This document shows, in pieces, positions 1 through 64,000 of a DNA stretch of 64,000 bases. Origin of the DNA: an uncultured bacterium. GTDB taxonomy: Bacteria > Patescibacteriota > Doudnabacteria > UBA920. Every line of letters starts with the position of its first letter. Within the stretch, counting starts at the first letter, position 1. Under the pieces are notes generated by a model. The model saw only the letters and a program-made list of their open reading frames with translations. It searched no databases and had not been told where the DNA came from. The stretch lies in assembly GCA_963749445.1 (NCBI GenBank), contig CAVVMJ010000010.1, positions 181,738-245,737 of the forward strand, read 5' to 3'. The position numbers were made by a program, and so were the translations under genes.

Positions 1-56
1 GTTGTCCTTCATGCTTCTCTTTGATTTGGCGATTTGGGCTTGTGTGGCCATTTTAT

Positions 57-130
57 TAGCTGTTAGCGTTTAGCTGTTAGCGTTTAGCCAACCAGTTTTG
101 CCTGGCTAAATGCTAAATGCTAAATGCTAC
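57..130. repeat. H1 spacer hairpin downstream of rplE
   Basis: TAGCTGTTAGCGTTTAGCTGTTAGCGTTTAGCC aaccagttttgcc TGGCTAAATGCTAAATGCTAAATGCTA. Confidence 0.8.
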
Positions 131-138
131 TTGCAGAA

Positions 139-705
139 TTATTTTTTAAAAGGAAAACCGAGTTCTTTAAGCAATTCCCTGGCGACCTCGTCCTTGCCTG
201 CGTTGGTAATGACGGAAACTTCCAGCCCGAAAATATTTTCCAGCGCGCCGGCGGACATTTCTGGAAACACCAAATGTTCGCGCACGCCCAAATGATAATT
301 GCCGCGGCCGTCAAAATTCGCCGTTACCCCTTGGAAATCGCGCACGCGGGGCAAAGCCACATTAACGAGTTTGTCCAAAAAACTGTACATCCTAAACCCC
401 CGCAAAGTTACCATCACCCCGACAATTTGGTTTTCCCTGACTTTAAATCCGGAAATGGACTTTCTGGCCTGTGTCTTAACCGGCGCCTGTCCGGTAATCT
501 TGGCCACGTCGGCAATAACGGCGTCCACTTTTTTCTTGTCTTCCTTAATTTTGCCCACGCCGCAGTTGACCACCACTTTGGTAATTTTCGGCACTGCCAA
601 AACATTGGCAAAACCAAACTTTTGCTTTAGCGACGGAATCACTTTTTTGATGTATTGTTCTTGGAGTCGTTCCATGTTAGTGGGTAGTAAGTAGTTAGTA
701 GGCAT
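139..705 (-). CDS. rplE: 50S ribosomal protein L5
   Basis: 188 aa ORF; strong resemblance to L5 throughout (KYQKEVIPAL-like N-terminus, VTLRG motif); position after rplX in spc operon order. Confidence 0.9.
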   Translation of the reverse strand: MPTNYLLPTNMERLQEQYIKKVIPSLKQKFGFANVLAVPKITKVVVNCGVGKIKEDKKKVDAVIADVAKITGQAPVKTQARKSISGFKVRENQIVGVMVTLRGFRMYSFLDKLVNVALPRVRDFQGVTANFDGRGNYHLGVREHLVFPEMSAGALENIFGLEVSVITNAGKDEVARELLKELGFPFKK

Positions 706-748
706 GTAGCCTGCGTGGCTACTTACTACTTACTACTGACTATTTGCT
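676..748. repeat. H3 spacer hairpin (TAGTAAG / TTAGTAG tandem arms) between rplE and rplX
   Basis: GTTAGTGGGTAGTAAGTAGTTAGTAGGCATGTAGCCTGCGTGGCTACTTACTACTTACTAC; related copies 2784..2864 and 6731..6806. Confidence 0.8.
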
Positions 749-750
749 AA

Positions 751-1068
751 TTAAACTGCTTTCCCGCTCTGCTTAGCCACTCTCTGCTTGTTGCCGTTTT
801 CCAAAAATTTAAAACCAATGCGCGAAGGATTGCCGGAATTGGGGTCAACCAGCATGACTTTGGAGACCGAAACCGGGGCGGCGAACACAATCTTTTTTCC
901 GCTTTCCCCGGCTTTCCGGCCGCGTTCAAATTTGGTATGCATGTTGACATTATCCACCACCACTTTACCGCGGGCTGGCAGCACGGTCAAAATTTTGCCG
1001 GTCTTGCCTTTGTCTTTGCCGGACAGCACTTTTACGGTATCGCCTTTTTTTATTCGTAGTTTGTTCAT
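751..1068 (-). CDS. rplX: 50S ribosomal protein L24
   Basis: 105 aa; MNKLRIKKGDTVKVLSGKDKGKTGKIL is the canonical L24 KOW N-terminus; between rplN and rplE. Confidence 0.9.
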   Translation of the reverse strand: MNKLRIKKGDTVKVLSGKDKGKTGKILTVLPARGKVVVDNVNMHTKFERGRKAGESGKKIVFAAPVSVSKVMLVDPNSGNPSRIGFKFLENGNKQRVAKQSGKAV

Positions 1069-1080
1069 ATAAATTTCCTT

Positions 1081-1170
1081 CGAACTTACGAACTTATCGA
1101 ACTACGAACTCAGGGTATTGCTGATGGTGGACTTACGGTTCGTAGTTCGTTTTGGTTCGTAAGTTCGTAG
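1081..1170. repeat. H2 spacer hairpin between rplX and rplN
   Basis: CGAACTTACGAACTTATCGAACTACGAAC...CGGTTCGTAGTTCGTTTTGGTTCGTAAGTTCGTAGG. Confidence 0.8.
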
Positions 1171-1180
1171 GACGCTCCTC

Positions 1181-1573
1181 TTAGATGACTTCTGGAGCGA
1201 GCGAAACTATCTTCTTAAATCCGTCCTCGTAATCGCCAATGGCCTTTTCGCGAATCTCTCTCGGGATGGGGCCAAAAATGCGGGTACCCTTTGGCTCGCC
1301 TGATTCCTTGTCCACCAGCACGCCGGCGTTTTCGTCAAACCGGATATAGGAGCCGTCTTTGCGGCGGATTTCCTTTCTTAAACGGACAATAACCGCATAA
1401 ACTTTGTCGCCCTTTTTGATGGAGGTATTGGGGGCAACCTGCTTAACCGAACCGGCAATAATATCACCCACTGTCGCAAAACGCCTGCTGTTCTTGCCGT
1501 TAACCGAAAAGACGTTGACGATTTTCGCGCCCGTGTTATCCGCTATTTTAATCCAGGAACGTACTTGTAGCAT
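1181..1573 (-). CDS. rplN: 50S ribosomal protein L14
   Basis: 130 aa; [17 protein letters not shown]...VKGD matches L14 (MIQ..T.L.VADNSGA) pattern. Confidence 0.9.
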
Positions 1574-1586
1574 TGTGTTGGCTTAT

Positions 1587-1670
1587 TAGTCGTTAGCGTT
1601 TAGCTTTTAGCAGTTAGCGTTTAGCCATTCAGTATTGCCTGGCTAAGTGCTAAATGCTAACGGCTAAGTG
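1587..1670. repeat. H1 spacer hairpin between rplN and rpsQ
   Basis: GTCGTTAGCGTTTAGCTTTTAGCAGTTAGCGTTTAGCC attcagtattgcc TGGCTAAGTGCTAAATGCTAACGGCTAAGTGCTA. Confidence 0.8.
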
Positions 1671-1675
1671 CTATT

Positions 1676-1921
1676 TTAAGCTTTAGAAATCACCTTGAAC
1701 CTCTTATCTTTAGATATCGGCCGGCAGGACTCAATTACAACCTTATCGCCGACGTGGTATTCGTTATTCTCACTGTGCGCCTTAAACTTTCTGGTAATCT
1801 TGTAAGATTTATGGTATTTCGGGTGGCGCTTCTTAGTGTCAACCTTAACCACCACGGTTTTTTGCATCTTATCCGATACCACGGTTCCAATAAGCTGTTG
1901 TTTTTTTGTAGTTGAATCCAT
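1676..1921 (-). CDS. rpsQ: 30S ribosomal protein S17
   Basis: 81 aa; GTVVSDKMQKTVVVKV...HKKY S17 signature; operon position between rpmC and rplN. Confidence 0.85.
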   Translation of the reverse strand: MDSTTKKQQLIGTVVSDKMQKTVVVKVDTKKRHPKYHKSYKITRKFKAHSENNEYHVGDKVVIESCRPISKDKRFKVISKA

Positions 1922-1986
1922 AATCCAATTGAGGATTACGGATTACGGATTACGGGTTAATCCGCAATGCGTAATTCGTAATTATA

Positions 1987-2175
1987 TTAAATCTTCTTAC
2001 TTTGTAAAAATGTCAGTATGCGTGCAATATCCTTCTTAACCGCGCCAATTTGGCGGTTGTTCTTTAACTGGTTCAGCCTGGCTTTAACCGAAAGCTCGTG
2101 CGCCTGCGCCCGCAATTCGCCCAACAGATGTTTGAGCTCAGCTTCGGTTTTGGTTGTAAGTTCTTTGTACTTCAT
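1987..2175 (-). CDS. rpmC: 50S ribosomal protein L29
   Basis: 62 aa helical protein, ELRAQ..EL...RLNQ pattern typical of L29; operon position. Confidence 0.8.
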   Translation of the reverse strand: MKYKELTTKTEAELKHLLGELRAQAHELSVKARLNQLKNNRQIGAVKKDIARILTFLQSKKI

Positions 2176-2187
2176 AGATTCTTCTTT

Positions 2188-2345
2188 ATTCCCCTCTCCA
2201 ATTTATGGAGAGGGTGCCCGACCGCTACTAGAACTTAAAAGGAAGCGGGAGGGCGGGAGAGATTAAGTCCTGGTTTTAACCTCTCTGTCCCGACTAAAGT
2301 CGGGACATCTCCCCATTAAATGGGGAGAATAATATTGTGCTTCGC
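2188..2345. repeat. R2 GC-rich hairpin repeat in rpmC-rplP spacer
   Basis: CCCCTCTCCAATTTATGGAGAGGGTG...GTCCCGACTAAAGTCGGGACATCTCCCCATTAAATGGGGAGAATAATATTGTGCTTCGCTCTATCCC. Confidence 0.8.
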
Positions 2346-2346
2346 T

Positions 2347-2763
2347 CTATCCCTGTTTTTCATTCACCAAAAATTTGCTCTTAACTGGCAGCTTATAGCT
2401 GGCCAACCGCATGGCTTCTTGCGCCTGCTCCCTAGTTACGCCGTCCATCTCAAACAAAATCTTGCCTTTTTTTACCACCGAAACAAAATGGTCCACCGCG
2501 CCTTTGCCGCCGCCCATCGGGGATTCATTGCCATGCACCGTGACCGGTTTGTCCGCGAACACGCGAATCCAAATTTTACCGCCGCGCTGGACATAGCGCG
2601 TCATGGCGCGCCGAGCCGCCTCAATCTGCCGTGCCGTCACCCAGGAACTTTCCAGAGCCTTTAAGGCAAACTGCCCAAACGCGATTTCCTGCCCGGCCGT
2701 GGCCTGCCCTTTGGTGGTTCCGCGATGGTGCTTGCGGTGTTTTAATTTCTTCGGTATAAACAT
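2347..2763 (-). CDS. rplP: 50S ribosomal protein L16
   Basis: 138 aa; [15 protein letters not shown]...[13 protein letters not shown] canonical L16. Confidence 0.9.
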
Positions 2764-2783
2764 ATGGTTGGTTATCTTACTTT

Positions 2784-2864
2784 CTTTACTAACTACTAAT
2801 CGGTACTAATATACTAATCTCTAAGGTCTTCATTAGTATATTCGTAAAAATTAGTAGTTAGTAA
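2784..2864. repeat. H3 spacer hairpin between rplP and rpsC
   Basis: CTTTACTAACTACTAAT...ATTAGTAGTTAGTAAAG. Confidence 0.75.
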
Positions 2865-2891
2865 AGACAGATTACTTAGCTCTTTCTTCGG

Positions 2892-3549
2892 CTAAAACCG
2901 GTTTCTTTCCCCCATCTTTCTTCTCCTCAAAACATCTCCCTTATAAATCCAAACCTTTATCCCGACCGTGCCGTAAGTGGTAAACGCCGTACTCCTGGCA
3001 AAGTCAATGTCGGCGCGCAGAGTATGCAAAGGGATTTTGCCGTTTGACAAATGCTCGGTACGCGCAATGTCCGCGCCGTTAAGCCGCCCGCCGATGGCCA
3101 CTTTGGCCCCTTTGGCTCCGGCCTGCATAATCTGCTCCAAAGACTGCTTCATCAGCCGGCGGAAAGCCACACGTTTTTCCAGCTGTTCGGCAATGCCGTT
3201 GGCAACCACCTGGGCCTGCAAATTTATGTCGCGCACTTCCTCAATGTTAACCTTTAATTCTTTTTTAATGCCGAGCTTGCTCTTAATCTTTTTTTTCAGC
3301 TCTTCAATTCCCGCGCCGCCCTTGCCGATAATCAAGTCCGGGTTTGGTGGTTTTGACAATGACGTTGATTGTCCCGTCGCCCATGCGCTCAATGTCAATG
3401 CGGACCAAGCCGGCTTTTTTTAGGTGCTTTTCCAGATACTCGCGGATCTGACGTCTTCCTGAAGCTGCTGTATATAATGCCCTTTGGAAAACCACCGGGA
3501 TTTCCAGGTATCGGTAATGTTCATGCGGAACGATGTGGGATTGATCTTA
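2892..3549 (-). CDS. rpsC: 30S ribosomal protein S3 (reading frame broken by two apparent frameshifts)
   Basis: N-terminus MGHKINPTSFRMNITDTWKSRWF (start 3549) is in one frame, KH-domain segment (ORF 3304..3495) in a second, C-terminal 168 aa (ORF 2892..3398) in a third; all three pieces match S3 in order. Confidence 0.8.
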
Positions 3550-3719
3550 TGGCCCATAATTTATAGATAGTTATTGGTTATAGGGTGTAGCGGCCGGTAC
3601 GGGGAAAGGTAATAGGGTATTGGTTTTGGCGGCCGGTGTAGTGGTAGGTTTTAAGGTCTCTGTTACCTAAAACCCATTCCTTACAACCACACCGGACGCC
3701 ACACCTTATACCTTACTAC

Positions 3720-4367
3720 TTATTTCTGTACTAGCCGCCACACCTTATACCTTATTACTGCTCTACTCCCCGGACTTTCTATTAAACAGTCTTCTCTTGT
3801 TCTGCATCCGGTTCTCTTTTCTCTGCTCGTCACTCCTGAACAGTTCGCGCTTTTTCGGGGCGTCCGATGTTTCCTTAATGTTGTGGCTTCCTTTTGGTCC
3901 ACGCTCATTTCCGCCGGCCGAAGGTCCCCCGAAGCTTTAGCGGAGGGGGGCTTCTCATCTTTCTTGAACAAAGCGAATCTACTCTTGGACTTAACGCCGG
4001 TCTTGCGCAGTTCCAAAACCAAATTCACGTGCGACAGTTTGCGGCGGATGACAAAAGCGCTGCCGCGGGCGCGGGGGAAATATCGCTTCAAAACTTTACC
4101 CATATCCGCGGTAATGCTTTTGATAAATAAGTGATCAATATCAAGAGAAAAATTATTTTTGGCGTTAGCCATGGCGGAACTTTAAAAGCTTAGCCACCAT
4201 GGGCGCGCCTTTTTTGTTGGATGCTGCAGCTGGACCATCGCCTCATTGGCATTCATGCCCTTAATGACATTCGTCACTAGCCGGATTTTGCTCGGTGCAA
4301 GATGAAGATCGCGGGCGGAGGCCGTAACGAACTTGTGATGATTCGGTTGTGGATATGCTTTGGGCAT
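3720..4367 (-). CDS. rplV: 50S ribosomal protein L22 (one apparent frameshift near 4175; C-terminal end uncertain)
   Basis: ORF 4182..4367 = L22 N-terminus (IRLVTNVIKGMNANEAMVQL), continues in ORF 3720..4172 (VLKRYFPRARGSAFVIRRKLSHVNLVL = L22 core); long tail after that may be artefactual. Confidence 0.65.
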
Positions 4368-4491
4368 TTTATAAATTATTTACTTACTGTAATTTCTAAT
4401 TGCCTAATAATTTCTAATACTTAATATCTATTTATAAACCATACTTTGACATTCGACATTTGATATTGGCATTGTTGAAATAAATTGAAAA

Positions 4492-4836
4492 TTAAAATTG
4501 GTTAATTATTTCTTCGGTCTCTTTCGCCGCCGCCAACTTCGCCTTCTCCGCTTCCGCGGCCGCCATTTCCTGTTCCTTGGCCATCTTGCCGCCGTGGCGG
4601 ATGAATTTGCGGGTCAAAGCGAATTCTCCCAATTTGTGTCCGACCATATTTTCCGTAACGAACACCGGCACATGCGCCCGGCCATTATGCACCAAAAAAG
4701 TAAATCCCACAAATTCCGGCGCAATGGAACAAGCCCGCGACCAGGTCTTAATCTGGTCCTTGCCGGCTTTCCCCGCCAAAACTTTCTTTAACACCCGCGG
4801 GTCTACGTATGGTCCTTTTTTGGATGATCTGGACAT
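4492..4836 (-). CDS. rpsS: 30S ribosomal protein S19 with Ala/Glu/Lys-rich C-terminal extension
   Basis: 114 aa; [19 protein letters not shown]...[23 protein letters not shown] canonical S19; extra ~25 aa tail. Confidence 0.9.
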
Positions 4837-4839
4837 AGG

Positions 4840-5730
4840 TTACTTAATAATTCGAAAACTTGAAAGAATTTTATTAAAAATTGAAGCATCGATATTGGTA
4901 AGATTAAACACATAAACTTTCCCATTCAAATCAGCCTCGTACATTTGGGTTTCAATCATGCCTAATCCAATAAAAGTTGTCCACTTAATAGAATTGATAG
5001 TCTGTGTTTTTAAACTGCCCGGCTGAATATCAGTTTTTGATCCGGCAACGTTGTAAAAACTCAATTCAGATGGCACTCCATCAGACATACAATTCTTATA
5101 CTGGTTCTCTGCCGTGCAATTTTTTGCATTTTCGTCTTGTTTTTGCTTGGTTGACGCTGAAACAAAAGTTAAGCCTTGACTATTAGATTCTACTATCCAA
5201 TCAGCAGGAATATTTACCTTAAAACCATATTGTGCACTAGAATAAGTTTTCCAATTTGCAGTCTGGCTATTGGCAAATTTTATTGGCAAACGAAATTCCT
5301 CAATATTTGACCCGTCCTTCTCTTCCTCGCTCTTAAAAACTAAAACACCGGTCTGTGTTGCCAAATGACTCATCATTTCCCTGTCGCCTACCGTAGCTTC
5401 AAAATAAGCCGGAAATTTCATCCAATCGCCCGTAATTTGCAAAGGCGCTATTTCGCTTACCGCTTTGTTGTTTGCGTCAAAAACTTGGACATTTCCAGCG
5501 ACGCCTTCAAACGCGCTCCACCCTTGGCCATCAAGATACCCTTTTACCGTAATTGGCAACTGAACTTCCTGATTCATTACCGGCTGTTCTACCACAATAC
5601 CTTTCATCTGCTGATTTTGCGCAAGCCCGCCTTGACTCGCCGAAGGCGAGACAGGTTGAACCTGCGCTGTCTGCTTGTTGCAGGCCGCGGCGAGAAGCAG
5701 AATTGGAATTGCGATGAAAAGCTTTTTCAT
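4840..5730 (-). CDS. lipoprotein of unknown function inserted between rplB and rpsS
   Basis: Start taken at MKKLFIAIPILLLAAAC (signal peptide + lipobox Cys); 5' part of the track ORF is translation of the R1 repeat; paralogous signal peptide to 11368..12303. Confidence 0.6.
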   Translation of the reverse strand: MKKLFIAIPILLLAAACNKQTAQVQPVSPSASQGGLAQNQQMKGIVVEQPVMNQEVQLPITVKGYLDGQGWSAFEGVAGNVQVFDANNKAVSEIAPLQITGDWMKFPAYFEATVGDREMMSHLATQTGVLVFKSEEEKDGSNIEEFRLPIKFANSQTANWKTYSSAQYGFKVNIPADWIVESNSQGLTFVSASTKQKQDENAKNCTAENQYKNCMSDGVPSELSFYNVAGSKTDIQPGSLKTQTINSIKWTTFIGLGMIETQMYEADLNGKVYVFNLTNIDASIFNKILSSFRIIK

Positions 5731-5739
5731 AATGTTTAT

Positions 5740-5872
5740 CTCCAACCACCTCCCCCGCCTGCGGCGGGTACTCCTCCTTAAAAAGGAGGAGAGCTCCGCG
5801 GTATTGCGGATAACTGCGGAGCTTCCCTCCTGCCAAGGAGGGATGTCCCGCAAAGCGGGACGGGGTGGTTGT
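5740..5872. repeat. R1 GC-rich modular hairpin repeat, A-spacer-B palindromic pair
   Basis: CTCCAACCACCTCCCCCGCCTGCGGCGGGTACTCCTCCTTAAAAAGGAGGAGAGCTCCGCGG ... GCGGAGCTTCCCTCCTGCCAAGGAGGGATGTCCCGCAAAGCGGGACGGGGTGGTTG; same modules as copies at 12315, 16248, 29219, 30712, 37884, 40021, 50671, 51806. Confidence 0.85.
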
Positions 5873-5886
5873 TAAATGTTAAATGT

Positions 5887-6728
5887 TTACTTCTGCCTGC
5901 GTTGGATAATCATCCGATTGGAATATTTTTTCTTCAATCTTGTCTTTACTCCCAAAGCGTGCTTTCCCCAGGGAGTCTTTGGATATTTCATACCAATCGG
6001 GTTGTGGCCTTCGCCGCCGCCGTGCGGGTGGTCTACCGGGTTCATAACTTTACCTCTTACGTCGGCCGCCAGCCCATATGCCGCATTCTTCCGGCCTTGC
6101 CAATCCTGACGTTCATCCAGTCCGCGTTCGCCAGCTGGCCGATGGACGCCAAAACCTGTCAGGCACGCTGCGGATTTCGCCGCTGGGCATTTTAAGCAAA
6201 GCGTAACCCGCTTCCACAGTCTGTAATATAGCATAATTGCCGGCGGAGCGGGCGATTTTGCCGCCCTGTCCCGGGAATCAATTCAATGTCGTGGATAAAG
6301 TGACCGACCGGAATATTTTTTACCATCAGCCGGTTGCCGGGATGGATGTCCGCGGCTCTCGCCGTACATAATTTTGTCGCCGACCTTAAGCCCCTCTGGC
6401 GTCAAAATAAAACGCTTGCTGCCGTCTTTATAAGAAACCAGCGAAATAAACGCCGTGCGCGTCGGATCGTATTCCATGGTCTAAGAATTTAGCCGGAATA
6501 TTTTTTTTGTCCAGCTCTGGAAAAATCCACAATCCTGGACTTTGCGGATAGCGCCGCCGCCCTGGTGCCGCACGGTAATTTTGCCGCTGTTGTTGCGGCC
6601 GGCCGGCTTTGGCTTTGCTGACAATTAGTCCTTTGGGCGTTTATGGCGTTTATCCAAAACCGAATAGTCGGTAACCTGAATGGATGCGTCTGCCCTGCTG
6701 ATGTTGGTTTGTAGAGTTTTACTGCCAT
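5887..6728 (-). CDS. rplB: 50S ribosomal protein L2 (reading frame broken by at least two apparent frameshifts)
   Basis: Three consecutive ORFs in different frames (6489..6728 [14 protein letters not shown]-terminus; 6283..6477 middle; 5887..6234 C-terminus with HPHGGGEG motif) together match L2 end to end. Confidence 0.8.
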
Positions 6729-6730
6729 AA

Positions 6731-6806
6731 ATTAGTTAGTAGTTGGTAGTGAGTAGGGGGTAGCCAGCAGCTGTTTGACTACTAACTACTTACTACCCAG
6801 TAAATG
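6731..6806. repeat. H3 spacer hairpin between rplB and rplW
   Basis: TAGTTAGTAGTTGGTAGTGAGTAGGGGGTAGCCAGCAGCTGTTTGACTACTAACTACTTACTAC. Confidence 0.75.
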
Positions 6807-7173
6807 CTAAATTGTCTCCGTTGCCCTCTATCTTCTGCCCTTTCTTTAAAGTGACAATGGCTTTTTTAAAACCGGAAGTATGGCCGGAAATCCGGCCGGC
6901 ATTGCGCGTCTTGCCTTTAGTGTTTAAAATATTAACAAAAATCACGTTAACTTTATAAAACCGTTCAACCGATTTCTTGATTTCCACTTTGTTGGCATGC
7001 TTTATAACGTTAAATACGTATTTGCCGCTTTCAGCCAGCTGGCCGGCTTTTTCGGAAATCCTGGGGCCCAGCAAAACCATGGGCATGCCGGAGGCAGCGG
7101 ATGATGCGGCAGCGGCCGATGAAGCCGCGGGCTTGGTTTCTTGCGTTTCTTCCTTTTTGCTGAATAATGCCAT
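6793..7173 (-). CDS. rplW: 50S ribosomal protein L23 with Ala/Ser-rich N-terminal extension
   Basis: 126 aa; C-terminal 95 aa match L23; operon position between rplD and rplB. Confidence 0.85.
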   Translation of the reverse strand: MALFSKKEETQETKPAASSAAAASSAASGMPMVLLGPRISEKAGQLAESGKYVFNVIKHANKVEIKKSVERFYKVNVIFVNILNTKGKTRNAGRISGHTSGFKKAIVTLKKGQKIEGNGDNLAFTG

Positions 7174-7248
7174 ATTATTTACAGATTTATGGGCGCACTG
7201 TAGGGGAAGATATTATCTTCCCTTTAAACGGGCGGATGATATCCGCCC

Positions 7249-7895
7249 CTACTTCTTATTAAGATATGTTTTCTCAATAACCGGTAAAGAATCTTTTAAT
7301 ACAATAATGCTGTCCGCCTTTAATACATCCACTATATTCAAACTGTTGGCCAAAACCGTAGTCAGACTCGGGATATTGCGGGAAGCGCGAAACAGCTTGT
7401 CGTCTTTCTTGGGCATCAAAAACATATTTTTCCTGCCCATATCCTTTACCGATTTTTGAAAGCCGGCCAAAATTTCGGCGAATTCCTTGGTCTTGGGTTT
7501 TTCCATGACAATTTGGTCCACGACGATAAACTGGTTATTCTTGGCTTTATCCGAAACGACATAAACAACGCTTTGGTTTTGGCCTTTTTGTTAATCTTTA
7601 ATTCCCAATTCTGGTTGGCGCGCGGGCCGAAAGTAATGCCGCCGTGGCGCCAAATCGGGCTGCGGGTGCTGCCCACGCGGGCGCGGCCCGTGCCTTTTTG
7701 CTTCCAGGGTTTTTTGCCGCCGCCGCTGACTTCGCCGCGGGTTTTGGTATTGCTGGTGCCTTGGCGGGAATTGGACTGGCTAATGCGCACGGCTTCGGCC
7801 AGCAAATGCTCAGAGGGTTTGACTTCAAAAATCTTGGGATTGAGTTCAATCTCTCCGATTTTTTCAGCTGTCTGGTTGTAAAGCGTTGTCTTCAT
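7249..7895 (-). CDS. rplD: 50S ribosomal protein L4 (one apparent frameshift near 7570)
   Basis: ORF 7446..7895 N-terminal L4 ([16 protein letters not shown]), ORF 7249..7521 C-terminal L4; junction in a T/G homopolymer-rich stretch. Confidence 0.8.
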
Positions 7896-7902
7896 GTATG
7901 AA

Positions 7903-7972
7903 AAGCTTTTAGCGATTAGCGATTAGCCAGCAAAACTGTATGGCTAAATGCTACTTGCTAAACGCTAAATGC
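7903..7972. repeat. H1 spacer hairpin between rplD and rplC
   Basis: GCTTTTAGCGATTAGCGATTAGCCAGCAAAACTGTATGGCTAAATGCTACTTGCTAAACGCTAAATGC. Confidence 0.8.
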
Positions 7973-7976
7973 TTGC

Positions 7977-8642
7977 TTACTTCTTCTTTTTCTCTTCCTT
8001 AACTTCCGTAATCTTAACAAGCGGTTTTACTACGCCCGTGGAAATAATCCTGACAAGTCCGTTGCGATACCCAGGCACCGCGCCCTTGACTGAAATCAGA
8101 TTTTTTTTGGCGTCAACTTCCACCACTTGTAAATTCTTAACAGTCACTTGTTGTACGCCCATATGTCCGGCCATCCTTAAACCTTTGCGGGTGTGCTGGG
8201 GAAAGCGCTGGCCAATGGAACCCACGCTGCGCGGTTTGTTATGGCCGTGGGTCATGGGAAAACCTTTAAAGCCGTGGCGTTTCATGGCTCCGGCAAAACC
8301 GCGGCCCTTGCCCACGCCAATGGCGTTAACCAGTTCGCCGGCCTGAAAACCGCTGACGTCAATCTTTTGGCCGCGCTGATAAGGCTTGGTGTCGCTGACC
8401 TTAAATTCTGATAAAACGGCAAAAGCACCCAAATCCTTCAAATGTCCCGCAATGGATTTTGATGCTTTTCTCTTTTTACCAATTCCGACTTGCACCGCGC
8501 TGTACTTATCTCTTCCTTCCACGGATTTAATCTGAGTAACTATCATCGGGTCTGCCTGGATTACGGTCACCGGCAAAACCGCCCCGCTCTGGGGATCAAA
8601 ATACTGCGTCATATTCAGTTTTCGTCCGATGAGGAAATTCAT
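7977..8642 (-). CDS. rplC: 50S ribosomal protein L3
   Basis: 221 aa; GRKLNMTQYFDPQSGAVLPVTVIQ and FKGFPMTHGHNKPRSVGSIG match L3. Confidence 0.9.
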   Translation of the reverse strand: MNFLIGRKLNMTQYFDPQSGAVLPVTVIQADPMIVTQIKSVEGRDKYSAVQVGIGKKRKASKSIAGHLKDLGAFAVLSEFKVSDTKPYQRGQKIDVSGFQAGELVNAIGVGKGRGFAGAMKRHGFKGFPMTHGHNKPRSVGSIGQRFPQHTRKGLRMAGHMGVQQVTVKNLQVVEVDAKKNLISVKGAVPGYRNGLVRIISTGVVKPLVKITEVKEEKKKK

Positions 8643-8879
8643 TTATCCGCCAAAATTTTTAATCAATTATTATAAATATTTTAACTGTCATCTGCTTATA
8701 TTTTTATACAACCCCCGTTTATTGTATAAAAATTTAGGCGGATGAATAAAAAAATGGCTAGATGGCAACCATCTACCCAAAAATATCTTTAGGAAATTTT
8801 CGAATAAATGGTTATCTGATAATCAAAGCTTGTTGGACTTTTAATTAACAGAACTCACTTATGCCGATATTTAATTTTC

Positions 8880-9203
8880 TTAACTCATTTTAATTTCTAC
8901 ATCCACCCCGGCCGGCAAATTCAAGTTAGTCAAAGAATCTATGGTTTTGGGCGTAGCGTCGGTAATATCAATTAACCTCTTATGGACCCGCATTTCAAAC
9001 TGTTCGCGGCTGTCTTTATGCACAAAAGTTGAGCGCAATACCGTGTATTTGCTCTTTTCCGTGGGCAGCGGGATGGGACCGCAAATGCTGGCGCCCGTGC
9101 GCTTAGCCGTGTCCACAATCTGCTTGGAACTTTGGTCTATGAGCTTGTGATCGTAAGCCCGGATTTTAATGCGAATTTTGGGCTTAGCCGCTTCCTTGTC
9201 CAT
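8880..9203 (-). CDS. rpsJ: 30S ribosomal protein S10
   Basis: 107 aa; [16 protein letters not shown]...THLRLIDI-like S10 pattern; first gene of S10 operon. Confidence 0.9.
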
Positions 9204-9304
9204 TTGTTAAAGATACCTTATTGCTAGCGCGTAGCGTGCCGATTTATCGGCGGTTAGTGATATTAAACTAGGCCTTTTGAAAAGCCTTTTCGTACTTGCA
9301 ATAG

Positions 9305-9331
9305 TTTATACTAGATGTTAAAAATTGTCAA
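9305..9331 (-). promoter_or_regulatory. candidate sigma70 promoter for S10 operon
   Basis: minus-strand TTGACA (9331..9326), 15-17 nt spacer, TATAAA/TAAACT about 110 nt upstream of rpsJ start; spacing slightly short. Confidence 0.35.
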
Positions 9332-9451
9332 GGAATTTAGAAATATTGACAAAATTAATCAAAAGTGCTGTAATAAAACATTAATTTCGTCAAGCTTTCT
9401 TCGCCCCTTGATTTCCGCTCACAAAACTTTGCGATTGGGAAAAAGATAAGA

Positions 9452-9483
9452 GTTGATAAAACGCGCGGCCGCGCGTTTTATCA
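9452..9483. terminator. bidirectional intrinsic terminator-like palindrome between tuf and rpsJ
   Basis: GTTGATAAAACGCGCGGCCGCGCGTTTTATCAAC: perfect GC stem flanked by A4/T4 runs; followed at 9497..9528 by R4 hairpin ATTTCTTAAACTCACGGCCGTGAGTTTAAGAAA. Confidence 0.55.
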
Positions 9484-9615
9484 ACAAACAGCACCATTTC
9501 TTAAACTCACGGCCGTGAGTTTAAGAAACCTGCGATCAAATGGAATGATGGCAAAATCCGCCAGGCTCATATCTCCCATATACTGGAGCATAAAAAATAC
9601 TAACTCTCTCGAACT

Positions 9616-9672
9616 GGATCCCGGATATTTTTTGCGGCTTATGATGTTCATCAGCGCAAAAAATCCGGGATG
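9616..9672. repeat. R3 hairpin repeat (GGATCCCGGATATTTTTTGCGGC...GCGCAAAAAATCCGGGATG)
   Basis: one of four copies (also 13307..13372, 58813..58870, 62041..62172); causes the spurious look-alike ORFs 9481..9720 and 58670..58903. Confidence 0.8.
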
Positions 9673-9823
9673 GACACATGTGTAGTTAGCCCGATTTTCT
9701 GGGCTGCCCAAATATCTCACAGCCGATAAATCGGCTAACTACGGGCTTAAATAGCCAAAAGGACTACCCTTTCAAGGATAGTCCTTTGTCTGTGTTAATC
9801 CGTTATCAATCCGTGTTTATCTT

Positions 9824-11015
<1,192 letters not shown>

Positions 11016-11367
11016 ACTTGTTTAAACCTTTCTTTTTCGGAGGATCGGATAAATCGGATAAATCGGAATTCTGATTTTTCCGACTTTCTGATATTCTGAT
11101 TTTTCCGAAATACTGCCCGAGATTCCCTAAGCGCTGATGCGTATCGATCCGCATAAGCGCCAAAGGGATCTCTTTTTTACGCCGAGGAGGCGTGATCCAG
11201 AGCAATAAATTAATTATTTTACCCGCCTAAACTTTGCCTTATTTATTAAAGATGGTTATTTGGATTATCCAATTGTAATTAAATTGGCCAATCCAAATTA
11301 CCATCGCAAAGTTTTGGCGGGTGAACTACAACTTATTTTAAAGATATTTCAAGGTTCTGTCAAACCG

Positions 11368-12303
11368 CTATAAGGCCCTTTCCAAAGTTAAGTTACAATG
11401 CTGGCTGACCCAAGACTGGTCAAATTCATCCAATTCCCGCCTCTGTCCGTTGAGAATGTAATACTGGCGGCTTTGGGGAGTGCCGGTTAGGGGAGGCATA
11501 TCGTTTTCTATCCACTGCTCGGGACAGACCTGGAGCTTGCCGGTTGCGGAAGGCGGGGAAGATGGCGCGGGAGCGGGAGCGGAAGTATATGAAAAGCCGT
11601 TCCTCAAAACATCAAGCTTATTCCACACATCGGCATGGTCAAATTCCGCCCTTGGTGGAGAAAAATTCCCCGCGTTGGCCCAGCGGGCGGTTTCGTCAAT
11701 TTCGTAACAAATTGTCCCGTAAAAAGCGCGGTTAAAATGGGTTTCGCTAAAATTGCCGGCTCCGGCGTCCGTGGCTACGGCCGTAATAAACACCACGCCA
11801 TTGCCCAAGGCAGCGCCTTTAACCTGGCCGCCGTTTAACTCCTGCGCGGTAAAGCTGCCGCAATCGCCAATGTTGGTTTTATCTTTTAAAACAGACACGG
11901 CAACGCCCGCTGACTCCAAATTCGTGTTTTGGTACGGCTGGCCGTTTAACACAAAACACACATCCGGCATTTCGCCGTACGGCACGCAGGCGGAAAAATT
12001 CACTCCCTTGGTATTATTCGCTTTAACTTTTGCCCCGGTAAAAAGATTAAAATAACTTAAATACAAAATCTTAAAATGTTCCGCGGCGTTATTGTAAACA
12101 TTCAAGGTCAGCGGCGGCGGCGGAACGGTTGTTTTTTGGGGAGTTGATGTTGCCGCTACCGGCGTAGACGTTGCCGGCTGGTTTTGGGCCGGTTGAATTG
12201 ATATATTTTGGCTCGCAGCCGGTACTGTCAAAACCGGCTGCGGCTTTTTAGAACAGGCGGCGGCCAAAAGTAAGATTGATGCGATGATAAAAATTTTCTT
12301 CAT
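11368..12303 (-). CDS. lipoprotein of unknown function (paralogous signal peptide to 4840..5730)
   Basis: Start at MKKIFIIASILLLAAACSKK; Thr/Pro-rich linker; R1 half-repeat immediately upstream of start codon. Confidence 0.55.
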   Translation of the reverse strand: MKKIFIIASILLLAAACSKKPQPVLTVPAASQNISIQPAQNQPATSTPVAATSTPQKTTVPPPPLTLNVYNNAAEHFKILYLSYFNLFTGAKVKANNTKGVNFSACVPYGEMPDVCFVLNGQPYQNTNLESAGVAVSVLKDKTNIGDCGSFTAQELNGGQVKGAALGNGVVFITAVATDAGAGNFSETHFNRAFYGTICYEIDETARWANAGNFSPPRAEFDHADVWNKLDVLRNGFSYTSAPAPAPSSPPSATGKLQVCPEQWIENDMPPLTGTPQSRQYYILNGQRRELDEFDQSWVSQHCNLTLERAL

Positions 12304-12314
12304 ATGGATTATGC

Positions 12315-12374
12315 GCGGAGCATCCTCCCCTGCCAAGGGGAGGTGTCCCGCGAAGCGGGACGGAGGGGTTGGAG
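12315..12374. repeat. R1 terminal inverted repeat (B orientation) abutting stop codon of DUF559 gene
   Basis: GCGGAGCATCCTCCCCTGCCAAGGGGAGGTGTCCCGCGAAGCGGGACGGAGGGGTTGGAG ends at 12374; gene stop begins at 12375. Confidence 0.85.
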
Positions 12375-12725
12375 TCAACCAAGATTTTTCTTAATCTCCT
12401 GTAACACTCCTTCTAAATTTTTTATGACATCCTTATTTTCAAATCTTATAACTTTTATATTCAGCCTTTGTAAATATTCGGTTCTATTTTCATCTTTGGC
12501 GTAACCTTGTTCGGAATCATGAGGACTGCCGTCAAGTTCAACGGCAAGCTTCTTATCGGCGCAATAAAAATCTACAATATACCTGCCAATACCGTGTTGC
12601 CGGCGAAATTTATGGCCCAATTGCTTATTTTTTAAATGATTCCAGAGCCTGGCTTCGGCTGGCGTTAAATGCTTTCTTAAGTCTTTTCTGTAATTTTTCA
12701 GACCGATGATGTTGTTTAACCTCAT
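12375..12725 (-). CDS. DUF559 domain protein (Vsr-like / PD-(D/E)xK endonuclease fold)
   Basis: 116 aa; LTPAEARLWNHLKNKQLGHKFRRQHGIGRYIVDFYC...ELDGSPHD motif set; about 65% identical to 29279..29635; framed exactly by R1 inverted repeats. Confidence 0.7.
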   Translation of the reverse strand: MRLNNIIGLKNYRKDLRKHLTPAEARLWNHLKNKQLGHKFRRQHGIGRYIVDFYCADKKLAVELDGSPHDSEQGYAKDENRTEYLQRLNIKVIRFENKDVIKNLEGVLQEIKKNLG

Positions 12726-12789
12726 ACTCCAACCCCCCTCCCGCCGCTTTGCGGCAGACTCCCCCTTAACAGGGGGAGATGCTCCGCGG
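12726..12789. repeat. R1 terminal inverted repeat (A orientation) abutting start codon of DUF559 gene
   Basis: CTCCAACCCCCCTCCCGCCGCTTTGCGGCAGACTCCCCCTTAACAGGGGGAGATGCTCCGCGG begins one base after the ATG (12725); its GGAG sits in Shine-Dalgarno position. Confidence 0.85.
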
Positions 12790-12842
12790 TTCTGCGTAAA
12801 ACCAGCGTACCTATCGGCGACAGATCAGCGGAAAACAGATTA

Positions 12843-13229
12843 TTATAAGTCATCTATCTCCACCTTGGGCCCCTCAAAATCAAAACTCGGGTCAATGACT
12901 TCGGCGCGCAAATCCTGGCGCGGGATCCGGTGGGCCGATTCGGTGATTGTCGGGCCGGTAATTTTAGGTTTGGGAATTTCCACAACCGCCGGCTTGTCGG
13001 TTTCCTGCAGCTGTGCTTTCAAAATTTCGCGATTGATTTTTTCCACATCCTCGGTTTGCTGTTTAACCTGCCTTTGGAGTTTGCCAAGCAACAGGCGCTG
13101 ATAATCTTCCACCGACATAATTACCAACTTAGCCTCCCCGCTCTCGTCCATCACAAAAAACTTGCCTCCATCGGCCTTAGCTAAATTGATGATATCGTTT
13201 AGTGATGTCATAAATCTCCCCTGTTCCAT
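12843..13229 (-). CDS. hypothetical protein with Phd/YefM-antitoxin-like N-terminal motif
   Basis: GEAKLVIMSVEDYQRLL resembles YefM GEACVLMSLEEYNSLEE; no obvious toxin partner; weak. Confidence 0.4.
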   Translation of the reverse strand: MEQGRFMTSLNDIINLAKADGGKFFVMDESGEAKLVIMSVEDYQRLLLGKLQRQVKQQTEDVEKINREILKAQLQETDKPAVVEIPKPKITGPTITESAHRIPRQDLRAEVIDPSFDFEGPKVEIDDL

Positions 13230-13306
13230 CCCAGCCGAGCATCATCGCAACACATGGGCGAGAGCCGGGATCCAGTTACCGGCTCAAATACTGTATACCG
13301 ATTCTG

Positions 13307-13372
13307 GGCCCCGGATATTTTTTGCGGCCTGCGATAACCATCAGCGCAAAAAATTCCGGGGTGGAAACTATT
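13307..13372. repeat. R3 hairpin repeat copy
   Basis: GGGCCCCGGATATTTTTTGCGGCCTGCGATAACCATCAGCGCAAAAAATTCCGGGGTGG. Confidence 0.75.
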
Positions 13373-14007
13373 TGTTATATTTAAGTATTCCAATTATACC
13401 CCTATTTTCCAGCCTTTACAACCTTCTCTCTCTTTGCTATTCTGACCTATCGCCACAAATGGATACGGACACAGAAGTCCAAAGCCCGACGAGAGAGGAG
13501 GGAAAACGATTTATCCTACGGGAACCAAGCTTCGGTTGAAAGTTAGTAGAGCCCACCCTCGCGGCAGAGCCTTACAATATCCAATCTCCGGGGTTGAGGC
13601 AATTAAAGCAACGGAGATAGTTACCGTTCAAACTGCATTTAAATCTCCGAAGGCCGGAGGATGGTGTTACACGTTCGAAGAACGGGGCCATGCACTGTCC
13701 TATTTTGCACGCGACTTTCAACCGGCTTTATTCTAGTCCGATCGCCGCACCGGACTGTTTGCAACCCTGTGCCGTTTCGCCGTTGCGCGGGACGACACTG
13801 GGCTCGTTTTTTTTTATTCCCCAAAAAGTATATACCTAAGTATATACTTCGGTATATACTAAACCGTTTTTTGCTTGTTGACATAACGCGTACGTACGCG
13901 CAAACGCAACAAGCATTTTTTTCAATAACGATAAGGGGCGGCCTTCGGCCGCCCTAAAATCCGTGATCCGTGTTAATCCGTAATCTATCCGTGTCAATCT
14001 TTTCCCC

Positions 14008-16131
14008 TCACATACCTTTTCTAACATTAATCCCCTGCCGGCTTTCAATAATCTTTTCCGCCACGTTCCTTGGCACTTCGGCGTAATGGTCAAATTCCAT
14101 TGTATAGCTGGCCTGGCCCTGCGTCATTGAACGGAGCGATGTGGCATAGCCGAACATTTCGCTGAGCGGCACCATCGCGTCAATAACTTTGAGGTGTAAT
14201 TTATCCGTCATCTCATTAATCTGCGCGCGCTTACTGTTCAAATCTCCGATGACATCGCCCATATTGGTTTCCGGCGTGGTCACTTCCACTTTCATAATCG
14301 GCTCCAAAATAACCGGATCGGCTTTTTTTACGGCATCCTGCAAACCCTTGGAAGCGGCAATTTTAAACGCCATTTCACTGGAGTCTACTTCGTGGTACGA
14401 ACCGTCAAACGCCGCGGCGCGGAAATCCACCAACGGATAGCCGGCAATTACGCCGTTGGCCGCCGACTCCTGAATGCCTTTGTCTATCGGCTTAATGTAT
14501 TCGCGCGGAATCACGCCGCCGACAATCTCGTCCACAAACTCGTAACCCTTGCCGCGCTCCAGCGGCTCCACGCGCAAATAGACGTGGCCGTATTGGCCGC
14601 GGCCTCCGGTCTGGCGGATGTATTTACTCTCGGCCTCGGCGATTTTTTTGATGGTTTCCTTGTACGCGACTTCCGGCTTGCCCACGTTGGCTTCCACTTT
14701 GAACTCGCGTTTCATTCTGTCCACAATGATTTCAAGATGTAACTCACCCATCCCGCCGATAATCGTCTGCTGGGTCTCTTCATTCGTGGATAATTTAAAA
14801 GTCGGGTCTTCCTCGGCCAATTTACCCAATGCGATGCCCATTTTTTCCTGGTCAGCCTTGGTCTTAGGCTCAATGGACATATGAATCACCGGCTCGGCAA
14901 ACTTGATGCGTTCCAGCTGGATGGGCTTATCCACGTCGCACAAAGTATCACCGGTAAAGGTTTCTTTTGGCCCGACAAGGGCGCAAATGTCGCCGGCAAA
15001 AACTTCCTTGACTTCTTCGCGGTCATCGGCCTTCATTCTTACAATGCGTCCCACGCGCTCTTTGTTTTCGGTTCTTGCGTTAAGCACATACGAGCCGGCT
15101 TCCAGAAACCCTGAGTACACGCGGAAAAAACACAAGCGCCCGACAAACGGGTCAGTGGCAATTTTAAAAGCCAAAGCCGCAAACGGCTCGCTGTCCAAAG
15201 GCTTTCGTTCTATGTCCGCGCCGGTCTTCAAGTCGTGCCCTTTGACCGGGCCGCGGTCCGTCGGGGAAGGTAAAAAATTGGTCACCGCGTCCAAAATCGT
15301 TTGCACAATAATTCCCCTGCCGTCGCCGCCCAAAACCGGAAAAAACTTACCGCTCTGCACGCTCTTTCTTATGGCCGTCAAAAATTCCCGCTCCGTCAGT
15401 TCGGCTCCGGTCAAATATTTTTCCATTATAACGTCGTCGCTTTCCACGACTTTCTCCAAAAGTTTGTGGCGCCACTCTTTGCATTTTTCCAGCATATCGG
15501 CCGGCACTTCGCCCACGGTAAACTCCTTGTCCGTGTAATCTTTGTAGGTGTAGGCCTTCATGTTTATCAAATCCACCACGCCGCAAATATCTTTTTCAAA
15601 ACCGATCGGCAATTGGATGGGCAGGGCGTCGGGCGACAATCTTTTGTGGATGGAGGTCAAAGATTTATAAAAGTCGCCGCCGGTTTGGTTGATTTTGTTG
15701 ATAAAGCACATCCGCGGCACGTGGTATTTGTCCGCCTGGCGCCAGACTGTTTCGGATTGCGGCTCCACGCCCATCTTCCCGTCAAACACGACAACTGCTC
15801 CATCAAGCACTCTTAAAGACCGCTCCACTTCCACGGTAAAATCCACGTGGCCCGGGGTATCAATAATATTGATCTTGTGTTTGACATCGCCCGCGAGCTT
15901 GACGAATTTCGGCGCCCAATAGCAAGTTACCGCGGCCGCGGTAATGGTAATGCCGCGCTCGCGCTCCTGCTCCATCCAGTCAGTCACGGTTTCGCCTTCG
16001 TGCACCGTGCCGATTTTATGGATCATTCCGGTATTATACAAAACGCCTTCGGTCACGGTCGTCTTGCCGGCGTCTATGTGCGCGATAATGCCGATGTTTC
16101 TTGTAAGTTCTATTGGATATTCACGAGCCAT
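14008..16131 (-). CDS. fusA: elongation factor G
   Basis: 707 aa; [21 protein letters not shown]-equivalent and all five EF-G domains present. Confidence 0.95.
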
Positions 16132-16247
16132 AAAAAATTAGTTTTTAGATATTAGTTGTTAGGTTTTAGGTTTTAGGTTTTACATTGTGCAGCGGAAAAG
16201 TATATACTTCGGTATATACAAAATTTTCAAAGTTCTTTTGCAAATCC

Positions 16248-16393
16248 GCGGAGCTTCCCCTCCTTCCCTCCTTGCTGAGGAGGGGTGGATCGCGTTAGCG
16301 AGACGGGGTGGTATTTATCCGCAAAGACTCCAACCACCTCCCCCCTCGACTTCGCTCGGGGTACTCCTCCTTAAAAAGGAGGAGAGGCTCCGC
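16248..16393. repeat. R1 repeat, B-spacer-A pair (gene-less derivative of the DUF559 element)
   Basis: GCGGAGCTTCCCCTCC...GGAGGGGTGGATCGCG...GACGGGGTGGTATTTATCCGCAAAGACTCCAACCACCTCCCCCC...TACTCCTCCTTAAAAAGGAGGAGAGGCTCCGC; between fusA and rpsG. Confidence 0.85.
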
Positions 16394-16438
16394 AGTTGTC
16401 CGTCTCAGTCCGTTCCCAGTCCGTAACAGTCCGCGTAC

Positions 16439-17053
16439 CTATCTCCGCCCAAACCTCGCAAAATGCGCAAACGCCTTATTGGCCTCTGCCATCCTGTGCA
16501 CGTCTTCTCTCTTCTTTATGGCTGCACCGGTGCGGTTGTAGGCGTCCATAATTTCTCCGGCCAATTTTTCCTTCATGGGCGCGCCTTTTTTGGCCCTGGC
16601 CGCGGCCAACAGCCAGCGGATGCCGAGCGTGGTCTTGCGCGGCTCCTGAACTTCCATCGGCACCTGATAGTTAGCCCCGCCGATTCTGCGGGATTTTAAC
16701 TCCATCATCGGGGCGACGTTTTTTAACGCGATATCAAATACCGCTCGGCCGTCCAACTTTTGCGGTGCCGCTGATTTTTGCGGAACTGCAGTATTCCCCT
16801 CCTTTTTAAGGAGGGGCGTCTGCGCAGCAGACGGGGTGGTTGGAGATTTGACTGAAACAGCAACCGGAGCCGCCACGGGCATCGCGGCCATTTTTTTCTC
16901 CACAATCTCCAAAGCGTCGTAAAAAATCCTGCGCGCCACGTTTTTCTTGCCGCGCTGCATCAAATAATTTATAAATTTGGCATACTTGACCGAGCCGAAT
17001 TTCGGGTCCGGCAAAGGCACGTGTTTGTCGTAGCTCCTTGATTTTCTGGGCAT
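16439..17053 (-). CDS. rpsG: 30S ribosomal protein S7 with about 46 aa in-frame insertion partly encoded by an R1 half-repeat
   Basis: 204 aa versus about 156 typical; N-terminal (PRKSRSYDKHVPLPDPKFGS) and C-terminal (KKREDVHRMAEANKAFAHF) S7 blocks flank AMPVAAPVAVSVKSPTTPSAAQTPLLKKEGNTAVPQKSAAPQKLDG. Confidence 0.9.
   Translation of the reverse strand: MPRKSRSYDKHVPLPDPKFGSVKYAKFINYLMQRGKKNVARRIFYDALEIVEKKMAAMPVAAPVAVSVKSPTTPSAAQTPLLKKEGNTAVPQKSAAPQKLDGRAVFDIALKNVAPMMELKSRRIGGANYQVPMEVQEPRKTTLGIRWLLAAARAKKGAPMKEKLAGEIMDAYNRTGAAIKKREDVHRMAEANKAFAHFARFGRR
16801..16864. repeat. R1 half-repeat (B) inside rpsG coding sequence, in frame
   Basis: GGAACTGCAGTATTCCCCTCCTTTTTAAGGAGGGGCGTCTGCGCAGCAGACGGGGTGGTTGGAG. 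Confidence 0.85.
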
Positions 17054-17055
17054 GG

Positions 17056-17130
17056 TTTTAGCTTTTAGCGATTAGCTTTTAGCGATTAGCCAGCCATGTC
17101 TGGCTAAATGCTAACTGCTAAATGCTAACT
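17056..17130. repeat. H1 spacer hairpin (TTAGCG/GCTAAA tandem-repeat arms)
   Basis: TTTTAGCTTTTAGCGATTAGCTTTTAGCGATTAGCCAGCCATGTCTGGCTAAATGCTAACTGCTAAATGCTAA; copies also at 57..130, 1587..1670, 7903..7972, 17553..17632. Confidence 0.8.
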
Positions 17131-17136
17131 TCTTGT

Positions 17137-17550
17137 TTACTTCTTCTTGGCTCCATACTTAGACCGAGAGCGTTTCCGACCGTCAACGCCTAATGTGTCC
17201 AATTTCCCTCTGATGATATGATAGCGCACGCCGGGCAAATCTTTTACCCTGCCGCCGCGGATCATCACCACACTGTGTTCCTGTAAGTTGTGGCCGATGC
17301 CCGGAATATAGGCAATCACTTCCATGCCGTTGGTGAGTTTGACTTTGGCGACTTTGCGCAAAGCCGAGTTCGGCTTTTTGGGCGTGGTGGTATAAACCTT
17401 AAGGCACACGCCACGCATAAACGGCGCGCCTTTGGCAATCCACAAGGTGCGGTTTTTGATTAAGTTGACGCGGCGCAACAAAGCCGGAGCCTTGCTTTTG
17501 GCCTGTAAACTGTGCCTGCCGTGCCTGACTAACTGGTTGATTGTGGGCAT
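17137..17550 (-). CDS. rpsL: 30S ribosomal protein S12
   Basis: 137 aa; [12 protein letters not shown]...[14 protein letters not shown]...[11 protein letters not shown] canonical S12. Confidence 0.9.
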
Positions 17551-17552
17551 TT

Positions 17553-17632
17553 CGTTAGCTTTTAGCGTTTAGCGATTAGCGATTAGCCAGCCATGTTTGG
17601 CTAAAAGCTAACTGCTAAATGCTAAATGCTTT
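17553..17632. repeat. H1 spacer hairpin upstream of rpsL
   Basis: TTCGTTAGCTTTTAGCGTTTAGCGATTAGCGATTAGCCAGCCATGTTTGGCTAAAAGCTAACTGCTAAATGCTAAATGC. Confidence 0.8.
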
Positions 17633-17862
17633 AACGGATTAAACTTGAATAAGCAATAAAAAAGCCGACAAAAGATGTCAGATCTTCTGCTTTCGCCTGC
17701 TTGGTACTCATCAGAAACCTATTGATGTCGGCCGGTGGCCTGCTTCCCAAAACCTGCGACTAAAAAATAGTGATTCGCCGCTCGCGCGGCGGGTTTCTTA
17801 TTCAATTAAAAGAATTATATACCAAGCTTGCAAAAAAGTCAACATTTAGATAATGTTATTTT

Positions 17863-18117
17863 ATGTCACAACAACAAGGTGGGCTTACTACGATCGGCGA
17901 GGTTAAACAATACTGGGTCAGTTTCGGCGCCGCAAGGGAGAAAGGCAGCTTTGACTCCGCGACAGCACAGAAGCTGGTCAGTATTTGGGTAGCAATCCGG
18001 CGAGAAGTGTTCAAGAGCACGGGAAAGGAGATTGATGATTTCTCCCGCCTGGACGAAACTCCTGCTTCGTCCGAGGTCGTAACCGAGCTTGTAAGATACC
18101 TCGACGAAGTCCAATAG
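17863..18117 (+). CDS. hypothetical small protein
   Basis: 84 aa hydrophilic ORF preceded by TTGCAA-17-TAATGT and followed by terminator 18173..18213; overlapping minus-strand ORF looks non-coding. Confidence 0.35.
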   Translation: MSQQQGGLTTIGEVKQYWVSFGAAREKGSFDSATAQKLVSIWVAIRREVFKSTGKEIDDFSRLDETPASSEVVTELVRYLDEVQ

Positions 18118-18172
18118 TCAAACCGCTCGCCGTGCCCATCTGCCAAAAGGATTGGGCAAACTGCAACCGCTC

Positions 18173-18213
18173 GCCGCGCCCTGAACGCATCACTGGGGCG
18201 CGGCATTTCTTTT
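18173..18213 (+). terminator. intrinsic terminator
   Basis: GCCGCGCC ctgaacgcatcact GGGCGCGGC ATTTCTTTT. Confidence 0.5.
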
Positions 18214-18353
18214 AGCAAATCCACGGAGTTTCTCCCCTCTTGACCCATTCGGCAAAGCTCAGGGTCACCCCGAGCTTATCGAGGTGGTGAGGGGAGATGC
18301 CGAAGTAGCAACGAGGCAGAGAGGTTGCATTCAAACCCGACACTCCTTTTTTA

Positions 18354-18737
18354 TCATCTCTGGCACCCCTCAATATTCTTATCCACGTCGTTATTCCAAA
18401 ACTGTAAAACTTTATACCCCTGTTCTTTGGCATAATCCCGTTTGGTCAAATCATAGTCAGAAACCTTTTGCTCGCTATGCTGTCCTCCGTCAAGTTCAAT
18501 CAGTAACATTTTTTCACGGCAGCTGAAATCAAAAATATATGAACCAACCTGCACCTGACGCTTAAATTTTAAATGATAAAACCGCCCGGCGCGCAGGCGG
18601 CTCCATAGCTTGGTTTCCCAAGGTGTTTGGTTTTTGCGGAGATTTTTTGAGTTTGTTAAAAAAGGTTCAGGGATTATGCGATTTTCCATATATTCTGCAA
18701 CCTCTCTGTCTAAAATTTTGGCCGATGATGAACCCAA
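18354..18737 (-). CDS. DUF559 domain protein (third, more divergent copy)
   Basis: 127 aa; HLKFKRQVQVGSYIFDFSC...ELDGGQH pattern parallels the other two; flanked only by R1 fragments (18751..18782 and 18252..18300). Confidence 0.65.
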   Translation of the reverse strand: MGSSSAKILDREVAEYMENRIIPEPFLTNSKNLRKNQTPWETKLWSRLRAGRFYHLKFKRQVQVGSYIFDFSCREKMLLIELDGGQHSEQKVSDYDLTKRDYAKEQGYKVLQFWNNDVDKNIEGCQR

Positions 18738-18822
18738 ACAAAATTTTAGACATCTCTCCTCAAAAGGAGAGAAGCTCCGCGGAAAACCCTTTCGTCATCC
18801 CAATCGGCGACCAATCACTGAT

Positions 18823-19431
18823 TTACATCAGCGGAATGTTAAAAATCCGGCTGAACAAATTTATCACCGGCAGTAAAATCAAATCCAAAATGCCCAAAGA
18901 TAAAAATACCAAAACTAAAACAAAGCCCCAGCGCTCGTAGGCAAACAGCCTGGGCCACCAGTCCTCCGGCAAAACCGAGGCCAAAATTTTGCTGCCGTCA
19001 AGCGGCGGAATGGGCACCAAATTAAAAGTCCCCAAAACCAGGTTAAGGACAATCGCTTCAATTAAAATCGGGTAAGCAATGCTATTGGCAAGGCCAAACT
19101 TGATAATCAAGGCGCAAACAATCGCCAAAACAAAGTTGGACAGCGGTCCGGCCAGGCTCACAAGAGCCATACCCAGGCGGCGCGGCCGCAGATTGCTAAA
19201 ATTCACGGGCACGGGCTTGGCCGCGCCAAAAATAATCGGCGAGCCAATGGCCAAAAGCAGCAGCGGCAACATAATGGAACCGAACGGGTCAATGTGCGGA
19301 ATCGGGTTTAAGGTGATCCGACCCATATCGCGCGCCGTACTGTCGCCTAATTTTTCCGCCATCAGACCGTGGCTGACCTCGTGCACAATAGCGGAAAACA
19401 GTACAATGATTAATATAACAATAATGTCCAT
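18823..19431 (-). CDS. site-2 protease family (peptidase M50) membrane metalloprotease
   Basis: HEVSHG (HExxH) in first TM helix and NLVPIPPLDG motif; multiple TM segments. Confidence 0.75.
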   Translation of the reverse strand: MDIIVILIIVLFSAIVHEVSHGLMAEKLGDSTARDMGRITLNPIPHIDPFGSIMLPLLLLAIGSPIIFGAAKPVPVNFSNLRPRRLGMALVSLAGPLSNFVLAIVCALIIKFGLANSIAYPILIEAIVLNLVLGTFNLVPIPPLDGSKILASVLPEDWWPRLFAYERWGFVLVLVFLSLGILDLILLPVINLFSRIFNIPLM

Positions 19432-19509
19432 ACTTGCTTATTTTATCATACTGTGTTAATCTATCAAAGACTGAAAAATCTTTCAATCTTTAAATCTTTC
19501 AATTATTCT

Positions 19510-19686
19510 ATGCCCAGAACCTGCGCCGTTTGCGGCAAAACCTATTCCCGGACCATCAAGCGTTCCCACTCCATGCGGGCGTCAATTCGCCGGCTGCTCC
19601 CGAATTTGCAATACTCCGTCTTTGATGGTAAACGCTTGAAAGCCTGTACGCGTTGCATTAAGACCAAAGCCAAGGTGGCAAAATAA
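19510..19686 (+). CDS. rpmB: 50S ribosomal protein L28
   Basis: MPRTCAVCGKTYSRTIKRSHSMRASIRRLLPNLQ matches L28; track ORF starts at an upstream Met, true start likely 19510. Confidence 0.75.
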   Translation: MPRTCAVCGKTYSRTIKRSHSMRASIRRLLPNLQYSVFDGKRLKACTRCIKTKAKVAK

Positions 19687-19736
19687 ATGCCGCGGATATC
19701 ACGCTGATAGCTACGGGGATTTATCGCTGATTTTAC

Positions 19737-19770
19737 AAAGACTGTCCCATACGGGGACAGTCTTTTTCTT
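19737..19770 (+). terminator. intrinsic terminator after rpmB
   Basis: AAAGACTGTCCCATACGGGGACAGTCTTTTTCTT. Confidence 0.6.
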
Positions 19771-19787
19771 CCTGATATAATAAACCT

Positions 19788-21080
19788 ATGAGAAAACTTA
19801 ACTCCAATATCCTACCCTGGATTTTGATAGCGCTGATTATAATTGGCGCGGGGATTTTTGCCGCCGTAAAAATCAAGCAAAATAAACCCGCTCCGGTAGC
19901 AAAGCCCAAGAACACTTACCTGGCCTTTACCGACGAAGTCTACGACACCGTCCAAAAAAATTATTGGGACAGCATTTCCAACCAACAACTTACCAAACTT
20001 TATCAGGATGCATCTGACAAACTCCTGGGCAAGCATGTAGCTTTACCGACTCCTGATAAGACCGGGCTGGAAACCATGATGACCCAAGCGATGGCCGGTT
20101 TTACCATCACACAAAAAAACCTCTATACTTCCCTCTTGTCCGCCAACGTCCTAAACAACCTGCCGCCGACCGGCCGCGGCGCGCTTTATACCCAAGCCTC
20201 CCAACAGGCGCTGATGTACGAACTTAACAACATTAACCCCAAACAAAACTTATACGCGGATTTGGGCGTGGCAAACAACGCCAGTCAGCAACAAATCCAA
20301 CAAAGTTATCAACAGCAGTCAACCGACTTAAGCAAACAAAACACGCCCGCGGCCAAACAAAAATTGGCCAAAATCAATAACGCCTACGCCACGCTGGCTA
20401 AACCCGCGAGCAAACAGCTATACGACGCGCAAGGCATCCAGGCCACCATTGTCAGCAAACAAATCCCGCCAAAAATTTTCTACCTGCATTTTGTCCGCTT
20501 TTCGCCGACGACCTCCATTAAAGAATTTACCGATGCGGTCAGCGGCATCAACGGCCAGCCCGATACATTGATTTTTGATTTACGCGGCAACATCGGCGGG
20601 TATTTGGATTTGATTCCCCAAATGCTTGGTTTCTTTGTGGGCCAAAACCAGGTCGCCTACCAATTTCTCCAGCAGGGCAATTACCAGTCATTTATGACTT
20701 CCGCGGATAAGTTGTCCGGCCTGTCGCGTTTTAAAAATATCGTGATATTAATTGACGGCCAGGACGAGTCTTCCACGGAACTGCTGGCCGGTGCGTTTAA
20801 AAAATTCAAAGTCGGGATTTTAGTCGGCAGTAAAACTTTCGGCTGGGGCACGGTGGAAAACGAACAGCCGTTCCCGATTGCGGACCAGTTTGATTTTAAC
20901 CAGGTTTATTCCGTGCACTTAGTCACCAATTTAACTGTAGTCCAAGGGCAGCAGCCGATCCAGGACCGCGGCGTTCTGCCGGATATTGATATTAGCGACA
21001 AAACCTGGCCGGCCAAACTCACCGCGGCAGTTGGCGATGCCGCGATAACGCAAGCGGTAAAAACCATCATCAGCCAATAG
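19788..21080 (+). CDS. S41 family C-terminal processing peptidase with N-terminal membrane anchor and Gln-rich linker
   Basis: IFDLRGNIGGYLD, VILIDGQDESSTELLAGAF, GSKTFGWG blocks typical of S41 (tail-specific protease) catalytic domain. Confidence 0.75.
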   Translation: MRKLNSNILPWILIALIIIGAGIFAAVKIKQNKPAPVAKPKNTYLAFTDEVYDTVQKNYWDSISNQQLTKLYQDASDKLLGKHVALPTPDKTGLETMMTQAMAGFTITQKNLYTSLLSANVLNNLPPTGRGALYTQASQQALMYELNNINPKQNLYADLGVANNASQQQIQQSYQQQSTDLSKQNTPAAKQKLAKINNAYATLAKPASKQLYDAQGIQATIVSKQIPPKIFYLHFVRFSPTTSIKEFTDAVSGINGQPDTLIFDLRGNIGGYLDLIPQMLGFFVGQNQVAYQFLQQGNYQSFMTSADKLSGLSRFKNIVILIDGQDESSTELLAGAFKKFKVGILVGSKTFGWGTVENEQPFPIADQFDFNQVYSVHLVTNLTVVQGQQPIQDRGVLPDIDISDKTWPAKLTAAVGDAAITQAVKTIISQ

Positions 21081-21288
21081 TTTGCTCCAAACTGCAAACG
21101 AAATTGCGAAGAGCCAGGGCTTTGGCTGGCGACGACTTTGTCCGATGAAGTCTTGGCGAAGTCGGAAGCAATTCCGTCTTTGTTGGGATTGCCGCGCCCC
21201 TCTCTGCATCGGGGCTCGCAATTCCCTGATTTTTTTTGGCCCACAATATAATAGGGGCTGTCCGGGTTCTAAGGGCAGCCCGATACAA

Positions 21289-21330
21289 CAAGGGGCATCC
21301 TTGCGCAGCGCAAGGATGCCCCTTGTTTTG
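21289..21330. terminator. bidirectional terminator between convergent S41 peptidase and DUF3048 genes
   Basis: CAAGGGGCATCCTTGCGCAGCGCAAGGATGCCCCTTG TTTTG. Confidence 0.65.
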
Positions 21331-21345
21331 ATATTCTACTTAAGA

Positions 21346-22410
21346 TCAATGCCAAACAACATCCTTCCCAACCGGCACAAGCTCCGCCCAAATCGGCCCG
21401 CGGTTAAAGTTGATTTCTTTACCGTCTTGATCATAATAGCGGGTACGGCCAGAAACCTTTTCCCACGTGCCGATGATAATCTTGCCGTCCTCAAACACAT
21501 CCGCCCTGCCTCCGACTTCTAAATCCAGGCCGATGGACAGCGGCGTGTCGCTTTTGACGGGATAAGTTTTCACGAACTGGACAACAATATTTTTGGCGCT
21601 AATTTGTTTGCCGGTGTCCAAATCTTTGTGCGGCTTGCCGGCCAAAAATCTTGAATAGGAATTATCCAAAATATTATATTTCCACTCCACGACGTAGTCG
21701 TGGGTGGAAAAACTGATGTTTATGTCCGCGGCCGTGGAACTGGCAAAAATTTTCCCTCCCTCCCCCTCCGGGGGAGGGATTGAGGAAGAGGGGCTGTCGT
21801 CTTTAAATCGCCACGGCTGATAAATCGTCGCGTCAGAGAAGAACTGACGGGCACCAATCAGCTTGTCCAATTTATCAATCGACGTGTAAACGTTATGCGG
21901 CATAGTGCGCCAAGTAACACGCTGGAAATACGGGTCGTTAAAAAATTGGTCAGCGTCGCTGATGTTTGGGTAATCGCCCGCTTTGATATTTGCCAAAGCA
22001 TCTGAGTTGCCGCCCACGTGCGCAAAAACCGCACCCCATTCGTCCGCAATTTCGGCAAAATACGTCCTCGCGCTTCGCACCGGCCCGATGTTTTTGGCCG
22101 CTTTACTTTGGTATAGCGCCAAAAACCGCGTAATGCCACCCTCGGTCGGGGCTTCGTAAACCACATCGGCGTCCAAAAGGCCCGACTGCGGCCTGGCGTA
22201 GGGGTAGTTTTCCACCATCACGCCAATGGGGCGCCGCCCTGCAATTTGTCCCTCAACTTTTTGCCCGTCCATAGCCAAAAACTCCTCGGGCCGCGCCGAA
22301 ATCTTTACAACCTGATTTTGCCGATCAATGCCAGCTTTATGCCCCCGATCCCAGAACCAAAAAATGATTGCGCAAAACAAAATTAGCGCAACCAAAATGC
22401 GTTTTTCCAT
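21346..22410 (-). CDS. DUF3048 domain protein (YerB-like), membrane anchored
   Basis: IGVMVENYPYARPQSGL...VVYEAPTEGGITRFLALY matches DUF3048; start taken at MEKRILVALILF; contains a small in-frame palindrome CCTCCCTCCCCCTCCGGGGGAGGGATTGAGG. Confidence 0.7.
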   Translation of the reverse strand: MEKRILVALILFCAIIFWFWDRGHKAGIDRQNQVVKISARPEEFLAMDGQKVEGQIAGRRPIGVMVENYPYARPQSGLLDADVVYEAPTEGGITRFLALYQSKAAKNIGPVRSARTYFAEIADEWGAVFAHVGGNSDALANIKAGDYPNISDADQFFNDPYFQRVTWRTMPHNVYTSIDKLDKLIGARQFFSDATIYQPWRFKDDSPSSSIPPPEGEGGKIFASSTAADINISFSTHDYVVEWKYNILDNSYSRFLAGKPHKDLDTGKQISAKNIVVQFVKTYPVKSDTPLSIGLDLEVGGRADVFEDGKIIIGTWEKVSGRTRYYDQDGKEINFNRGPIWAELVPVGKDVVWH

Positions 22411-22426
22411 AAAAGGTTCTTTATAT

Positions 22427-22612
22427 TTAGGCCTCGTGAGTGGGCTGCTCGGCGCCGGTATTGTTAGGATTAGCCAAAGCTTCGGCATGCTGCCCGTCAG
22501 TGCAATGACAAATGGCCATAGGCAATTCGTACTTAATGCAACCTTTCAGTTGGCAGGCCGCCGGCTCATCCGACACCCCATCGCACCCGCCGGTACAAAC
22601 ATAATGAGTCAT
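22427..22612 (-). CDS. small Cys-rich protein (possible metal-binding), unknown function
   Basis: MTHYVCTGGCDGVSDEPAACQLKGCIKYELPMAICHCTDGQH: six Cys in 40 aa; preceded by a tandem TTGACA-containing repeat array. Confidence 0.4.
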   Translation of the reverse strand: MTHYVCTGGCDGVSDEPAACQLKGCIKYELPMAICHCTDGQHAEALANPNNTGAEQPTHEA

Positions 22613-22700
22613 AAAAGTATTGACATGATTGACATGATTGAACAAAATTGACAAAATTGACAAAATTGCCAATCCTAAATCATGTCAATCATTTAAATCT
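22613..22700. promoter_or_regulatory. tandem direct-repeat array (3x AAAATTGAC, 2-3x ATTGACATG, 2x ATCTTTTAA) upstream of Cys-rich ORF
   Basis: TATTGACATGATTGACATGATTGAACAAAATTGACAAAATTGACAAAATTGCC...ATCATTTAAATCTTTTAAATCTTGCTC. Confidence 0.4.
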
Positions 22701-22721
22701 TTTAAATCTTGCTCAATTCGC

Positions 22722-23135
22722 CTACCTCCACGCTCCCAAAATCGCGCCCATGACCAGCATGGTCACGAGCATATTGCCGCAACTGATCCAAAACAGCGCC
22801 TGTTTGCCGCCCCAAAGGCTGTCGCTGAACTTAATCGGCAGCACAAAACCGAGCCATGCCAAAAAACCTAACTTCACGCCGCCCAGCCAGGTCATAACGC
22901 CGAGCCTGCTGATAAAAACCGCCACCACGGTCGCCATCACCAAGCCGCCGATGAAATGCCAAAAATATATGGCGCCGACGCTCCTTTTCATGCCTTCCAT
23001 TTTGGCTTTGTCGTTCGGATCCCAGCCCAAAGCGTGCATCCACTTTTGGCCGAACAGCGGCCCATACCAAAACGCGCCAATGAGCAAAGCCGCCAAGGAC
23101 GACACCAATATCGCCCACCAATTAACAGAGATCAT
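22722..23135 (-). CDS. DUF1761-like small integral membrane protein
   Basis: 137 aa, four predicted TM helices, WYGPLFG and WHFIGGLVMA-type conserved stretches. Confidence 0.6.
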   Translation of the reverse strand: MISVNWWAILVSSLAALLIGAFWYGPLFGQKWMHALGWDPNDKAKMEGMKRSVGAIYFWHFIGGLVMATVVAVFISRLGVMTWLGGVKLGFLAWLGFVLPIKFSDSLWGGKQALFWISCGNMLVTMLVMGAILGAWR

Positions 23136-23256
23136 TATTTCAATTCACCCCCTTTCACAAATGCGAAAATTACGTGCGAAACTACGAAATCACTTCGAAA
23201 ACTATTTCGTAATTTTTTCGCAGATTCGCATACTTTTCGCAGTTTCGTATTTTAAA

Positions 23257-25065
23257 TTAATGGCCGAAAAATCCTCTGGCTAAACTGTCCGGCAATAAAC
23301 AAAGGCTGATGTTTTTATCTTTGCAAAACTTTTTAATTTCAGGGTCGCGCACACTGCCGCTTGTGGCTATTATAGCACAAATCCCGGCTTTTGCCAAAAC
23401 TTCCACCCCGTCCACGAACGGGAAAAAACTGTCGCTGTAGGCCACCGCGCCTTTGGTTTGATGTCCCGCGTCCAGGGCCCGTTTGATGGCCAACTGGCAG
23501 CAGCCGACTCTGTCCTGCTGCCCCACACCGTTGCCGATTAACATCCCGTCTTTGACCAAAGTGACAGTGTTGCTGTTGCTGGTGGAACCGATTGCCCAGG
23601 CCAAAAGCATATCGGATTTTTGCTGATCGGATAATTTGCCGATAAACTCCGGCCGAGGGTTCCCCTCGGTTTCCGAACGGCTCCGGTCCGAGGGGAACCC
23701 TCGGGTCAAATCCAAAACAAAATCATAATTCGGCTGGGCCAAAAACCCGCCGCGCACATAACGGAACCGACGATGGCTATCCGGCGAGTTTTTTGACAGA
23801 TTCCCCAGCGCGGGGTTTACCAAAAACCGGCACTTGTCGCCTTTGCGTTTTAACATTCTGACCGCTCCTTCGGTAAAGGATGGAGCAATAATCCCATCAA
23901 GCAACCTCCGCGGCTTGCCCGCCGAAGCTTCAGCGAAGGTGGGAGCTTTCCCCTCCTTTTCAAGGAGGGGTCCGGCCGAAGGCCGGGGGGTGGTTGGAGC
24001 CATCCGATGTGTAAGCAATATTTCCGCCAATTTTTCGTCAACCAAAAAATTTACCATCACCAGCCCGCCAAAAATCGCGCGCAAATCCCCTTCCAGCATT
24101 TTTTGGATGGCCGATGACGGCGTATCGGAAACCGCCGCACCGCACGGGTTGCCGTGCTTTACCCCCAAAGCTATATTCATTATTCCCTTCCCCCTCTGGG
24201 GGAAGGTGGCCGTGAGGCGGCCGGATGAGGGTTTTATTACGGATTGCAACAAAGTGGGATTGCAGTCAAACCCTGCCGCAATGTGCGTTATGGTCTGCAG
24301 CAATCTGTCCACGTCCGCCCAGTTGTTGTAACTTACCGGCATGCCGGCCAATAATCGGAATTTCGATAGCGATAATTCATCACTATCTGAAATCGCATAC
24401 AATCCCGCCGGCGTCTGGCATGCATTCTCGCCATATTTACAAATTGCGGCGCGGTGACCAACCATTCCTTCGTATTCGCCCGCTCCGTGATAGCGCGCGG
24501 ACGACAAACAGTACTCCGCCACAATAAATTCCGCTTTAGCTGCAAGCTGGTCCAAAAATTTTTCTTTATCAGGCTTGCCGTTTTTTAACCAGCTGATGAC
24601 TGCCACCCTGTCGTCCGGATCACAAACGACGATTCTTCTTCCCTTGGCCGCGCTCCGGAGCATTGTCGGCCCGCCAATGTCAGTCTTTTCGATAACAGCT
24701 TCCCTGGCCTTTGCCGATCCGACTTCCGATTTTCCGATTTTTCCGATTTCTTCCGACAACGGATACAAATCCACGCACACCAAATCTATCCACGGGATTT
24801 TTAATCGATTTAATTCCTGCCGATCTTCATCGGTATCCCGCGCCAAAAGCCCGGCGTGGACTTCGCGCGACAACGTGACTACGCGATGACCCAAAATCGC
24901 CTTACCGCCGGCCAAAGAAGCCACATCAGTCACTTTAATTCCTGCGTCTGACAAAGCTTTGGCTGTCCCTCCGCTCGCCAAAATTTTAAATCCCAAATCC
25001 GCCAACTCTTTGGCAAATTCCACAATCCCGTCTTTATTATAAACCGAAATCAGTGCGGTTTTCAT
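23257..25065 (-). CDS. purH: bifunctional AICAR transformylase / IMP cyclohydrolase, with several in-frame repeat-encoded insertions
   Basis: 602 aa; N-terminal MGS-like domain (MKTALISVYNKDGIVEFAKELADLGFKILASGGTAKAL) and AICARFT domain; about 80 aa longer than typical because of insertions at 23653..23706, 23941..24000, 24170..24235, 24711..24760. Confidence 0.9.
   Translation of the reverse strand: MKTALISVYNKDGIVEFAKELADLGFKILASGGTAKALSDAGIKVTDVASLAGGKAILGHRVVTLSREVHAGLLARDTDEDRQELNRLKIPWIDLVCVDLYPLSEEIGKIGKSEVGSAKAREAVIEKTDIGGPTMLRSAAKGRRIVVCDPDDRVAVISWLKNGKPDKEKFLDQLAAKAEFIVAEYCLSSARYHGAGEYEGMVGHRAAICKYGENACQTPAGLYAISDSDELSLSKFRLLAGMPVSYNNWADVDRLLQTITHIAAGFDCNPTLLQSVIKPSSGRLTATFPQRGKGIMNIALGVKHGNPCGAAVSDTPSSAIQKMLEGDLRAIFGGLVMVNFLVDEKLAEILLTHRMAPTTPRPSAGPLLEKEGKAPTFAEASAGKPRRLLDGIIAPSFTEGAVRMLKRKGDKCRFLVNPALGNLSKNSPDSHRRFRYVRGGFLAQPNYDFVLDLTRGFPSDRSRSETEGNPRPEFIGKLSDQQKSDMLLAWAIGSTSNSNTVTLVKDGMLIGNGVGQQDRVGCCQLAIKRALDAGHQTKGAVAYSDSFFPFVDGVEVLAKAGICAIIATSGSVRDPEIKKFCKDKNISLCLLPDSLARGFFGH
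23941..24000. repeat. R1 half-repeat (B) in frame inside purH
   Basis: GGGAGCTTTCCCCTCCTTTTCAAGGAGGGGTCCGGCCGAAGGCCGGGGGGTGGTTGGAG encodes APTTPRPSAGPLLEKEGKAP. Confidence 0.8.
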
Positions 25066-25114
25066 AATTGGACAAATCCTATCATCCTACAGTGCATAGT
25101 AGGTTCTGACTATT

Positions 25115-25651
25115 TTAATTTTTCATTCCCTTCCATTCCCGGTCTAAAATCGACATATGCAAAACGTCGTAAAATCTTTTTTGGTACGCATTGTGTTCGC
25201 GCAATCGGCCTTCCAGCTTAAAACCCAGGCGCTTATAGACTTTAATCGCTCGCGGATTGTAAACCATTACATCCAATTCTATACGGTGCAATTTTAATTT
25301 CTTAAAGCCAAAATTGATCATGGTCTTGCCGGCGTCGGTGCCAAAGCCCTTATTCCAATATTTTTTGTCGCCGATGACAATTCCGAACACGGCGCGCCGG
25401 TTCGGCACATTTATATCCAAACTGACCGAGCCTATATGCCTACGCTCCAAAGTTTCTATGGTAAAATTTTTCTTTACTTTACTGTCTTTTTTATTCTGAC
25501 TAATCCACTTTCTCTCTTTGCTCAAAGTCAAACGCCGGTCGTGCGCCTGTAAAAATCGATGAACCTCTTTGTCATTCAACCACTTCACAAACCGCGGAGC
25601 GTCGCTCATTTTTATCGGCCGCAAAATGACTTTTTCACCTTTTAAAATCAT
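25115..25651 (-). CDS. GNAT family N-acetyltransferase (RimJ/RimL-like)
   Basis: 178 aa; acetyl-CoA binding region R..G.G...F-type motif, EGRLREHNAYQKRFYDVLHMSIL C-terminal block. Confidence 0.75.
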   Translation of the reverse strand: MILKGEKVILRPIKMSDAPRFVKWLNDKEVHRFLQAHDRRLTLSKERKWISQNKKDSKVKKNFTIETLERRHIGSVSLDINVPNRRAVFGIVIGDKKYWNKGFGTDAGKTMINFGFKKLKLHRIELDVMVYNPRAIKVYKRLGFKLEGRLREHNAYQKRFYDVLHMSILDREWKGMKN

Positions 25652-25725
25652 GGCTTTATTTTATTATAGCAAAAAATACCTTTTTAGGCATTTCCAATCC
25701 TCTGTTATCTTTTACTAAAAATCCT

Positions 25726-25763
25726 AGTGATTGCTTTTTTGACGGCCGTCAAAAAAGCAATCA
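25726..25763. terminator. perfect 16-bp palindrome, terminator-like, after maf
   Basis: AGTGATTGCTTTTTTGACGGCCGTCAAAAAAGCAATCACT. Confidence 0.5.
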
Positions 25764-25764
25764 C

Positions 25765-26337
25765 TCATTTGAATACGCCAAATTTTTTTAACATCTTTTG
25801 CAAAACATCCAGCGGCAAGCCCACCACCGCGCTGTAGTCGCCAATAATTTTTTTGATTAGCCCGGCTCCCCTGTCCTGCACGGCGTAAGCCCCGGCCCGG
25901 TCCATGGGCTCGCCCGTGGCAATGTAATTTTGGATTCCCTGACGGCTTAATTTGCGAAAATAAATTTTGCTTTTGACTACGCGAATCTGTTTTTTCTTAA
26001 TCGATGAATCAACCACCGCAACCGCGGTATAAATGTAATTTGAACGGCCGCTCAATTTCCGTAACATCAAAATAGCACCAGCTCCATCCTTAGGTTTGCC
26101 AAACACCTTTCCTTTATAAACGACAATCGTGTCCGCGCCAATCACAATCGCCTTAGGATATTTTTTTGCCACAGCTTCGGCTTTGCCCAAAGCCAAAAAT
26201 TTGACCAAAGCTTCCGGTTTTAAATGCTTATGGTGAATTTCCCGATAATTGCTCTCCGCCACCTTAAACGGCAGCCCCAAGTGCATCATCAAGGCTTTTC
26301 GGCGCGGCGAGGTGGAAGCTAGAATTATCGATCTCAT
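25765..26337 (-). CDS. maf: Maf-like nucleoside triphosphate pyrophosphatase
   Basis: 190 aa; ILASTSPRRKALM, GADTIV, RAGAYAVQ motifs of Maf/YhdE family. Confidence 0.85.
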   Translation of the reverse strand: MRSIILASTSPRRKALMMHLGLPFKVAESNYREIHHKHLKPEALVKFLALGKAEAVAKKYPKAIVIGADTIVVYKGKVFGKPKDGAGAILMLRKLSGRSNYIYTAVAVVDSSIKKKQIRVVKSKIYFRKLSRQGIQNYIATGEPMDRAGAYAVQDRGAGLIKKIIGDYSAVVGLPLDVLQKMLKKFGVFK

Positions 26338-26366
26338 AACGTCATTATAACATTTTCTCTAAATTT

Positions 26367-26394
26367 TTGACGGGAACGGAATTTATGCTATTAT
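26367..26394 (+). promoter_or_regulatory. candidate sigma70 promoter for membrane-protein gene
   Basis: TTGACG (26367..26372), 16 nt spacer, TATTAT (26389..26394); GGAAAGGA RBS before ATG at 26430. Confidence 0.45.
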
Positions 26395-26429
26395 TCCCAT
26401 ATCACATCATTCATTGGGAAAGGAAAAAT

Positions 26430-27116
26430 ATGACAAAATGGTTTGGGAAAAAAAGTTTGCTTTTTATCGGCATTTTCGCCGTACTGGGTTTTTTGGCCCT
26501 GCAGGTGCCGCTGACCCATTTGGTCGGCTCCAAAGCGACCTTTACGGTCTTTGATGCCTTTGGGCCCATTGCCACAGGTTTTATCGGCACCCTGCCGGGA
26601 ATTATTGCCGTGGCTTTAATGCAACTGCTGAATTTTTTGGTTCACGGTTCCAGAGTGCTTGATGCCGGCACCGTAATCCGCTTTTTCCCCATGCTGTTTG
26701 CCGCGTTCTATTTTGGCAAAAACACCAAACTCAATTTTATTATTCCGGCGCTGGCGATTATCATCTTTAACCTCAACCCCGTCGGCCGCTCGGCTTGGAT
26801 TTATTCCATGTTTTGGTTAATCCCAATAGTTTGCTACTTTTTCTACGAAAAATCTTTGCTGGCCAAGAGCCTGGGCGCGACCTTTACCGCGCACGCGGTC
26901 GGCGGCGCTATGTGGGTTTGGGCGTTCGGCCTTTCCAAGGCAATGTGGCTGGCTTTGATTCCGATTACGGCCATTGAACGCTCCGCATTTACCTTGGGCA
27001 TCGCCGCTACCTATCTGGTTACCAACAACGTCTTAAATTTTTTGGTGCAAAAGAAAATCGTCAAATGGGATTTTTTGGTCAACCAAAAGTATGCATTAAA
27101 ATGGAAAACCGCCTAA
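26430..27116 (+). CDS. polytopic membrane protein (possibly ECF-transporter S-component-like)
   Basis: about 228 aa from MTKWFGKK; 6 predicted TM helices; track ORF begins at an upstream TTG. Confidence 0.5.
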   Translation: MTKWFGKKSLLFIGIFAVLGFLALQVPLTHLVGSKATFTVFDAFGPIATGFIGTLPGIIAVALMQLLNFLVHGSRVLDAGTVIRFFPMLFAAFYFGKNTKLNFIIPALAIIIFNLNPVGRSAWIYSMFWLIPIVCYFFYEKSLLAKSLGATFTAHAVGGAMWVWAFGLSKAMWLALIPITAIERSAFTLGIAATYLVTNNVLNFLVQKKIVKWDFLVNQKYALKWKTA

Positions 27117-27124
27117 GCCGCTTA

Positions 27125-27159
27125 AACCCCGGAAAGTTCCGGGGTTTTAAATTTTTTTT
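27125..27159 (+). terminator. intrinsic terminator
   Basis: AACCCCGGAAAGTTCCGGGGTT TTAAATTTTTTTTG. Confidence 0.75.
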
Positions 27160-27212
27160 GATTGTTCTCGACAAGCTCAAACAATATTGTTAAAATATCG
27201 GTATCAATTTAT

Positions 27213-27286
27213 CGGGATGTAGTATAGTGGTAGTACGCATGCATGGGGTGCATGTAGTCCGAGTCCGATTCTCGGCATCCCGACCA
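27213..27286 (+). tRNA. tRNA-Pro (anticodon GGG)
   Basis: Hand-folded cloverleaf: acceptor CGGGATG/CATCCCG with C1:G72, discriminator A73, D-arm GTAT-AGTGGTA-GTAC, anticodon arm CATGC-ATGGGGT-GCATG, T-arm CCGAG-TCCGATT-CTCGG, encoded CCA. Confidence 0.85.
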
Positions 27287-27287
27287 G

Positions 27288-27470
27288 CCTTCGCCAAGAC
27301 TACGGCTAGCTTGTGCCAGCAGCAGGTTTGTCGAAGTTTGGATAGAATATAAAATCAAATTGTAGTGAAGGCTGCGCGCCGAAGTTAGACGAAGGCGGGC
27401 CAAGATGGTTTAAATTAGCCGCCATTCTGGCGGCTTTTGAATTTATCCGCCTTCGCCAAGGCTACGGCGG
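27288..27470. repeat. direct repeats CCTTCGCCAAG(A/G)CTACGGC flanking a 140-bp segment directly 3' of tRNA-Pro
   Basis: GCCTTCGCCAAGACTACGGCTAG at 27288 and GCCTTCGCCAAGGCTACGGCGGA at 27448; att-site-like. Confidence 0.5.
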
Positions 27471-28203
27471 ATTGTTCTCTATAAATAAATTAAATTTGTG
27501 AACAAAAACTGGTGCCCCGGGAACCACTCTACCGATCAATACGATCGGCGTTTAGTGGACCCGGGGCGCATTCAAAGCTATGCGGTAACTCTCGTACCGT
27601 TGGCGGCACGAGTGATATGCTTTACAAACCTCGCGGCCCCTTTACTCGGAAGGAAAGGCGGCTCGCAAGAATACCTTTGGTTGTAAAGGGAAATATATCG
27701 CCGCTCGAGATTATGGAAGATAGCCAGCTCTTCCTCGGTCGGAACGCGCTTGTAGCGCGCTATTCTTAATATCGTACCGACCATCTCTTGTTCCAGCGAC
27801 GTAACTTCCCGGTATTCAACCGGCGGATACCACACGGCGCGCATCGTTTCCTCCTTTCTGCACACCGAATTGCGATCAAACTTTAATTGCAATTCGCTAT
27901 ACAAAAAATAAATCCGCCTTTCGGGCGGGGTGGAAGTTTCCGATTTCTTGATATCTCTAAATTTCCAACCTGCCCTTTTTGCCAACATTAACAACAACCC
28001 CGACGACGAGGTTAAGGATGTTAATGATTTGGGTGGGTAAATAATTCATGGTTGTATTCTATATTGCAAAAAAAATAAACTGATAAAGTGAAATAAAAAT
28101 TTTAGAAATAGCGTGCCGAGGAACCACGCTGTACGAAAGACTTTGAAATAATCTTAGTCAGTATACAGCGGGCTCCCCGGCGGCTTGCGGGAGAAAAAGC
28201 GCA

Positions 28204-28521
28204 TCAGGCGTGAGCGGTAACGAACTGGGCCAAACGAACGGCTCGAGGGACGCCATGCCCTCGGATCTGTCCGGCTTGATGGTGCTTTTCCGACTTGATG
28301 CTATCCGCATATTTCCGGATCATCGTCCGGGTTACCGGTAAAGCTTTCAGCTTAAAACCGATCCTCCTATGAAGCTCTTGATGCACCTTGAACAAATGAT
28401 CGGAATGCGGATTGTGCATCTTGTGGCGCAGGTTCCGCCGTTCTACCAACAAACGGAACGCCTTTGCCGCCGGACTATCGTCCGGCTTCTCCTTATCAGG
28501 CCAAATATCCTGAATCTTCAT
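28204..28521 (-). CDS. hypothetical protein (in low-coding region after tRNA-Pro)
   Basis: basic His-rich 105 aa ORF from MKIQDIWPDKEK; no recognisable motifs. Confidence 0.3.
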   Translation of the reverse strand: MKIQDIWPDKEKPDDSPAAKAFRLLVERRNLRHKMHNPHSDHLFKVHQELHRRIGFKLKALPVTRTMIRKYADSIKSEKHHQAGQIRGHGVPRAVRLAQFVTAHA

Positions 28522-29218
28522 CGATTGCCCTCCTTGGCAACTGGATCCCTCTTCTGCATCAGCAAAAGAGGATACTACACCGCACAACGACGGCCTTAGA
28601 ATTGGACGGGTCAGGGCTTATCCCAATCTTTCCCATGCTCTCAACCGTACTTGGTCGTGAACTGAATCGGGACATGCCCTAATCAGACATTACATCCACG
28701 ATCGTTCCGCAATTGAGCACATTTGCCAACTTGGTAAGTCGGCGGGAAAAACTGAGCACCCCTTTTCTCGGAGAATGAGGTATTATTGCATCCGAGCCTT
28801 TGACCCGTAATCTTTTGAGCATTGCTGCTCAGAAAATTTTATCCAATTCTTTTAGATAAAAATTCCTAAGCACCATCCTCTGCCCAACAAAATACCTAGC
28901 CTTCTCGTTTTGGCTAGGTTGGTGTTTGTTCTAAATTCCGTTTAACTTTTTCCCCTTCAAACCCCACCTAGCCCGTCCCAAACATAGCCCTTAACAAAAA
29001 GGACCGGGCGGACGACAATGGTGGTGGAAAGGTTTTTATACATTCTTGTACTGGTTAACTGATACAAGTATACAACAAACTGGCAAATTGTCAATATATT
29101 TATAAATTTGGCTTAAATAAAAGACTAATTTTATATGATGGCGTAATACTTAATGAAAATTTATTGGTTATCCCCAATCACGAACAATATATTCGGCTAT
29201 CCTGTTATTCGGTTATAC

Positions 29219-29278
29219 GCGGAGCTTCCCCTCCTGCCAAGGAGGGGTGTCGCGCGAAGCGTGACGGGGTGGTTGGAG
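29219..29278. repeat. R1 terminal inverted repeat (B) abutting stop of DUF559 gene
   Basis: GCGGAGCTTCCCCTCCTGCCAAGGAGGGGTGTCGCGCGAAGCGTGACGGGGTGGTTGGAG. Confidence 0.85.
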
Positions 29279-29635
29279 TTATTGCAAATGTTTCCCGATT
29301 TCAGCCAACACCCCTTCTAAATTTTTAATTACATCGCCGTTTTGAAAACGGATAACCTTTATGCCTTTGCTCTCCAAATATCTTGCGCGTTCCTGGTCTT
29401 TTGTGTAGCCCTGTTCCGTATCGTGAGGCGAACCATCAAGTTCTATGGCTAATTGCCTGCTTGGGCAATAAAAGTCCAGGATATAATAACCAATGCCGTG
29501 CTGCCGCCTGAATTTTACTCCCAATTGGTTATTCTTGAGATGCACCCAAAGTCTGGCTTCTGCCGGGGTTAAATGCTTGCGTAGTTCTTTCCGGTTATTT
29601 TTTGAGCCTATTAGATTATTCAACCTATCAGTCAT
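29279..29635 (-). CDS. DUF559 domain protein (Vsr-like endonuclease fold), second intact copy
   Basis: 118 aa; LTPAEARLWVHLKNNQLGVKFRRQHGIGYYILDFYC...ELDGSPHD; framed exactly by R1 inverted repeats as at 12375..12725. Confidence 0.7.
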   Translation of the reverse strand: MTDRLNNLIGSKNNRKELRKHLTPAEARLWVHLKNNQLGVKFRRQHGIGYYILDFYCPSRQLAIELDGSPHDTEQGYTKDQERARYLESKGIKVIRFQNGDVIKNLEGVLAEIGKHLQ

Positions 29636-29698
29636 GCTCCAACCCCCTCCCCCGCCTTCGGCGGGTACTCCCCCTTGACAGGGGGAGAGGCTCCGCGG
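29636..29698. repeat. R1 terminal inverted repeat (A) abutting start of DUF559 gene
   Basis: GCTCCAACCCCCTCCCCCGCCTTCGGCGGGTACTCCCCCTTGACAGGGGGAGAGGCTCCGCGG. Confidence 0.85.
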
Positions 29699-30655
29699 TT
29701 AGACCGTCAAGTACCCCCCGCCCTCGGCTGAACGCTGTTCAGCCATTCGCTTAATAATGTCCTCCAGCTCCTCGTCGCTGAAAAAATCTATGGTGATTCT
29801 GCCGCCCTTGCCCTGGCGCTGGATTTTGACCTGCGTGCCGAGCTTGCCGCGCAGCTCGGTTTCAAAAGCCATCAGCTTTGGGTCAGGCGCCACGCCGTCC
29901 ATTTGCCTTTTTTGGGTGAGCTCGCGCACCTTTTGTTCCACCTGCCGCACGTTTAAATTCTGCTCCAGCACCAGTTTATACATCAACAATATTTTTTCCG
30001 GATCGTTCAGCCCGAGTAACGCACGCGCGTGGCCTTCCATAATTTTCCCTTCTATCACGCCGCGCTGGATTTCCGCCGGAAGATTTAAAAGCCGCACGGT
30101 GTTGGCCACGGCCGGCCGGCTCTTACCCACTTTTTTGGCCACCTGGTCCTGCGTCAAATTAAACGTCTTCATCAGCCGCTCAAACGCCTGCGCTTCTTCT
30201 ATGGGATTTAATTCCTTGCGTTGGATGTTCTCGATTAAAGCCACCTCCAGCTTGGTCTGGTCCACCATATCTTTTTTAATGATGGCCGGCGCGAATTTTA
30301 GCCCCGCCAACTGGCAGGCGCGGAAACGCCGCTCCCCCACCACCAACTCGTAACCGACCGGGGTTTTGGTCACCACCAAAGGCTGGATGACGCCGTGCTC
30401 CACAATGGAGTCGGCAAGTTCCTGCAAAGCTTTTGGCTCAAAACTTTTGCGCGGTTGGAACGGGTTGGGGGAAATCAGAGCCACCTCAATTTCCTCAATC
30501 TTGGCATCTTTGTAAGACAACGGCTCGGAAACCGGTGGAACAATCGGCGGCGCTTCATTTACAACGTTCGGCGCGCCTATTAAATGCGGCTCTGCCGCCG
30601 GCCCGATTTGCGGCTCGGTCGTAATGTTTAGTTGTGGGTTTAAATTATCTTCCAT
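29699..30655 (-). CDS. parB: ParB/Spo0J family partition protein with Pro-rich N-terminal extension
   Basis: LISPNPFQPRKSFEPKALQELADSIVEHGVIQPLVV (ParB box), HTH region, C-terminal dimerisation region. Confidence 0.8.
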   Translation of the reverse strand: MEDNLNPQLNITTEPQIGPAAEPHLIGAPNVVNEAPPIVPPVSEPLSYKDAKIEEIEVALISPNPFQPRKSFEPKALQELADSIVEHGVIQPLVVTKTPVGYELVVGERRFRACQLAGLKFAPAIIKKDMVDQTKLEVALIENIQRKELNPIEEAQAFERLMKTFNLTQDQVAKKVGKSRPAVANTVRLLNLPAEIQRGVIEGKIMEGHARALLGLNDPEKILLMYKLVLEQNLNVRQVEQKVRELTQKRQMDGVAPDPKLMAFETELRGKLGTQVKIQRQGKGGRITIDFFSDEELEDIIKRMAEQRSAEGGGYLTV

Positions 30656-30711
30656 GGATTATTTTTTAAGATTTACTATAGTGAATCTGCTTTTCAGATG
30701 CACGGATATCC

Positions 30712-30840
30712 GCGGAGCTCCCCTCCTAATATAGGAGGGGTGTCCTGCGAAGCGGGACGGGGTGGTATTATCTGTGCCGGTATTTTACCACCTCCCCGCC
30801 CTGCGGGCGGTACTCCTCCTTTTCAGGAGGAGAGTACTGC
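30712..30840. repeat. R1 repeat B-spacer-A pair (gene-less)
   Basis: GCGGAGCTCCCCTCCTAATATAGGAGGGGTGTCCTGCGAAGCGGGACGGGGTGGTATTATCTGTGCCGGTATTTTACCACCTCCCCGCCCTGCGGGCGGTACTCCTCCTTTTCAGGAGGAGAGTACTGCAG. Confidence 0.85.
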
Positions 30841-30886
30841 AGCCGATAAATCGGCACGCTACACTAAAGCGTATGCCCCGCACAAG

Positions 30887-30970
30887 TGGTGGCCGAGGAG
30901 GGAGTCGAACCCTCATGCCGTTAAGCGCGCGCTCTTGAGGCGCGTGTGTCTGCCATTTCACCACTCGGCC
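30887..30970 (-). tRNA. tRNA-Leu (anticodon CAA), class II with long variable arm
   Basis: Hand-folded: GGCCGAG acceptor, D-arm GTG-AAATGGCAGA-CAC, anticodon arm CGCGC-CTCAAGA-GCGCG, 11-nt variable arm, T-arm GAGGG-TTCGACT-CCCTC, CCA encoded. Confidence 0.85.
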
Positions 30971-31120
30971 CCCATTTGTGCGGGGTAAATCTGCCAACTT
31001 GCCCCGACCTTGCGTCGGGGTTTCATCACTCCGGCGTAAAACAAATGTATTTTGGCTTATTTGATTATAGCAAACAATAAAAAAGGCGTAAAGTTTCACG
31101 CCTTTATCCATCAAATCAAA

Positions 31121-31642
31121 TTATCTGATGATTATCGGTGCCAGCCATAAAATTATCGCCAAAGCTGAAGCCAACCCAACCAGCCATCCGGCCAAGACAT
31201 GGAGCACATAATGATAACCCAAAACTACCCTGGCCCAGCCGTTAATTAAAGTCATGGCCAATAAAATCAAACCCAAAACCGGAAAAAACCAATACACCAC
31301 CACGGCCACGGCCGCAAAACTGGCGGCATGGTCGGACGGGAAAGAATTGGCTTTGGTCGTGGGCTCGGAAAATAAAACCGAACGCTGCGGGACGAAATGT
31401 AGCCGCTGGTATGGCCGCGGTTTTCTATATGCTAGATAAACCAGCGGCGAAATAATCAGCCGCGCCAAAACAAAAGCGGCTAGGGCTAAAATCACCTGCC
31501 GCCATTGTCCGATAATTAACAAATAGAAACCGGCAGCAAATACCGCCAGCACGGAATAAATTCCCCAAAATCTCCAAAAATTCCTGTAAGCCTTGCTTGC
31601 GTTGAGGAGTTTTTGCTGGTTAAGATAAAATTGGTCGTCCAT
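31121..31642 (-). CDS. PAP2 superfamily phosphatase
   Basis: KANSFPSDHAA and GYHYVLHVLAG match PAP2 motifs 2 and 3; 4-5 TM helices. Confidence 0.75.
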   Translation of the reverse strand: MDDQFYLNQQKLLNASKAYRNFWRFWGIYSVLAVFAAGFYLLIIGQWRQVILALAAFVLARLIISPLVYLAYRKPRPYQRLHFVPQRSVLFSEPTTKANSFPSDHAASFAAVAVVVYWFFPVLGLILLAMTLINGWARVVLGYHYVLHVLAGWLVGLASALAIILWLAPIIIR

Positions 31643-32448
31643 TATTTACGGAATAAGAATACGGCAATCACTAAGGCCGCGGCCAGGATCCGGTACCAAA
31701 CAAAAATTTTATAATCGTGGCTTCCCAAATACTGCAGCATATATTTGATGGATAAAAACCCGAACAGCGCGGCCGTAATGAAACCGACGATGAGTTCTTG
31801 GCCGGTAACGCCGTCGTGAAAATGTTTTAAGCTCACCAGACCGGCGCCGAAAATTATCGGAATGGACATTAAAAAGCTAAAGCGCGCCGCGTCCTCGCGT
31901 TTAAAACCCAAACCTAAACCCGTGGCAATCGTGGAGCCTGAGCGCGACACGCCGGGAAAAATCGCCAAGGCCTGGCTGCAGCCGATAAGTAACGCGTCCA
32001 AACCGGTTATACGGTCCAAATTTTTCTTTTTTTTGCCCCACATATCCGCCACAAACAAAATTGCCGCAAAAGCGCTTAAGGTTGCAGCTATCAGCAAAGG
32101 GTCCCGAAAAGCGGCTTCTGCCTTGCTTTCCAGCAAGTAACCGATAATCGCGCCGGGAATGCTGGCAACGATAATCAGCCACGATAATTTCTGATAAATA
32201 TTCGCCGCGTCGCGCGTGCTGGATTTTAAGGAGTGGAAAAATCCGCGGATCAACAGCCAAACATCGTTTCTGAAATACGCGAGTACGGCCAACAGCGTGC
32301 CCCAATGCAGCGCCACATCAAAACCCAATCCCGGATCCGGCCATTTAAACAGCCACGGCACCAAAATTAAATGGGCCGATGAGGAAATCGGCAAAAACTC
32401 CCCGAGCCCCTGCACCAAACCCAACACAAAAGCGTGCAAAATATTCAT
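31642..32448 (-). CDS. uppP: undecaprenyl-diphosphate phosphatase
   Basis: 268 aa; GLGEFLPISSSAHL and PGVSRSGSTI motifs of BacA/UppP. Confidence 0.85.
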   Translation of the reverse strand: MNILHAFVLGLVQGLGEFLPISSSAHLILVPWLFKWPDPGLGFDVALHWGTLLAVLAYFRNDVWLLIRGFFHSLKSSTRDAANIYQKLSWLIIVASIPGAIIGYLLESKAEAAFRDPLLIAATLSAFAAILFVADMWGKKKKNLDRITGLDALLIGCSQALAIFPGVSRSGSTIATGLGLGFKREDAARFSFLMSIPIIFGAGLVSLKHFHDGVTGQELIVGFITAALFGFLSIKYMLQYLGSHDYKIFVWYRILAAALVIAVFLFRK

Positions 32449-32461
32449 AATGATAATTTAA

Positions 32462-33826
32462 TTACTCAATCCCGGGCACCGGGAAATCCTTGCATAATTC
32501 TTTAATTTCCCCGCAGATTTTTTTGAGGGTGGAATTTTTCCTTATCTCTTCTTTGAATTTCGCGATATATACGGCGCGGTCGGCTTTATTCTCCGGCAAC
32601 TTGTAGCTTTTGGCTTCCATTATCGCTTTGGCCACCCACTCCCCCACTTGTTCCATTTCTTTTTCCTTCATGCCGCGCGTGGTCAGGGCCGGCGTGCCCA
32701 TGCGGACGCCGCTTGGATAAAACGGGCTGCCCGGCTCGCCGGGAATAGTGTTTTTATTGGCGGTCATGCCCGCGGCTTCCAAAACCTCACTGCCGAAAAT
32801 CCCGCCGCCCGGGCCGAACACCGGCACCAAATCCAAAAGCAGCAAATGATTTTCCGTGCCGTTGCCTATTAGCTTAATCTCGTTGTGCATCAGACTCTTG
32901 GCCAAAGCTTTAGCGTTTTTGACAATCTGTTTGCCGTAAACTTTAAACTCGTCCGTAGCCGCTTCTTTTAAGGCAATGGCAATGGCGCCGGTTTGGTGGT
33001 CGTGCGGTCCACCCTGCAGGCCCGGGAAAACCGCTTTGTCCATCCGCTCGCCCAGCTCCGGATCTTTTTCCAAACCCTTTTTTGTCGCCATAATCATGCC
33101 GCCGCGCGGGCCGCGCAAAGTTTTGTGCGTGGTCGTGGTGATGATATGAGCAAAATTTGCCGGGCTTTTATGCGCGCCCGCGACAATTAATCCCGCCACG
33201 TGCGCGATGTCAGCCGCCAAAAAAGCGCCAACGCTGTCGGCAATTTCCGCAAACTGTTCGTATTCTATTTCATACATGTATGCCGTGGCACCACACCAAA
33301 TTAATTTCGGTTTGTGTTCTTCGGCCAATTTGCGGACTTCGTCAAAATCCACCCGGCCGTCAGGCTTGGTGTGGTAGCCGAAAGTTTTGTAAAAAATTCC
33401 CGTCGCGGAAACTTTCCAGCCGTGCGTCAAATGCCCGCCGTCGGTCAAATTTAATCCCAATACGACATCGCCGGGCTGGCAGGTCGCCATATAAACCGCC
33501 AAGTTGGCAGGGCTGCCCGAATACGGCTGGACATTGGCGTGCGGCACGCCAAAAAGCTTTTTAGCCCGCTCAATAGCCAGCTGTTCTATCTGGTCAATAA
33601 ATTCCTGCCCTCCATAATAGCGTTTTCTCGGGTAACCCTCGGAGTATTTGTTAGTCAGGATGGAACCCATACTTTCCATCACCGCGGGCGAAGTGTAATT
33701 TTCCGAAGGGATAAGCTCCAGCCCGTCTTTTTGACGCGATGATTCTTGCCCGATTAGCTTGTAAATTTCCAAGTCCTGGTTTTTGATGTGTTGATACTTC
33801 ATTGTAAAATAATTAATAGTTGGCAA
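32462..33826 (-). CDS. glyA: serine hydroxymethyltransferase
   Basis: 454 aa; LIPSENYTSPAVMESMGS, THKTLRGPRGG (PLP lysine) motifs; about 35 aa C-terminal extension. Confidence 0.9.
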   Translation of the reverse strand: MPTINYFTMKYQHIKNQDLEIYKLIGQESSRQKDGLELIPSENYTSPAVMESMGSILTNKYSEGYPRKRYYGGQEFIDQIEQLAIERAKKLFGVPHANVQPYSGSPANLAVYMATCQPGDVVLGLNLTDGGHLTHGWKVSATGIFYKTFGYHTKPDGRVDFDEVRKLAEEHKPKLIWCGATAYMYEIEYEQFAEIADSVGAFLAADIAHVAGLIVAGAHKSPANFAHIITTTTHKTLRGPRGGMIMATKKGLEKDPELGERMDKAVFPGLQGGPHDHQTGAIAIALKEAATDEFKVYGKQIVKNAKALAKSLMHNEIKLIGNGTENHLLLLDLVPVFGPGGGIFGSEVLEAAGMTANKNTIPGEPGSPFYPSGVRMGTPALTTRGMKEKEMEQVGEWVAKAIMEAKSYKLPENKADRAVYIAKFKEEIRKNSTLKKICGEIKELCKDFPVPGIE

Positions 33827-33933
33827 AAATTATCGAATTCATTTGTACTAGCGTACTAGTACGCTAGTACATTGATACCTACCAATTTATGATTTGATAT
33901 TTAATTTGTAGTTTGGATTTTTGCATAACAGTA

Positions 33934-34329
33934 TTACGATGTCCACATATAACATTTTTGCATTTCTCTAAACTTTGCTAAAAGAAGCTTGTATAATGAC
34001 TGATTTGAAAAATCCGGAACAGCTTCCTCATGGTCTACTCTCATCTCAATCACCGTAGCTATCGGACTTTCTCCTACCTCTTGTTCTAATAAATCGATCA
34101 TGGCCTCAACCACTTGTGAATGATTTGCCCGGGATAAAAATTCCCTAGCTTTATCTTGCAAGTGTCCAGGTAAAAACCTAGCGAGGAAATTAAAATCTTT
34201 AACCACTTTTTCATCAAACACTCCCTCTGTTTTTCCAAATTGATAATCCCTAAGTTCCTGTAATCTCTCTCTCTGAATTCCTGAGTCTGGATTGAATCTT
34301 TGCAAACTTCTGCGGTCTGGATCTGGCAT
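33934..34329 (-). CDS. hypothetical protein
   Basis: 131 aa acidic ORF, no recognised motifs. Confidence 0.4.
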   Translation of the reverse strand: MPDPDRRSLQRFNPDSGIQRERLQELRDYQFGKTEGVFDEKVVKDFNFLARFLPGHLQDKAREFLSRANHSQVVEAMIDLLEQEVGESPIATVIEMRVDHEEAVPDFSNQSLYKLLLAKFREMQKCYMWTS

Positions 34330-34341
34330 AAATCTTAAATC

Positions 34342-34899
34342 TTAATTTTTTGCATAAACGAATAATTTTCCCAACTGGGGACGGTCTTTATCGATAATTT
34401 GGACAGAAGACGGCGGCCAACTTGCGAAATGCGAGACGCCGGTGGTGGTGTTGGTAATTGCCAGGCTGCCGGGTTTTAGCTCCGAAAATAGCTTTTTCTC
34501 CAAGCGGGGCATCAGGGCTTTATCCAAAAACATAAACACCACGTCCGCTTTTGATATGTCAACGGCAAAAATGTCCTGCTTGATAAATATCGGATGGCCG
34601 GAATGAAACCGTGAGCGGATTCTTGCAAAATTCGTCCTAAACCAACTATCATCTATTCCGTAAACTTTTAAGCCGGGGCATTCCCGCGATATTGTAAAAA
34701 CAAAATTTCCCCTGGCACTGCCTAAATCATACAACACGCCATGCTCCAGATGATTTTGACGGATAATCGCGGCCACAACTTTAATGGCGGCATCGCTGGT
34801 AGTAAAATCCTCGCCTCCAAATATAGAGTCAATTACATAAAAAAACAAAACGCAGAGAATAACAGCTAAAAATCCCAAAATTACGGCAATAATCAACAT
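34342..34899 (-). CDS. membrane-anchored class I SAM-dependent methyltransferase-like protein
   Basis: VLYDLGSARGNF (motif I-like) and VYGIDDS; N-terminal TM helix. Confidence 0.5.
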   Translation of the reverse strand: MLIIAVILGFLAVILCVLFFYVIDSIFGGEDFTTSDAAIKVVAAIIRQNHLEHGVLYDLGSARGNFVFTISRECPGLKVYGIDDSWFRTNFARIRSRFHSGHPIFIKQDIFAVDISKADVVFMFLDKALMPRLEKKLFSELKPGSLAITNTTTGVSHFASWPPSSVQIIDKDRPQLGKLFVYAKN

Positions 34900-34904
34900 C
34901 TTTT

Positions 34905-34952
34905 AGTCCGCGTGAGATCCGCGTCGCAATCCGCGTGTATATCCGCGGCTTA
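34905..34952. repeat. 4 x 12-bp tandem array (A/G)TCCGCG(T)NNNN
   Basis: AGTCCGCGTGAG ATCCGCGTCGCA ATCCGCGTGTAT ATCCGCGGCTTA between methyltransferase and MFS genes. Confidence 0.6.
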
Positions 34953-36119
34953 TATATACATATACAGCAAACTATACACCCCTCCCAATATGAATAATAC
35001 CACAAAACTCCCCGTGAGGCTAAACAGCAGCGCGCCGAGCAGGCAGGCCATAAGTTTGCCGATTGACAATGACTGCTCAAAAAACACGGCGTAAGGCATC
35101 ACGTGGGTGGATTCCGCGCGCAAATAAGTCACGGTGGAAATGGGGATAAAATCCATTTCCTTGCTGGCGCGCGACAGCGTGTCCAAAGCGAACACGTTCC
35201 AAACGTTGGTGGCCATAAAGCGCGCAAACCACACCAGAGCGCTAAAAAACGCGCCGAGCTTAATTAAAATCCGTTTGGTGTACTGATCGGTAATTTTGCC
35301 TATAACCACGGCCAACGCGGCGGCAATCAGGCTGGCCACCGTGGCCAAAAGCCCCGTGGTCTGGTAATTTTTGACGATGATGTAAATAAAAATCGGCCAA
35401 ATGGTCAAAACCAAAAGCTCTTCGCCGAAACCCACGTAACCCAAAAACTTTTTGGGAAAAGTTTTATACAGCTGCCAGGTATCGCGGTAATGATAGGCTT
35501 TGGGCACGAACACCTCCATTTTGGTAAACAGCGGCATTACGGAAAAACAGTAAATCAGCGACGCCATCACAAAGGTCGCGACCATGCCAAAATGTTCGGC
35601 CAAAAATCCGCCCAAAAACGGACCCAAAACCTGGGTTACGCCGATTATGGCGTAGATGGCGCTAAACTCCCGCCCCACCTGACCCTGGTCGGCGTAGCGC
35701 GCCATAAGAGCGTGGAAGCCCGGCCAGTACAAAGCCTTTTGCAGGCCCAAAGCGATAGCCGCGAGAATAACCAATCCCGGGTTGTCGCGCGCGAGCAGCA
35801 ACAGCACCCAGTAAAAAACCTGAAACGGCACACTCATGGCAATGGCGTGCTTATAGCCGTAAACGCTGGCAAACCATCCGCCTAAAATTATGGTCGGGAT
35901 GTAGACCGCGTAAACTACCGCAAAAAACAGCAGGACCTGGGGCACGGTAAAACCCAGCACGCTGTACAAAAAAATCGGCTCAAACACCAGAGCGATTGAC
36001 AAAGCCAAATTGGCAATGGCCGAAGCCGCGAACAGTTCGCCGATTTCCTCGCGGACTTTTTTGGTGAAATACGATGGCAGATGATAGTTCAAAAGCATGT
36101 TTATTTTGATATTTGACAA
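34950..36119 (-). CDS. MFS transporter
   Basis: 389 aa, 12 predicted TM helices, G..LAEHFGM-type MFS loop motif. Confidence 0.7.
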   Translation of the reverse strand: MSNIKINMLLNYHLPSYFTKKVREEIGELFAASAIANLALSIALVFEPIFLYSVLGFTVPQVLLFFAVVYAVYIPTIILGGWFASVYGYKHAIAMSVPFQVFYWVLLLLARDNPGLVILAAIALGLQKALYWPGFHALMARYADQGQVGREFSAIYAIIGVTQVLGPFLGGFLAEHFGMVATFVMASLIYCFSVMPLFTKMEVFVPKAYHYRDTWQLYKTFPKKFLGYVGFGEELLVLTIWPIFIYIIVKNYQTTGLLATVASLIAAALAVVIGKITDQYTKRILIKLGAFFSALVWFARFMATNVWNVFALDTLSRASKEMDFIPISTVTYLRAESTHVMPYAVFFEQSLSIGKLMACLLGALLFSLTGSFVVLFILGGVYSLLYMYI

Positions 36120-36140
36120 AAAGCTAAAATAAGCGCAAGT

Positions 36141-36503
36141 TTGAGGTGGAAGGAGGGTCTTATGGCAGACTTGCCCGAAGATCCAGTTAGGGAATGCTAC
36201 CGCAGGTATAAAAACTTGCGGGATTCGCTCGACGCTAACGGTGGCGCAATTAGTGCTCTGGCCCTAGTGGGGATATCCGATTACAAAAAATTGATCGGCT
36301 TCCTTGCGGCTCCCGAAACTATCGTTCCGGCTTTAGAAAAAATCAAAGACCAGCTGCTTAATGCGAGAATCCGTTTTGACCCGAGAGTCCATCCCGTAAT
36401 CCAGATCCAGCGAGCAATCCTTTACCAGCTGGCAAAAGAAAACCGGAATCTCTTTAGGGTCGCCGAGGATATTGTCAGCTGGCGGGAAGAACGCCGGAAA
36501 TAG
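36141..36503 (+). CDS. hypothetical protein
   Basis: 120 aa ORF, only plus-strand gene in the region; no motifs. Confidence 0.4.
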   Translation: MRWKEGLMADLPEDPVRECYRRYKNLRDSLDANGGAISALALVGISDYKKLIGFLAAPETIVPALEKIKDQLLNARIRFDPRVHPVIQIQRAILYQLAKENRNLFRVAEDIVSWREERRK

Positions 36504-36532
36504 GTACGGGAAAACATCCCTGTACCTTTCTT

Positions 36533-39500
36533 TTAAACCACAAAATTTATTAAGCGGTCAGGCACAAAAATCACCCGCCTGATATTTTGGGTTCCGACGA
36601 TTGCCACAGCCTGCTGTTTAACTTGATTCTCATCGCTTCCCGGCGACACCGTAATGCGGCCTTTGACTTTGCCGTTGACCTGCACCACGATTTCAATTGT
36701 GGCGTCAACGATTTTTGCCGGGTCAAACGCCGGCCAGCTTTCCAGCTGGAGCGATTTTTTGCCTCCGATGATTGAATTTAGTTCTTCTGCCAGATGCGGC
36801 GCGAACGGATGTAACAATTTTAGAAAAATTTTAAAATCTTCCTTCGAAATATTTTGGCCAAAAGCTTGAATATTTTTTAAATTTAAATATTTTTCAAACT
36901 TTGGATCTTTTGATTTAATCATTTCTTCTCGGGTAATATAAATTTCGTTCATAAACACCATAAGACCGGATACGCAGGTGTTAAATCGAAAATTTTCTAT
37001 ATCCTCTTCGACTTTTTTTATAGTTTTATTCAAAGCTTTCTCAACTTGTCCGTCAGTAAAATTCATTACATCGTTATCTTCCATCGCCTTTAGACTTAAA
37101 CCGACCTGATATACCTTATCCAAAAATCTTTTGACCCCGACTACGCTTTTGTCGTTCCAGGCGATGGTGTCCTCGTGCGGACCCAAAAACAACTCAAACA
37201 TGCGCAACGTGTCCGCGCCGTGCGAGGCTACAATATCCTGCGGATTGACCACGTTGCCGCGGCTTTTGGACATTTTTTCGCCGTCCGCAGCCAAAATTAT
37301 GCCGTGAGGCACGCGTTTAACATACGGCTCCCTTGATGTAACCAATCCTTGATCAAACAAAAATAAATTCCAAAACCGGCTGTAAAGCAAATGCAAAGTC
37401 GTGTGCTCCATGCCGCCAAAATAAACGTCCACCGGCGTCCAGTATTTTTGTTTGCTGATGGACGCGAATTCTTTTTTGTCTTTTGGATCGATATACCTTA
37501 ACCAATACCAACTGCTACCTGCCCATTGCGGCATAGTGTTGGTTTCTCTTTTTGCCGGCGATTTGCAATTCGGACATTTTACATTAACCCAGTTTGATAT
37601 TGCGGCCAATGGCGATTCTCCTGTTCCTGTCGGCTGGTAATTTTTGACCGGCGGGAGTTTTACCGGCAAATCCTTTTCGGCTACCTCCACAATACCGCAT
37701 TTTGGGCAATGAATAATCGGAATCGGCTCGCCCCAGTAGCGCTGGCGGGAAAATACCCAATCACGGAGTTTATACTGGACAGTCGCTCTGCCGAATTTTG
37801 CTGCCATTTTGGGAATTGCATCTTCTGACTTCATTCCGGTAAATTCACCGGAATTAATCAAAGCACCATAATCCGCAACGGCTCCGACCACCTCCCCGCC
37901 TGACGGCGGTACTCCCCCTTGAAAAGGAGGAGAGCTCCGCGTGACATCCGAGAATAACTGCAGAGCTTCCCCTCGCTTCTTTAAGGAGGGGTGGACGCGA
38001 AGCGAACGGGGTGGTTGGAGACACAACTTGCTTAATTGGTAAACCGTATTTCTTCGCAAACTCAAAATCCCGCTCATCATGCGCCGGCACGGCCATAATC
38101 GCGCCGGTGCCATAACCCCAAAGCACGTAATCCGCCGCCCAAATCGGGATTTCTTCTTTTGTTGCAGGATTAATCGCCTTAATACCTTTTAACTCCACTC
38201 CGGTTTTTTCCTTACCTTCTGATGAACGATCCATTTCCGATTTTTTCTTTGCCTTTTCTACATATTCCTCAACTTCTTTGTAATTTGATCCGCCTTGGCG
38301 GATGAAATTTTCTGTCAACGGATGTTCCGGTGCCACCACCATATATGTCGCGCCGAAGATAGTGTCCGGCCGCGTGGTAAAAACTTTGATTAACGGCAAG
38401 ACGGCGGCCAAAACTTCCGGTTCTTGCTCGGCGCGAAAATGAACCAGTTGCCCTGCTTTTCTAGTGATAGGCGCGTTCAAAACTTCCGACAGTTGGGCAG
38501 CTTGATCGTCGGAAATTGCATCGTCGTTGGGATCATGTAAAATTGTAATTGAACCGGCTTTATTTTTAATCGCCGAAAAATCAAAACTCCATTTAAAATT
38601 TTTTTGAAAAGGCCTGGGTGGTCTTTAAAATTTGGGCTGACAAAACCGCCGACCAATACCAGTCCAGCGATTTTTGCCTGTAATTTTTCCAGAACTTTCA
38701 TCGCCACCACCGTTCCCAAACTATGGCCGACTAAAATTGTATTTTCGCCAAAACGGCAATTTTTCAAAACAAAATTAACCTGCGCTTCTTCACTGGGATT
38801 AGTCGGATTCGGCAAGGCCGGTATATCCACTTTCATACCTTTAAATTCCAATTGGCTTTTTAGCCAAGGATAGAATCTGGTTTCCGGCGTTTCATTCCAA
38901 CCGTGCAAAATTACGTAATTATGTTTTGCGTTTAGGGTAAAATTAATTTCCGCGCCCACAGACTTGCCAATCCAGTTTTCCTGTTGGAGCTTAACCGCTT
39001 CCGGCCACTCGGGCAGATGTTTTAATCCTTCCAAAAGTTTTTCCGCATACGCAGTAATTCTTAAATACCACTGGCGCAATTCTTTTTTTTCAACGACTGT
39101 GCCGCAGCGCTCGCATTTGCCGTCTATGACTTCTTCGTTAGCCAAACCGGTTTTGTCTTTCGGACACCAATTAATCAAACCTGTTGCCTCGTAGGCCAAT
39201 CCTTTTTTAAAGAATTGCAAAAACAGCCATTGTGTCCATTTATAATAATTCGGGTCTGTGGTATTTATTTCCCGCGACCAATCAAAACTTAAACCCCACG
39301 ACTGCATTTGTTTTTTGGCATTTTTGATATTTTTCGCCGTGGTTACCGCGGGCTGGACGCCTTTTTTATGGCATAATTTTCCGCCGGCAAACCAAACGCG
39401 TCCCAGCCGATGGGAAACATAACCTCATAGCCCCGCATACGATGATAACGAGCATAAACATCCGCGGCCACGTACGGCCGCAAATGCCCCATATGCAAAC

Positions 39501-39639
39501 CCTCGCCGCTGGGATATGGAAATTCCACTAAAACATATTTTTTCGGCTTTTTGGCAAAATCCGCGGCCTGAAAAATTTTCTTGGTTTGCCAAACCTTTTG
39601 CCACTTGGCCTCAATTTTTTTGTGATTATACTTTTCCAT
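36533..39639 (-). CDS. leuS: leucyl-tRNA synthetase with an embedded YdeN-type serine-hydrolase domain and an R1-repeat insertion; reading frame broken by about three apparent frameshifts
   Basis: ORFs 39343..39639 (HMGH), 38477..39307, 37854..38480 ([24 protein letters not shown] editing motifs) and 36533..38113 (KMSKS: EKMSKSRGN; anticodon-binding and C-terminal domains) are collinear with LeuS; junctions at A6 (39351), T7 (about 38605) runs and inside the R1 element. Confidence 0.85.
37884..38030. repeat. R1 repeat A-spacer-B pair inside leuS coding sequence
   Basis: CCGACCACCTCCCCGCCTGACGGCGGTACTCCCCCTTGAAAAGGAGGAGAGCTCCGCG...GAGCTTCCCCTCGCTTCTTTAAGGAGGGGTGGACGCGAAGCGAACGGGGTGGTTGGAG; encodes [20 protein letters not shown]... 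in the same relative frame as the TatD copy. Confidence 0.85.
38420..38932 (-). other. YdeN/RBBP9-type alpha/beta serine hydrolase domain embedded in LeuS between the WIGKS motif and the CP1 editing domain
   Basis: [24 protein letters not shown]...[18 protein letters not shown]...LVGGFVSP...[11 protein letters not shown]...QLVHF aligns along its length with B. subtilis YdeN (YIIHGY...WFPWLKKRL...YLVAHSLGCPA...ILVSGF...SKDDQIVPF...HGGHF): Ser-Asp-His triad conserved. Confidence 0.7.
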
Positions 39640-39649
39640 AATAACGCTG

Positions 39650-39683
39650 ATTTCTTAAACTCACGGCCGTGAATTTAAGAAAT
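39650..39683. repeat. R4 hairpin (second copy)
   Basis: ATTTCTTAAACTCACGGCCGTGAATTTAAGAAAT, near-identical to 9497..9528. Confidence 0.7.
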
Positions 39684-39691
39684 ATGCTTAA

Positions 39692-40666
39692 TCAGATGTT
39701 AAATAGTTTTTTTGCATTTTTGGTCGTCGATTCCGTAACTTCTTTAATTGACAAACCTTTTATCTCCGCAACCTTATCGGCCACAAACCTTACATAGCTC
39801 GGCTCGTTTCTTTTGCCTCGATGAGGCGCCGGCGATAAATACGGGCAATCGGTTTCCAGTAAAATTTTATCAAGCGGCGCGAGTTTTACCAACTTTTCCA
39901 TATTGCCGGTTTTGTCAAATGTGATTATTCCGTTAAAGCTGACATACGCGCCGCGGTCGAGGAATTTTTGGAGATATTCTGGACTTCCCGTGTAACTGTG
40001 CACCTCAAACCTCAAACCGGCTCCAACCCCCTCCCCGCCCTTCGGGCGGTACTCCCCCTTGTCAGGGGGAGAGGCTCCGCCTATATCCTCGGTCAACTGC
40101 GGAACTTCCCCTCCTGCCAAGGAGGGGTGTCCCGCGGAGCGGGACGGGGTGGTTGGAGTTTTTTCCTCATCAAGTATCTCCAGTAAATCATCATAAAGCG
40201 ACTCATCACCTTTTGCCGGGCGACTGTGGACTACTAAAACTTTATTTAATTCTTTTGCTAATTTCACTTGCTCCCGAAATGCAGCTTTTTGTTTATCTTT
40301 GACTTGCTGATGGTCGCCATCCGCAGGAAACCGATAATAATCCAGCCCGCACTCCCCTATCCCGACAACTTTCGGGTTTGTCGCTATACTTTGGTATAGC
40401 GCTTCGTCAAAATGCTCTTCGCGGGTAAGAAAATGCGTTTCTTCTTCATCAACGTATTGGGAATGGGTATGCTCGGGATGCAAACCGACAACCGCGTAAA
40501 TCCCCTCTTTAAATTGATTAGCCAATTCCACGGCCTCTCGTGACGTGTCTATTTGCGACCCGACGTTTATGACCCAAGTATCATTATCAAGCGCCCGCTG
40601 CAAAGCTTCTTTGGCATCGCCCTTAAACGCGCGAAAATTCACGTGAGCGTGGGTGTCAATCAACAT
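39692..40666 (-). CDS. tatD: TatD family hydrolase with about 50 aa in-frame insertion encoded by an R1 pair
   Basis: MLIDTHAHVNF, GIGECGLDYYR, VVHSR, ETDCPYL motifs; 324 aa versus about 260 typical. Confidence 0.85.
   Translation of the reverse strand: MLIDTHAHVNFRAFKGDAKEALQRALDNDTWVINVGSQIDTSREAVELANQFKEGIYAVVGLHPEHTHSQYVDEEETHFLTREEHFDEALYQSIATNPKVVGIGECGLDYYRFPADGDHQQVKDKQKAAFREQVKLAKELNKVLVVHSRPAKGDESLYDDLLEILDEEKTPTTPSRSAGHPSLAGGEVPQLTEDIGGASPPDKGEYRPKGGEGVGAGLRFEVHSYTGSPEYLQKFLDRGAYVSFNGIITFDKTGNMEKLVKLAPLDKILLETDCPYLSPAPHRGKRNEPSYVRFVADKVAEIKGLSIKEVTESTTKNAKKLFNI
40021..40158. repeat. R1 repeat A-spacer-B pair, in frame inside tatD
   Basis: CTCCAACCCCCTCCCCGCCCTTCGGGCGGTACTCCCCCTTGTCAGGGGGAGAGGCTCCGC ctatatcctcggtcaactgc GGAACTTCCCCTCCTGCCAAGGAGGGGTGTCCCGCGGAGCGGGACGGGGTGGTTGGAG; encodes KTPTTPSRSAGHPSLAGGEVPQLTEDIGGASPPDKGEYRPKGGEGVGAG. 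Confidence 0.9.
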
Positions 40667-40690
40667 GAATTATGAAGAAAGAATTATGAA

Positions 40691-42304
40691 TTATGAATCG
40701 ATGCGGGGAAATAACCGTGGGATATTTTCCAATTTCGGATCTTTCAAAACCTTATCCGCCTTCGCTAAAGCTTCGGCGGATGGCCCGCTATTTATTAAAT
40801 TAAGGTGGGCCAAAATCTTTTCGCTGGTTTGAGGAAGGAAGGGAATTAAATCGGTTGCGATTTTGTGCAGCTCCGACAGCAGATATTGTATATCTTTCAC
40901 TGCTTTTTCTTTGTCAGTTTTTATAACTTTAAAGGGCTCGCTTTTCTGGATAAATTCGTCACAGGCTTTTATTTTTTGCCAAATTTGGTCCAAGGCTTTT
41001 TGGAACTGATAGCTATCCATAAATAATTTTAACCCCTCTGCCTCGGATGCACTCGGCATCTCCCCATGAATTGGGGAGAATAATATTGAGTTGGCTCTAG
41101 CCATCTTTAAAATCCTGCTGGTCAAATTCCCCAAGCCGTTGGCCAAGCCGGCGTTATAGCTTTCCACGAACTTTTCCCAGGTATAGTCGCCGTCTTCAAA
41201 GGTGGAAATTTCGCGGAGCAAAAAATAACGCAAGGCGTCTATAGCCTGCTCGTTGGTAAGGCCTTTGGATTTTAATTTGTCGATAATTTGATATGGGTCG
41301 GCCACATTGCCCAAAGATTTGGACATTTTTTGCCCGCCGCTGTTAATGAAGCCGTGGATAATGATTTGCTTGGAATTCGGCAGGCCGGCGGACATTAGCA
41401 TCGCCTGCCACATTGCCGATTGCTGCCTGAGATTGTCCTTACCCGCGATTTGGATGGCATTCGGATGCTCGTGAGTTCCCCAGAAATCGGGGAATCGGAG
41501 GTCGGATGAATCGGAGGTCGGAGCAGTATCCGATTTTCCGATTTTCCGATTTTCCGATCTATCCGATTCAGGCCAGCCCAAAGTTGAAACGTAATTTATC
41601 AGCGCGTCAAACCAGACGTACATTACGTGATCTTCGTCCTCCGGCACGGGCACGCCCCAAGGCATTTTTGATTTTAATCGCGATATGGAAAAATCGTGCA
41701 GGCCGGATTTTACAAACTGCTTAATTTCATTAAAGCGGAAATCCGGCACCACAAACTCGGGATTTTTTTCGTAAAACTCCAAAAGCGGCTGTTGGTAGCG
41801 GGAAAACCGGAAAAAATAATTTTCTTCGTCAATCAGTTCAATTCGCAAATGCGGGTGGATTAGGCACTGGCCGTCTCCGTTCAAATCGCTTTCCGTTTTT
41901 TCCAGCTCGCAGCCCACGCAGTATTTAACTTTATAAATTTTCTTATAAATATCACTCTTGTTAAAACATCTTTTCCAAAACTCCCGGCTGGCGGCAATGT
42001 GGTGCTTGTCCGTAGTGCGGATAAAATGGATGCCCGATGAAATGCCCAAAGCCGGCATCAACTGCCTAAACTTATCCGCGTACTCATCAACATAACTCTG
42101 GATATCCTTGCCGGTACTTCGCGCCTTGGCATAAACTTTTTGCCCGTGTTCGTCCGTGCCGGTATTAAAAAACACGTCCTGCTTTAACACCTCCTTGTGG
42201 TAACGGGCAATGGCATCGGCCTGGACCATTTCCAAAGCAAACCCAAGGTGCGGGTCAGCATTCACATAAGGCAGGGTGGTGGTGATGTAAAATTTATCGG
42301 GCAT
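40691..42304 (-). CDS. metG: methionyl-tRNA synthetase with two in-frame repeat-encoded insertions
   Basis: 537 aa; PYVNADPHLGFA (HIGH-type), KMSKSLGN; insertions at 41031..41101 (R2 hairpin) and 41487..41570 (TTTTCCGAT micro-repeats). Confidence 0.9.
   Translation of the reverse strand: MPDKFYITTTLPYVNADPHLGFALEMVQADAIARYHKEVLKQDVFFNTGTDEHGQKVYAKARSTGKDIQSYVDEYADKFRQLMPALGISSGIHFIRTTDKHHIAASREFWKRCFNKSDIYKKIYKVKYCVGCELEKTESDLNGDGQCLIHPHLRIELIDEENYFFRFSRYQQPLLEFYEKNPEFVVPDFRFNEIKQFVKSGLHDFSISRLKSKMPWGVPVPEDEDHVMYVWFDALINYVSTLGWPESDRSENRKIGKSDTAPTSDSSDLRFPDFWGTHEHPNAIQIAGKDNLRQQSAMWQAMLMSAGLPNSKQIIIHGFINSGGQKMSKSLGNVADPYQIIDKLKSKGLTNEQAIDALRYFLLREISTFEDGDYTWEKFVESYNAGLANGLGNLTSRILKMARANSILFSPIHGEMPSASEAEGLKLFMDSYQFQKALDQIWQKIKACDEFIQKSEPFKVIKTDKEKAVKDIQYLLSELHKIATDLIPFLPQTSEKILAHLNLINSGPSAEALAKADKVLKDPKLENIPRLFPRIDS
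41031..41101. repeat. R2 hairpin repeat in frame inside metG
   Basis: CCCCTCTGCCTCGGATGCACTCGGCATCTCCCCATGAATTGGGGAGAATAATATTGAGTTGGCTCTAGCC; near-identical 3' part to intergenic copy 2293..2345. Confidence 0.8.
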
Positions 42305-42320
42305 AATAACTGCTTTTACT

Positions 42321-42414
42321 CCTACGAACTTACGAACGGAATCGAACTACGAACTCTTGGTGTTGCCTATATCAGTGCGCCCGTTCGTAGTTCGTAAATT
42401 TCGTAAGTTCGTAG
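42321..42414. repeat. H2 spacer hairpin (GTTCGTAA tandem-repeat arms), second copy
   Basis: CTACGAACTTACGAACGGAATCGAACTACGAAC...CGTTCGTAGTTCGTAAATTTCGTAAGTTCGTAGG; other copy 1081..1170 in rplX-rplN spacer. Confidence 0.8.
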
Positions 42415-42477
42415 GAATATATAAAAAGGCTATTTCTAGCCCTTTTATTATACAATTTATTAAGATTTTGGACAAAT

Positions 42478-42822
42478 CTATTCTCGAGGATTGGCTTTTT
42501 TAAATTCTTTAAAGAAGATTTCCTTCACAACCCGATTTTCGCCTTCTCCTCTTGCTACAGCAGCATATAAACCAAGGGGTTCGCCTTTTGGTGAAAAAAG
42601 TTTATTTGATGTGCCTATATAAACCCACCCTTCTTCCGTCCCTCCGCTTGGTAAAGGGACCACCACCGGTTCGTTAACCCTATAAAGATTGCTGTCGCGT
42701 TGCAAACCTAATTGTTCTGGTGTTTTAGGATGGGTTCTTCTTGTGGACTCGGTATCATGATCAAGTTTTCTTACATCGTCTCGATTGCCTTTATCCATAA
42801 TTACCCTTTCTCCCCCGGCCAC
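42478..42822 (-). CDS. hypothetical protein
   Basis: 114 aa ORF overlapping 3' end of transporter gene by 22 bp. Confidence 0.35.
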   Translation of the reverse strand: MAGGERVIMDKGNRDDVRKLDHDTESTRRTHPKTPEQLGLQRDSNLYRVNEPVVVPLPSGGTEEGWVYIGTSNKLFSPKGEPLGLYAAVARGEGENRVVKEIFFKEFKKANPRE

Positions 42823-43783
42823 AATTCCTTAACCGTTACGGTCAGCGCCGTGGCAATGGGGATGGAAATAATTAAGCCGACAATTCCGGCCAGCTCATAG
42901 CCTACCATTAAAGCCACTAAAGTTAAAAGCGGTGAAGTGTCCGTGGTCTTTTCCATAATTTTTGGCACCAAAACGTAGCCTTCCACCTCATGTACCAAAA
43001 GATAAAGGACGGCTACCCAAATAGCCAGGCTGGGATGCTGAATAAAGCCAATAAACATGGCGGGGATGGCCGAAATAAACGGGCCGATGTAAGGCACGAC
43101 TTCAAACAATCCCGAAAGCAAAGCCAAAACCAGTGCGTATTGGACGTGCAGCAGCAGCAAGCCGATGTAGGTAAACAAAAAAATGCCGAAACTGATAATA
43201 ATCTGCCCCAAAACCCAGCCGCCCATTTTTTTTTGGATTTTGACGATTAAATTAAAAGTAAAATCGTGGTGGCGGGCGGGCAGCAAGGATGCCACAAAAG
43301 TCTTCATGCCCTTTTCTTCGGCCACCAGGTAAACCGATATGATTACCACGGCAATGGCGTTAAGCGCGCCGTTAAATACGCCAAAAGTGCTTTGCACCAC
43401 GTTGCCGCCGTTAAAGCCGGAAACCAAACTTTGCAAAAAGCCCTGGACGTCCAAACCGCCGAACTGCGATTGCAGCGCCTGGCCGTATTGCGGCAAATTA
43501 GCCTGCAAAATTTTTATTTCCCGGATTACGGGCGGGATCATCAAATAAATGACCAGCGCGGCCAGGCCGATAAAAATTACGTAAACCGCAAACACGCTTA
43601 AAACCCGCGGCACTTTTTTTCGTGCAAGGCGTCCACCAAAGGCTCCATCGCCGAGGCTAAAATAAGGGAAATTAACAGCAGGAGAATAATGTCGCGGATC
43701 AGCCACAAAAAAACCAAAGCCAAAAACACAAACACGACCTGCAAAATAATTTTGGTGGACCGGTCCAAATCCTGATAGCGCAT
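42801..43783 (-). CDS. AI-2E family transporter (UPF0118), one apparent frameshift in a T7 run near 43610
   Basis: ORF 43598..43783 gives first TM helices, ORF 42801..43706 remainder; 8 TM helices, conserved GxxxxP and ALxVG-type regions. Confidence 0.7.
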
Positions 43784-43866
43784 AACGTGTGTAAATTATT
43801 ACGTAATCTATTACATATTTAATTACGTAACTCCTTTAAATTATAGCATAAAAAGCAAAAACCGGC

Positions 43867-44091
43867 CTACTGGGACCGGTTGATAGCATTTTGTTGTGAT
43901 AATATCTTTTTTGCTTCTTCAATCTCAACCGTTGTCTTCTTAATCCCCTCCAGGCAGTAAGCAATTATCTGTTCACGCAAAAAATCATTTAGCCCGTCAT
44001 TTTGTAAATCTCTGATTAAGATATTCTTAATTGTCTCATCAAGCGCCGATGACTTAATCAACGAAATTATTTTATTTACTGAATTATCCAT
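43867..44091 (-). CDS. hypothetical small protein
   Basis: 74 aa helical ORF. Confidence 0.35.
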   Translation of the reverse strand: MDNSVNKIISLIKSSALDETIKNILIRDLQNDGLNDFLREQIIAYCLEGIKKTTVEIEEAKKILSQQNAINRSQ

Positions 44092-44241
44092 AAAAAGTTA
44101 AAACCCAGTCGCGGCCGCGCGCATTAATTCAGAAAAACCGACGATGGCGATAGTACCTTTTACGATATTATCCCTTGCCTCTTCTACTCTATCTTTTTGC
44201 TCCACAGGAGCGGGTCCATATTCTGCCATATGGGTATCCTT

Positions 44242-45174
44242 TCAATTTTTATTTCTTAATTTTTTTAATATCTCAATATCTGCCTTTACCTTATCATGTT
44301 CTGTTTCAAATATCAATGGCATGTCAAGGCCAACAGCGCCGAAGGCATCATTATTTCTCTCCCCCTTCGGGGGAGATGTCGCGTTTGACGCGACGGAGAG
44401 GGTGCCAAAATAACGGATAAGCGCCCCAAAACCCTTTTCCCCGATTTTACCGTCGCCAATGTGCTCGTGACGGTCTTTTTTGCCGCCAAGGTCTATTTTG
44501 GAGTCGTTAATGTGGCTCATTTTTAGCCATTTGAGGCCAATGATTTTATCAAATTTTTTAAAAACCGATGACACCGCCGCGTCGTCGCGCAAATCATAAC
44601 CGCTGGCAAAAGCGTGCTGGGTATCAAAACAAATGCCGCCAAAAGTTTTAAATTTCACCAACGGTTTCATAAGTTCAGCCAACTGTTCAAACGTGCCGCC
44701 TAAAGTTTCCCCGGCTCCAGCCGCTATCTCGAGCAGAAACTGCGTGTCGCCCTGATATTTTTTTAGAACTTCTGATAAGCCTTCTTTAGCCTGCTTTAAA
44801 GCCTTCTCTTTTCCCAGATCCTTACCGCTGCCCAAATGCGTCATCACATATTTTGCGCCAAGTAAATTTGCGCGCTTTAATTCTTCCCCAACAACGGAAA
44901 TTGAGCCGTGATAAATTCTTGGCGCCTTTGAACCAAAATTGATGAAATAAGGGCAATGGACCACAAAAATATCTAGCTGATATTTTTGCATCTCATCTTT
45001 AAATCTTTCAATCATTAAATCATTCAATTCCGGAGCTTTCCCTCCCATCGGCGGCCGCGTGAAAATCTGGAAAGTTTCGCAGCCCAAAAGAGCCGCGTTT
45101 TTTGGCGCGTTAAAAACCCCTCCCGCGACGGAAACATGGCAGCCGATTAACAGTTTATTTATCATCGACCTCAT
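44242..45174 (-). CDS. nfo: endonuclease IV (AP endonuclease, TIM barrel) with a short in-frame palindrome-encoded insertion
   Basis: GCHVSVAGG, HxxYLINL-type and HDxxGxG metal-binding blocks; palindrome TCTCTCCCCCTTCGGGGGAGATGTCGCGTTTGACGCGACGGAGAGGG at 44353..44410 in frame. Confidence 0.8.
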   Translation of the reverse strand: MRSMINKLLIGCHVSVAGGVFNAPKNAALLGCETFQIFTRPPMGGKAPELNDLMIERFKDEMQKYQLDIFVVHCPYFINFGSKAPRIYHGSISVVGEELKRANLLGAKYVMTHLGSGKDLGKEKALKQAKEGLSEVLKKYQGDTQFLLEIAAGAGETLGGTFEQLAELMKPLVKFKTFGGICFDTQHAFASGYDLRDDAAVSSVFKKFDKIIGLKWLKMSHINDSKIDLGGKKDRHEHIGDGKIGEKGFGALIRYFGTLSVASNATSPPKGERNNDAFGAVGLDMPLIFETEHDKVKADIEILKKLRNKN

Positions 45175-45376
45175 TCCAATCTTTTACGGAAATCTCAGCT
45201 TGGCGCAGGATTTCCGACACTAAATATTTTGAAATGTCGCCCTTGTGCGGATTTGGGATACGAACTTTTAAAGCACCTTTGGCCATAAACAAATGACGGC
45301 CGCCGGAATACGGGCCGTCAAAACCAAATTGGCGAAATTTTAATATTAACTTCTTTAAGGAAATATTTTTAGGCAT
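45155..45376 (-). CDS. hicA: HicA/YcfA-like mRNA-interferase toxin
   Basis: 73 aa; KKLILKFRQFGFDGPYSGGRHLFMAKGALKVRIPNPHKGDISKYLVSEILRQAEI matches YcfA/HicA dsRBD-like fold pattern. Confidence 0.6.
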   Translation of the reverse strand: MPKNISLKKLILKFRQFGFDGPYSGGRHLFMAKGALKVRIPNPHKGDISKYLVSEILRQAEISVKDWNEVDDK

Positions 45377-45623
45377 ACTTAACCACAGCCAAATTTTTTA
45401 TTTTGGCGGCCTTGATTTTAAAACCGCTTATCGGCCTCCGGTCGCGCAACTGCAAAACCAGCCAGTCTTCCAGTACGTCCCGAAGCTCAATTCGGCAACC
45501 TTCCAATGTTCTTGCGTTTGCCCATACGCCCGGCAGTCCCGGAATCTCGCCAAAATACGACCCGCCTTTTAGGATCTTATACTTTGCAATTTTTAGCTTA
45601 TTCCTTATAAATTCCGTAAGCAT
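45369..45623 (-). CDS. hicB: HicB-like antitoxin (UPF0150 family)
   Basis: 84 aa; YFGEIPGLPGVWANARTLEGCRIELRDVLEDWL matches HicB N-terminal RNase-H-like fold signature; 8-bp overlap with hicA. Confidence 0.6.
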   Translation of the reverse strand: MLTEFIRNKLKIAKYKILKGGSYFGEIPGLPGVWANARTLEGCRIELRDVLEDWLVLQLRDRRPISGFKIKAAKIKNLAVVKYA

Positions 45624-45665
45624 ACTAATATTATATAATAACGTTTATATAAAAGCAATCTTTTC

Positions 45666-46950
45666 TTATTGCTTGATGTTTTCCACTTCCAATATCTTCT
45701 TGAATTGGGTGTCGATTTTGTAAGGGCCGATGACGGCTAGGGTCAGGTTTTTATTTTGGAAGAGGTCACGCGCGACTTTTTGGATGATGGGTGATGTGAC
45801 AGCGTCAATTCTTTTAAAAATTTCCTCCGGGGTTTCGATTTTTTTATAAAACGCGGCGCGTTCCAAAAACCAATCCAAGCCGGACCTGGTTGTCTTCCAA
45901 GGCTAAGACGGTTTTACCCTTAATGTATTCTTTAGCTTTTTGAATTTCTTTTTCGCCGACGGGCGCATCTTTTATCTTTTTTAATTCGCCGATAATAACC
46001 TAAGTCGCTTCGCTGATTTTATCCACCTGCACGCCCGCGCTAACCGTAAACGATCCTGTGTCCTGATAACTCCCCGGACTACAACGCACGTAATATCCCA
46101 AACCGCGTTTCTCCCGCACTTCAGTAAAAAGCCGGCTGGACATTCCCCCGCCGAGAATGGATGCCAAAACCGAAACCGCGGAGTTGCGGCTGTCGTTATA
46201 AGCAAACCCCTTAAAGCCCAACGCCAAGTGCGCTTGCTGGGTATCTTTGTATTCAATTTTTACGCGCTGATGGTTTTGTTTATCTTTTACTTTATTCCAA
46301 CCGTAAAAACGTTTTTTCGGATACGTCTGCCAATATTTTTTTATCAGCTGATCTAATTGCCGCGTATCATACTTCCCCGAAACTCCCAAAATCATATTTG
46401 AAGTTTGGTAATGGCGACCGATATAGTCTAAAAACATCGCGCGGTCAAATTTGGTAACGGTTTGTTTGGTGCCGGCAATGTCACGGCCCAAGGCATCGTT
46501 CGGCCACATTGTCCGCTCCAGAACATTGTCCACTTCCATCATGGGGGTGTCTTTATACATATTTATTTCTTCTACAATAACGCCCTTTTCTCGCTCCATT
46601 TCCGCTTTATCAAGCAGCGGATTTTGGATCATGTCCGTAAGAATTTCAAAAATCAGCGGCAGATGTTTGCTGGCCGCTTTAATATAAAACTGCGTGTACT
46701 CCTTGCCCGTGCTGGCGTTCATTTCCCCGCCAATGGCGTCCACGACCTCCGATATGGCCATGGCCGAAGGATATTTTTTACTGCCCTTGAACAAAAAATG
46801 CTCCAAAAAATGCGAAATGCCGTTTTCTTTTGGCGTCTCGCTCCGGCTACCCGTCTTCACAAAAAAATCCACCACTACGCTTTCAGCATCATGGCTGGGG
46901 ACTTCAATGACGGTTAAACCATTGGATAATGTTTTTTTGCTATACTTCAT
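45666..46950 (-). pseudogene. M16 (pitrilysin) family zinc peptidase disrupted by an in-frame TAG (46000) and a frameshift near 45880
   Basis: HFLEHFLFKGSKKYP (HxxEH zinc motif) in ORF 46000..46950; translation continues past TAG as VIIGELKKIKDAPVGEKEIQKAKEY... then shifts into ORF 45666..45878 (M16 C-terminal LTLAVIGP). Confidence 0.6.
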
Positions 46951-47297
46951 GCCGTTTCTAAAATTCTAGCGCCTGATTCTCAGGATCAATTCTCGAAATT
47001 AATGCTTTAAGATCAACTAGTAATTCCTCATATTCGTCCCAGCCAACTGGTTGCTTGCTTCTATATCTTGTCAAAGCTTGCAAGGTTCTTTGAGAGATAT
47101 TTGCCGCATCTACTTTTAACGCAGTGGGGTCATATTCTAGGCCCTAATGTCCTAAATCTTCCTGGGAATCGGCCTGAACTGATATCTTAGCTTCAAGTTT
47201 TGGAACAAGCTCGACCAAGGCCATGGCCAAAGCCCGAAGCCGGTCATACTCACTTTCTCCCATGGGTAGAAATTTGCTTTCTCTGCCTATCATAATT

Positions 47298-48428
47298 TTA
47301 CCCTCTAACAACATTAGCCAACAACGGGGTTGGTACAATGATGAATTTTTTGACTTTTCCTTTTTCCAAGTATACCAAATCCTCAATCCTAATGCCGCCG
47401 AGTTTGGGAATGTAGACGCCGGGTTCTATGGAAAAAACCATCCCGTCTTTTAATATGTCTTTTGATCCCGGTGATAAATTCGGCAGCTCGTGGATTTCCA
47501 GGCCCGTACCGTGACCGAGGCTGTGGATAAAATATTTATCGAGGTGTTTTTCTTTTAAAACATCCACGGATTTTTGATAGACATCTCCTGCAATAATCAT
47601 CGACGGCACGCCGCGGCGTGCCGCTACATTGGCTGCCTGTGTAGAGGCATGCCGCAGCATGCCTTTTTCGTCAATAAAATTAATAGACTCATTATACGCC
47701 TTCTCCACCTGATTATAAGCCATTTCCAGGCGCTTGGGAACTGTTTTCAAAAATACGGTACGGGTAAAATCACTGCAATAATTTTTGTATTTAAAGCCAA
47801 AATCCAAAATAATAGACTCCCCTGCCCGCAGAAGCTTATTCGACGGAACATGATGGGGAACGGCGGCATTTGCTCCGCTGGCCACAATCGGGGGAAAAGA
47901 AACGTCTTCGGCGCCTAATTTTATTCCTGATGATTTGATAAAATTCGCCAACTTAATTTCCGTCATTCCCGGTTTTTTTATTTCCCTGCGTACCTGCCCA
48001 AACACTTTTTCCACTATTTGCATCGACTTTTTTACCAATCCAATTTCTACGTTATCCTTAACCATCCTAAGACGGTCAACCGGATCGTGCTTGATGACAA
48101 CTTTAAGTTTCAGTTTGGGATTTTTATGCTTTATATATTTTACTTCCGCGTACGTAAATTCCCCAAACACTTCCAGGGTCTGATTTTTTGGCACATACAT
48201 TCCAACATTCTTAAAAAAATCAGAATGTACTCCTTCTATTTTCTCCAACCCATCCCCCAAAAACACCACGTCCGTCTTTGTCCGTTTCCTGTCCGCCGCA
48301 GTCGGTTTTACCAGCAAATACCCCGCCAAAAAAGAACGACCTGTCAAATACAACAGGTTTTCTTTTTTCTTTATAAGCAACGGATTACGCAGAGCCTCCG
48401 CTAATTTAATTAGGCGTTTTTTATTCAT
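47298..48428 (-). CDS. pepP: Xaa-Pro aminopeptidase (M24 family)
   Basis: 376 aa; HGTGLEIHE, GMVFSIEPG, IRIEDLV metal-binding blocks of M24B. Confidence 0.8.
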   Translation of the reverse strand: MNKKRLIKLAEALRNPLLIKKKENLLYLTGRSFLAGYLLVKPTAADRKRTKTDVVFLGDGLEKIEGVHSDFFKNVGMYVPKNQTLEVFGEFTYAEVKYIKHKNPKLKLKVVIKHDPVDRLRMVKDNVEIGLVKKSMQIVEKVFGQVRREIKKPGMTEIKLANFIKSSGIKLGAEDVSFPPIVASGANAAVPHHVPSNKLLRAGESIILDFGFKYKNYCSDFTRTVFLKTVPKRLEMAYNQVEKAYNESINFIDEKGMLRHASTQAANVAARRGVPSMIIAGDVYQKSVDVLKEKHLDKYFIHSLGHGTGLEIHELPNLSPGSKDILKDGMVFSIEPGVYIPKLGGIRIEDLVYLEKGKVKKFIIVPTPLLANVVRG

Positions 48429-48820
48429 TGCTTATTACCTGTTTTCTCTAAGCGATCCAAAAAAGCTTTGAACACCCGCAAGCTGCCTTCGATGGAATCA
48501 AGGTTGGATTTATCCTGTTCATTAAGTTTGTTTTGGCCGATGCTCACCTTCAGGTCTTCTATCACCCCTTCTAATTGTTTAACTAACGGAGTCATCGCAT
48601 TTTTCTTTTCTTCCGCGGCCAAATCGCCGGTTTGAAGTTTTTGTAGTTCAGGTAAAATATAATCACTTATTCTTTCAAAGGAACTCTCCAAAGCCCGAAC
48701 CAGTTCTCGGGAATAAGGTTTTTCTTGAGGTAACCCAATAGTTCTTCTGTCAGGACCGCGTCGAGATACAATATCCATTTTATAGTAATTTATTTGATAA
48801 ATAATTTTGCAATTCCTCAA
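48425..48820 (-). CDS. hypothetical protein
   Basis: 131 aa helical ORF overlapping glyS 3' end. Confidence 0.35.
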   Translation of the reverse strand: MRNCKIIYQINYYKMDIVSRRGPDRRTIGLPQEKPYSRELVRALESSFERISDYILPELQKLQTGDLAAEEKKNAMTPLVKQLEGVIEDLKVSIGQNKLNEQDKSNLDSIEGSLRVFKAFLDRLEKTGNKQ

Positions 48821-50177
48821 TCTTCACCCTCGCCTGCTCTTTGCTGTCGCGGTCGCGGACGGTGACATCGCCTTTCTCCAAAGAGTCAAAATCCACGGTA
48901 ATGCAAAACGGGGTGCCGATTTCGTCCTGGCTGTAATAACGTTTGCCCACGTTACCGCGGTCGTCCCAGGCAATGGGACCAAGTGCTAAGTTACTAGTGC
49001 TAAGTGCTAAGTAGATTTCCTTGGCTTTAGCTACCAATTCAGGCTTATTTTTTAGCAACGGAAAAACCGCAACTTTATACGGCGCAAGTTTGGGAGGCAA
49101 TGATAAATAAACGCGGTCAGCATCTTCGCGGTAAAATTCACACAATACCGCCAAAACGCTTCTATCCACGCCCCAAGTCGGCTCAATTACGTGAGGGAGA
49201 TATTTTTCGTTGGTCTGCGGGTCGGTGTAGCGTAAATCATGGCCCGATGCTTTTTGGTGCTGGGATAAATCGTAATCCGTGCGGTAAGCCAAGCCGTATA
49301 ACTCCGATTTTCCAAAAGGAAAATCATATTCAAAATCTATGGTGCGCTTGGAATAAAACGCGCGGTCGCTTTCCGGCACTTCCAATTCGTGAATGTGCGC
49401 GATGTCTATGCCAAGATCGTTTTGTATCCAATCCAGCATATCGCGCCGCCAGAGCTCAAAATATTCGTCCCAGTCCTCGTCGGTTTTAGGCGGCTCAATA
49501 AAATACTCAATTTCCATTTGCTCAAATTCGCGCGTGCGGAAAATAAAATTTCCGGGCGTAATTTCGTTGCGGAACGCCTTGCCGATTTGCGCGATGCCGA
49601 AAGGAATAGTCTTTCTGGCCGTATCCAAAACATTTTTAAAATCCACAAACATCGCCTGCGCGGTTTCAGGGCGGAAGTAGGCAACTGACTTTTCACCCTC
49701 AACAGGCCCTAAGTTAGTCTTTAACATCATATTAAATTGCCTAACAGGCATAAATACATGTTCTTTTTTTGTGACCGGACAGATTACAAATTCCCGATCT
49801 TCCTTTGAAGCGTTTTGAGGATCATGATAATGTTCAGCCATCATTCTTTGTTTAGCTTCTAACTGATGATCAACGCGAAATCGCTGATGACAATTTTCAC
49901 ACTCTATCAATGGGTCATTGAATTCTTTCAAGTGCCCGCTGGCTTCCCACACGCTCGGCTTCATTATCAAAGCTGCGTCTATGCCGACCATATCGTCGCG
50001 CTGCTGGACAAAGCGCTTCCACCACAACTGCTTGATGTTATTTTTCAGCTCCACCCCGACCGGCCCGTAATCAAAAGAATTGGCAAACCCGCCATAAATC
50101 TCGCTGCCGGGGAACACAAATCCCCGCCTTTTGCAAAGCGATACAATTTTTTCCATTAAGTCATTTTGTTCTGGCAT
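48780..50177 (-). CDS. glyQS: glycyl-tRNA synthetase (alpha2 type)
   Basis: 465 aa; class II motifs, FPGSEIYGGFANSFDYGP N-terminus typical of GlyRS; contains in-frame GTGCTAAGT x3 micro-repeat at 48979..49011. Confidence 0.9.
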   Translation of the reverse strand: MPEQNDLMEKIVSLCKRRGFVFPGSEIYGGFANSFDYGPVGVELKNNIKQLWWKRFVQQRDDMVGIDAALIMKPSVWEASGHLKEFNDPLIECENCHQRFRVDHQLEAKQRMMAEHYHDPQNASKEDREFVICPVTKKEHVFMPVRQFNMMLKTNLGPVEGEKSVAYFRPETAQAMFVDFKNVLDTARKTIPFGIAQIGKAFRNEITPGNFIFRTREFEQMEIEYFIEPPKTDEDWDEYFELWRRDMLDWIQNDLGIDIAHIHELEVPESDRAFYSKRTIDFEYDFPFGKSELYGLAYRTDYDLSQHQKASGHDLRYTDPQTNEKYLPHVIEPTWGVDRSVLAVLCEFYREDADRVYLSLPPKLAPYKVAVFPLLKNKPELVAKAKEIYLALSTSNLALGPIAWDDRGNVGKRYYSQDEIGTPFCITVDFDSLEKGDVTVRDRDSKEQARVKIEELQNYLSNKLL

Positions 50178-50181
50178 AAAT

Positions 50182-50379
50182 TTACTTTTTCTTCTGGAAT
50201 TGCCTTAAATCTTCAAGCAATCTAATGACGTACTCTACTCTATCTTTTTCTGCTTTTACGAGCTCTATTGCCTCAGCTGTATTTCCAATTTTGACACCCC
50301 TTGATTCCGCTAACTTTCTTGCATATTCTAAGGCATTAACTGCCTCCTCCGCCGGATTTCTTACATCTGGATTTGACAT
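50182..50379 (-). CDS. hypothetical small protein
   Basis: 65 aa ORF. Confidence 0.3.
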   Translation of the reverse strand: MSNPDVRNPAEEAVNALEYARKLAESRGVKIGNTAEAIELVKAEKDRVEYVIRLLEDLRQFQKKK

Positions 50380-50401
50380 ATATTTTTAATTAAATTCTTA
50401 T

Positions 50402-51793
50402 TTAATAATGCTCTTTATAATATTTTAGCATATCTTCAAAATAATCGTAAGTGATGGCGGTGCGGATTTTTTTCATTAGGTTTAGATAAAAACGCAGGTT
50501 GTGCATTGTGGCCAGGCGGGTGCCGAGCTGTTCACCGGTGGCAAATAAATGCCGCAGATAAGATTTGGTGTGGTTTAAACACAAGTAGCAATCGCAAGTG
50601 TTGTCTATGGGGGTAAAATCTTCTTTGTATTTTTCCAGGCGGATGTCGATGGTTTGGTAGCCTTCTACAACTCCAACCCCCTCCCCCCGCTTCGCGGGAT
50701 ACTCCCCCTTGTCACCCCTCGACTCCGCTCGGGGTGACCCTGAGCGGTAGCCGAATGAGTCAGGGGGAGAGGCTCCGCGTTTGTTCGAGGATATACGCGG
50801 AGCTTCCCCTCCGAGCTTGGGAGGGGTGGCCGCGCCAGCGGCCTGTTCGACTTCGCTCAAGGCCGCCCTGAGCCCAGCCGAATGGGCGGACGGGGTGGTT
50901 GGAGTCGGAATATTTTTTGCCGCGATATAAAGCCTTCCATGCCTCGCCTCCCTTGTCGGAATAACGCAATCAAAAGTATCGCAGCCGCGCGCCGTACCCT
51001 GGACAATATCGTAAGGCGTGCCTACGCCCAAAAGATGTTTGGGTTTTTGTTCCGGCAAATGCGCTATTGACCACTCCACGGCTTTCATCATTTCTTCAAA
51101 CGGCTCGTCAACCGTGGCTACGCCGCCGATGGCAAATCCTTCAAAACCAAAATTCGCCATCGCTTGGGCGGAAATTTTACGCAAGTCCTCAAAATTCGAA
51201 CCCTGAACTATACCCCAAAGTTTTTGTCCGGAGTTGATGGGGTCGCCGTGCTTCATAATATTTAAATGTTCGCGGATGGCGCGCTCGGCCCAGCGGTTGG
51301 TCAGCTCCGTGGAGATTTTACTTTTTTCATACTCAAACGGCACGCCGGAAAAATCATCCAAAATTAAAGCGATGTCGCTGCCCAGGTTGGCCTGGATTTG
51401 AATGGATTTTTCCGGCGATAAAATTTCCTGTTTGCCGTCCAAATCAAAATTAAACAGCACCCCGGCTTCCATTACCTTTTTAAATTTTGCCAGTGATTGC
51501 ACCTGAAATCCCCCGCTGTCAGTAAATATCGGCCCTTTCCAGTTCATAAATTGGTGCAAGCCGCCGGCTTTATAAATCAGTGCGTCGCCCGGACGTTGCC
51601 ACAAGTGGTAAGTATTAGCGAGTATCATTTCCGCGCCCCAAAATTTTAACTCCTCGCTCGTAACCGACTTAACCGTCCCCCTCGTCCCAATAGGCAAAAA
51701 CGCCGGCGTATGCACATCCCCGTGCGCGGTATGTATTATGCCGTTTCTTGCGGCTGATGAGGAATCTTTTTTTTGGATGTCGAAATAAGGCAT
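50402..51793 (-). CDS. tgt: queuine tRNA-ribosyltransferase with 78 aa in-frame insertion encoded by an extended R1 element
   Basis: 463 aa versus about 375 typical; FLPIGTRGTVK, DSGGFQ, DCVIPTR, CDCYLC zinc site all present; insertion NIPTPTTPSAHSAGLRAALSEVEQAAGAATPPKLGGEAPRISSNKRGASPPDSFGYRSGSPRAESRGDKGEYPAKRGEGVGVVEG. Confidence 0.9.
   Translation of the reverse strand: MPYFDIQKKDSSSAARNGIIHTAHGDVHTPAFLPIGTRGTVKSVTSEELKFWGAEMILANTYHLWQRPGDALIYKAGGLHQFMNWKGPIFTDSGGFQVQSLAKFKKVMEAGVLFNFDLDGKQEILSPEKSIQIQANLGSDIALILDDFSGVPFEYEKSKISTELTNRWAERAIREHLNIMKHGDPINSGQKLWGIVQGSNFEDLRKISAQAMANFGFEGFAIGGVATVDEPFEEMMKAVEWSIAHLPEQKPKHLLGVGTPYDIVQGTARGCDTFDCVIPTREARHGRLYIAAKNIPTPTTPSAHSAGLRAALSEVEQAAGAATPPKLGGEAPRISSNKRGASPPDSFGYRSGSPRAESRGDKGEYPAKRGEGVGVVEGYQTIDIRLEKYKEDFTPIDNTCDCYLCLNHTKSYLRHLFATGEQLGTRLATMHNLRFYLNLMKKIRTAITYDYFEDMLKYYKEHY
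50671..50904. repeat. R1 repeat, extended A-X-B form, in frame inside tgt
   Basis: CTCCAACCCCCTCCCCCCGCTTCGCGGGATACTCCCCCTTGTCACCCCTCGACTCCGCTCGGGGTGACCCTGAGCGG...GAGGCTCCGCG...GCGGAGCTTCCCCTCCGAGCTTGGGAGGGGTGGCCGCGCCAGCGGCC...GGACGGGGTGGTTGGAG. Confidence 0.9.
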
Positions 51794-51805
51794 AAAGAAA
51801 TTGAT

Positions 51806-51956
51806 GCGGAGCCTCCCCTCCTATTCCAAGAATTTCATTAGAACATAGGAGGGGTGGATCGCGAAGCGAGACGGGGTGGTATATAAATTGCCGATAACTA
51901 CCACCTCCCCCGCCTGCGGCGGGTACTCCTCCTATTCTAGGAGGAGAAGCTCCGCG
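51806..51956. repeat. R1 repeat B-spacer-A pair immediately upstream of tgt
   Basis: GCGGAGCCTCCCCTCCTATTCCAAGAATTTCATTAGAACATAGGAGGGGTGGATCGCGAAGCGAGACGGGGTGGTATATAAATTGCCGATAACTACCACCTCCCCCGCCTGCGGCGGGTACTCCTCCTATTCTAGGAGGAGAAGCTCCGCG. Confidence 0.85.
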
Positions 51957-51971
51957 ATTTTGCTCATTAAC

Positions 51972-52004
51972 TATACCAAAACAGCGCCCCGATGTCGAAG
52001 CGCT
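51972..52004 (-). terminator. intrinsic terminator after small ORF 52017..52199
   Basis: minus strand AGCGCTTCGACATCGGGGCGCT GTTTTGG. Confidence 0.5.
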
Positions 52005-52016
52005 ATTTATAAAAAA

Positions 52017-52199
52017 CTAATTTACATTATCTCGAACATCTTTCATTTTTTCCATAAACTCTTTCTTAGAGTTTGCCGTAATGAAAGTGCCGTCTGGAAG
52101 TTCCAACCTAAAAGCTGGCTTGTGAATATCTTTCATTTCCCGAGAAAAATCTCTAGGAGGGGTTTCGTTTGGCATAGGAGCCACTTCTGGTGTAGCCAT
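52017..52199 (-). CDS. hypothetical small protein, co-transcribed downstream of pnp
   Basis: 60 aa ORF 27 bp after pnp stop. Confidence 0.35.
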   Translation of the reverse strand: MATPEVAPMPNETPPRDFSREMKDIHKPAFRLELPDGTFITANSKKEFMEKMKDVRDNVN

Positions 52200-52225
52200 A
52201 AATTTATTTATTCGTTAATTATTTT

Positions 52226-54487
52226 TTATCTGTCAAAATTCCGTCTCGGGGGCCTGCCGCTCGAAGAGTCCGAGCCACGTCGAGGACCAAAGGATGGGCG
52301 CCGCGGGCCGCGGGGGCCGTCAAAACCGCGGTCGTTGGCGGAAGCCGCCAACTGTTCCGCTGTAGCGGCAGAGGCGAACGGTTTGTGGGTCAGATTGATC
52401 CGGCCCTGGTCGTCAATTTCGCTAACCTGCACTTTTAACGTATCCCCGACTTTGACCACGTCTTCCACTCGGCCTACGCGATAATTTGCCAATTGCGATA
52501 TATGCACCAAGCCTTCTTTGCCGGGCAAGACTTCCACAAACGCGCCAAAATCCATAAGGCGGGTAACCTTGCCTTCGTAAATTTCCCCGGCCTGGACTTC
52601 CTTAACAATATTCTGAATCCACTCCACGGCTTTTTTGGACATTTCCGCGTCCGTGGACGTAACCATCACCAGCCCGCTGTCTTCTATATCTATTTTCACG
52701 CCCGGACAATTGGCAATAATTTCGTTGATGATTTTGCCGCCGGCGCCAATGACTTCGCGGATCTTGTCGGGTTTAATCATGAATGATGTTATGCGAGGGG
52801 CGTAAGGAGACAAATCCGGCCGCGGCGCGGCAATGGCTTCCTTCATTTTGCTGATAATGTGAATGCGCGCGGGCTTGGCCTGCTCCAAAGCTTTGGCCAA
52901 AATATCCGCCGACAAACCCTTGAGCTTCATATCCAACTGAAGTGCCGTTACTCCCGTTTCCGAACCCGTAACTTTAAAATCCATATGCCCGTTAAAATCT
53001 TCTATGCCCGCGATGTCCGTGAGCACTTTGAATTTTTCCGGATGTTCTTCGTCCATTACCAAACCCATGGCGCAGCCGCCGATAATTTCTGTAATTGGCA
53101 CGCCGGCGTCCATTAAAGCCAAAGTGGAACCGCAGGTGCTGGCCATAGATGTAGAACCGTTAGACGACATAATCTCCGATACTAATCTCATCGTATATGG
53201 AAAAGTTTCCTGCGGCGGCAAAACGACTTCCACCGCGCGCTCGGCCAGCATACCGTGGCCGATTTCGCGGCGGCCCGGGCCGCGCAGCGGAGCGACTTCG
53301 CCAACAGAGTAACCCGGCATATTATAGTGGTGGATGTAACGCTTGGTGCGGCCTTCGGTGGGGTCTTCCATACCGTCCAAAGTCTGTTCGTCGCCTTTGC
53401 TGCCCAAAGTCACAACCGTTAAAGCCTGGGTTTCGCCGCGGGTAAACAAAGCACTGCCGTGCGTGCGGGGAAGGACGCCGACTTCGCAGGTAATCGGCCG
53501 GGTTTCGGTAAGCTTGCGCCCGTCCACGCGGCGTTCCTTTGTTAAAATCTGCTTTTGCTGATATTTCTTTAAAACTTTATCCACGGCCTTGGCCGCGTCT
53601 TTTTCCACGCTTACGCCTTCAATTTCCCCCAGCGCTGATTTAACGGCTGCCGTAATTTCTTCAGTCAGTTTTTTGATGTTATGCTCGCGCAGCTCTTTGC
53701 CCGTTACATAAATCGCGGCGTCCATTTTATCTTCGGTCAAAAGTTCATTAACTTTATCCATTACGGCCGGGTTGGGCAAAACCGTAATCGGCACTGATTT
53801 TTCTTTGCCGACCTGTTTGGCAAATTCCAACTGGCATTTTACCAGTTCGCCCAAAAACGGCTGCGCGAATTTGATGCCTTCCACAATTTCTTCTTCCGTA
53901 ACCAGCTTAGCGCCCATTTCCACCATTATAATATGTTCGCCCGTGCCGCAAACCACCAAATCCATTGTGGATGTTTCCTGCTGTTTGTGGGTTGGGTTGA
54001 TAATATATTTGCCGTCAACTTTGCCCACGCGAACGCCTGCCACGGGGCCGTCAAAAGGCACGTTAGAAATGGCCAAAGCCATTGAGCAGGCGTTAACCGC
54101 CAGCATATCCGGCTCGTTTTCGCCGTCAATGGACAAAACCATTGCCGTTACCTGCAAATCATTGCGCATGCCGTCCGGAAACAGCGGGCGCAGTGTCCGG
54201 TCAATAACGCGTCCTTTTAAAATCGCGTCGTCCGTTGCCCGGCCTTCGCGCTTAATCCAGCGACTGCCTTTGATTTTTCCGGCCGCGTAAAGCCGCTCTT
54301 CGTAATCCATCAAAAGCGGGAAGAAATCAATTCCTTCCCTGGCCTTGTCGCTCATTATCGTGGTGGCTAAAACCACCGTGTCGCCCACGCGCGCCAAAAC
54401 CGCGGCGCTGGCCTGCCCGGCTAATTTGCCGGTTTCAAAACTAAAATCGGCGTCACCGATTTTTACACTAATCTTTTTTGCTTCCAT
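52226..54487 (-). CDS. pnp: polyribonucleotide nucleotidyltransferase with Arg/Gly-rich C-terminal tail
   Basis: 753 aa; two RNase PH domains, KH (GPGGKIINEI-like) and S1 domains in order; tail GPRGPRRPSFGPRRGSDSSSGRPPRR. Confidence 0.95.
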   Translation of the reverse strand: MEAKKISVKIGDADFSFETGKLAGQASAAVLARVGDTVVLATTIMSDKAREGIDFFPLLMDYEERLYAAGKIKGSRWIKREGRATDDAILKGRVIDRTLRPLFPDGMRNDLQVTAMVLSIDGENEPDMLAVNACSMALAISNVPFDGPVAGVRVGKVDGKYIINPTHKQQETSTMDLVVCGTGEHIIMVEMGAKLVTEEEIVEGIKFAQPFLGELVKCQLEFAKQVGKEKSVPITVLPNPAVMDKVNELLTEDKMDAAIYVTGKELREHNIKKLTEEITAAVKSALGEIEGVSVEKDAAKAVDKVLKKYQQKQILTKERRVDGRKLTETRPITCEVGVLPRTHGSALFTRGETQALTVVTLGSKGDEQTLDGMEDPTEGRTKRYIHHYNMPGYSVGEVAPLRGPGRREIGHGMLAERAVEVVLPPQETFPYTMRLVSEIMSSNGSTSMASTCGSTLALMDAGVPITEIIGGCAMGLVMDEEHPEKFKVLTDIAGIEDFNGHMDFKVTGSETGVTALQLDMKLKGLSADILAKALEQAKPARIHIISKMKEAIAAPRPDLSPYAPRITSFMIKPDKIREVIGAGGKIINEIIANCPGVKIDIEDSGLVMVTSTDAEMSKKAVEWIQNIVKEVQAGEIYEGKVTRLMDFGAFVEVLPGKEGLVHISQLANYRVGRVEDVVKVGDTLKVQVSEIDDQGRINLTHKPFASAATAEQLAASANDRGFDGPRGPRRPSFGPRRGSDSSSGRPPRRNFDR

Positions 54488-54667
54488 TTTTTACCTTCGG
54501 GGTTATGCAGAGCATAGTTGCCTGATTTATCAGGCCTGATAAATCAAACGGCTACATCCAGCAACCTCTTTGCGTTTCGGAAGCTAGGCAAATGAACGAG
54601 ACTGATTAGAGTCTTCGTGATATCTGCCTACCTTCGGAAAGCTTAATTATTTTCAAACAACAAAATC

Positions 54668-55078
54668 CTAAACCGCTTTGTCCTTGCGCCTGGGCAGGCT
54701 GCCCAAAGTTTCTTCCTCAAAGTGCAGCAAGAACGGCTCCGGATCCGGCGTGCTGCCGAACAAAATGTGCTCCACGCTGTTGCGCTGGCCGCGGTTCTTG
54801 CTGGAGCCCACGCCTTTTTTTTGGAACCACTGCCGCCAGGCATTGCTAAAATCTTTGTAACCTTTGCTGCCTTCATCCCCGTATCTGGTGTAAATCACCC
54901 GGTACTTGACCGCGTCGCAAATATTAATGAATTCGCTTTTTTGTTCCAAAGTTAAAAATCCGTTCTTCTGCAACGCCTCTTTAAGCTTTTGGCTTTTGGG
55001 GTCAATGTAAATGGCCTGGCAAATTTCTATGCCCAGTTCAGTCCATTCTTTTTCAAATTGTTCAATGTCTGTATCCAT
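54668..55078 (-). CDS. hypothetical protein between rpsO and pnp
   Basis: 136 aa ORF; no motifs. Confidence 0.4.
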   Translation of the reverse strand: MDTDIEQFEKEWTELGIEICQAIYIDPKSQKLKEALQKNGFLTLEQKSEFINICDAVKYRVIYTRYGDEGSKGYKDFSNAWRQWFQKKGVGSSKNRGQRNSVEHILFGSTPDPEPFLLHFEEETLGSLPRRKDKAV

Positions 55079-55147
55079 ATTGGTATTATGTGGAAGCGAA
55101 GCTAAACGCGAATTAATTCTTACGCGAATTCGCGTCTGTTTTCGCTT

Positions 55148-55423
55148 CTATTGTACGGTAATTTTTAACTTGAGTTTGTCCGAAATTTTTTCAAACCGCT
55201 TTTGGTCTTCGTTCTTTAAATAACGCAGCAAACGGCGGCGGTTGCCGACCATCTTTAGCAAGCCGCGACGGGAATGGTTGTCTTTGCGATGAGTTTTAAG
55301 GTGCTCGCTGACCTGCTCAATTTCGCGGGTCAAAATGGCAATCTGCACTTCCGGACTGCCCGTGTCGTCCTTATGGATCTGGTATTTTCTGATAATGGCG
55401 TTCTTTTCTTTGGGGGTAAGCAT
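55148..55423 (-). CDS. rpsO: 30S ribosomal protein S15
   Basis: 91 aa; [48 protein letters not shown] canonical S15. Confidence 0.9.
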
Positions 55424-55675
55424 TGGTTCTTTCTGCCTGATGTAGTGCAGGCCATCGGCCTGCTTTCAGGGTCTGCACGTGATGAGTAGCAAAATATAAT
55501 TTAAAAATAGAATAATAGAAAATTTAAAGATTCCTTATCTTTTAATCTTTAAATTTTCAAATCTTTCTATTTTTTAAATTGCTTTTTAACTCATCCGTGG
55601 ATTAAAAATTGTACGCTAATTATACACTACCCAACCAAAACAAGCAAATTTGGCTTATTCAAGGCTGTTTTATTA

Positions 55676-55704
55676 TTGACAACTTTCCTATTTTGTGCTA
55701 TAAT
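55676..55704 (+). promoter_or_regulatory. consensus sigma70 promoter
   Basis: TTGACA (55676..55681), 17 nt spacer, TATAAT (55699..55704); followed by a 160-nt hairpin-rich leader and AGGAGG RBS. Confidence 0.6.
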
Positions 55705-55872
55705 ATAAAGATATAATTTCAAATTAATAACAGAGCTTGTTTGGCCGTTTTTTGGCTAAATTCGCTCTCCAGTTAGTTGGAAATCGATGCGCCGACATAC
55801 GAAACTTGAGTGTCGGCAAACATTCACGTTTTTCAAAAATATCCGTCCGGAAGACGGATCATAGGAGGTTCC

Positions 55873-56241
55873 GTGAACAAGTCTTTGATGTTGTTGATTC
55901 CAGTCAGTGTAATCGCACTTTTGATTGCGCTGGCTTTTAGCGGCGTCGATTTCTCGGCAGTGCGGGTCTATGCTGCTCTACGGCCAGACAATACTGCCAA
56001 GGTCACCCTTCCTGGCAAATCTGCAACAACAGCCGCGGTGCGGGTGATCGATGGCGAGAGGGTAAGGCTCGAAATCAGGCAAGACGCCTGCGTCGAGTCC
56101 TTCCTCTATACTGACCAAGGGGAAAAACGCATATTGTCCCATGAGGGCGGAGAATGCGCTCCCGAAAGGGTCCCGATGGCCCGCCTGACGGGCTACATCC
56201 ACAGAATCAAAGAGACCATCTTTAACTCCGACAAGAAGTAG
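55873..56241 (+). CDS. hypothetical membrane-anchored protein (GTG start after AGGAGG), GC-rich
   Basis: VNKSLMLLIPVSVIALLIALAFSG TM anchor; GC content clearly above neighbours; followed by perfect 17-bp-stem hairpin TAGTCCCAATTTTAACG acc GTTAAAATTGGGACTA at 56327..56362. Confidence 0.45.
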   Translation: MNKSLMLLIPVSVIALLIALAFSGVDFSAVRVYAALRPDNTAKVTLPGKSATTAAVRVIDGERVRLEIRQDACVESFLYTDQGEKRILSHEGGECAPERVPMARLTGYIHRIKETIFNSDKK

Positions 56242-56474
56242 CCGGAGTTTGAGGGCCTGGGGCGACGACTGAATGCGAAAGCAAACAGTTGACGCCCCCG
56301 GCCCTCTTCAATTTGCCTAAATTTTTTAGTCCCAATTTTAACGACCGTTAAAATTGGGACTATTTGGAAATTAAATATTGCAAAAAATTTTCCACCGCGC
56401 TGTAGCCAGTCAATTTCTCAAACGATTTCAGCCCGATCCAACGGCTGACTTTCAAAGACATAAATCTGACTTAT

Positions 56475-57473
56475 CTATTCCATAGCCCTTAAAACCTCGG
56501 TATACATATCTTCCACTATTTTCTCCTGCTTTTTTCCCGTGAGCACGTAATGGTCAAGGCCGGGGGCGGCATTGGTTTCTAGGATGCAATATTTTTTTGG
56601 TTTTTCTTTTATGTCGCCGTCAATCAGCAAATCCACGCCGCACAGCCTAAGACCCATATCCCTAGTCAAGTTAATGGCCAGCTTTTTAAATTCCGGGTGG
56701 ACGTATTTTGTCACGTCAACCGAATCCCCACCGGAAGAAAGGTTGGCGTTATCCAAAAGAAAGACGCGCTGGTTTTTTTTAAGCACGCTGCGCATATTCA
56801 AACCCTGGCGCTTAAGCTTTTGCGCAATCCGAAAATCTTTGGGCTTAATTCTGGTGTCGCGGCTGGATGCGATAAACTCGGCCTGTTTGAGCGCGAGCAG
56901 TTTCCGGATTGTGGATTTTCCGTCCCCGACAATGTTTAACGGGATTCTTTGGTAAGCGGAAATTACCCGGTTGTCCAAAACCACCACGCGGTAATCTTTT
57001 CCCTGCATGACTTTTTGCACCAGGGCGACTTTGTCGCGCTCAAAAATAAAACGCATCGCCTTGTAAAATTCGCGTTTGTTGTAAACTTTGGAAACTCCGG
57101 TCCCTTGGCTGCCACTGTTGGGCTTAATAATTACCGGGAATCCCAATTTGCGGGCATAACGGTAAGCGGCGTGGATATCCCTCCGGGAACCAATGGCTTT
57201 TGACCACCGGTTGGAAAAAAATGTTTTCCCCAAAATAACCGGATAGCCCATCATTTTCATAAAAAAATTGGCAAAATCCTTGTCTTTGGAAATTTCCGAC
57301 GCCCCCAAAGGGTTTAAGTCCAGGCTGGAATACCTAAAATAGCGTTTTTTGCCGTTTTTAAAAATTATTTGCCCAACAATGTTCCACTGCGGCTCAAGCA
57401 CCACCCTGGCCCCGACCCTGGGAGCGATTTTTTTTAAAATGCGCCCCAAAAGAGGGCTGATTTGTTTTTTCAT
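56475..57473 (-). CDS. ATP-grasp domain protein (RimK / cyanophycin-synthetase-like ligase)
   Basis: 332 aa; VIIKPNSGSQGTGVS (ATP-grasp B loop), DYRVVVLDNRVISAYQR, ILETNAAPGLD C-terminal motif. Confidence 0.7.
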   Translation of the reverse strand: MKKQISPLLGRILKKIAPRVGARVVLEPQWNIVGQIIFKNGKKRYFRYSSLDLNPLGASEISKDKDFANFFMKMMGYPVILGKTFFSNRWSKAIGSRRDIHAAYRYARKLGFPVIIKPNSGSQGTGVSKVYNKREFYKAMRFIFERDKVALVQKVMQGKDYRVVVLDNRVISAYQRIPLNIVGDGKSTIRKLLALKQAEFIASSRDTRIKPKDFRIAQKLKRQGLNMRSVLKKNQRVFLLDNANLSSGGDSVDVTKYVHPEFKKLAINLTRDMGLRLCGVDLLIDGDIKEKPKKYCILETNAAPGLDHYVLTGKKQEKIVEDMYTEVLRAME

Positions 57474-57699
57474 GATTTAATTCTACCATATTTAATCCGG
57501 CTTTAAAATCTGTGATGATATGATGTCGCATAACGTTGAGCAGAAAACAAAATTTTTACGTTGTCGCAATAACCACAGTGGATACTGTGGATAACCATCA
57601 GGTCGCATAATGTAATAATGTGCTACGCTAAAAGCGTCGCACATTATGCCAATATTGCGCAACATTTACAATATCGCGCAATATTGGCCTTAGGAACTT

Positions 57700-58749
57700 A
57701 TGGAAAACCAAACAAAAACCCCCACTCCCCTGCGCAGGTTTATTAATGACTTTTTGGAATACTGCGAAATCGCTAAAAACCAAAGCTTAAACACCGTAAA
57801 AGCTTACGACAGGTATTTAAAAAAATTCGCCGCGTTTACCGCGACTTTAGGCATCAACGATCCAAAAAGCATTACTTTACAGGCCGTAAACAAATACCGG
57901 CTTTATTTAAACCGGCTGGAAAACGACAAAGGCAACAGTCTAAAATTAATTACTCAAAACTACCATCTTATAGCGCTGCGGGCATTTTTAAAATATTTAA
58001 TGAAAAATGACGTGGAAACATTAAGCCCGGAAAAAATTGAACTGCCGAAAAATCCCCAAAGGCAGGTGGAATTTTTGGAGGGCGACGAGTTAAAAAGGCT
58101 GTTTGACGCCACCGCGCGGGAAAACCAAGAACTCCCCCGCCTTAGGGACACCGCCATTTTGCACACGCTTTTTTCCACGGGCTTGCGCGTGTCCGAGCTG
58201 GCAGGCCTGCGTCGCGACAGCATTAACTTGGAACGCCGGGAATTTACGGTCCGCGGCAAGGGCAGCAAGTTGCGCCTGGTATTTTTAAGCGACGAAGCCG
58301 CGGAGGACATAAAAAAATATCTGGCCAAAAGGCCGGACAACAGCAAGGCTTTGTTTGTGGGCCATTCCATAATCGGCAAGGCAAAAAATCTGCCGGAAAA
58401 AAAGAATGACGAAAAATCGGTTGCCGCCAGGCAAAAACGCATGGAAAAAGAAATCCAAAGCCAAAATGACAATAACGACAAAAATAACAATAACAAAATC
58501 CCCGGATTAACCCCGCGGCAAATCCAGCGCATTATAAAAAAATACTGCCGCCTGGCCGGAATCGTAAAAAAGGTCACGCCCCACACTTTAAGACACTCAT
58601 TTGCCACCGATCTTTTGCAAAACGGCGCGGACATCCGCTCTGTGCAAAGCATGCTTGGGCATTCTTCAATCACGACCACACAGATATATACCCACGTGAC
58701 CAATGAAGGGCTACGGGATATTCATAGGAAATTCCATAATAAAAAATAG
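57700..58749 (+). CDS. tyrosine site-specific recombinase (XerC/XerD-like) with Asn/Lys-rich low-complexity insert
   Basis: N-terminal SAM-like core-binding domain; catalytic R..HxxR..Y: TPHTLRHSFATDLLQNGADIRSVQSMLGHSSITTTQIYTHV; upstream operator-like inverted repeats (AATATTGCGC aacatttacaatatc GCGCAATATT at 57650..57690). Confidence 0.8.
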   Translation: MENQTKTPTPLRRFINDFLEYCEIAKNQSLNTVKAYDRYLKKFAAFTATLGINDPKSITLQAVNKYRLYLNRLENDKGNSLKLITQNYHLIALRAFLKYLMKNDVETLSPEKIELPKNPQRQVEFLEGDELKRLFDATARENQELPRLRDTAILHTLFSTGLRVSELAGLRRDSINLERREFTVRGKGSKLRLVFLSDEAAEDIKKYLAKRPDNSKALFVGHSIIGKAKNLPEKKNDEKSVAARQKRMEKEIQSQNDNNDKNNNNKIPGLTPRQIQRIIKKYCRLAGIVKKVTPHTLRHSFATDLLQNGADIRSVQSMLGHSSITTTQIYTHVTNEGLRDIHRKFHNKK

Positions 58750-58812
58750 TGTCCATCCCGGCCGAGCCCAAGCATACAGGGCGAGAGACGGGACCCGAAA
58801 AAAAGCTTATAC

Positions 58813-58870
58813 CTGGATCCCGGATATTTTTACGGCTGATAATATTCAGGAACGTAAAAATTCCGGGATG
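58813..58870. repeat. R3 hairpin repeat copy downstream of recombinase gene
   Basis: GGATCCCGGATATTTTTACGGCTGATAATATTCAGGAACGTAAAAATTCCGGGATG. Confidence 0.75.
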
Positions 58871-58994
58871 ACAACTGAATATACGTCTGTATAAAACTAC
58901 CACTTTAAAAGCCCGTCTGGTTTTCCAAACGGGCTTTTAAGTTTGTTGACTCTTACTCATCTGTTTCTTATTACTGATTAATTATTGCCGATTA

Positions 58995-59168
58995 TCAAAT
59001 ATACCACTTATTCAAGCTCTGGCTACGCATGGCCTCCTCCATATTGACCTGGTATTCGCCTTGCGTATCCTTGGAATATTCGGTCAGCGGCTGGTCGCAG
59101 TGCGGGCAAATTCCGGGTTTGTCGCGTGAAAACCCGCAATTGTCGCACAAATACATGTGAAAATCCTG
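58995..59168 (-). CDS. small zinc-ribbon protein
   Basis: MQDFHMYLCDNCGFSRDKPGICPHCDQPL: CxxC...CxxC; track ORF extended upstream through non-coding sequence. Confidence 0.4.
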   Translation of the reverse strand, partial: QDFHMYLCDNCGFSRDKPGICPHCDQPLTEYSKDTQGEYQVNMEEAMRSQSLNKWYI

Positions 59169-59395
59169 CATAAACTTCACCTCCCTTTCGTCTACAAATA
59201 TTAATGATATAGCAGACGATCCGCCGAAGCCTGGCGAAGGCGGACAACCATGGCTATTCGACATTGTAGCCACTTGATTGTTAAAGAACCATCTACTTTT
59301 GGTTTAATACTTTTGCGTGTGATTGTCAAGCAGTTGGATTGCTGATATTTTTATGTTAATATTGATTAAGAATATCAAGAATTAAAAAGACACTC

Positions 59396-60430
59396 ATGAA
59401 AGCTACAATTTTTTACGGGCCACGGGACATTCGCGTGGAGGAAGTTCCGGATCCAAAAATTCAAAATCCCGACGAAGCGATTGTGCGCGTAACCTACGCC
59501 TGCATTTGCGGAAGCGACCTGTGGCCGTACCGTGGTTTGGTTAAGCGGGAGGCGCCCAGCCGCATTGGCCATGAATTTATGGGCATTGTGGAAAAAGTCG
59601 GGGCGGATGTCAAAAACGTCCGCGCCGGAAATTTAGTCGTGGCGCCTTTTCTTGCCGCGGACGGAACCTGTCCGGAATGTTTGGCCGGGATGTCCAGCGC
59701 CTGCAGAAACCGCAAAAGCTGGGGCATAGGCGGCTACGACGGCTGCCAGGGCGAAAAAATCCGCGTGCCTTTGGCTGACGGCACTTTGTTTAAAATTCCC
59801 AAAGGCGTTCCGGAAACGCTGGTGCCGGCCTTGTTGCCTTTGTCCGATGTTCTGTGCACCGGCCATCACGCCGCAATTTCCGCGGGCGTGGGCCCGGGCA
59901 AAACCGTTGCCGTAATCGGCGACGGCGCGGTCGGTTTGTGCGCCGTCGCGGCCAGCAAACGGCTGGGAGCCAAACAAATTATTTTAATCAGCACGCACCA
60001 AGACCGCGCCAAAGTCGGCAAAAAATTCGGCGCCACGGACATTGTGGCCGAACGCGAAGAAGCGGCCGCGGCTGCCATAAAAAAAATGACAGGTGATTTA
60101 GGCGTGGACTGCGCTTTGGAATGCGTGGGCCTGCCCGCTTCCTGGAAAACCGCGTTTTTGGCAGTGAGGCGCGGCGGCAACATCGGTTTTGTGGGCGTGC
60201 CGGTGGGCGTGCCGGATCTTGCGGTCAGAAATTTATTGGACAGCAACATTGGCGTCAAAGGCGGCATCGCGCCGGCGGCCACTTACATTCCCCAACTGAT
60301 GCCAGATGTGCTTTCCGGCAAGCTGGATGTCTCCGCCATTTTCACCAAAACCGTGGCCTTAAAAGACATCGCTCAAGGCTACCGCGCCATGGACGAACGC
60401 AAAGACATTAAAGTGCTGGTTAAGCCGTAA
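59396..60430 (+). CDS. zinc-dependent alcohol dehydrogenase family (MDR) oxidoreductase, GC-rich
   Basis: 344 aa; catalytic Zn site C.CGSD...H, structural Zn CPEC..G...C, Rossmann GDGAVG; GC about 58 percent versus about 48 percent locally. Confidence 0.85.
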   Translation: MKATIFYGPRDIRVEEVPDPKIQNPDEAIVRVTYACICGSDLWPYRGLVKREAPSRIGHEFMGIVEKVGADVKNVRAGNLVVAPFLAADGTCPECLAGMSSACRNRKSWGIGGYDGCQGEKIRVPLADGTLFKIPKGVPETLVPALLPLSDVLCTGHHAAISAGVGPGKTVAVIGDGAVGLCAVAASKRLGAKQIILISTHQDRAKVGKKFGATDIVAEREEAAAAAIKKMTGDLGVDCALECVGLPASWKTAFLAVRRGGNIGFVGVPVGVPDLAVRNLLDSNIGVKGGIAPAATYIPQLMPDVLSGKLDVSAIFTKTVALKDIAQGYRAMDERKDIKVLVKP

Positions 60431-60446
60431 AAATTGTAAACCAATC

Positions 60447-60490
60447 GAAAACTGCTCCGGCATTATGCCGGAGCAGTTTTATAAAAAAAT
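60447..60490 (+). terminator. intrinsic terminator after ADH gene
   Basis: AAAACTGCTCCGGCATTATGCCGGAGCAGTTTT ATAAAAAAATT. Confidence 0.75.
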
Positions 60491-60532
60491 TCGCGTGGCT
60501 GCGCCATGTATCTGAGCGAAGCGAATGGTGCG

Positions 60533-60728
60533 TGGTGACCTCGGTTGGAATCGGACCAACATCAGCGCCTTATTATTAGAAAAGCGCTGCTCCCCGCCCG
60601 CCTGACTCGTCTGGTGATCTCGGTTGGAATCGAACCAACATCAGCGCCTTAGAAGAGCGCGGCTCTATCCATTGAGCTACGAGACCTCGTCAGGCGAGTC
60701 GGGCGGGTATCCATTGAGCTACGAGGCC
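60533..60728 (-). pseudogene. degenerate tRNA-Arg(TCT)-like gene split in its D-loop by an insertion carrying an intact tRNA-Arg(TCT)
   Basis: 5' part GGCCTCGTAGCTCAATGGATA (60728..60708) and 3' part GGGGAGCAGCGCTTTTCTAATAATAAGGCGCTGATGTTGGTCCGATTCCAACCGAGGTCACCA (60592..60533) would form acceptor, D, T and anticodon arms, with a 13-nt anticodon loop carrying an extra TAATAA. Confidence 0.45.
60612..60686 (-). tRNA. tRNA-Arg (anticodon TCT)
   Basis: Hand-folded: GGTCTCG acceptor, D-arm GCTC-AATGGAT-AGAGC, anticodon arm GCGCT-CTTCTAA-GGCGC, T-arm TTGGT-TCGATTC-CAACC, CCA encoded; flanked by inverted CCCGCCCG...CGGGCGGG. Confidence 0.85.
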
Positions 60729-60807
60729 ATTTATGAAAACAATTGACAATTAACGCATCATACAGCCGTTAATCGTTAACAGTAAATCGTTAATTGTAAT
60801 TTATTAA

Positions 60808-60883
60808 TGGTGATCCCGGCAGGAGTTGAACCTGCGACCTCAAGCTCCGCAAGCTTGCGCTCTATCCAGCTGAGCTACGGGAC
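60808..60883 (-). tRNA. tRNA-Arg (anticodon GCG as read from sequence)
   Basis: Hand-folded: GGTCCCG acceptor, D-arm GCTC-AGCTGGATA-GAGC, anticodon arm CAAGC-TTGCGGA-GCTTG, T-arm GCAGG-TTCAACT-CCTGC, discriminator A, CCA encoded. Confidence 0.8.
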
Positions 60884-60949
60884 CACGATTTGAAAAACCC
60901 GTCTAAAACTCTTTGATTTTACCATAAACCCTAAAAAAACTCAACCGGG

Positions 60950-60995
60950 AAAAAAATAAAAATCGCCCAAGGTTTGGGGCGATTTTTATTTTTTG
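60950..60995. terminator. bidirectional intrinsic terminator
   Basis: A-run, ATCGCCCAAGGTTTGGGGCGAT, T-run (TTTTTATTTTTT). Confidence 0.7.
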
Positions 60996-61002
60996 ATGGC
61001 AA

Positions 61003-61992
61003 TTATTTTATCTTCACCGTGGTCAAATAACGCCTGTTAATCCTGACCGCATAATAACCGATTACTATAATCACCAAACCGGCCAAAACCAAGGCCAGCG
61101 GCCAGCCGAGGCCGGAGGTAAAGTATTCGCCCGTCAATTTTAAAATGTAGGCAATTAAAAAGATGGTGCCAAACACCAAAAAAGATTTGCTCTTAATGTG
61201 GACGCTCAAAAAAATCACGCCAAAGACCAGCAGCGGGTAAACCAGTTCCCAAAAAGAATTCTGCGACGGTTGCCAGCCGCCCAATGCCAGAGTTGAAGAC
61301 AGGAAGAACAAACTGCCAAAACCGTAAAGCGCCCCGACCAGGGCTTTTTGCGAGCCTTGCGCCAAAAAATATCCGACCAACATATAAACCAAACCGATGA
61401 CCAAAAATTGGTACTCCCAAACTTTGGTCATATCGCTGTAGCTTAAGCTGCCCCCCACCAGCCAGCTGATTAAATAATGGAACAGGATTGTGCCAAAAGC
61501 GATGCTAAAAAAGAGCAGAATAATTTGCTGCTTGTAATACCAAAATACGCCAAAAAATACCGCGGTGAGCGCGGCGTAAATGCCGACCCACAGTACATCA
61601 ACCGACAAATCATAACCCGCTTCCTTAAAAGCCACGCCAACGCCCAAGGGCGCCAGCATGCCGAACAGCAAAAAGAACGCCTGTCCAACTTTACGCAAGT
61701 TTTCGTATTTATTCAGCAATGCCGCCACCACAAATGCGGCCAGGCAGCTGCCCAAGGTCACGAAAATCCGCAGAAAACTATTAAAGTTGTCCCAATTTTG
61801 GTAACACAGCACGCAAATGCCCAAAAACACAATGGCTCCGCCGATGTAATACAGAATTTCCGAGATGTTTAAATTTTTCTCGACGGGCGCAGACGCGGCG
61901 TGGCCCGAAAACGCGGCTAAAACTTCCGCCTGGCTCAGCTGTCCCGCGGCAGACATCTGGGAAATTTCCGATAACAATTGTTGTTTGTCCAT
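61003..61992 (-). CDS. polytopic membrane protein of unknown function
   Basis: 329 aa, about 9 predicted TM helices. Confidence 0.5.
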   Translation of the reverse strand: MDKQQLLSEISQMSAAGQLSQAEVLAAFSGHAASAPVEKNLNISEILYYIGGAIVFLGICVLCYQNWDNFNSFLRIFVTLGSCLAAFVVAALLNKYENLRKVGQAFFLLFGMLAPLGVGVAFKEAGYDLSVDVLWVGIYAALTAVFFGVFWYYKQQIILLFFSIAFGTILFHYLISWLVGGSLSYSDMTKVWEYQFLVIGLVYMLVGYFLAQGSQKALVGALYGFGSLFFLSSTLALGGWQPSQNSFWELVYPLLVFGVIFLSVHIKSKSFLVFGTIFLIAYILKLTGEYFTSGLGWPLALVLAGLVIIVIGYYAVRINRRYLTTVKIK

Positions 61993-62040
61993 AGTCGTAT
62001 TTTAAATGATAAATATTTGATTTTAATATAGATGCCATCC

Positions 62041-62172
62041 CGGAATTTTTCAAGCTTGAGGATGTTTTCAGTCTTGAAAAATATCCGGGATCCAGATTTT
62101 TGCTTCTACTGGATCCCGGATATTTTTTACGGCTGCTGATATCCCAACGCGTAAAAAATTCCGGGATGACAA
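62041..62172. repeat. R3 hairpin repeat, tandem pair
   Basis: CCGGAATTTTTCAAGCTTGAGGATGTTTTCAGTCTTGAAAAATATCCGGGATCCAGATTTTTGC...GGATCCCGGATATTTTTTACGGCTGCTGATATCCCAACGCGTAAAAAATTCCGGGATG. Confidence 0.75.
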
Positions 62173-62178
62173 AAAATT

Positions 62179-62703
62179 TTATTCAATCCAACCAAGAAAA
62201 CGAAAATTTGAGTAAGCGCTTCCGCTGAGCTTTAAGTTTAACTTTATCGCGCGGTTGTGGCCCTTAATGAACCAGCTGCTGTAATCTCCCCCGCCGCCGC
62301 CGAACAAAAAGTCGCCGCCGTTGCCGTTTCCCTGCGAAACGGTGTAGCCGTCGGACGACGTATTGGTTGGGTCCAAAGTATAGCTTTGCGCCTCGGCCAA
62401 AGTGGCTTCCCTGGCCTGATTGGCAGTAACATCATAAACAAAAAACTGCACTTGGCCGGTTTGCGACGTATTCGGATAATTATAATTTGCCGCTGGAGGG
62501 TTGTAAACCAAATGCCCGCCGCCAACCTGGTAGCCGCCGCTTCCGTAACCGTAATCGTAAACGTAAGTGCCGGTCATATACAAAAAATTGATTTTGGGTT
62601 TTTTGCCAATTCCGGGCAAATAAATCATGGCCGCCACGACCACTATCATAAGCACCGGCACGGCCAACGCGATATACAAAGGCAAGTTCTTTTTGTTGAG
62701 CAT
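62179..62703 (-). CDS. membrane-anchored Gly/Tyr-rich protein of unknown function
   Basis: N-terminal TM helix, then YDYGYGSGGYQVGGG and GNGNGGDFLFGGGGGDY low-complexity regions. Confidence 0.45.
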   Translation of the reverse strand: MLNKKNLPLYIALAVPVLMIVVVAAMIYLPGIGKKPKINFLYMTGTYVYDYGYGSGGYQVGGGHLVYNPPAANYNYPNTSQTGQVQFFVYDVTANQAREATLAEAQSYTLDPTNTSSDGYTVSQGNGNGGDFLFGGGGGDYSSWFIKGHNRAIKLNLKLSGSAYSNFRFLGWIE

Positions 62704-62850
62704 ATGTATGGGTTAAATTCTTCCCCCAAATTATAGCACTTTTCTGGCAAATAGGGTATGATACTAAAAGTTTCTACTAAATACGAAAAAATCGAAATGT
62801 GAAAACTGACAGCTTTAGTATTTAGTTCTTTTCGTATTTCGTAGAAGTTT

Positions 62851-63538
62851 ATGCAAGAAAGAGTCCAAAAATTCATCAGCAGCGCCGGGGTGGCCAGCCG
62901 CAGAAAGGCCGAAGAATTCATTAAATCCGGCCAAGTTTTGATTAATGGTAAAAAGGCCAAACTCGGGGACAAAATTGACCCTTTGACCGACGTGGTTAAA
63001 GTTTACGGCAAACTCATTAAGCCGGCCGAGAAAAAAATTTATTTGATAATAAACAAACCCAAAGGCATGGTAGTGAGCAAATCGGATCCGCGGCACAGAA
63101 AGACAGTATTTGATTTATTGCCCGATGATATTCGCGGCAAAGTCTGGAACGTGGGCCGTTTGGATTACGACACCGAAGGGCTTTTGATTATGACCAACGA
63201 CGGCGACCTGACCCAGGCCCTGGCGCACCCGAGTTTTGAGCACGACAAGGAATACGAGGTTGCCACGCAGGAAAATCCTGATGAGAGCCAGTTGGACAAA
63301 TTACGGGAAGGGCGTGGACATTGCCACGGGCACCACGTATCCGGCCAAAGTCAAAACCAAAGGCGGCAAAGTTTACATTATTATCCATGAGGGGAAAAAA
63401 CGCCAAATCCGCCGGATGTTTGAAGCCGTGGGCCTCACGGTTATCAACTTAAAACGCATCCGGATAAACAAGCTCCATCTGCCTGCCGATCTGCCACAGG
63501 GCCAGTATAGACAAATTTCCAAAGACGACATCTTATAA
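62851..63538 (+). CDS. RluB/RsuA-family pseudouridine synthase (one apparent frameshift near 63305)
   Basis: S4 domain (FISSAGVASRRKAEEFIKSGQVLINGKKAKLGDKI), catalytic GRLDYDTEGLLIMTNDG; C-terminal GKKRQIRRMF block is in ORF 63236..63538. Confidence 0.8.
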
Positions 63539-63542
63539 CTTG

Positions 63543-63576
63543 TCTAACATCATTTCCGGCCGGAAATGATGTTAGA
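63543..63576. terminator. perfect palindrome after rluB stop, terminator-like
   Basis: TCTAACATCATTTCCGGCCGGAAATGATGTTAGA; no U-tract. Confidence 0.3.
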
Positions 63577-64000
63577 CTAAAAATCCAAAAAACTGAACGC
63601 TTTATAACCATTTTGCGTGGCCGGGCAAAATCGCTAAAAAATAAAACCGCGATTGCGGTTTGGAAGTAATTTTTTTACGTTTTTGTATACATTTGTATAT
63701 AAAAACGTAATTTTTTTATTTTTCCCAGTCTCTGATTGATTAAAATTCCGCCGCGATGGCAGGCAACGATTGTGGTTTGGAAATAAATCTACATACAAAA
63801 ATGCCTGTTGCAAACACAACAAACATTTTTGTAATTATAATGCTACTTTAATATCTTCCGATATATGTTCTTCTAAAAACTCTCCGACGGTTGTGACAAC
63901 TTTTTTCTCATAGGTATAAGTTTTGGCATATTCCTGAATGTCAAACGGCCCTTTGTGTTTGTCCCAAAACTTTCCATTATCTTTTACATTTACCATGCGC

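Follow-up and report, generated by a model that had tools for sequence, protein, structure and literature searches.

Tandem-repeat hairpins between the ribosomal-protein genes of Candidatus Doudnabacteria: probable small mobile RNA-hairpin elements of a kind not described so far

Introduction

The gene cluster analysed here belongs to Candidatus Doudnabacteria (Patescibacteria) and lies in a stretch of 64,000 nucleotides, in the following called the window. It raises the question of what the long hairpins are that occupy the spacers between its ribosomal-protein genes. A preliminary description of the window had held that every spacer of the S10/spc/str region contains such a hairpin, that these belong to three families, and that they may represent RNase III-type processing sites, translational-coupling insulators or MITE-like insertions. 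We examined these proposals in the window itself and compared the same 20 gene junctions across 80 related genomes.

Results

The ribosomal-protein genes are all encoded on the minus strand, so that the motifs given in the preliminary description are the antisense of the mRNA. The ten hairpins listed there all fold into long structures at the positions assigned to them, with RNA minimum free energies of -24 to -45 kcal/mol, and for most of them a strand-neutral inverted-repeat score lies above that of shuffled sequences (z = 5.5-12.7; Table 1). Their arms consist of short tandem repeats, as had been claimed. The list was correct as far as it went and lacked the hairpin of the rpmC-rpsQ spacer. 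Tandem-repeat hairpins are present at 11 of about 17 junctions and leaders of the S10/spc/str region, hence at a majority and not at every spacer: rplP-rpmC contains a different element, rplD-rplW two short G+C hairpins, rpsS-rplV (4368-4491) no significant hairpin (z -0.4), and a search of rpsJ-rplC (8643-8879) found none.

The division into three families had to be revised, because the third combines two unrelated families, one with GTAG units (676-748 and 6731-6806) and one with TACTAAC/TACGAAT units (2784-2864). The former recurs, as judged for the rplX-rplE copy, at other junctions in six relatives (L002, L010, L011, L017, L070 and L071); the latter comprises 13 members at 8 junctions in 8 genomes. 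The loop-proximal stem GCCAG...CTGGC proved to be a true hallmark of family H1 that is shared even across phyla, and the loop GCCAGGCAATACTGAATGGC of the rpsQ-rplN copy is common to L004 and metagenome copies. Both recognition and common descent of the members of a copied family would account for the conservation of this stem. Outside the ribosomal/str region, the window has eight further hairpins of the same architecture, seven intergenic and one inside metG that encodes about 26 additional residues in frame. The H2 copy reported upstream of metG, a gene whose identity is supported by Pfam, has the same orientation as the copy at 1076-1172, and the family of the DUF3048-purH hairpin recurs in the rplW-rplB spacers of L001, L006 and L008.

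Some further features were noted at these loci. Window bases 1-56 encode the N-terminus of S14 (MATQAQIAKSK), GAGGAG stands immediately 3' of the rplN stop codon, and the rplV-rpsC spacer contains a direct repeat of GCCACACCTTATACCTTA. The rplW-rplB hairpin is weaker than the others and extends into the rplW stop codon. A promoter-like site (17842-17814) lies upstream of the hairpin in the rpsL leader, and separate G+C-rich elements are found inside rpsG, tatD and tgt.

Table 1. Hairpins and other elements of the window (folding energies in kcal/mol; z, inverted-repeat score relative to shuffles)
Region	Strand	Location	Feature	Values and support
57..138	minus	rplE-rpsN spacer	H1 hairpin 64-129; mRNA-strand layout (AGCATTT)n-AGCCAGG-loop-TTGGCTAA-(ACGCTAA)n	-32 (mRNA strand) / -38 (other strand); arm 31 nt
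676..750	minus	rplX-rplE spacer	GTAG-unit hairpin 678-742	z 8.2
1069..1180	minus	rplN-rplX spacer	H2 hairpin 1076-1172 (ACGAAC/GTTCGT units)	-37/-45; z 8-10
1574..1675	minus	rpsQ-rplN spacer	H1 hairpin 1594-1673	z 10.3
1922..1988	minus	rpmC-rpsQ spacer	(GGATTAC)n / (GTAATYC)n heptamer hairpin	arm 32 nt; z 7.9
2176-2346		rplP-rpmC spacer	different element, G+C-rich GGAGG/CCTCC	
2764..2891	minus	rpsC-rplP spacer	TACTAAC/TACGAAT-unit hairpin 2780-2870	39-nt arms, 87% complementary; z 12.7
3558..3763	minus	rplV-rpsC spacer	long composite hairpin 3565-3763	-53/-54; 84-nt arms; z 11.2
6729..6798	minus	rplW-rplB spacer	GTAG-unit hairpin	-24/-27; z 2.7
7174-7248		rplD-rplW spacer	two short G+C hairpins	
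7896..7976	minus	rplC-rplD spacer	H1 hairpin 7904-7966	z 5.5; family alignment
11030..11115	minus	upstream of tuf	hairpin with ATCAGAA / CCGATTTAT units	-21
17054..17136	minus	rpsL-rpsG spacer	H1 hairpin 17058-17128	z 10.4
17551..17640	minus	leader, adjoining the rpsL start codon upstream	H1 hairpin 17557-17630	fold and arm search
22605..22710	minus	long DUF3048-purH intergenic region	tandem-repeat hairpin (TGACATGATT / AATCATGTCA units)	fold
23150..23255	minus	adjoining purH	tandem-repeat hairpin (CTGCGAAAA / TTTCGCA units)	-35.8
41484..41560	minus	in frame inside metG	hairpin of tandem-repeat architecture (AAAATCGG units)	-33.8
42305..42434	minus	immediately upstream of metG	H2 hairpin	z 8.3; metG by Pfam
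55079..55150	minus	immediately downstream of rpsO	tandem-repeat hairpin (GCGAA units)	z 11.2; fold; S15 by Pfam
62760..62855	minus	divergent intergenic region	ACGAAA / TTTCGT-unit hairpin	fold

Across the 1316 junctions of the related genomes, spacer lengths are bimodal: tight junctions measure 0-30 nt and filled ones 60-130 nt, and lengths of 40-60 nt form a trough between them. A hairpin with z>4 is present in 394 of the 709 spacers of at least 45 nt. The tight packing that had been considered for related genomes is found in Kerfeldbacteria and distant Doudnabacteria but not in the close clade (L001-L030), in which 81% of the junctions measure at least 55 nt. The hairpins are not assembly artefacts, since dozens of short-read MAGs and JGI contigs independently show this architecture. 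Each extends over 60-100 nt; the median number of pairs is 35 and the G+C content about 34%. Their base begins 0-3 nt (median 2) past the stop codon and they end a median of 9 nt before the next start codon; the flanks outside the hairpin sum to 12 nt and resemble an empty spacer. This stop-to-start geometry is compatible with the translational coupling suggested in the preliminary description; an insulating role is not what the data suggest. About 11% of the junctions outside the ribosomal cluster hold a hairpin in the relatives, and 24 of 30 such hairpins sit between genes of the same direction.

The arms are strongly periodic in 34% of the hairpins as opposed to 1% of shuffles. Among the 128 5' arms with strong periodicity, 85 have a period of 7 nt, and in 70 of 76 cases the period is common to both arms. 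The units of one arm often share the same mismatch, which argues that arms grew by unit duplication, and the number of units differs among the members of a family. Arrays of variable unit number with shared mismatches would also result from neutral expansion in situ by replication slippage, with neither mobility nor function, and heptamer-derived satellites are known in bacteria (PMC6749651). However, 61 sequence families cover 302 of the 432 hairpins, 532 of 575 similarity links connect different junctions, hairpins agree in orientation with their best match in 494 vs 76 cases, and loops are conserved across genomes and junctions. That families with conserved loops turn up again at other junctions and in other genomes, in a preferred orientation relative to transcription, points to spread by copying, and the occurrence of the same loops and arms even in different phyla, together with the strong orientation bias, leaves slippage a very improbable origin that is already largely refuted by the family structure.

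Individual cases fit copying as well. Two whole spacers of L022 contain an identical 103-nt sequence, which slippage at separate junctions does not account for, and one metagenome contig carries family H1 in six consecutive spacers. Copies in L022 and L002 begin right at the stop codon without a shared flank. Comparison of L070 with L071 reveals a clean insertion or deletion of a hairpin, the boundary of which is ambiguous owing to the repeat units and allows only a possible 'caag' duplication. A Pfam scan of about 48 ORFs detected no transposase, RAYT or IS in the 64-kb window, and the 20-kb loci examined likewise yielded no IS. Position-frequency tables of both ends yielded no conserved end tag, only A/T at the base pair, and GTAG is present only as the repeated core of one family. 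The earlier proposal of MITE-like insertions hence comes closest in spirit, being borne out by recurring families, presence or absence, whole replacement and one clean indel, but not by a conserved end tag, a transposase in the window or a clear target-site duplication.

On the mRNA strand, purines are frequent in the 5' arm, an excess of A at unpaired positions is confined to the sense strand (A.A 344 vs T.T 144), and A.C mismatches exceed G.U wobbles (214 vs 90 hairpins, 44 vs 14 families). With G.T in place of the A.C of the mRNA, the antisense strand folds about 2 kcal/mol better; the non-coding strand is favoured in 9 of the 10 copies of the window and, over all copies, in 242 vs 143. If selection simply maximised pairing in the mRNA, the reverse bias would be predicted. 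Better folding of the non-coding strand and the association with highly transcribed operons would be accounted for if the elements acted in DNA, as cruciform or single-strand hairpin sites for topoisomerases, nucleoid proteins or recombinases in heavily transcribed regions, or through a functional antisense transcript. We regard such an action as quite unlikely given that the A-rich mismatches and the purine-rich 5' arm are those of the mRNA, that the exact stop-to-start fit and the split Shine-Dalgarno (SD) layout described below relate to translation, and that a convincing antisense promoter was not seen, promoter-like sites occurring at chance level (28 found vs 22 expected). No tandem-repeat hairpin was called as an intrinsic terminator on the minus strand, and the stem bases are A/T. 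With Rfam 15, only four tRNAs reached the gathering score in the window, and an E-value search of positions 1-18000 returned only chance-level matches to eukaryotic snoRNAs and miRNAs.

In the pair L048 and L056, on which the constraint test mainly leans, identity is 96.5% in retained spacers as compared to 88.5% at four-fold synonymous sites (p 1e-13), with 98.2% in the arms and 85% in the loops (p 0.004), and one of 12 spacers has been replaced. Between L008 and L019, 12 spacers were replaced, five are present in one genome and absent from the other, and two are conserved. Part of this turnover could be due to strains exchanging spacers by homologous recombination. The preliminary description had taken tight, hairpin-free junctions in relatives as a sign of neutral expansion; distant relatives do have such junctions, but the higher conservation of retained spacers relative to synonymous sites contradicts neutrality.

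Conservation of the stems above synonymous sites while loops drift would also be expected if the hairpins were mRNA stabilisers, comparable to REPs or chloroplast 3' inverted repeats, that block 3'-5' exonucleases at 3' ends, keep ribosomal-protein mRNA segments stable in slow-growing cells and are retained for this benefit. Their location directly after stop codons and directly 3' of rpsO, the presence of PNPase in the window (52226-54487), the apparent ability of any family to serve any junction and the enrichment in translation operons of two phyla are all in line with this. The preference of the mRNA strand for A.C over G.U and the many related species that have no hairpins are not, and stabilisation leaves unexplained the two translational features of the Pirellulales copies described next, namely a spacing of 4-13 nt between hairpin and ATG and an SD 5' of the hairpin. 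We thus consider stabilisation as the main role possible but doubtful.

The (TTAGCNN)n family is also found between ribosomal-protein genes of Pirellulales (Planctomycetes), where about 12 copies have the order stop codon-GGAG-hairpin-4 to 13 nt-ATG. Here the stem stands between an SD on its 5' side and a start codon on its 3' side, a split ribosome-binding site that in this comparison was encountered only in these copies. On either side of the Doudnabacteria hairpins no SD motif is enriched, SD 4-mers amounting to about 5% in every zone and no more than in loops; the split-site argument is hence limited to Pirellulales. Metagenome copies of H1 most often adjoin genes for ribosomal proteins L11, L1, L23, S8, L13 and L17 as well as NusG. 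The Pirellulales copies are almost perfect duplexes of about 36 bp (-50 to -59 kcal/mol), and stems of 25-40 pairs are long enough for a double-strand-specific RNase, which would suit RNase III-type sites at which the polycistronic transcript is cut into single-gene mRNAs. Such processing is nevertheless unlikely: cleavage within the stem would part the SD from the ATG in Pirellulales and fits poorly with split ribosome-binding sites, the Doudnabacteria stems are broken by mismatches every 7 nt, and an rnc gene was not seen in the 64-kb window.

Discussion

Several known systems share single traits with these hairpins. REPs are extragenic palindromes with several families per genome, located mostly downstream of coding regions between genes of the same direction; they are co-transcribed, and mRNA stabilisation has been proposed for them (PMC3733652; PMC3116915). 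Like REP/BIME/REPIN sequences, the hairpins form extragenic palindrome families with many copies (61 families), mostly between same-direction genes and sometimes inside genes. However, whereas REP/BIME/REPIN sequences measure 20-40 nt, are G+C-rich, carry an unpaired GTAG or CGTC tag and depend on a RAYT transposase, the hairpins described here fall outside that size and G+C range, being 60-100 nt long and A+T-rich with no common tag, have arms that are tandem heptamer arrays and are found above all in ribosomal-protein operons. MITEs such as Correia/NEMIS, RUP, BOX and ERIC are small non-autonomous repeats with inverted ends that lie near operons, are co-transcribed and fold into hairpins. 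The likeness extends to small size, inverted ends and a location in or near operons; here, in contrast, the whole element is a hairpin with internally repetitive arms that fills the entire stop-to-start spacer, and neither a clear target-site duplication (L070 vs L071) nor a parent IS (window and 20-kb loci) was detected.

The TAACTGA heptamer repeats of Beggiatoaceae, Cyanobacteria and Bacteroidetes are intergenic tandem units of 7 nt near the starts of genes that lack a canonical SD, with a patchy distribution across phyla (PMC4679880; PMC6749651). Unit length, intergenic location near start codons and patchiness over phyla are similar in our case; those repeats, however, are direct arrays predicted to be unstructured, while here two inverted arrays form one hairpin (-24 to -59 kcal/mol), the units are many and differ, and ribosomal-protein operons are saturated. 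The cyanobacterial STRR sequences likewise represent the intergenic heptamer direct-repeat type. In T4 genes 38 and 25, a split ribosome-binding site is bridged by a hairpin, and the Pirellulales copies similarly have a stem-loop between SD and start; the T4 hairpins, though, are single, short and not members of mobile families, and the Doudnabacteria copies have no SD. Rickettsia palindromic elements are about 100-150 nt long, lack heptamer arms and are mostly intragenic. In-frame palindromes within protein genes, such as the metG hairpin and the G+C-rich elements in rpsG, tatD and tgt, resemble them, but an intragenic location is the exception among our hairpins.

The hairpins appear to be small mobile RNA-hairpin elements of a kind not described before. 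The reading we favour, with about an even chance of being correct, is that they are palindromic elements multiplied by copy-and-paste and transcribed as mRNA hairpins that would have to fold out to keep the stop codon (or SD) and the start codon together. Small and non-coding, with arms that are inverted arrays of short, mostly heptameric tandem units, they would have spread, within one clade of Doudnabacteria, among the spacers of translation operons with high expression, and a sister family appears to behave alike in Pirellulales. As part of the polycistronic mRNA, each copy may fold out as a long imperfect hairpin and thereby leave no more than about 12 nt between the upstream stop codon, or in Pirellulales the SD, and the downstream start, so that the next ribosomal-protein gene could still be translated by termination-reinitiation or by SD-dependent initiation. 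As the essential downstream gene would then depend on folding, mutations that weaken the stem would be selected against, while precise loss or a swap of the whole element may be tolerated, which together would produce the observed pattern of spacers that are either conserved or replaced. Plausibly, the hairpins also bring a secondary benefit by blocking 3'-5' exonucleases such as the PNPase encoded in the window. Against the favoured reading counts that the elements are strongly enriched in the ribosomal-protein operons of two phyla, which hints at a positive function and not at mere tolerance.

Hairpins in the ribosomal-protein operons of the window

The window derives from a Candidatus Doudnabacteria genome (Patescibacteria/CPR), its L16 protein being 88-95% identical to that of Doudnabacteria MAGs, and its S10/spc/str region carries every gene on the minus strand. 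Several genes (S3, L22, L2, L4, tuf and leuS) are split, which suggests indel errors of long-read assembly or pseudogenes; the hairpins are unaffected by the frameshifts and the indel-rich assembly.

A preliminary description had placed a hairpin in every spacer of this region. Because the minimum free energy in sliding windows alone did not discriminate, G+C-rich coding sequence reaching equally low energies, we adopted an inverted-repeat score that counts G.T and A.C equally, is hence blind to strand, and is compared with shuffled spacers. A long hairpin is present at all loci listed in that description and folds at -24 to -45 kcal/mol, most loci scoring z = 5.5-12.7 over shuffled spacers, and the arms indeed consist of short tandem repeats. 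While the coordinates proved accurate, not every spacer is occupied, as no such hairpin occurs in rplP-rpmC, rpsS-rplV, rplD-rplW or rpsJ-rplC. A (GGATTAC)n heptamer hairpin that had escaped notice fills the rpmC-rpsQ spacer. The division into three families was overstated, the one termed H3 being a mixture of two, and since the genes lie on the minus strand, the motifs had been read in the antisense direction.

The rpsJ-rplC spacer measures 107-543 nt in all related genomes (L001-L080), even in those otherwise packed at 0-10 nt; its copy in the window contains no significant hairpin, and it may be the site of a promoter or an unrecognised leader. The rplB-rpsS junction, which houses a lipoprotein-like gene in the window, likewise has a gap of 690-1100 nt in three relatives (L001, L003 and L005).

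Genes, hairpins and palindromes in the window and in Pirellulales contigs (L numbers)
Feature	Position	Strand	Remarks
rpsL	17550-17137	minus	first in transcription order
rpsG	17053-16439	minus	after rpsL
fusA	16131-14008	minus	after rpsG
tuf	~11010 to 9824	minus	after fusA; broken over at least two frames (9824-11010)
rpsJ	9203-8880	minus	after tuf
rpsJ-rplC spacer	8643-8879
rplC	8642-7977	minus	after rpsJ
rplD	7249-7895	minus	after rplC; broken over at least two frames
rplW		minus	after rplD
rplB	5887-6728	minus	after rplW; broken over at least two frames
Lipoprotein-like gene	4840-5730		between rplB and rpsS; signal peptide, weak Gmad2/PsbP-like Pfam matches
rpsS		minus	after the lipoprotein-like gene
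rplV	3720-4367	minus	after rpsS; broken over at least two frames
rpsC	2892-3557	minus	after rplV; broken over at least two frames
rplP	2763-2347	minus	after rpsC
rpmC, rpsQ, rplN, rplX		minus	in this order after rplP
(GGATTAC)n hairpin	1922-1988		rpmC-rpsQ spacer
rplE	675-139	minus	after rplX
rpsN (start)	56-1	minus	last in order, at window edge
leuS	36533-39639		broken over at least two frames
PNPase gene	52226-54487
G+C-rich palindromes	2187-2334, 5743-5871, 12310-12370, 12725-12790, 16250-16400, 18230-18300, 18740-18790, 29646-29690, 30709-30834
DUF559 endonuclease-like genes	12375-12725, 18354-18737, 29279-29635		flanked by G+C-rich palindromes
In-frame intragenic G+C-rich palindromes	16780-16860 (rpsG), 40019-40160 (tatD), 50756-50901 (tgt), 37910-37993 (leuS)
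metG tandem-repeat hairpin	41484-41560		in frame, -33.8 kcal/mol
TTTCTTAAACTCACGG/CCGTGAGTTTAAGAAA family	9497-9528, 39641-39692
CCGGGATATTTTTTGCG-type element	9600-9680, 13290-13365, 62025-62180		includes a 139-nt near-perfect palindrome (62033-62171, -74 kcal/mol)
(TTAGCTN)n hairpins, L150	1313-1405, 2597-2688
(TTAGCTN)n hairpins, L167	9388-9462, 9889-10000
(TTAGCTN)n hairpins, L081, L087, L108, L127, L163
AATGCAA-unit hairpin, L167	11289-11540		after rplJ
TTTGCAA/TTTGCAT direct heptamer arrays, L167	16219-16629		rpoB-rpoC spacer, just upstream of rpoC

Spacer lengths in related genomes

Across 80 related genomes we mapped the 21 genes from S10 to SecY and determined the spacer length at each of the 20 junctions. 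Spacer lengths are bimodal, with peaks at 0-10 nt and 70-110 nt and a trough at 40-60 nt, and the fraction of junctions with a hairpin-sized gap (filled junctions) ranges from 0 to 1 from genome to genome. Junctions are tightly packed in Kerfeldbacteria and several Doudnabacteria lineages, and 81% of them measure at least 55 nt in the clade nearest the window. Relatives L001-L030 exemplify hairpin-rich genomes, L035-L037 and L073-L079 hairpin-free ones. Among the 709 spacers that reach 45 nt, 394 contain a hairpin with z > 4. One Doudnabacteria relative (L009) possesses spacers of 230-270 nt at five junctions, and Shine-Dalgarno (SD)-like motifs precede 42% of its ribosomal-protein genes compared to 0-10% in its neighbours.

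Anatomy and strand asymmetry of the hairpins

In most spacers the hairpin base follows the stop codon after 0-3 nt (median 2), and the hairpin ends a median of 9 nt ahead of the start codon; the two flanks left over together amount to about 12 nt, as much as an empty spacer measures. Of these flanks, the 3' one is poor in G (10%) and rich in A/U, and a search of the Doudnabacteria copies for an SD motif found none. SD-like 4-mers are scarce throughout the lineage (3% of genes in hairpin-rich genomes, 13% in tight ones), in agreement with the reported absence of the anti-SD motif, through loss, from some Parcubacteria (PMC9297842).

Strong periodicity characterizes one third of the arms compared to 1% of shuffled sequences. 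Of 128 such cases, 85 repeat every 7 nt and the others every 8-10 nt, and the two arms agree in period in 70 of 76. A typical unit combines a core of 4-6 nt (ACGAA, TTAGC/TAGCT, GTAG, CAGAT or AAAGT) with 1-3 variable, often mismatched bases. These variable positions are 25% Watson-Crick in Doudnabacteria (mostly mismatched) and 56% paired in Pirellulales, and classical covariation is uninformative. None of the hairpins was called in a scan for intrinsic terminators, and an Rfam search at gathering and E-value thresholds matched no relevant family.

Read as mRNA, 214 hairpins contain more A.C mismatches than G.U pairs and 90 the reverse, and the A.C excess persists when counted by family (44 versus 14) or by singleton (67 versus 33). 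Because of this excess, the antisense strand folds better, by about 2 kcal/mol. Non-paired positions of the mRNA strand are A-rich (A.A 344 versus T.T 144) and its 5' arm is purine-rich. Strand mutation bias was considered as a cause of the A.C excess and rejected: four-fold sites of the sense strand are enriched in C and T and show no A excess, so that a simple skew or mutation bias is insufficient. Unpaired positions rich in A being typical of RNA, we take the asymmetries to reflect a constraint that acts on the mRNA strand specifically; they also show that selection does not favour the most stable stem possible in the mRNA. Roles at the DNA level are less well supported.

Evidence for copying, constraint and replacement

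An all-against-all comparison assigned 302 of 432 hairpins to 61 families. Most similarity links (532 of 575) join different junctions, 377 of these 532 between different genomes. Family members have their loop sequence in common, e.g. GCCAGGCAATACTGNNTGGC in the window, relative L004 and several metagenome contigs, and, judged by these sequences, convergence cannot account for such loops. An identical 103-nt sequence spans two different spacers of relative L022 from stop codon to start codon, one family is present in five copies in L002, and family H1, which has (TTAGCG)n/(ATGCTAA)n arms in the window, occupies six consecutive spacers of one metagenome contig. Between relatives L070 and L071, one spacer can be aligned except for a clean insertion/deletion of 65 nt. 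Orientation relative to the genes is kept, 494 to 76. We saw neither a clear target-site duplication nor an end tag shared among Doudnabacteria copies, and Pfam scans of about 48 window ORFs showed no transposase. Carriage by phages is unsupported, because viral contigs gave one match to H1 and zero to the second described family, H2. As defining features that we looked for were not found, we place the hairpins with intergenic palindromic repeats, probably outside the REP and MITE families.

Constraint was assessed by comparing all spacers in close genome pairs; a test of arm identity that used pairs of the same family and site from saturated genome pairs was set aside, since the choice of pairs biases its outcome. 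The closest informative pair (L048 and L056) is 88.5% identical at four-fold degenerate sites. It retains 11 of 12 filled spacers at 96.5% identity (p 1e-13 versus four-fold sites), with arms 98.2% and loops 85% identical, the loops being indistinguishable from synonymous sites; the twelfth spacer carries a different family. For L008 and L019 (four-fold identity 67%), two spacers are 82-96% identical, 12 are replaced and five are found in one genome only. Spacers are conserved or replaced whole, a fate to be expected neither of plain junk nor of a classical conserved RNA. Purely neutral slippage is less well supported as an origin.

Occurrence beyond Doudnabacteria

A 24-base H1 pattern matched 86 metagenome contigs, about half of which are low in G+C and Doudnabacteria-like. 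The others have 54-72% G+C, and their L1 proteins share 81-88% identity with public database entries labelled Pirellulales, Lacipirellulaceae or Planctomycetes. Here too, A+T-rich (TTAGCTN)n hairpins lie between ribosomal-protein genes, their commonest neighbours being L11, L1, L23, S8, L13, L17 and NusG. A 1.34-Mb Pirellulales contig harbors them in nusG-rplK and rplK-rplA, with other heptamer arrays after rplJ and before rpoC. The Pirellulales contigs in the table have 54-62% G+C, with hairpins among nusG, rplK, rplA, rplJ, rplW and rplB. About a dozen clear Pirellulales cases present a split ribosome-binding site, in which stop codon, GGAG, hairpin, 4-13 nt and ATG follow one another. SD and start codon are here 80-95 nt apart in the linear sequence, so that only folding would restore their working distance. 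A perfect (TTAGCYN)n palindrome was also detected in a Chitinophagaceae-like Bacteroidota contig.

Other palindromes in the window

A second, G+C-rich repeat class, composite palindromes of GGAGG...CCTCC and CCGCGG motifs, is dispersed over the window, and some copies lie in frame within protein genes, resembling the Rickettsia palindromic elements. S7 has 204 aa with an inserted low-complexity segment, and TatD (324 aa) and TGT (463 aa) exceed their Pfam profiles by about 70-100 residues. In metG, an in-frame hairpin of AAAATCGG units encodes about 26 extra residues (RSENRKIGKSDTAPTSDSSDLRFPDF). Two further small palindromic families are listed in the table.

Interpretation and significance

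A full-text literature search retrieved heptamer direct repeats, REPs and satellites only, and nothing on inverted heptamer arrays within ribosomal-protein operons. The nearest published elements are REPs (PMC3733652; PMC3116915), intergenic TAACTGA heptamer direct repeats (PMC4679880) and satellites derived from heptamers (PMC6749651). TIGR arrays were rejected as a match, their architecture being different.

The best-supported account is that of palindromic elements that spread by copy and paste; as a part of the operon mRNA, each would fold away into a stem that holds the stop codon (or the SD) beside the next start codon. Folding out would explain the exact stop-to-start fit and the split ribosome-binding sites of Pirellulales, as well as why arms but not loops are conserved and why loss or exchange of whole elements is tolerated. 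Alone, it leaves the strong preference for translation operons, the 7-nt unit and the A.C excess without explanation. A real benefit to the cell is a serious rival or complement, most likely the shielding of each cistron from 3'-5' exonucleases, with which the PNPase encoded in the window and a hairpin following rpsO are consistent. RNase III processing is less well supported.

In a more far-reaching reading, the hairpins could constitute an undescribed cross-phylum class of copy-and-paste RNA-level elements, present in Patescibacteria and Planctomycetota and resembled by palindromes of Bacteroidota, that specifically colonise the spacers of ribosomal-protein and other translation operons. They would act as obligatory fold-out modules, the next cistron being translated only if the stem forms, and would thereby provide hard-wired translational coupling and segment-wise mRNA protection; purifying selection would preserve them, yet they would be exchanged as whole units about as fast as synonymous sites diverge and mobilised without an element-specific transposase. 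We offer this wider reading tentatively, considering it somewhat more likely to fail than to hold.

In practical terms, the elements lengthen spacers and give rise to spurious ORFs, may disrupt assembly and gene calling for Patescibacteria MAGs and, turning over fast, are potential strain markers. They offer a natural system for studying ribosome reinitiation across a stem, without an SD in Doudnabacteria and with a split SD in Pirellulales, the spread of small palindromes without an obvious transposase, and why bacterial intergenic repeats recur as 7-nt units. Few gene arrays of bacteria are as conserved and as tightly packed as the ribosomal-protein operons, and interchangeable hairpins of 60-100 nt within them in two unrelated phyla would mean that RNA folding, and not distance in the primary sequence, can maintain intercistronic geometry.

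Follow-up and report, generated by a model that had tools for sequence, protein, structure and literature searches.

A triplex-type repeat associated with DUF559/YcjD nuclease genes and read through in frame in a Doudnabacteria genome

The stretch of Doudnabacteria DNA analysed here (64 kb, the window) carries about 21 copies, at 11 sites, of a 60-nt module termed R1 which consists of two hairpins and a mirror strand. We are highly confident that R1 is a triplex-type repeat which is coupled to DUF559 genes and is read through in frame. Most likely it is a selfish repeat that operates at the DNA level together with a Vsr-like nuclease. BoxC/PIT/triplex repeats have been known since the 1990s, and PIT (potential intrastrand triplex) elements were reportedly treated by Hoyne and Maher in 2000. 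To our knowledge these repeats have neither an accepted function nor a known means of spread; similarly, DUF559/YcjD is a very widespread protein family for which we know of no substrate. Triplex motifs of the BoxC/PIT/TMECO kind occur in bacteria including E. coli (Holder et al., 2015; PMC4666352). According to the most detailed study of triplex repeats, mobility genes have never turned up nearby (PMC4666352).

Results

Number and arrangement of R1 modules

The modules were identified by two repeat families (D1/D2), nhmmer and a covariance model of R1 (Table 1). The total of about 21 is made up of 19 matches to the covariance model (E<1e-4, filters off) and two modules in tgt, which are split by nested inserts and were counted beside the 19. 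All positions at which a first-pass annotation of the DNA had placed a module actually hold one. Its density of at least 12 copies in 64 kb is corrected to about 21 modules; at least five additional modules from other triplex sub-families are located in the same 64 kb. The pattern GGAGGGG-N12-26-GGGGTGGTTGGAG was matched 5 times in the window and not once in 100 shuffles, and a sequence-agnostic finder of triplex motifs yielded 25 matches compared to none in 30 shuffles. This excluded chance. An independent Logan assembly (ERR10755942) is 100% identical to window positions 11175-13925, one DUF559 element included. Exact-match look-ups of the window's S7, TatD, S19 and two DUF559 proteins retrieved no record, and a single DUF559 protein led to an independent contig. 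The best DNA and protein matches of the window point to Candidatus Doudnabacteria.

The ~60-nt unit is reused in both orientations with variable linkers, as had been proposed: it is found alone, in head-to-head or tail-to-tail pairs and in longer clusters of alternating units. Head-to-head pairs carry CTCCAACC outward; their terminal inverted repeats (CTCCAACC / GGTTGGAG) comprise 8 nt, and their size is fixed at 138-139 nt. Tail-to-tail pairs carry GCGGAG outward and are terminated by the inverted repeats GCGGAGC / GCTCCGC; two of them, 12315-12787 and 29219-29696, enclose DUF559 genes. The two arms of the pairs in the window differ systematically in type. Type-A arms have the stem CCCCTCC and the third strand GGGGTGG; in the second type the stem is CTCC(C/T)CC and the third strand is GAGG(G/T)GG or GGGGAGG. 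In the pair at 16247-16393 the A arm (16247-16318) is on the plus and the B arm (16327-16393) on the minus strand. Individual pyrimidine arms, purine arms and third strands vary, e.g. CTCCTCC / GGAGGAG / GAGGTGG at 5739-5800 and CCTCCCC / GGGGAGG / GGAGGGG at 12315-12375. The latter module is located in the 5' leader of a lipoprotein gene (11368-12303), and the head-to-head pair 5739-5875 stops 8 nt upstream of a lipoprotein start codon (5730).

Table 1. R1 modules, related triplex-type modules and DUF559 genes in the window (R1 in the last column, match to the covariance model).
Feature	Position	Strand	Evidence
Module of second sub-family, intergenic, immediately 3' of rplP	2273..2337	-	R1 21.8 bits; triplex finder
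Left half of head-to-head pair, type B	5739..5800	-	R1 55.1 bits; triplex finder
Right half of pair 5739-5875, type A	5815..5875	+	R1 41.4 bits
Module, tail toward DUF559 stop codon	12315..12375	+	R1 40.3 bits; perfect triads
DUF559/YcjD-like Vsr-fold endonuclease gene, 116 aa	12375..12725	-	Pfam PF04480, E=6.6e-34
Type-B module, abuts DUF559 start codon	12726..12787	-	R1 32.8 bits; triplex finder
Tail-to-tail pair flagged by first-pass annotation, rpsG-fusA spacer, no DUF559 gene	16247..16393	.	nhmmer, R1
Single module within rpsG (ribosomal protein S7)	16787..16846	+	R1 78.1 bits; PDB alignment gap
Weak triplex-type motif, DUF3048 gene, linker between two domains	21744..21803	+	R1; triplex finder
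Single module within purH, in frame as APTTPRPSAGPLLEKEGKAP	23941..24000	+	R1 81.7 bits
Module of second sub-family within purH (VIKPSSGRLTATFPQRGKGIMN)	24177..24238	+	R1 17.4 bits; triplex finder
Type-A module, tail abuts stop codon of second DUF559 gene	29219..29279	+	R1 55.4 bits
DUF559/YcjD-like endonuclease gene, 118 aa	29279..29635	-	Pfam PF04480
Type-B module, ends 1 nt before DUF559 ATG	29636..29696	-	R1 38.9 bits
Gene-less tail-to-tail pair between parB and tRNA gene	30711..30841	.	R1
Head-to-head pair within leuS	37881..38021	.	R1
Head-to-head pair, in frame, tatD-family gene	40020..40159	.	R1
Module of second sub-family within metG, read as SILFSPIHGEMPSASEAEGLKL	41026..41088	-	R1; triplex finder
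Module of second sub-family, in frame, AP_endonuc_2 (xylose-isomerase-like TIM barrel) gene	44350..44409	+	R1; triplex finder
Head-to-head pair, in frame, tgt (residues 297-375)	50670..50905	.	R1
Gene-less tail-to-tail pair between pnp and tgt	51806..51955	.	R1

The fixed length and the terminal inverted repeats of the head-to-head pairs might indicate a classical MITE, which arises from an insertion sequence by deletion and depends in trans on the transposase of that element, encoded at another place in the genome. MITEs such as Coxiella QMITE, ERIC and Correia, which fuse with host open reading frames (PMC10969869, PMC5896051), are likewise small, non-autonomous and palindromic, have terminal inverted repeats and may sit inside genes; gene insertion in our window resembles that of Rickettsia palindromic elements (RPE) and Coxiella MITEs. 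Yet target-site duplications, flanking direct repeats or a common target sequence were not seen at the 11 sites, and a transposase is absent in the window and beside modules in ~190 loci. A parent insertion sequence was not found for R1, its units combine modularly with the same arms in the opposite arrangement and as singles, and the module is common to distant phyla, where it accompanies DUF559 rather than an insertion sequence. Therefore, we consider a MITE very improbable.

REPs are imperfect palindromes of 20-40 bp with a GTAG or CGTC tag. The first-pass annotation had compared the repeats with BIMEs. In a REP/BIME system a REP-associated tyrosine transposase (RAYT) moves short palindromes that lie outside genes. 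The alternating orientation of short structured units, the variable linkers and the clusters do agree with such a system, as does a single-copy-type protein gene between inverted units, which resembles the RAYT gene between REPs; in both cases the repeat appears to differ with the protein lineage. The remainder of the comparison failed. A Y1/HUH transposase was absent among ~55 window ORFs scanned against Pfam, and the gene which is flanked by modules encodes a Vsr-like PD-(D/E)XK nuclease instead of an HUH/Y1 enzyme. R1 has a different anatomy (60 nt, two hairpins, a mirror strand, no GTAG/CGTC tag), many copies are intragenic and the same module is used across phyla. A REP/BIME identity of R1 is hardly credible.

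Anatomy of the module

The order of elements in R1 is CCCCTCC, a loop, GGAGGGG, a variable hairpin and GGGGTGG(TTGGAG). The closing G-rich run mirrors the purine arm and thus creates a purine-motif intrastrand triplex motif. Because of this mirror-repeat third strand, which the first-pass annotation had missed, R1 is a member of the BoxC/PIT/TMECO class of intrastrand triplexes, with loop 2 expanded into a GNA-capped mini-hairpin. On the G-rich strand CCCCTCC would pair with GGAGGGG to form hairpin 1, the second, sequence-free hairpin with its GNA triloop would occupy the place of the 3-nt loop 2 of TMECO, and GGGGTGG would fold back on hairpin 1, with the purine arm of which it would form G*G:C, T*A:T and A*A:T triads.

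Both hairpins display compensatory changes in the covariance-model alignment. In 140 copies, 96.6% of the cells were paired compared to 80.4% in shuffles and 65-81% with slid partners, numbers which derive from an alignment that was itself fitted to the covariance model. Hairpin 1 (CCCCTCC/GGAGGGG) was paired in 99.4% of the cells of these copies, and double changes from C-G to U-A and from U-A to C-G were seen. Changes on both sides affected 10 of 13 pairs and included both hairpins; the covariation score was 0.364 (shuffles, 0.109; slid partners, ≤0.054). Hairpin 2 had 121 distinct sequences among the 140 copies. Since the genome-scan pattern fixed GGAGGGG and GGGGTGGTTGGAG, the conservation of both blocks in the scan loci is partly built in. 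When 37 modules were aligned with MAFFT, their unequal loop lengths put the alignment out of register; a gapless seed and the covariance model were used instead. Palindromy and covariation could also be by-products of copying, i.e. of fold-back synthesis, and not of selection for the fold.

The third strand follows the purine arm. Allowed triads were present at 950 of 975 purine-arm/third-strand positions; shuffles had 918 ± 2.5, and 0 out of 2000 reached the observed value. Wherever the T-A pair of hairpin 1 is replaced by C-G, the T in the third strand is changed to G (8 of 8 cases), and an A elsewhere in variants is mirrored by A or T. Variants with perfect triads were found among the window modules by the triplex finder. 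The mini-hairpins had been described as closed by tetraloops. This did not hold for hairpin 1, the loop of which mostly has 5-8 nt (26 nt in the A arm of the pair at 51806). Loop 2 is itself a covarying hairpin of 12-34 nt. GNA triloops were identified on the G-rich strand in 83 of 138 copies, TNC triloops in none. Such GNA triloops are typical of stable DNA mini-hairpins.

Does the covariation reflect folding of RNA? A structured RNA element, e.g. a terminator, stabiliser, sRNA or ribozyme, would account for the strong covariation of both hairpins, several copies lie within operons and so must be transcribed, and G.U-compatible pairs exceed A.C pairs (22 G.T versus 6 A.C). On the other hand, the copies are not oriented uniformly with respect to transcription: both directions are represented, and from the two single copies (rpsG, purH) it is the C-rich complement that enters the mRNA. 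Many copies are within coding sequence. Instead of GNRA or UNCG tetraloops, the module has GNA triloops. Searches against Rfam with the window (gathering threshold) and with five loci (E-value) returned only tRNAs and chance microRNA matches. Finally, the conserved third strand obeys the triad rules of purine-motif triplexes, which are not formed in RNA (PMC4666352). An RNA element is thus improbable, and we read R1 as acting at the DNA level and not as an RNA or protein motif. DMS footprinting of E. coli in vivo revealed no protection of the triplex (PMC4666352); in Doudnabacteria the triplex is a fold which the G-rich strand may adopt.

Association with DUF559 genes

The two DUF559 proteins encoded in the window scored 116.5 and 112.2 bits with PF04480 (cut-off 20.6). 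The 118-aa protein is 44% identical to E. coli YcjD. The nearest solved structure is 3HRL (NGO0050; E=2.5e-18), and the homing endonuclease I-Bth0305I is weakly similar in its catalytic domain (3R3P, E=0.076). All 14 aligned proteins share D54, E65, D67 and H71, the candidate catalytic residues. Both genes are bounded by module tails, with the ORF located between the two halves of a palindrome and delimited exactly by GGTTGGAG(C)ATG and TAA-CTCCAACC. The tail-to-tail pair is a conserved seat of this small Vsr-fold endonuclease gene. DUF559 genes bounded by modules are also present in loci from Gammaproteobacteria, Burkholderiales, Acidobacteriota and Doudnabacteria, which had been chosen via the DNA motif, and in three loci chosen via the protein (Adhaeribacter, Flavobacteriales, Opitutaceae). 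We then have 80 metagenomic loci which were picked by the peptide KFRRQH[SG][VI]G alone. An upstream module in the G-rich orientation was present in 67 and a downstream module in reverse orientation in 60 of these; 73 had at least one of the two and shuffles had none, an adjacency that is silent on which of the two, gene or repeat, depends on the other. Strains of E. coli have 1-29 TMECOs; in K-12, with only 23 of them, TMECO no. 9 is situated ~170 bp away from ycjD. Triplex-like motifs with other stems are present within ~200 nt of the gene in DUF559 loci from Cyanobacteria, Deinococcus, Sphingomonas and Neisseria.

The tail-to-tail pairs at 16247-16393, 30711-30841 and 51806-51955 had been interpreted as the DUF559 element with the gene replaced by a short spacer. 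The link is real, yet these pairs are not simple deletion derivatives because their arms end in GGTGGTA/TACCACC and enclose unrelated spacers of 15-18 nt, whereas the ORF is bounded exactly by GGTTGGAG and CTCCAACC. The centre GGTGGTA...TACCACC, which had been given for all three, is correct at 30711-30841 (with 18 nt in between); at 16247-16393 it is GGTGGTA...CAACCACC. An intact GGTTGGAG|CTCCAACC junction was not seen among the gene-less pairs, and a defined cleavage site was not found at the window sites.

Possibly, DUF559 is just a homing-type passenger. The repeats would then spread on their own, e.g. by polymerase stalling at the fold and template switching, the palindromic tail-tail junction would be a neutral multi-copy landing site, and gene-less copies would not be moved by DUF559. 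The ORF exactly fills the gap between GGTTGGAG and CTCCAACC, and its removal leaves a perfect palindrome, a typical site for a dimeric nuclease. The similarity to I-Bth0305I points in the same direction, most modules are far from any DUF559 gene, PIT elements act as blocks to DNA polymerase in vitro, and TMECO sites are prone to instability (PMC4666352). Against a passenger, the gene-less tail-to-tail pairs in the window do not show the intact junction which the nuclease would need, and at some DUF559 genes a module is missing from one side, or upstream modules are arrayed in tandem in the same orientation. Further, the stem sequence varies between lineages along with the DUF559 protein, a pattern expected if the protein recognises the repeat itself. 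In our estimation a passenger is unlikely, although it carries more weight than any other alternative to nuclease-driven spread.

Copies inside genes

The pairs had been labelled gene-less. This is right insofar as a DUF559 ORF is absent; five sites, however, are inside the coding sequence of other genes. Four of the five inserts are in frame (rpsG, purH, tatD, tgt) and one is out of frame (leuS). The in-frame inserts were judged against solved homologues of S7, PurH, TatD and Tgt, and their positions correspond to gaps between the aligned blocks. The rpsG module is read on the minus strand as SPTTPSAAQTPLLKKEGNTA and is part of a 43-aa insert (S7 residues 56-98). The second module in purH is within ~27 extra amino acids compared to solved PurH structures (break in the PDB alignment at 270/302). 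The pair in tatD has 138 nt, i.e. 46 codons. It is in frame as well in the ortholog of a related genome (L026; 77% protein identity), and between the two species a compensatory change from C-G to T-A was observed. In tgt each arm contains a nested insert of ~45 nt from another small repeat, and close relatives have differing inserts at this site. An AlphaFold model of Tgt (alignment of 26 sequences) had a mean pLDDT of 44.5, too poor to place the insert. The metG module (TCTCCCC / GGGGAGA / AGAGGGG, perfect triads) is listed only as a possible replacement, because a clear net insertion compared to solved MetRS structures was not evident in the PDB alignment.

The pair in leuS, which occupies 139 nt in the window, changes the reading frame; in L026 this site is empty. 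One might take the frame change as a sign that the element is removed at the RNA level. This argument was set aside because leuS has two further frame changes at poly-A runs and LeuRS is encoded in pieces in many related genomes. Similarly, rplB, rplV, rpsC and probably rplD appear frame-shifted or truncated in the window, which suggests that the frame changes in these genes and in leuS are consensus errors.

At least 13 more ORFs from Doudnabacteria and Saccharibacteria have in-frame inserts, mostly in the PTTP frame, which reads (S/T/A)PTTP. A single frame is used by about 16 of 18 coding copies in antisense orientation. In Doudnabacteria 34 of 50 modules are in open frames versus 116 of 250 random segments, i.e. 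there is no depletion, whereas modules from other phyla are depleted (29 of 79 versus 310 of 430). The prevalence of one frame and the retention of the tatD insert in two species might indicate a feature selected by the host, either a protein linker motif (PTTP...GGE) or a site for chromosome organisation, instead of selfish DNA. But the same DNA exists between genes, in either orientation and in further phyla, there is free variation in the encoded peptides wherever the hairpins covary, the insertion sites are variable loops, and presence/absence and content differ between relatives. We give host selection a very small chance.

Occurrence in other phyla

Copies of R1 are not restricted to the window. 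The module was also detected in Proteobacteria, Acidobacteriota, Bacteroidota, Verrucomicrobiota and Planctomycetota. Restriction to the window, and stems free of compensatory variation, were the two findings which according to the first-pass annotation would have spoken against its proposal; copies beyond the window and compensatory changes were found instead. Literature searches by sequence strings retrieved unrelated primers only, and topic searches retrieved nothing that links DUF559/ycjD, triplex repeats and palindromes of the candidate phyla radiation. The triplex motif of R1 itself is of a known kind (BoxC/PIT/TMECO; Holder et al., 2015; PMC4666352). In the literature searched, neither the association with the nuclease nor the inserts in coding sequence appear to have been reported.

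Discussion

How does R1 relate to known repeats? It shares with BoxC/PIT/TMECO the sequence of pyrimidine arm, loop, purine arm, loop and G-rich mirror strand (class II purine motif), is G/C-rich, multi-copy and highly conserved, and is found singly or in inverted pairs, the two members of which are always of different types (type A and type B in E. coli). In Adhaeribacter copies loop 2 is TTA, exactly as in TMECO type A, and one TMECO adjoins the E. coli DUF559 gene ycjD. The published TMECO pattern, CCCTCNCCC-N3-6-GGGNGAGGG-N3-GGGNGAGGG, is not matched by R1. TMECO stems have 9 nt, those of R1 7 nt and a different sequence, and loop 2 of R1 (12-34 nt) is outside the 1-6 nt to which the published search was limited; consequently, R1 is a variant and not TMECO. 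Moreover, R1 has the extra conserved ends GCGGAGC and TTGGAG, unlike TMECO. TMECOs are reported as always intergenic and without an associated gene, whereas R1 is also within coding sequence and is accompanied by DUF559.

The coding copies are reminiscent of the RPEs (Ogata et al., 2000, cited from PMC10969869). To the extent described in that source, these are palindromes of ~100-150 bp which are located in frame in unrelated housekeeping genes of a bacterium with a reduced genome and are translated into additional stretches of peptide, one reading frame being preferred. As portrayed there, they are confined to Rickettsia and come with neither a known nuclease gene nor a triplex-type mirror strand. 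The RPEs are unrelated to R1 in sequence, and R1 is plentiful in intergenic DNA and in other phyla as well. As for the protein, YcjD has been linked to Vsr by profile comparison (Feder and Bujnicki; PMC1189080). Vsr, I-Bth0305I and NGO0050 are small nicking or cutting enzymes with a restriction-endonuclease fold like DUF559. In contrast to Vsr and I-Bth0305I, the DUF559 gene is neither beside a methyltransferase nor in an intron; it is between triplex repeats.

Taken together, we regard it as on balance probable that R1 is a selfish triplex-type repeat which provides a tail-to-tail seat for DUF559, spreads by way of the nuclease and gives rise to translated inserts. DUF559 would recognise the module in its folded form or in that of the palindromic tail-tail junction and would nick or cut there. 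A 118-aa nuclease alone cannot carry out strand transfer; host repair, recombination or template switching may copy modules to new places, with or without the gene. In Doudnabacteria new copies would also enter coding regions. Survivors there would be those which are a multiple of three, free of stops and in the frame rich in Pro/Thr/Ser/Gly, and they would be translated as extra loops, like the Rickettsia palindromic elements. A wider proposal, which we put forward tentatively and hold to be somewhat less probable, is that DUF559/YcjD proteins are the dedicated partner nucleases of BoxC/PIT/TM repeats across Bacteria, a selfish system similar to REP-RAYT in which a Vsr-fold enzyme recognises the folded hairpin/triplex and drives its spread. 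Essential genes in CPR bacteria would be colonised by translated in-frame inserts, which possibly mark split points (leuS).

The near-constant adjacency of DUF559 and repeats across phyla, E. coli K-12 ycjD included, links two open problems. DUF559 is the first testable candidate for a mover of triplex repeats, and both its substrate and the spread of the repeats become testable with simple experiments in a model organism. Genes for a ribosomal protein, tRNA modification, nucleotide synthesis and an aminoacyl-tRNA synthetase are colonised in frame, and therefore the phenomenon of the RPEs is not peculiar to Rickettsia. In candidate-phyla genomes the inserts lead to inflated protein lengths, broken assemblies and spurious peptides, which matters for annotation. 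The finding also bears on how reduced genomes tolerate selfish DNA.

R1 copies in the window

The window (G+C 45-50%, most genes on the minus strand) contains ribosomal-protein operons, tuf, fusA, purH, glyA, leuS, metG, tgt and pnp. About 21 copies of R1, a repeat module of ~60 nt, were located at 11 sites, counting the two arms in tgt that are split by nested inserts. Every module placed by the first-pass annotation was recovered by four methods, i.e. a repeat finder, nhmmer (nine-copy profile, 19 matches at E<1e-5 in the window), an exact pattern (5 matches vs 0 in 100 shuffles) and a covariance model scored at every window position. An independent assembly from a public run was 100% identical to the window over 2,751 nt around one element with a DUF559 gene (PF04480, a YcjD-like Vsr-fold endonuclease family). 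This demonstrated that the repeats are not an assembly artefact.

Other small repeats were observed. A 64-nt family, ACTGGATCCCGGATATTTTTTGCGGC...GCGCAAAAAATCCGGGATG, is a hairpin in itself, includes one inverted pair and bears no relation to the triplex module; one copy adjoins a tyrosine recombinase gene (phage-integrase family, XerC/D-like). A third small repeat of ~45 nt, TCGACTYCGCTC...CCCTGAGC...GCCGAATG, is nested in both arms of the tgt pair, where in one arm it occupies loop 1 with GTCA on either side; elsewhere it constitutes hairpin 2 of an R1 arm. Several spacers between ribosomal-protein genes are filled by palindromes in which a tandem array of 7-8-nt units faces its complement (e.g. 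four TTAGCGA and four GCTAAAT, or GTTCGTA...). The unit differs from spacer to spacer, and the palindromes look like terminator or processing hairpins.

Positions of repeats, inserts and genes in the window
Feature	Position
rpsC	2885-3725
rplV	3715-4495
Paralogous lipoprotein genes	4840-5730; 11368-12303
rplB	5880-6800
rplD	7440-7980
R1 copy with moved T-A pair	12324
DUF559 genes	12375-12725 (-); 29279-29635 (-)
R1 arm with ~45-nt repeat as hairpin 2	16327-16393
Palindromic insert in purH	23900-23940
leuS	36533-39639
~45-nt repeat in tgt arms	50714-50757; 50842-50886
Tyrosine recombinase gene	57700-58749
64-nt repeat family	9613-9676; 13303-13366; 58811-58874; 62033-62171
Micro-repeat palindromes	42-151; 677-742; 1075-1172; 1593-1688; 6741-6803; 7904-7988; 17044-17148; 17541-17645; 42320-42417

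Predicted fold of the module

On its G-rich strand R1 reads GCGGAGC, YY, CCCCTCC, a 5-8-nt loop, GGAGGGG, T, a hairpin of free sequence and GGGGTGG-TTGGAG. A covariance model seeded with 11 gap-free copies gathered 140 copies from the window and 57 loci. In this alignment, which is fitted to the model and thus biased toward pairing, 96.6% of the pairing cells were paired compared with 80.4% in shuffles and 65-81% with slid partners; the covariation score was 0.364 vs 0.109 in shuffles and at most 0.054 with slid partners. Compensatory stem changes, suggested as a check by the first-pass annotation, are present: 10 of 13 base pairs change on both sides. Hairpin 2 has 121 distinct sequences in the 140 copies, and its stem is nearly always 4-7 bp long. 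Given the effect size and the raw sequences the hairpins are beyond doubt. The sequence d(GCGNAGC) is a classic hyper-stable DNA mini-hairpin. Of 138 copies, 83 close hairpin 2 with a GNA triloop and none with TNC, and mismatches are G.T in 22 cases vs A.C in 6. These asymmetries indicated that the folding strand is the G-rich DNA strand.

The first-pass annotation overlooked that the conserved 3' run GGGGTGG mirrors the purine arm GGAGGGG. Triple helices of the purine motif have a third strand that runs antiparallel to the purine strand and forms triads G·G:C and T·A:T or A·A:T. Allowed triads were found at 950 of 975 R1 positions (shuffles 918 +/- 2.5; the observed value was reached in 0 of 2000). 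Covariation was three-way: when the T-A pair of hairpin 1 was replaced by C-G, the third-strand T was G in 8 of 8 cases. In one copy the T-A pair has moved (CCTCCCC/GGGGAGG) and the third strand has shifted along (GGAGGGG); type-B arms (CTCCTCC/GGAGGAG) have the third strand GAGGTGG. A sequence-agnostic triplex finder using rules only scored 25 times in the window and never in 30 shuffles, and exposed extra sub-families with other stems, e.g. TCTCCCC/GGGGAGA/AGAGGGG. R1 is a module for which a triplex fold in vivo is predicted from its sequence.

Holder et al. (2015; PMC4666352) described the same architecture, called BoxC in the 1990s and PIT elements by Hoyne and Maher (2000), and also known as TMECO. 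TMECO follows the pattern CCCTCNCCC-N3-6-GGGNGAGGG-N3-GGGNGAGGG; it forms a stable triplex in vitro, and in an in vivo footprint in E. coli protection of the triplex was not seen. The 23 copies in K-12 are intergenic without exception, inverted pairs combine a type-A and a type-B motif in every case, and the sites were linked to local genome instability; an association with mobility genes was not found (PMC4666352). The fold logic and the pairing of two motif types are common to R1 and TMECO. The stems of R1 have another length and sequence, and the main difference is a hairpin in place of the 3-nt loop, which puts R1 outside the loop limits of the published search (1-6 nt). In relatives from Adhaeribacter loop 2 is TTA as in TMECO type A. 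R1 is a variant of the BoxC/PIT/triplex-repeat kind, unlike the published TMECO pattern. The observation of the first-pass annotation was confirmed and its interpretation was right in part; R1 is not a BIME.

Distribution

Species-representative genomes were examined in one pattern scan. Two blocks were fixed in the pattern, and part of their conservation among the loci obtained follows from this choice. No demand was made on the pyrimidine arm, on hairpin 2 or on the presence of multiple copies, all of which were nevertheless found. The R1 module was found in at least six MAGs of Candidatus Doudnabacteria and in one each of Saccharibacteria and Magasanikbacteria. The two-hairpin module was also present in Contendobacter, Burkholderiales and other Beta- and Gammaproteobacteria, in Acidobacteriota, Planctomycetota, Verrucomicrobiota and Bacteroidota. 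Confinement to the window, which the first-pass annotation had named as evidence against its reading, was thus not seen. The best protein and DNA matches of the window were from Doudnabacteria.

Insertions in coding regions

The first-pass annotation had described gene-less pairs. Indeed, the DUF559 ORF is absent from these, but several copies are actually located inside host genes: single modules in rpsG and purH, head-to-head pairs (GCGGAG ends in the centre) in tatD, tgt and leuS. On entry into the host reading frame every one of these copies is read as (S/A/T)PTTP.... Alignments with solved homologues demonstrated that the copies in S7, Tgt, TatD and PurH are insertions. S7 has 43 extra residues (between positions 55 and 99), Tgt ~90 where the barrel meets the zinc domain, TatD ~50, and PurH has a ~27-aa block with a second-family module and a larger block with the R1 module. 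Adjoining the latter, a short palindromic insert encodes TFAEASAGKPRR; its peptide FAEA(S/T)A(D/G)K recurs in inserts of two Tgt homologues (P0004, P0009) and its DNA in a compared locus, L017.

The tatD insert is in frame at the same site in a second Doudnabacteria species (77% protein identity); the peptide has diverged, and a C-G to T-A double change keeps hairpin 2. The leuS of that species has no element. Close Tgt homologues vary at the insert site: some have nothing there, others a single arm, a pair or other small repeats. At this hot spot three homologues (P0009, P0012, P0064; alignment A1, columns ~400-500) carry a DPPSPRLRRTAPDS insert bracketed by a duplicated ~11-aa host segment ((V/A)EGY.T.DI(R/K)L), equal to a ~33-nt target duplication which has no counterpart at R1 modules.

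Other Doudnabacteria and Saccharibacteria loci contained at least 13 further ORFs with in-frame copies, and the PTTP frame is used by ~16 of 18 antisense-oriented coding copies. In a rough test, prone to distortion by the spurious open frames that abound in GC-rich genomes, 34 of 50 Doudnabacteria modules were in long open frames vs 116 of 250 random segments; for other phyla it was 29 of 79 vs 310 of 430. The direction fits what was reported for E. coli, where copies are intergenic, and marks location in coding sequence as a special trait of these reduced genomes. As in-frame coding inserts, R1 copies parallel the Rickettsia palindromic elements. For candidate-phyla bacteria such behaviour was not described in the searchable papers.

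The leuS pair (139 nt) shifts the frame. The gene is read in four pieces with further frame changes at A6/A7 runs near 39330 and 38590. In rplB the frame changes repeatedly and an in-frame stop occurs; the ORFs of rplV, rpsC and probably rplD look truncated or shifted. Other long genes (fusA, pnp, purH, metG, glyA) are intact, and these defects are probably local consensus errors in the assembly. In this clade, however, LeuRS may truly be split or remodelled; many relatives encode it in pieces, and many Doudnabacteria/Patescibacteria homologues on long contigs have only 400-650 aa or carry NUDIX/hydrolase domains. In leuS of the window a serine-hydrolase (alpha/beta-hydrolase) domain is inserted after the GAEINF motif.

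Coupling to DUF559 genes

Module tails enclose both DUF559 genes of the window: the 5' boundary reads ...GGTTGGAG(C)ATG, the 3' boundary TAA-CTCCAACC.... Loci retrieved with the DNA motif from Proteobacteria, Acidobacteriota and Doudnabacteria had the same arrangement, as had three picked by protein similarity only (Adhaeribacter arboris, a Flavobacteriales and an Opitutaceae MAG). It recurred among 80 metagenomic DUF559 loci selected solely by a peptide pattern. There, the covariance model had 270 hits, and the sequence-agnostic finder detected an upstream module in G-rich orientation within 200 nt of the gene in 67 loci, a downstream one in reverse orientation in 60, and at least one of these in 73; in shuffles it detected none.

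The window DUF559 protein shares 44% identity with YcjD of E. coli. TMECO no. 9 (Table 1 in Holder et al., 2015; 1,351,204-1,351,239) is ~170 bp downstream of ycjD (1,351,407-1,351,760), the stop codon of which is overlapped by a degenerate reverse motif. For any one gene, the estimated chance of lying within 200 bp of a TMECO (23 in 4.6 Mb) is ~0.2%. In this region (L106, K-12 1,351,040-1,351,410) an incomplete second copy of the 3'-terminal ~40 nt of ycjD (GGAGACGGTGCTGGAGAATATTC...) precedes TMECO no. 9, which looks like the footprint of a past rearrangement.

Triplex-like motifs were also located at most ~200 nt from DUF559 genes on replicons of Deinococcus, Sphingomonas and Picosynechococcus (the latter called by reading the sequence; the automatic finder gave no hit) and in the Neisseria gonorrhoeae genome. 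The stems are lineage-specific (C5/G5/G5, CCTCCCCC, CCCCTCCC, TCTCCC), which favors direct recognition of the repeat by DUF559. In the main rival reading DUF559 is only a homing passenger of the tail-tail junction, with repeats that spread via their own replication-blocking structure; the exact fit of the ORF between the palindrome halves favors this reading, and the data are compatible with both. In the 14 aligned DUF559 proteins acidic and His residues are invariant. The proteins match 3HRL, a structural-genomics 'endonuclease-like protein', and weakly the catalytic domain of the homing endonuclease I-Bth0305I; YcjD was tied to Vsr by profile comparison (Feder and Bujnicki; PMC1189080). A connection of DUF559 or YcjD to triplex repeats was not found in searchable papers.

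Upstream of some DUF559 genes from soil metagenomes (L120, L141, L142, L145) two or three modules are in tandem in the same orientation; downstream, reverse and forward pairs recur ~700 nt apart. In an Opitutaceae locus (L105, 1891-2406) a 282-nt unit with a module pair is tandemly duplicated. The window contains two paralogous lipoprotein genes (signal peptide MKK(L/I)F...LLLAAAC), each directly downstream of triplex modules; one of them, placed between rplB and rpsS, breaks the S10 operon. The terminal GGAG of a module, 9 nt before the start codon at 5730, could be a ribosome-binding site. The arrangement of lipoprotein and DUF559 element is conserved in L017.

Discussion

R1 is used in a modular fashion, as singles and two kinds of pairs; presence and content differ between relatives, and inside genes it survives only as open, mostly same-frame inserts. 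In the most likely reading, the G-rich strand would fold once it is single-stranded in replication or transcription. DUF559 would recognize the fold or the tail-tail palindrome and nick or cut, and repair or template switching would copy modules onward, with or without the DUF559 gene. Selection would purge coding insertions save those which read through as flexible Pro/Thr/Ser/Gly-rich loops. Interpretations as an RNA-level function, a REP/RAYT system, a classical MITE or a host-selected peptide were considered as well; each failed specific tests.

The data demonstrated that a conserved, fold-capable and strand-asymmetric DNA module is physically coupled to a nuclease gene across phyla. Judged by searchable papers, the systematic coupling of triplex repeats to DUF559/YcjD endonuclease genes is apparently new, as is the in-frame colonization of essential genes in Doudnabacteria.

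Follow-up and report, generated by a model that had tools for sequence, protein, structure and literature searches.

The window, by which the whole 64-kb stretch of DNA analyzed is meant, contains the gene for ribosomal protein uS7 (rpsG), flanked on the same strand by rpsL (S12, 17137-17550) and fusA (EF-G, 14008-16131) in the order of the str operon. The same order, rpsL-rpsG-fusA, was found in the loci L082-L088. A loop of the S7 protein is enlarged and is partly encoded by a copy of R1, the name given here to a short hairpin-forming interspersed repeat. The features of rpsG are:

16439-17053, minus strand: rpsG, ribosomal protein uS7; 204 aa, intact reading frame (open reading frame list, Pfam, PDB, Foldseek)
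16745-16891, minus strand: S7 loop insertion, aa 55-103, between helix 2 and helix 3; low-complexity and predicted to be disordered (two-block PDB alignment, AlphaFold)
16780-16845, minus strand: complete alpha-type R1 half-unit; in the coding sense CTCCAACCACCCC, hairpin 2, hairpin 1 and AATACTGCAGTTCCGC (held-out nhmmer, alignment with 15 other units, fold)
16833-16845: terminal GGGGTGGTTGGAG of this unit
16817-16833: hairpin 2, CGTCTGC GCA GCAGACG; perfect 7-bp stem, the hypervariable but structure-preserving part (fold)
16796-16816: hairpin 1, CCCCTCC TTTTTAA GGAGGGG; perfect 7-bp stem, translated as PLLKKEG (pattern search, fold)
16768-16779, minus strand: CCGCTGATTTTT, similar to the spacer in the middle of full R1 elements (inverted-repeat pair I7)

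The rpsG product matched the Pfam profile PF00177 (Ribosomal_S7) with an E-value of 4e-52 and 176 bits (cut-off 24) over profile positions 5-148 of 148. S7 chains from the PDB matched it in two colinear blocks, with E-values down to 2e-48. Query residues 13-55 and 104-198 corresponded to residues 12-54 and 60-154 of the T. thermophilus chain 10px_1g, and query residues 2-54 and 105-199 to residues 2-53 and 61-155 of the E. coli chain 11bq_G. Between the blocks, 48-50 residues of S7 replace 5-7 residues of the solved chains, which is a net gain of about 43 aa. The best 50 Foldseek matches of the S7 model were all ribosomal S7, and as judged from the alignments the conserved core outside the insert is kept intact. 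The MAEANKAF motif of S7 is universally conserved and dominated a scan of genome contigs, which yielded only two close relatives. In the AlphaFold model, helices were predicted at residues 37-57 and 102-113, pLDDT values were below 50 at residues 64-96, and the beta-hairpin region was of low confidence. The loop presumably lies solvent-exposed on the 30S head, and its peptide is probably translated and harmless. The predicted junction tryptic peptides of the insert are SPTTPSAAQTPLLK and EGNTAVPQK.

The R1 half-unit encodes about 22 of the approximately 45 loop residues, namely aa 70-91 (SPTTPSAAQTPLLKKEGNTAVP). With rpsG left out, an nhmmer profile of 13 other units recovered the rpsG unit with an E-value of 5.2e-7 and 27 bits over model positions 1-53 of 62. 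The 21-mer of hairpin 1 had seven matches at up to three mismatches and none in 100 shuffles, and an exact 16-mer was common to the rpsG unit and four other copies. The rpsG segment therefore belongs to the R1 repeat family, well beyond chance. The unit was predicted to fold into two hairpins with -26 kcal/mol. Next to it, CCGCTGATTTTT may be a remnant of the middle of an R1 element, as hinted by inverted-repeat pair I7 (16768-16814 versus 5773-5819, 47 nt, 70% complementary). The original prediction, made from the sequence, had described an S7 gene with a 46-aa insertion between helices 2 and 3, partly encoded by a repeat. The gene, the site and the partial origin in a repeat were all borne out by the above data. 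The peptide it quoted is exactly residues 57-102, and its figure of 46 aa comes close to the size of the net insertion. The repeat was real as well, but the coordinates given for it (16801-16864) were shifted relative to the unit at 16780-16845.

R1 half-units are about 62-66 nt long. In each, the terminus CTCCAACCACCCC is followed by a hypervariable hairpin, then by a hairpin of conserved sequence (CCCCTCC/GGAGGGG) and finally by GCTCCGC. A full element is made up of two inverted halves, alpha and beta, and has terminal inverted repeats: it starts with CTCCAACCACC and finishes with GGTGGTTGGAG, as at 5740-5874 and 40021-40158. At least 20 half-units were found in the window, and of about 22, approximately eight lie inside coding sequence. 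MAFFT alignments of the units were structurally inconsistent because loop lengths differ, and per-sequence folds and a stem-length statistic were used instead of a covariance model. The two-hairpin fold was retained in 14 of 16 units despite differing stem sequences. For hairpin 2, 54 distinct sequences were present among the loci compared, and 41% had perfect stems of at least 6 bp as against 1.7% of shuffles. A search of Rfam at gathering thresholds returned only four tRNAs and no match to R1, which means that R1 does not correspond to an RNA family already described. Copies of R1 outside rpsG that bear on its distribution are:

16244-16394: intergenic doublet, alpha then beta half, in the gap between rpsG and fusA (repeat families D1, D4, D10 and D17; nhmmer 16328-16394, E 2e-11, and 16313-16247, E 1.5e-5)
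12290-12788: alpha half and beta half, inversely oriented, around a 116-aa DUF559 (PD-(D/E)xK nuclease-like) open reading frame at 12375-12725, minus strand (repeat families D2, D1 and D9; nhmmer)
29194-29697: second arrangement of this kind, enclosing a 118-aa DUF559 open reading frame at 29279-29635, minus strand (repeat search, nhmmer)
23925-23999, minus strand: alpha half-unit in frame in PurH (coding sequence 23257-25065), encoding APTTPRPSAGPLLEKEGKAP... (nhmmer E 6e-10)
40021-40158, minus strand: full element in frame in TatD (coding sequence 39692-40666); alpha and beta halves, 144 nt with edges (Pfam, translation, PDB gap)
50671-50904, minus strand: enlarged full element of about 237 nt, inserted in frame within tRNA-guanine transglycosylase, TGT (coding sequence 50402-51793; PDB gap)
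37882-38020, minus strand: full element inside LeuRS; 142 nt, read on entry in the SPTTP frame and on exit in the ...GGEVVGA frame, open reading frame broken

All three DUF559 open reading frames of the window adjoin R1 halves, and where halves enclose such a frame they are arranged opposite to those in full elements. No transposase was found in the window, where the DUF559 nuclease-like proteins were the only open reading frames enclosed by R1 halves. A comparison of filled and empty PurH sites did not give a clearly readable target-site duplication, this being a single pair with highly diverged orthologues. Since no transposase was evident and no target-site duplication was readable, we infer from the distribution only that R1 is or was mobile.

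The insertions in the other proteins were of the same kind as the one in S7. The R1 unit of PurH was missing from four orthologues. In TatD, the Pfam match spanned residues 3-323 of the product for a profile of 253 positions, and the alignment to the PDB had a gap at query residues 163-222 versus chain residues 142-152. The corresponding gap in TGT was at query residues 291-382 versus chain residues 281-285, and an orthologous TGT insertion was found in metagenome contig L126. In S7, PurH, TatD and TGT the R1 copy was open, free of stops and read as (S/A/T)PTTP..., whereas in LeuRS it was only entered in that frame. A second frameshift in LeuRS sits in an A7 run, for which reason a naturally split LeuRS was rejected in favor of indel error, and the contig probably has indel errors in LeuRS. 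A protein search with the peptide of the TatD element returned no hits because none of the candidates passed the word filter, which carries no information on where the element occurs. An exact scan of the metagenomes for the R1 motif gave 70 matches, of which 19 were inside long open reading frames in the PTTP frame. Pfam confirmed ten of these metagenomic hosts: ABC transporter, ArgRS, IleRS, RecG, peptidase M1, Dus, ADH, DnaX, GatB and GrpE. S7 is thus not special as a host of R1, as the same unit occurs in the same frame in at least ten other housekeeping families.

The S7 loop was expanded in all of the 120 closest relatives, by at least about ten residues. S7 lengths in these ranged from 171 to 229 aa, and the loops were rich in Ala, Pro and Lys and hypervariable, differing in length by about 60 residues and sharing no conserved sequence. 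The held-out R1 profile matched the S7 loops of L081 (2.4e-9), L088 (4e-9) and L087 (2.1e-6), and the metagenome motif scan added one more S7 with an R1 unit, in L148. The encoded motif was also present in the protein relatives P0004, P0010 and P0067. In the different lineages the unit was located 15, 14, 12, 8, 8, 7 and 4 residues past the end of helix 2. BLAST of the loop DNA of L082, L084, L085 and L086 against their own 20-kb flanks found no repeats. R1 can therefore not explain the clade-wide expansion, given the lack of flank similarity for the loops of L082, L085 and L086, and the idea that the entire clade-wide loop is demonstrable repeat debris was dropped. The loop of L084 contains a hairpin, GTAGGGGAGGGTTTGAAACCCTTCCCTAC, with the peptide VGEGLKPFPT. 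The host codons for LDG (TTGGAC), which are like the R1 terminus GGTTGGAG, were considered as a degenerate second half and rejected, LDGR being invariant in relatives without the unit. It had been claimed that the insertion was derived from a repeat and was unusual. The former is right for the nested R1 unit but not for the whole loop as one event, and the latter applies only in comparison with other bacteria, not within this genome and clade, where R1 lies in frame in many essential genes.

The most probable explanation, in which we have good confidence, is that the insert is a mobile, protein-coding palindrome, similar to the palindromic elements of Rickettsia, that is tolerated in a permissive loop of S7. 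R1 is present in dozens of copies in the genome of the ultra-small Patescibacteria source organism and its relatives. Copies would land both between genes and within protein-coding genes, and those with an open frame in permissive surface loops would persist. The loop between helices 2 and 3 of S7 would have been expanded, of low complexity and free to vary before R1 arrived. A single alpha-type half-unit in this loop would then give rise to the disordered passenger peptide, rich in Pro, Thr, Ser, Ala and Lys.

Alternatively, the loop could be a ribosomal expansion segment specific to the lineage and under selection, such as a Lys-rich tether to rRNA, mRNA or a partner, for which R1 was recruited as raw material. 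The loop is kept in all 120 relatives and ends in a conserved KK/QK-LDGR exit motif. Furthermore, the Paceibacteria-like loci L021, L024, L029, L067 and L078 do not have the expansion, which makes it a stable clade trait, and ribosomal proteins of the CPR are described as carrying Ala/Lys-rich additions, uS19 being an example (PMC9297842, section 7). Against this, the loop is predicted to be disordered and has no conserved sequence or length. The R1 piece is also variably present among close relatives (the unit is found in S7 of P0004 and P0010 but not in their close relative P0015), and the same peptide is found in unrelated enzymes. A selected expansion segment is accordingly considered improbable, although it is the strongest of the alternatives.

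The hairpins could also act at the level of nucleic acids as a structured RNA or DNA signal, either in the str operon, by affecting mRNA stability or ribosome pausing, or as a recognition site for the DUF559 nucleases, and be conserved for that reason with the peptide as a by-product. Between the window and L081, third-codon identity was 0.80 in the R1 unit (0.90 without hairpin 2), compared to 0.64 in the S7 core and 0.37 in the rest of the loop. Hairpin 1 was identical in the two orthologues, and in hairpin 2 five of six stem pairs were exchanged with pairing still perfect in both. This combination of high third-codon conservation and exchange in hairpin 2 points to gene conversion or a constraint at the nucleic-acid level, and not to a purely neutral passenger. 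Retention of the structure over 54 distinct stems and the location of all three DUF559 open reading frames beside R1 halves fit a nucleic-acid role as well. The same pattern would nevertheless result from gene conversion without function among dozens of copies, or from hairpin-templated repair. No Rfam family matched, R1 copies occur at arbitrary sites in many genes, and one of two open frames is used consistently, which suggests that the peptide matters. A primary role of the hairpins in DNA or RNA is therefore regarded as unlikely, somewhat more so than an expansion segment.

An assembly artefact, in which mis-assembly or a chimeric read would have placed an R1 copy inside rpsG, had been named in the original prediction as the finding that would overturn it. 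Multi-copy elements are a classic cause of mis-joins, and the same contig probably contains indel errors, with LeuRS frameshifted at the A7 run and inside R1. The rpsG frame was intact throughout the insert, however, and a chimeric join would be neither in frame nor flanked on both sides by colinear S7. The same unit was found in the same loop in contigs from three other samples (JGI 3300037213, JGI 3300014839 and ENA ERZ1758400), and the proteins P0004, P0010 and P0067 show the encoded motif. The orthologous units in the independent assemblies L081, L087 and L088 make an assembly error very unlikely. That the unit is absent from mature S7, being removed from the mRNA or skipped by the ribosome as with T4 gene 60 or the mitochondrial 'byp' elements, would render the frame-breaking 142-nt copy in the essential LeuRS gene harmless, but this is considered the least probable reading of all: an open frame in register with the host, as found for S7, PurH, TatD, TGT and the ten Pfam-checked metagenomic copies, would be needless if the element were removed, the LeuRS break is more simply explained by the second frameshift in the A7 run, and no intron-like family was detected in the Rfam search.

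The interpretation as a tolerated mobile palindrome can be taken further, with considerably less certainty. R1 could possibly be a clade-wide, previously undescribed family of Patescibacteria that is actively maintained, its stems being replaced and pairing kept even in orthologous S7, and perhaps mobilized or homogenized by the DUF559 nucleases that it flanks. By repeated colonization of the uS7 loop and many essential genes, it might be one of the main reasons why proteins are lengthened and ribosome surfaces diversified in genomes that are otherwise streamlined. In the literature searched, no report of an R1-type element was found for Patescibacteria or for uS7. Patescibacteria are seen as organisms with genomes pared down to the extreme. 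Selfish hairpin repeats within the frames of core genes, among them those for S7, aminoacyl-tRNA synthetases, DnaX, RecG and GatB, would show that a streamlined genome can also harbor selfish DNA inside its genes, and R1 would join Rickettsia as an independent second system in which the accommodation of such inserts by proteins can be studied. In annotation and phylogenomics, R1 explains why marker proteins of these lineages have unusual lengths and low-complexity parts that cannot be aligned, and it points to a source of mis-assembly and frameshift calls.

The site in S7 has a counterpart in Coxiella burnetii, where uS7 in the solved 30S/70S structures 9T0Z (chain G), 9T61 and 9TZE is 191 aa long and has about 35 extra residues in the same loop between helices 2 and 3 (PMC13392368). 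This chain aligned to the S7 of the window at chain residues 5-54 and 96-189. C. burnetii is an unrelated gammaproteobacterium and its uS7 insert is undiscussed in PMC13392368, but its solved 30S subunit indicates that a functional ribosome tolerates the length at this site. The loop would thus be a permissive site that was independently expanded in at least two bacterial lineages. Lineage-specific additions are also described for ribosomal proteins of the CPR by Tsurumaki et al. 2022 (PMC9297842), and uS7 insertions are known in archaeal clades (bioRxiv 10.64898/2026.06.17.729505). Like the insert in the window, these are extra parts of universal ribosomal proteins that are confined to particular clades, are in some cases rich in Ala and Lys, and match no known domain. 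The CPR and archaeal segments are treated as conserved clade markers, in contrast to the hypervariable segment of the window, which is partly traceable to a repeat family. uS7 is not named among the enlarged CPR proteins in section 7 of PMC9297842.

Among bacterial repeats, REP, BIME and REPIN sequences and MITEs (Correia, ERIC, BOX) resemble R1 in being hairpin-forming and multi-copy, in their frequent arrangement as inverted doublets and in their abundance in intergenic DNA. For ERIC, among others, in-frame copies inside genes are described (PMC10969869). REPs are essentially extragenic and linked to a RAYT (an IS200/IS605-like Y1 transposase), whereas about eight of some 22 R1 half-units in the window are in coding sequence, no RAYT was found among the window's open reading frames examined, and R1 halves flank DUF559 nuclease-like open reading frames. 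R1 in the window thus departs from REPs and REPINs in both location and associated transposase. It has the terminal inverted repeats of a MITE, and the window contains no transposase-encoding element with the same ends.

The closest precedent for palindromic inserts in frame is provided by the Rickettsia palindromic elements, RPEs (Ogata et al. 2000, 2002; summarized in section 4.2 of PMC10969869). RPEs are, like R1, short palindromic interspersed repeats that occur between genes and in frame in many unrelated housekeeping genes, extend the host protein by a conserved peptide that does not destroy it, and encode no transposase. The hosts in both cases are host-dependent bacteria with small genomes. 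R1 differs in its half-units of about 62 nt with two hairpins each, in that a lone half-unit can be the insert (S7, PurH), in the hypervariable hairpin 2 with pairing kept, in its Patescibacteria host and in the repeated colonization of one ribosomal-protein loop. By analogy, R1 may be said to work like an RPE and not to be one, the taxa being unrelated and a sequence relationship not expected.

The rpsG gene, flanked in canonical str-operon order by the genes for S12 (17137-17550) and EF-G (14008-16131), contains a unit of a hairpin-forming repeat family present within the window, named R1. The gene and its unit are located as follows.

16439-17053, minus strand: rpsG, ORF for ribosomal protein S7 of 204 aa (Pfam Ribosomal_S7, E 4e-52, whole profile covered)
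16780-16845, minus strand: R1 unit in rpsG, with hairpin 1 (hp1) at 16796-16816 and hairpin 2 (hp2) at 16817-16833, both perfect

The window S7 was aligned to every solved bacterial S7 in two colinear blocks, query 13-55 and 104-198 matching Thermus chain 12-54 and 60-154, and query 2-54 and 105-199 matching E. coli 2-53 and 61-155. Because about 48-50 residues replace the usual 5-7 in these alignments, the net insertion is about 43 aa. In an AlphaFold model that drew on 28 relatives, helices were placed at 22-31, 37-57, 102-113, 139-154 and 160-201, and pLDDT was below 50 at residues 64-96; the 50 best Foldseek matches for the model were all ribosomal S7 chains. From the helix positions and low pLDDT, the insert is predicted to be a disordered loop from helix 2 to helix 3; the original prediction had placed it between these helices, in agreement with modeled helices 37-57 and 102-113. 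An invariant RGKK motif (positions 34-37) is found at the start of helix 2. This motif is presumably the Gly-Lys-Lys loop that mutational studies of the E. coli protein link to RNA binding, and since the insert lies at the far end of the helix, it should be about 30 Å away from the rRNA-binding face.

The R1 half-unit is about 62-66 nt and consists, in one orientation, of CTCCAACCACCCC, a short, GC-rich hp2 of variable sequence, hp1 (CCCCTCC-loop-GGAGGGG, or a covarying version) and (A)AGCTCCGC. Two subtypes were found, alpha and beta, and a full element combines a beta half with an inverted alpha half. Within the window, the minus strand carries every alpha half and the plus strand every beta half; the window's genes are mostly on the minus strand, like the alpha half-units. 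The identical two-hairpin fold was obtained for 14 of 16 units despite differing stems. Across the loci examined hp2 had 54 distinct sequences, 41% of them with perfect stems of at least 6 bp, compared to 1.7% of shuffles.

The match of rpsG to the R1 family is not due to chance, since the hp1 21-mer had seven matches at up to three mismatches versus none in 100 shuffles, a 16-mer of the unit has an exact copy in four other R1 copies, and a profile HMM from 13 other units, with the rpsG copy left out, found the unit at E 5.2e-7. The unit encodes aa 70-91, SPTTPSAAQTPLLKKEGNTAVP, and hp1 is translated to PLLKKEG. The original prediction of a partly repeat-encoded insert was essentially right; its repeat coordinates, 16801-16864, overlap the real unit but are shifted.

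An assembly error in rpsG had been considered as an alternative, and probable indel errors occur elsewhere on the contig, in the gene for LeuRS.

36533-39307, minus strand: LeuRS, split into at least three ORFs, one frameshift lying at an A7 run near 38590 and another within the R1 element
37882-38020: full R1 element in LeuRS, SPTTP entry frame, 142 nt

The LeuRS ORF breaks at R1 because the element is 142 nt, and the split is probably a homopolymer indel error of the assembly. LeuRS also has a Ser_hydrolase (PF06821) alpha/beta-hydrolase domain inserted ahead of the editing domain. Against an error in rpsG stands an independent JGI contig of 918 nt (L081), which codes for the closest S7 relative (82% identity) and has an R1 unit at the same S7 location, with hp1 identical at 21/21 bases (profile E 2.4e-9). 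Alpha-type units were found in the S7 loops of L087 and L088 from other samples (profile E 2e-6 and 4e-9), and a metagenome scan added a further S7 with a unit (L148). The rpsG frame is unbroken and agrees with L081 along the entire unit. Judged from these genes, the R1 unit in rpsG is very unlikely to be an artefact.

R1 was also found in other proteins of the window.

23257-25065: PurH CDS, with an alpha half translated as APTTPRPSAGPLLEKEG...
TatD: full element, translated as TPTTPSRSAGHPSLAGGE...GGEGVGA
TGT (tRNA-guanine transglycosylase): enlarged full element

The elements in TatD and TGT fall where the alignments to solved structures have gaps (query 163-222 versus chain 142-152, and query 291-382 versus chain 281-285, respectively), and the PurH unit is missing in four orthologues, the DNA of which has an empty site. 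The PurH alignment (window and L082-L086) had more lineage-specific, short, palindrome-like in-frame insertions at other positions, RGFPSDRSRSETEGNPRPE being common to the window and L084 only and HPFASAKATADRSGG present in L086 only. A scan of JGI metagenomes with the exact pattern CTCCAACCACCCC-N14-18-CCCCTCCTT resulted in 70 matches on 67 contigs. Nineteen were within long ORFs in the PTTP frame, and ten of these were identified: ABC transporter, ArgRS, IleRS, RecG, peptidase M1, Dus, zinc ADH, DnaX, GatB and GrpE. Of the unit's three sense frames two are open, yet it is the PTTP frame that recurs and not the Arg-rich LQPPR frame, which suggests that the peptide is under selection and hence translated. 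The S7 insert is one instance of R1, a family of palindromic repeats that occurs in frame across the clade.

Among the 120 nearest S7 sequences (Patescibacteria wherever named), length was 171-229 aa, and all 120 had an Ala/Pro/Lys/Ser-rich, unalignable stretch at the same site, between the conserved ...FYDAL.IV.EK and K(L)DGR. S7 is of normal length in other Patescibacteria, e.g. the Paceibacteria-like L021, L024, L029, L067 and L078. The loop expansion is older and wider than R1. The R1 signature consists of (S/A/T)PTTP and, after it, one of the hairpin-encoded peptides PLLKKEG, PFLEKEG, PSLEKEG or PPLKGGE. It was found in the window's own S7 (P0001) and in relatives P0002, P0004, P0010, P0017, P0064 and P0067, the unit starting 15, 14, 12, 8, 7, 4 and 8 residues past helix 2, respectively. 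In some of these proteins an hp2 of 24 or 26 nt shifts hp1 into another reading frame. The unit is absent from P0015 but present in its close relatives P0004 and P0010. Such a distribution is consistent with several independent insertions into a permissive loop, or with insertions and losses. Other S7 loops contain different palindrome-encoded peptides, e.g. VGEGLKP(S/F)PT, SPLPEGEG and SPARGEG, and comparison of the L082, L085 and L086 loops with their own flanks gave no detectable similarity to repeats. These sequences give no basis for ascribing the entire clade-wide expansion to R1. In L084, the loop of the S7 at 10001-10651 (S7 of P0011) contains a hairpin different from R1, GTAGGGGAGGGTTTGAAACCCTTCCCTAC, translated to VGEGLKPFPT, with no matching repeat in the 13-kb flank; P0003, P0007 and P0008 are tied to this hairpin, and other relatives have related peptides with covarying stems.

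Third-codon identity between the window and L081 was 0.64 in the S7 core, 0.37 in the loop outside the R1 unit and 0.80 inside the unit, or 0.90 without hp2. In hp2, five of six stem pairs were changed on both sides (GTCTGC/GCAGAC versus CCAGCC/GGCTGG), yet its length was unchanged and the stem stayed perfectly paired. Such patterns are not those of a purely neutral passenger. They would be explained by gene conversion between the numerous R1 copies or by hairpin-templated repair, and equally well by selection on DNA or RNA structure.

Two R1 units enclose ORFs of 116-118 aa for DUF559, a PD-(D/E)xK nuclease-like domain, and two further repeat families were observed.

12290-12788: R1-DUF559 unit, about 490 nt, inward-facing alpha and beta halves
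29194-29697: R1-DUF559 unit, about 490 nt, inward-facing alpha and beta halves
18354-18737: third DUF559 gene, weak R1 remnant alongside (stretch 18354-18781)
42-132, 1593-1688, 7904-7988, 17044-17134, 17541-17631: second repeat family
9613-9676, 13303-13366, 58811-58874, 62033-62171: third, palindromic family, form CCCGGATATTTTTTGCGG...CCGCAAAAAATCCGGG

The two units are 75% identical across 150 nt, and all three DUF559 ORFs in the window adjoin R1 halves. No transposase was found in the window. The units could be mobile, or could act as partners of R1; a role of DUF559 in R1 spread is speculation. The second family consists of long AT-rich hairpins, with TTAGC/GCTAA-type pentamer runs around CCAGCC...GGCTGG, and has copies directly upstream of the rpsG and rpsL start codons and at other gene boundaries. 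The third includes a 63-nt inverted pair with 13 nt between.

The finding is of moderate to high interest for genome evolution and Patescibacteria annotation, and of lesser significance for ribosome mechanism because the insert is in all likelihood a disordered loop that S7 tolerates. That extra length is tolerated at this site is independently supported by the solved Coxiella burnetii 30S. Its uS7 (191 aa; 9T0Z, 9T61, 9TZE chain G) was aligned at chain residues 5-54 and 96-189, and thus the helix 2-helix 3 loop is longer by about 35 residues there too; this extra loop is not mentioned in the structure paper (PMC13392368). uS7 is not among the enlarged CPR ribosomal proteins in section 7 of PMC9297842. 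Protein-coding palindromic repeats are already known from Rickettsia and intragenic MITEs from several bacteria; no report of such repeats in Patescibacteria or uS7 was found in the searchable literature. R1 differs from REP/REPIN elements in having many intragenic copies and no RAYT in the window. Its match to MITEs is incomplete, with terminal inverted repeats present and neither a target-site duplication nor a transposase observed. Rickettsia palindromic elements (RPEs) persist in genes if they preserve the frame and are in tolerant loops (Ogata et al. 2000, 2002, as summarised in PMC10969869, section 4.2). R1 most likely works like an RPE: a palindromic repeat that is selfish or at any rate propagates itself, and that would survive inside genes where the frame is preserved and a tolerant loop is hit, in S7 the far end of helix 2. 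R1 is distinguished from RPEs by its unusual modular half-unit and its structure-preserving variable hairpin.
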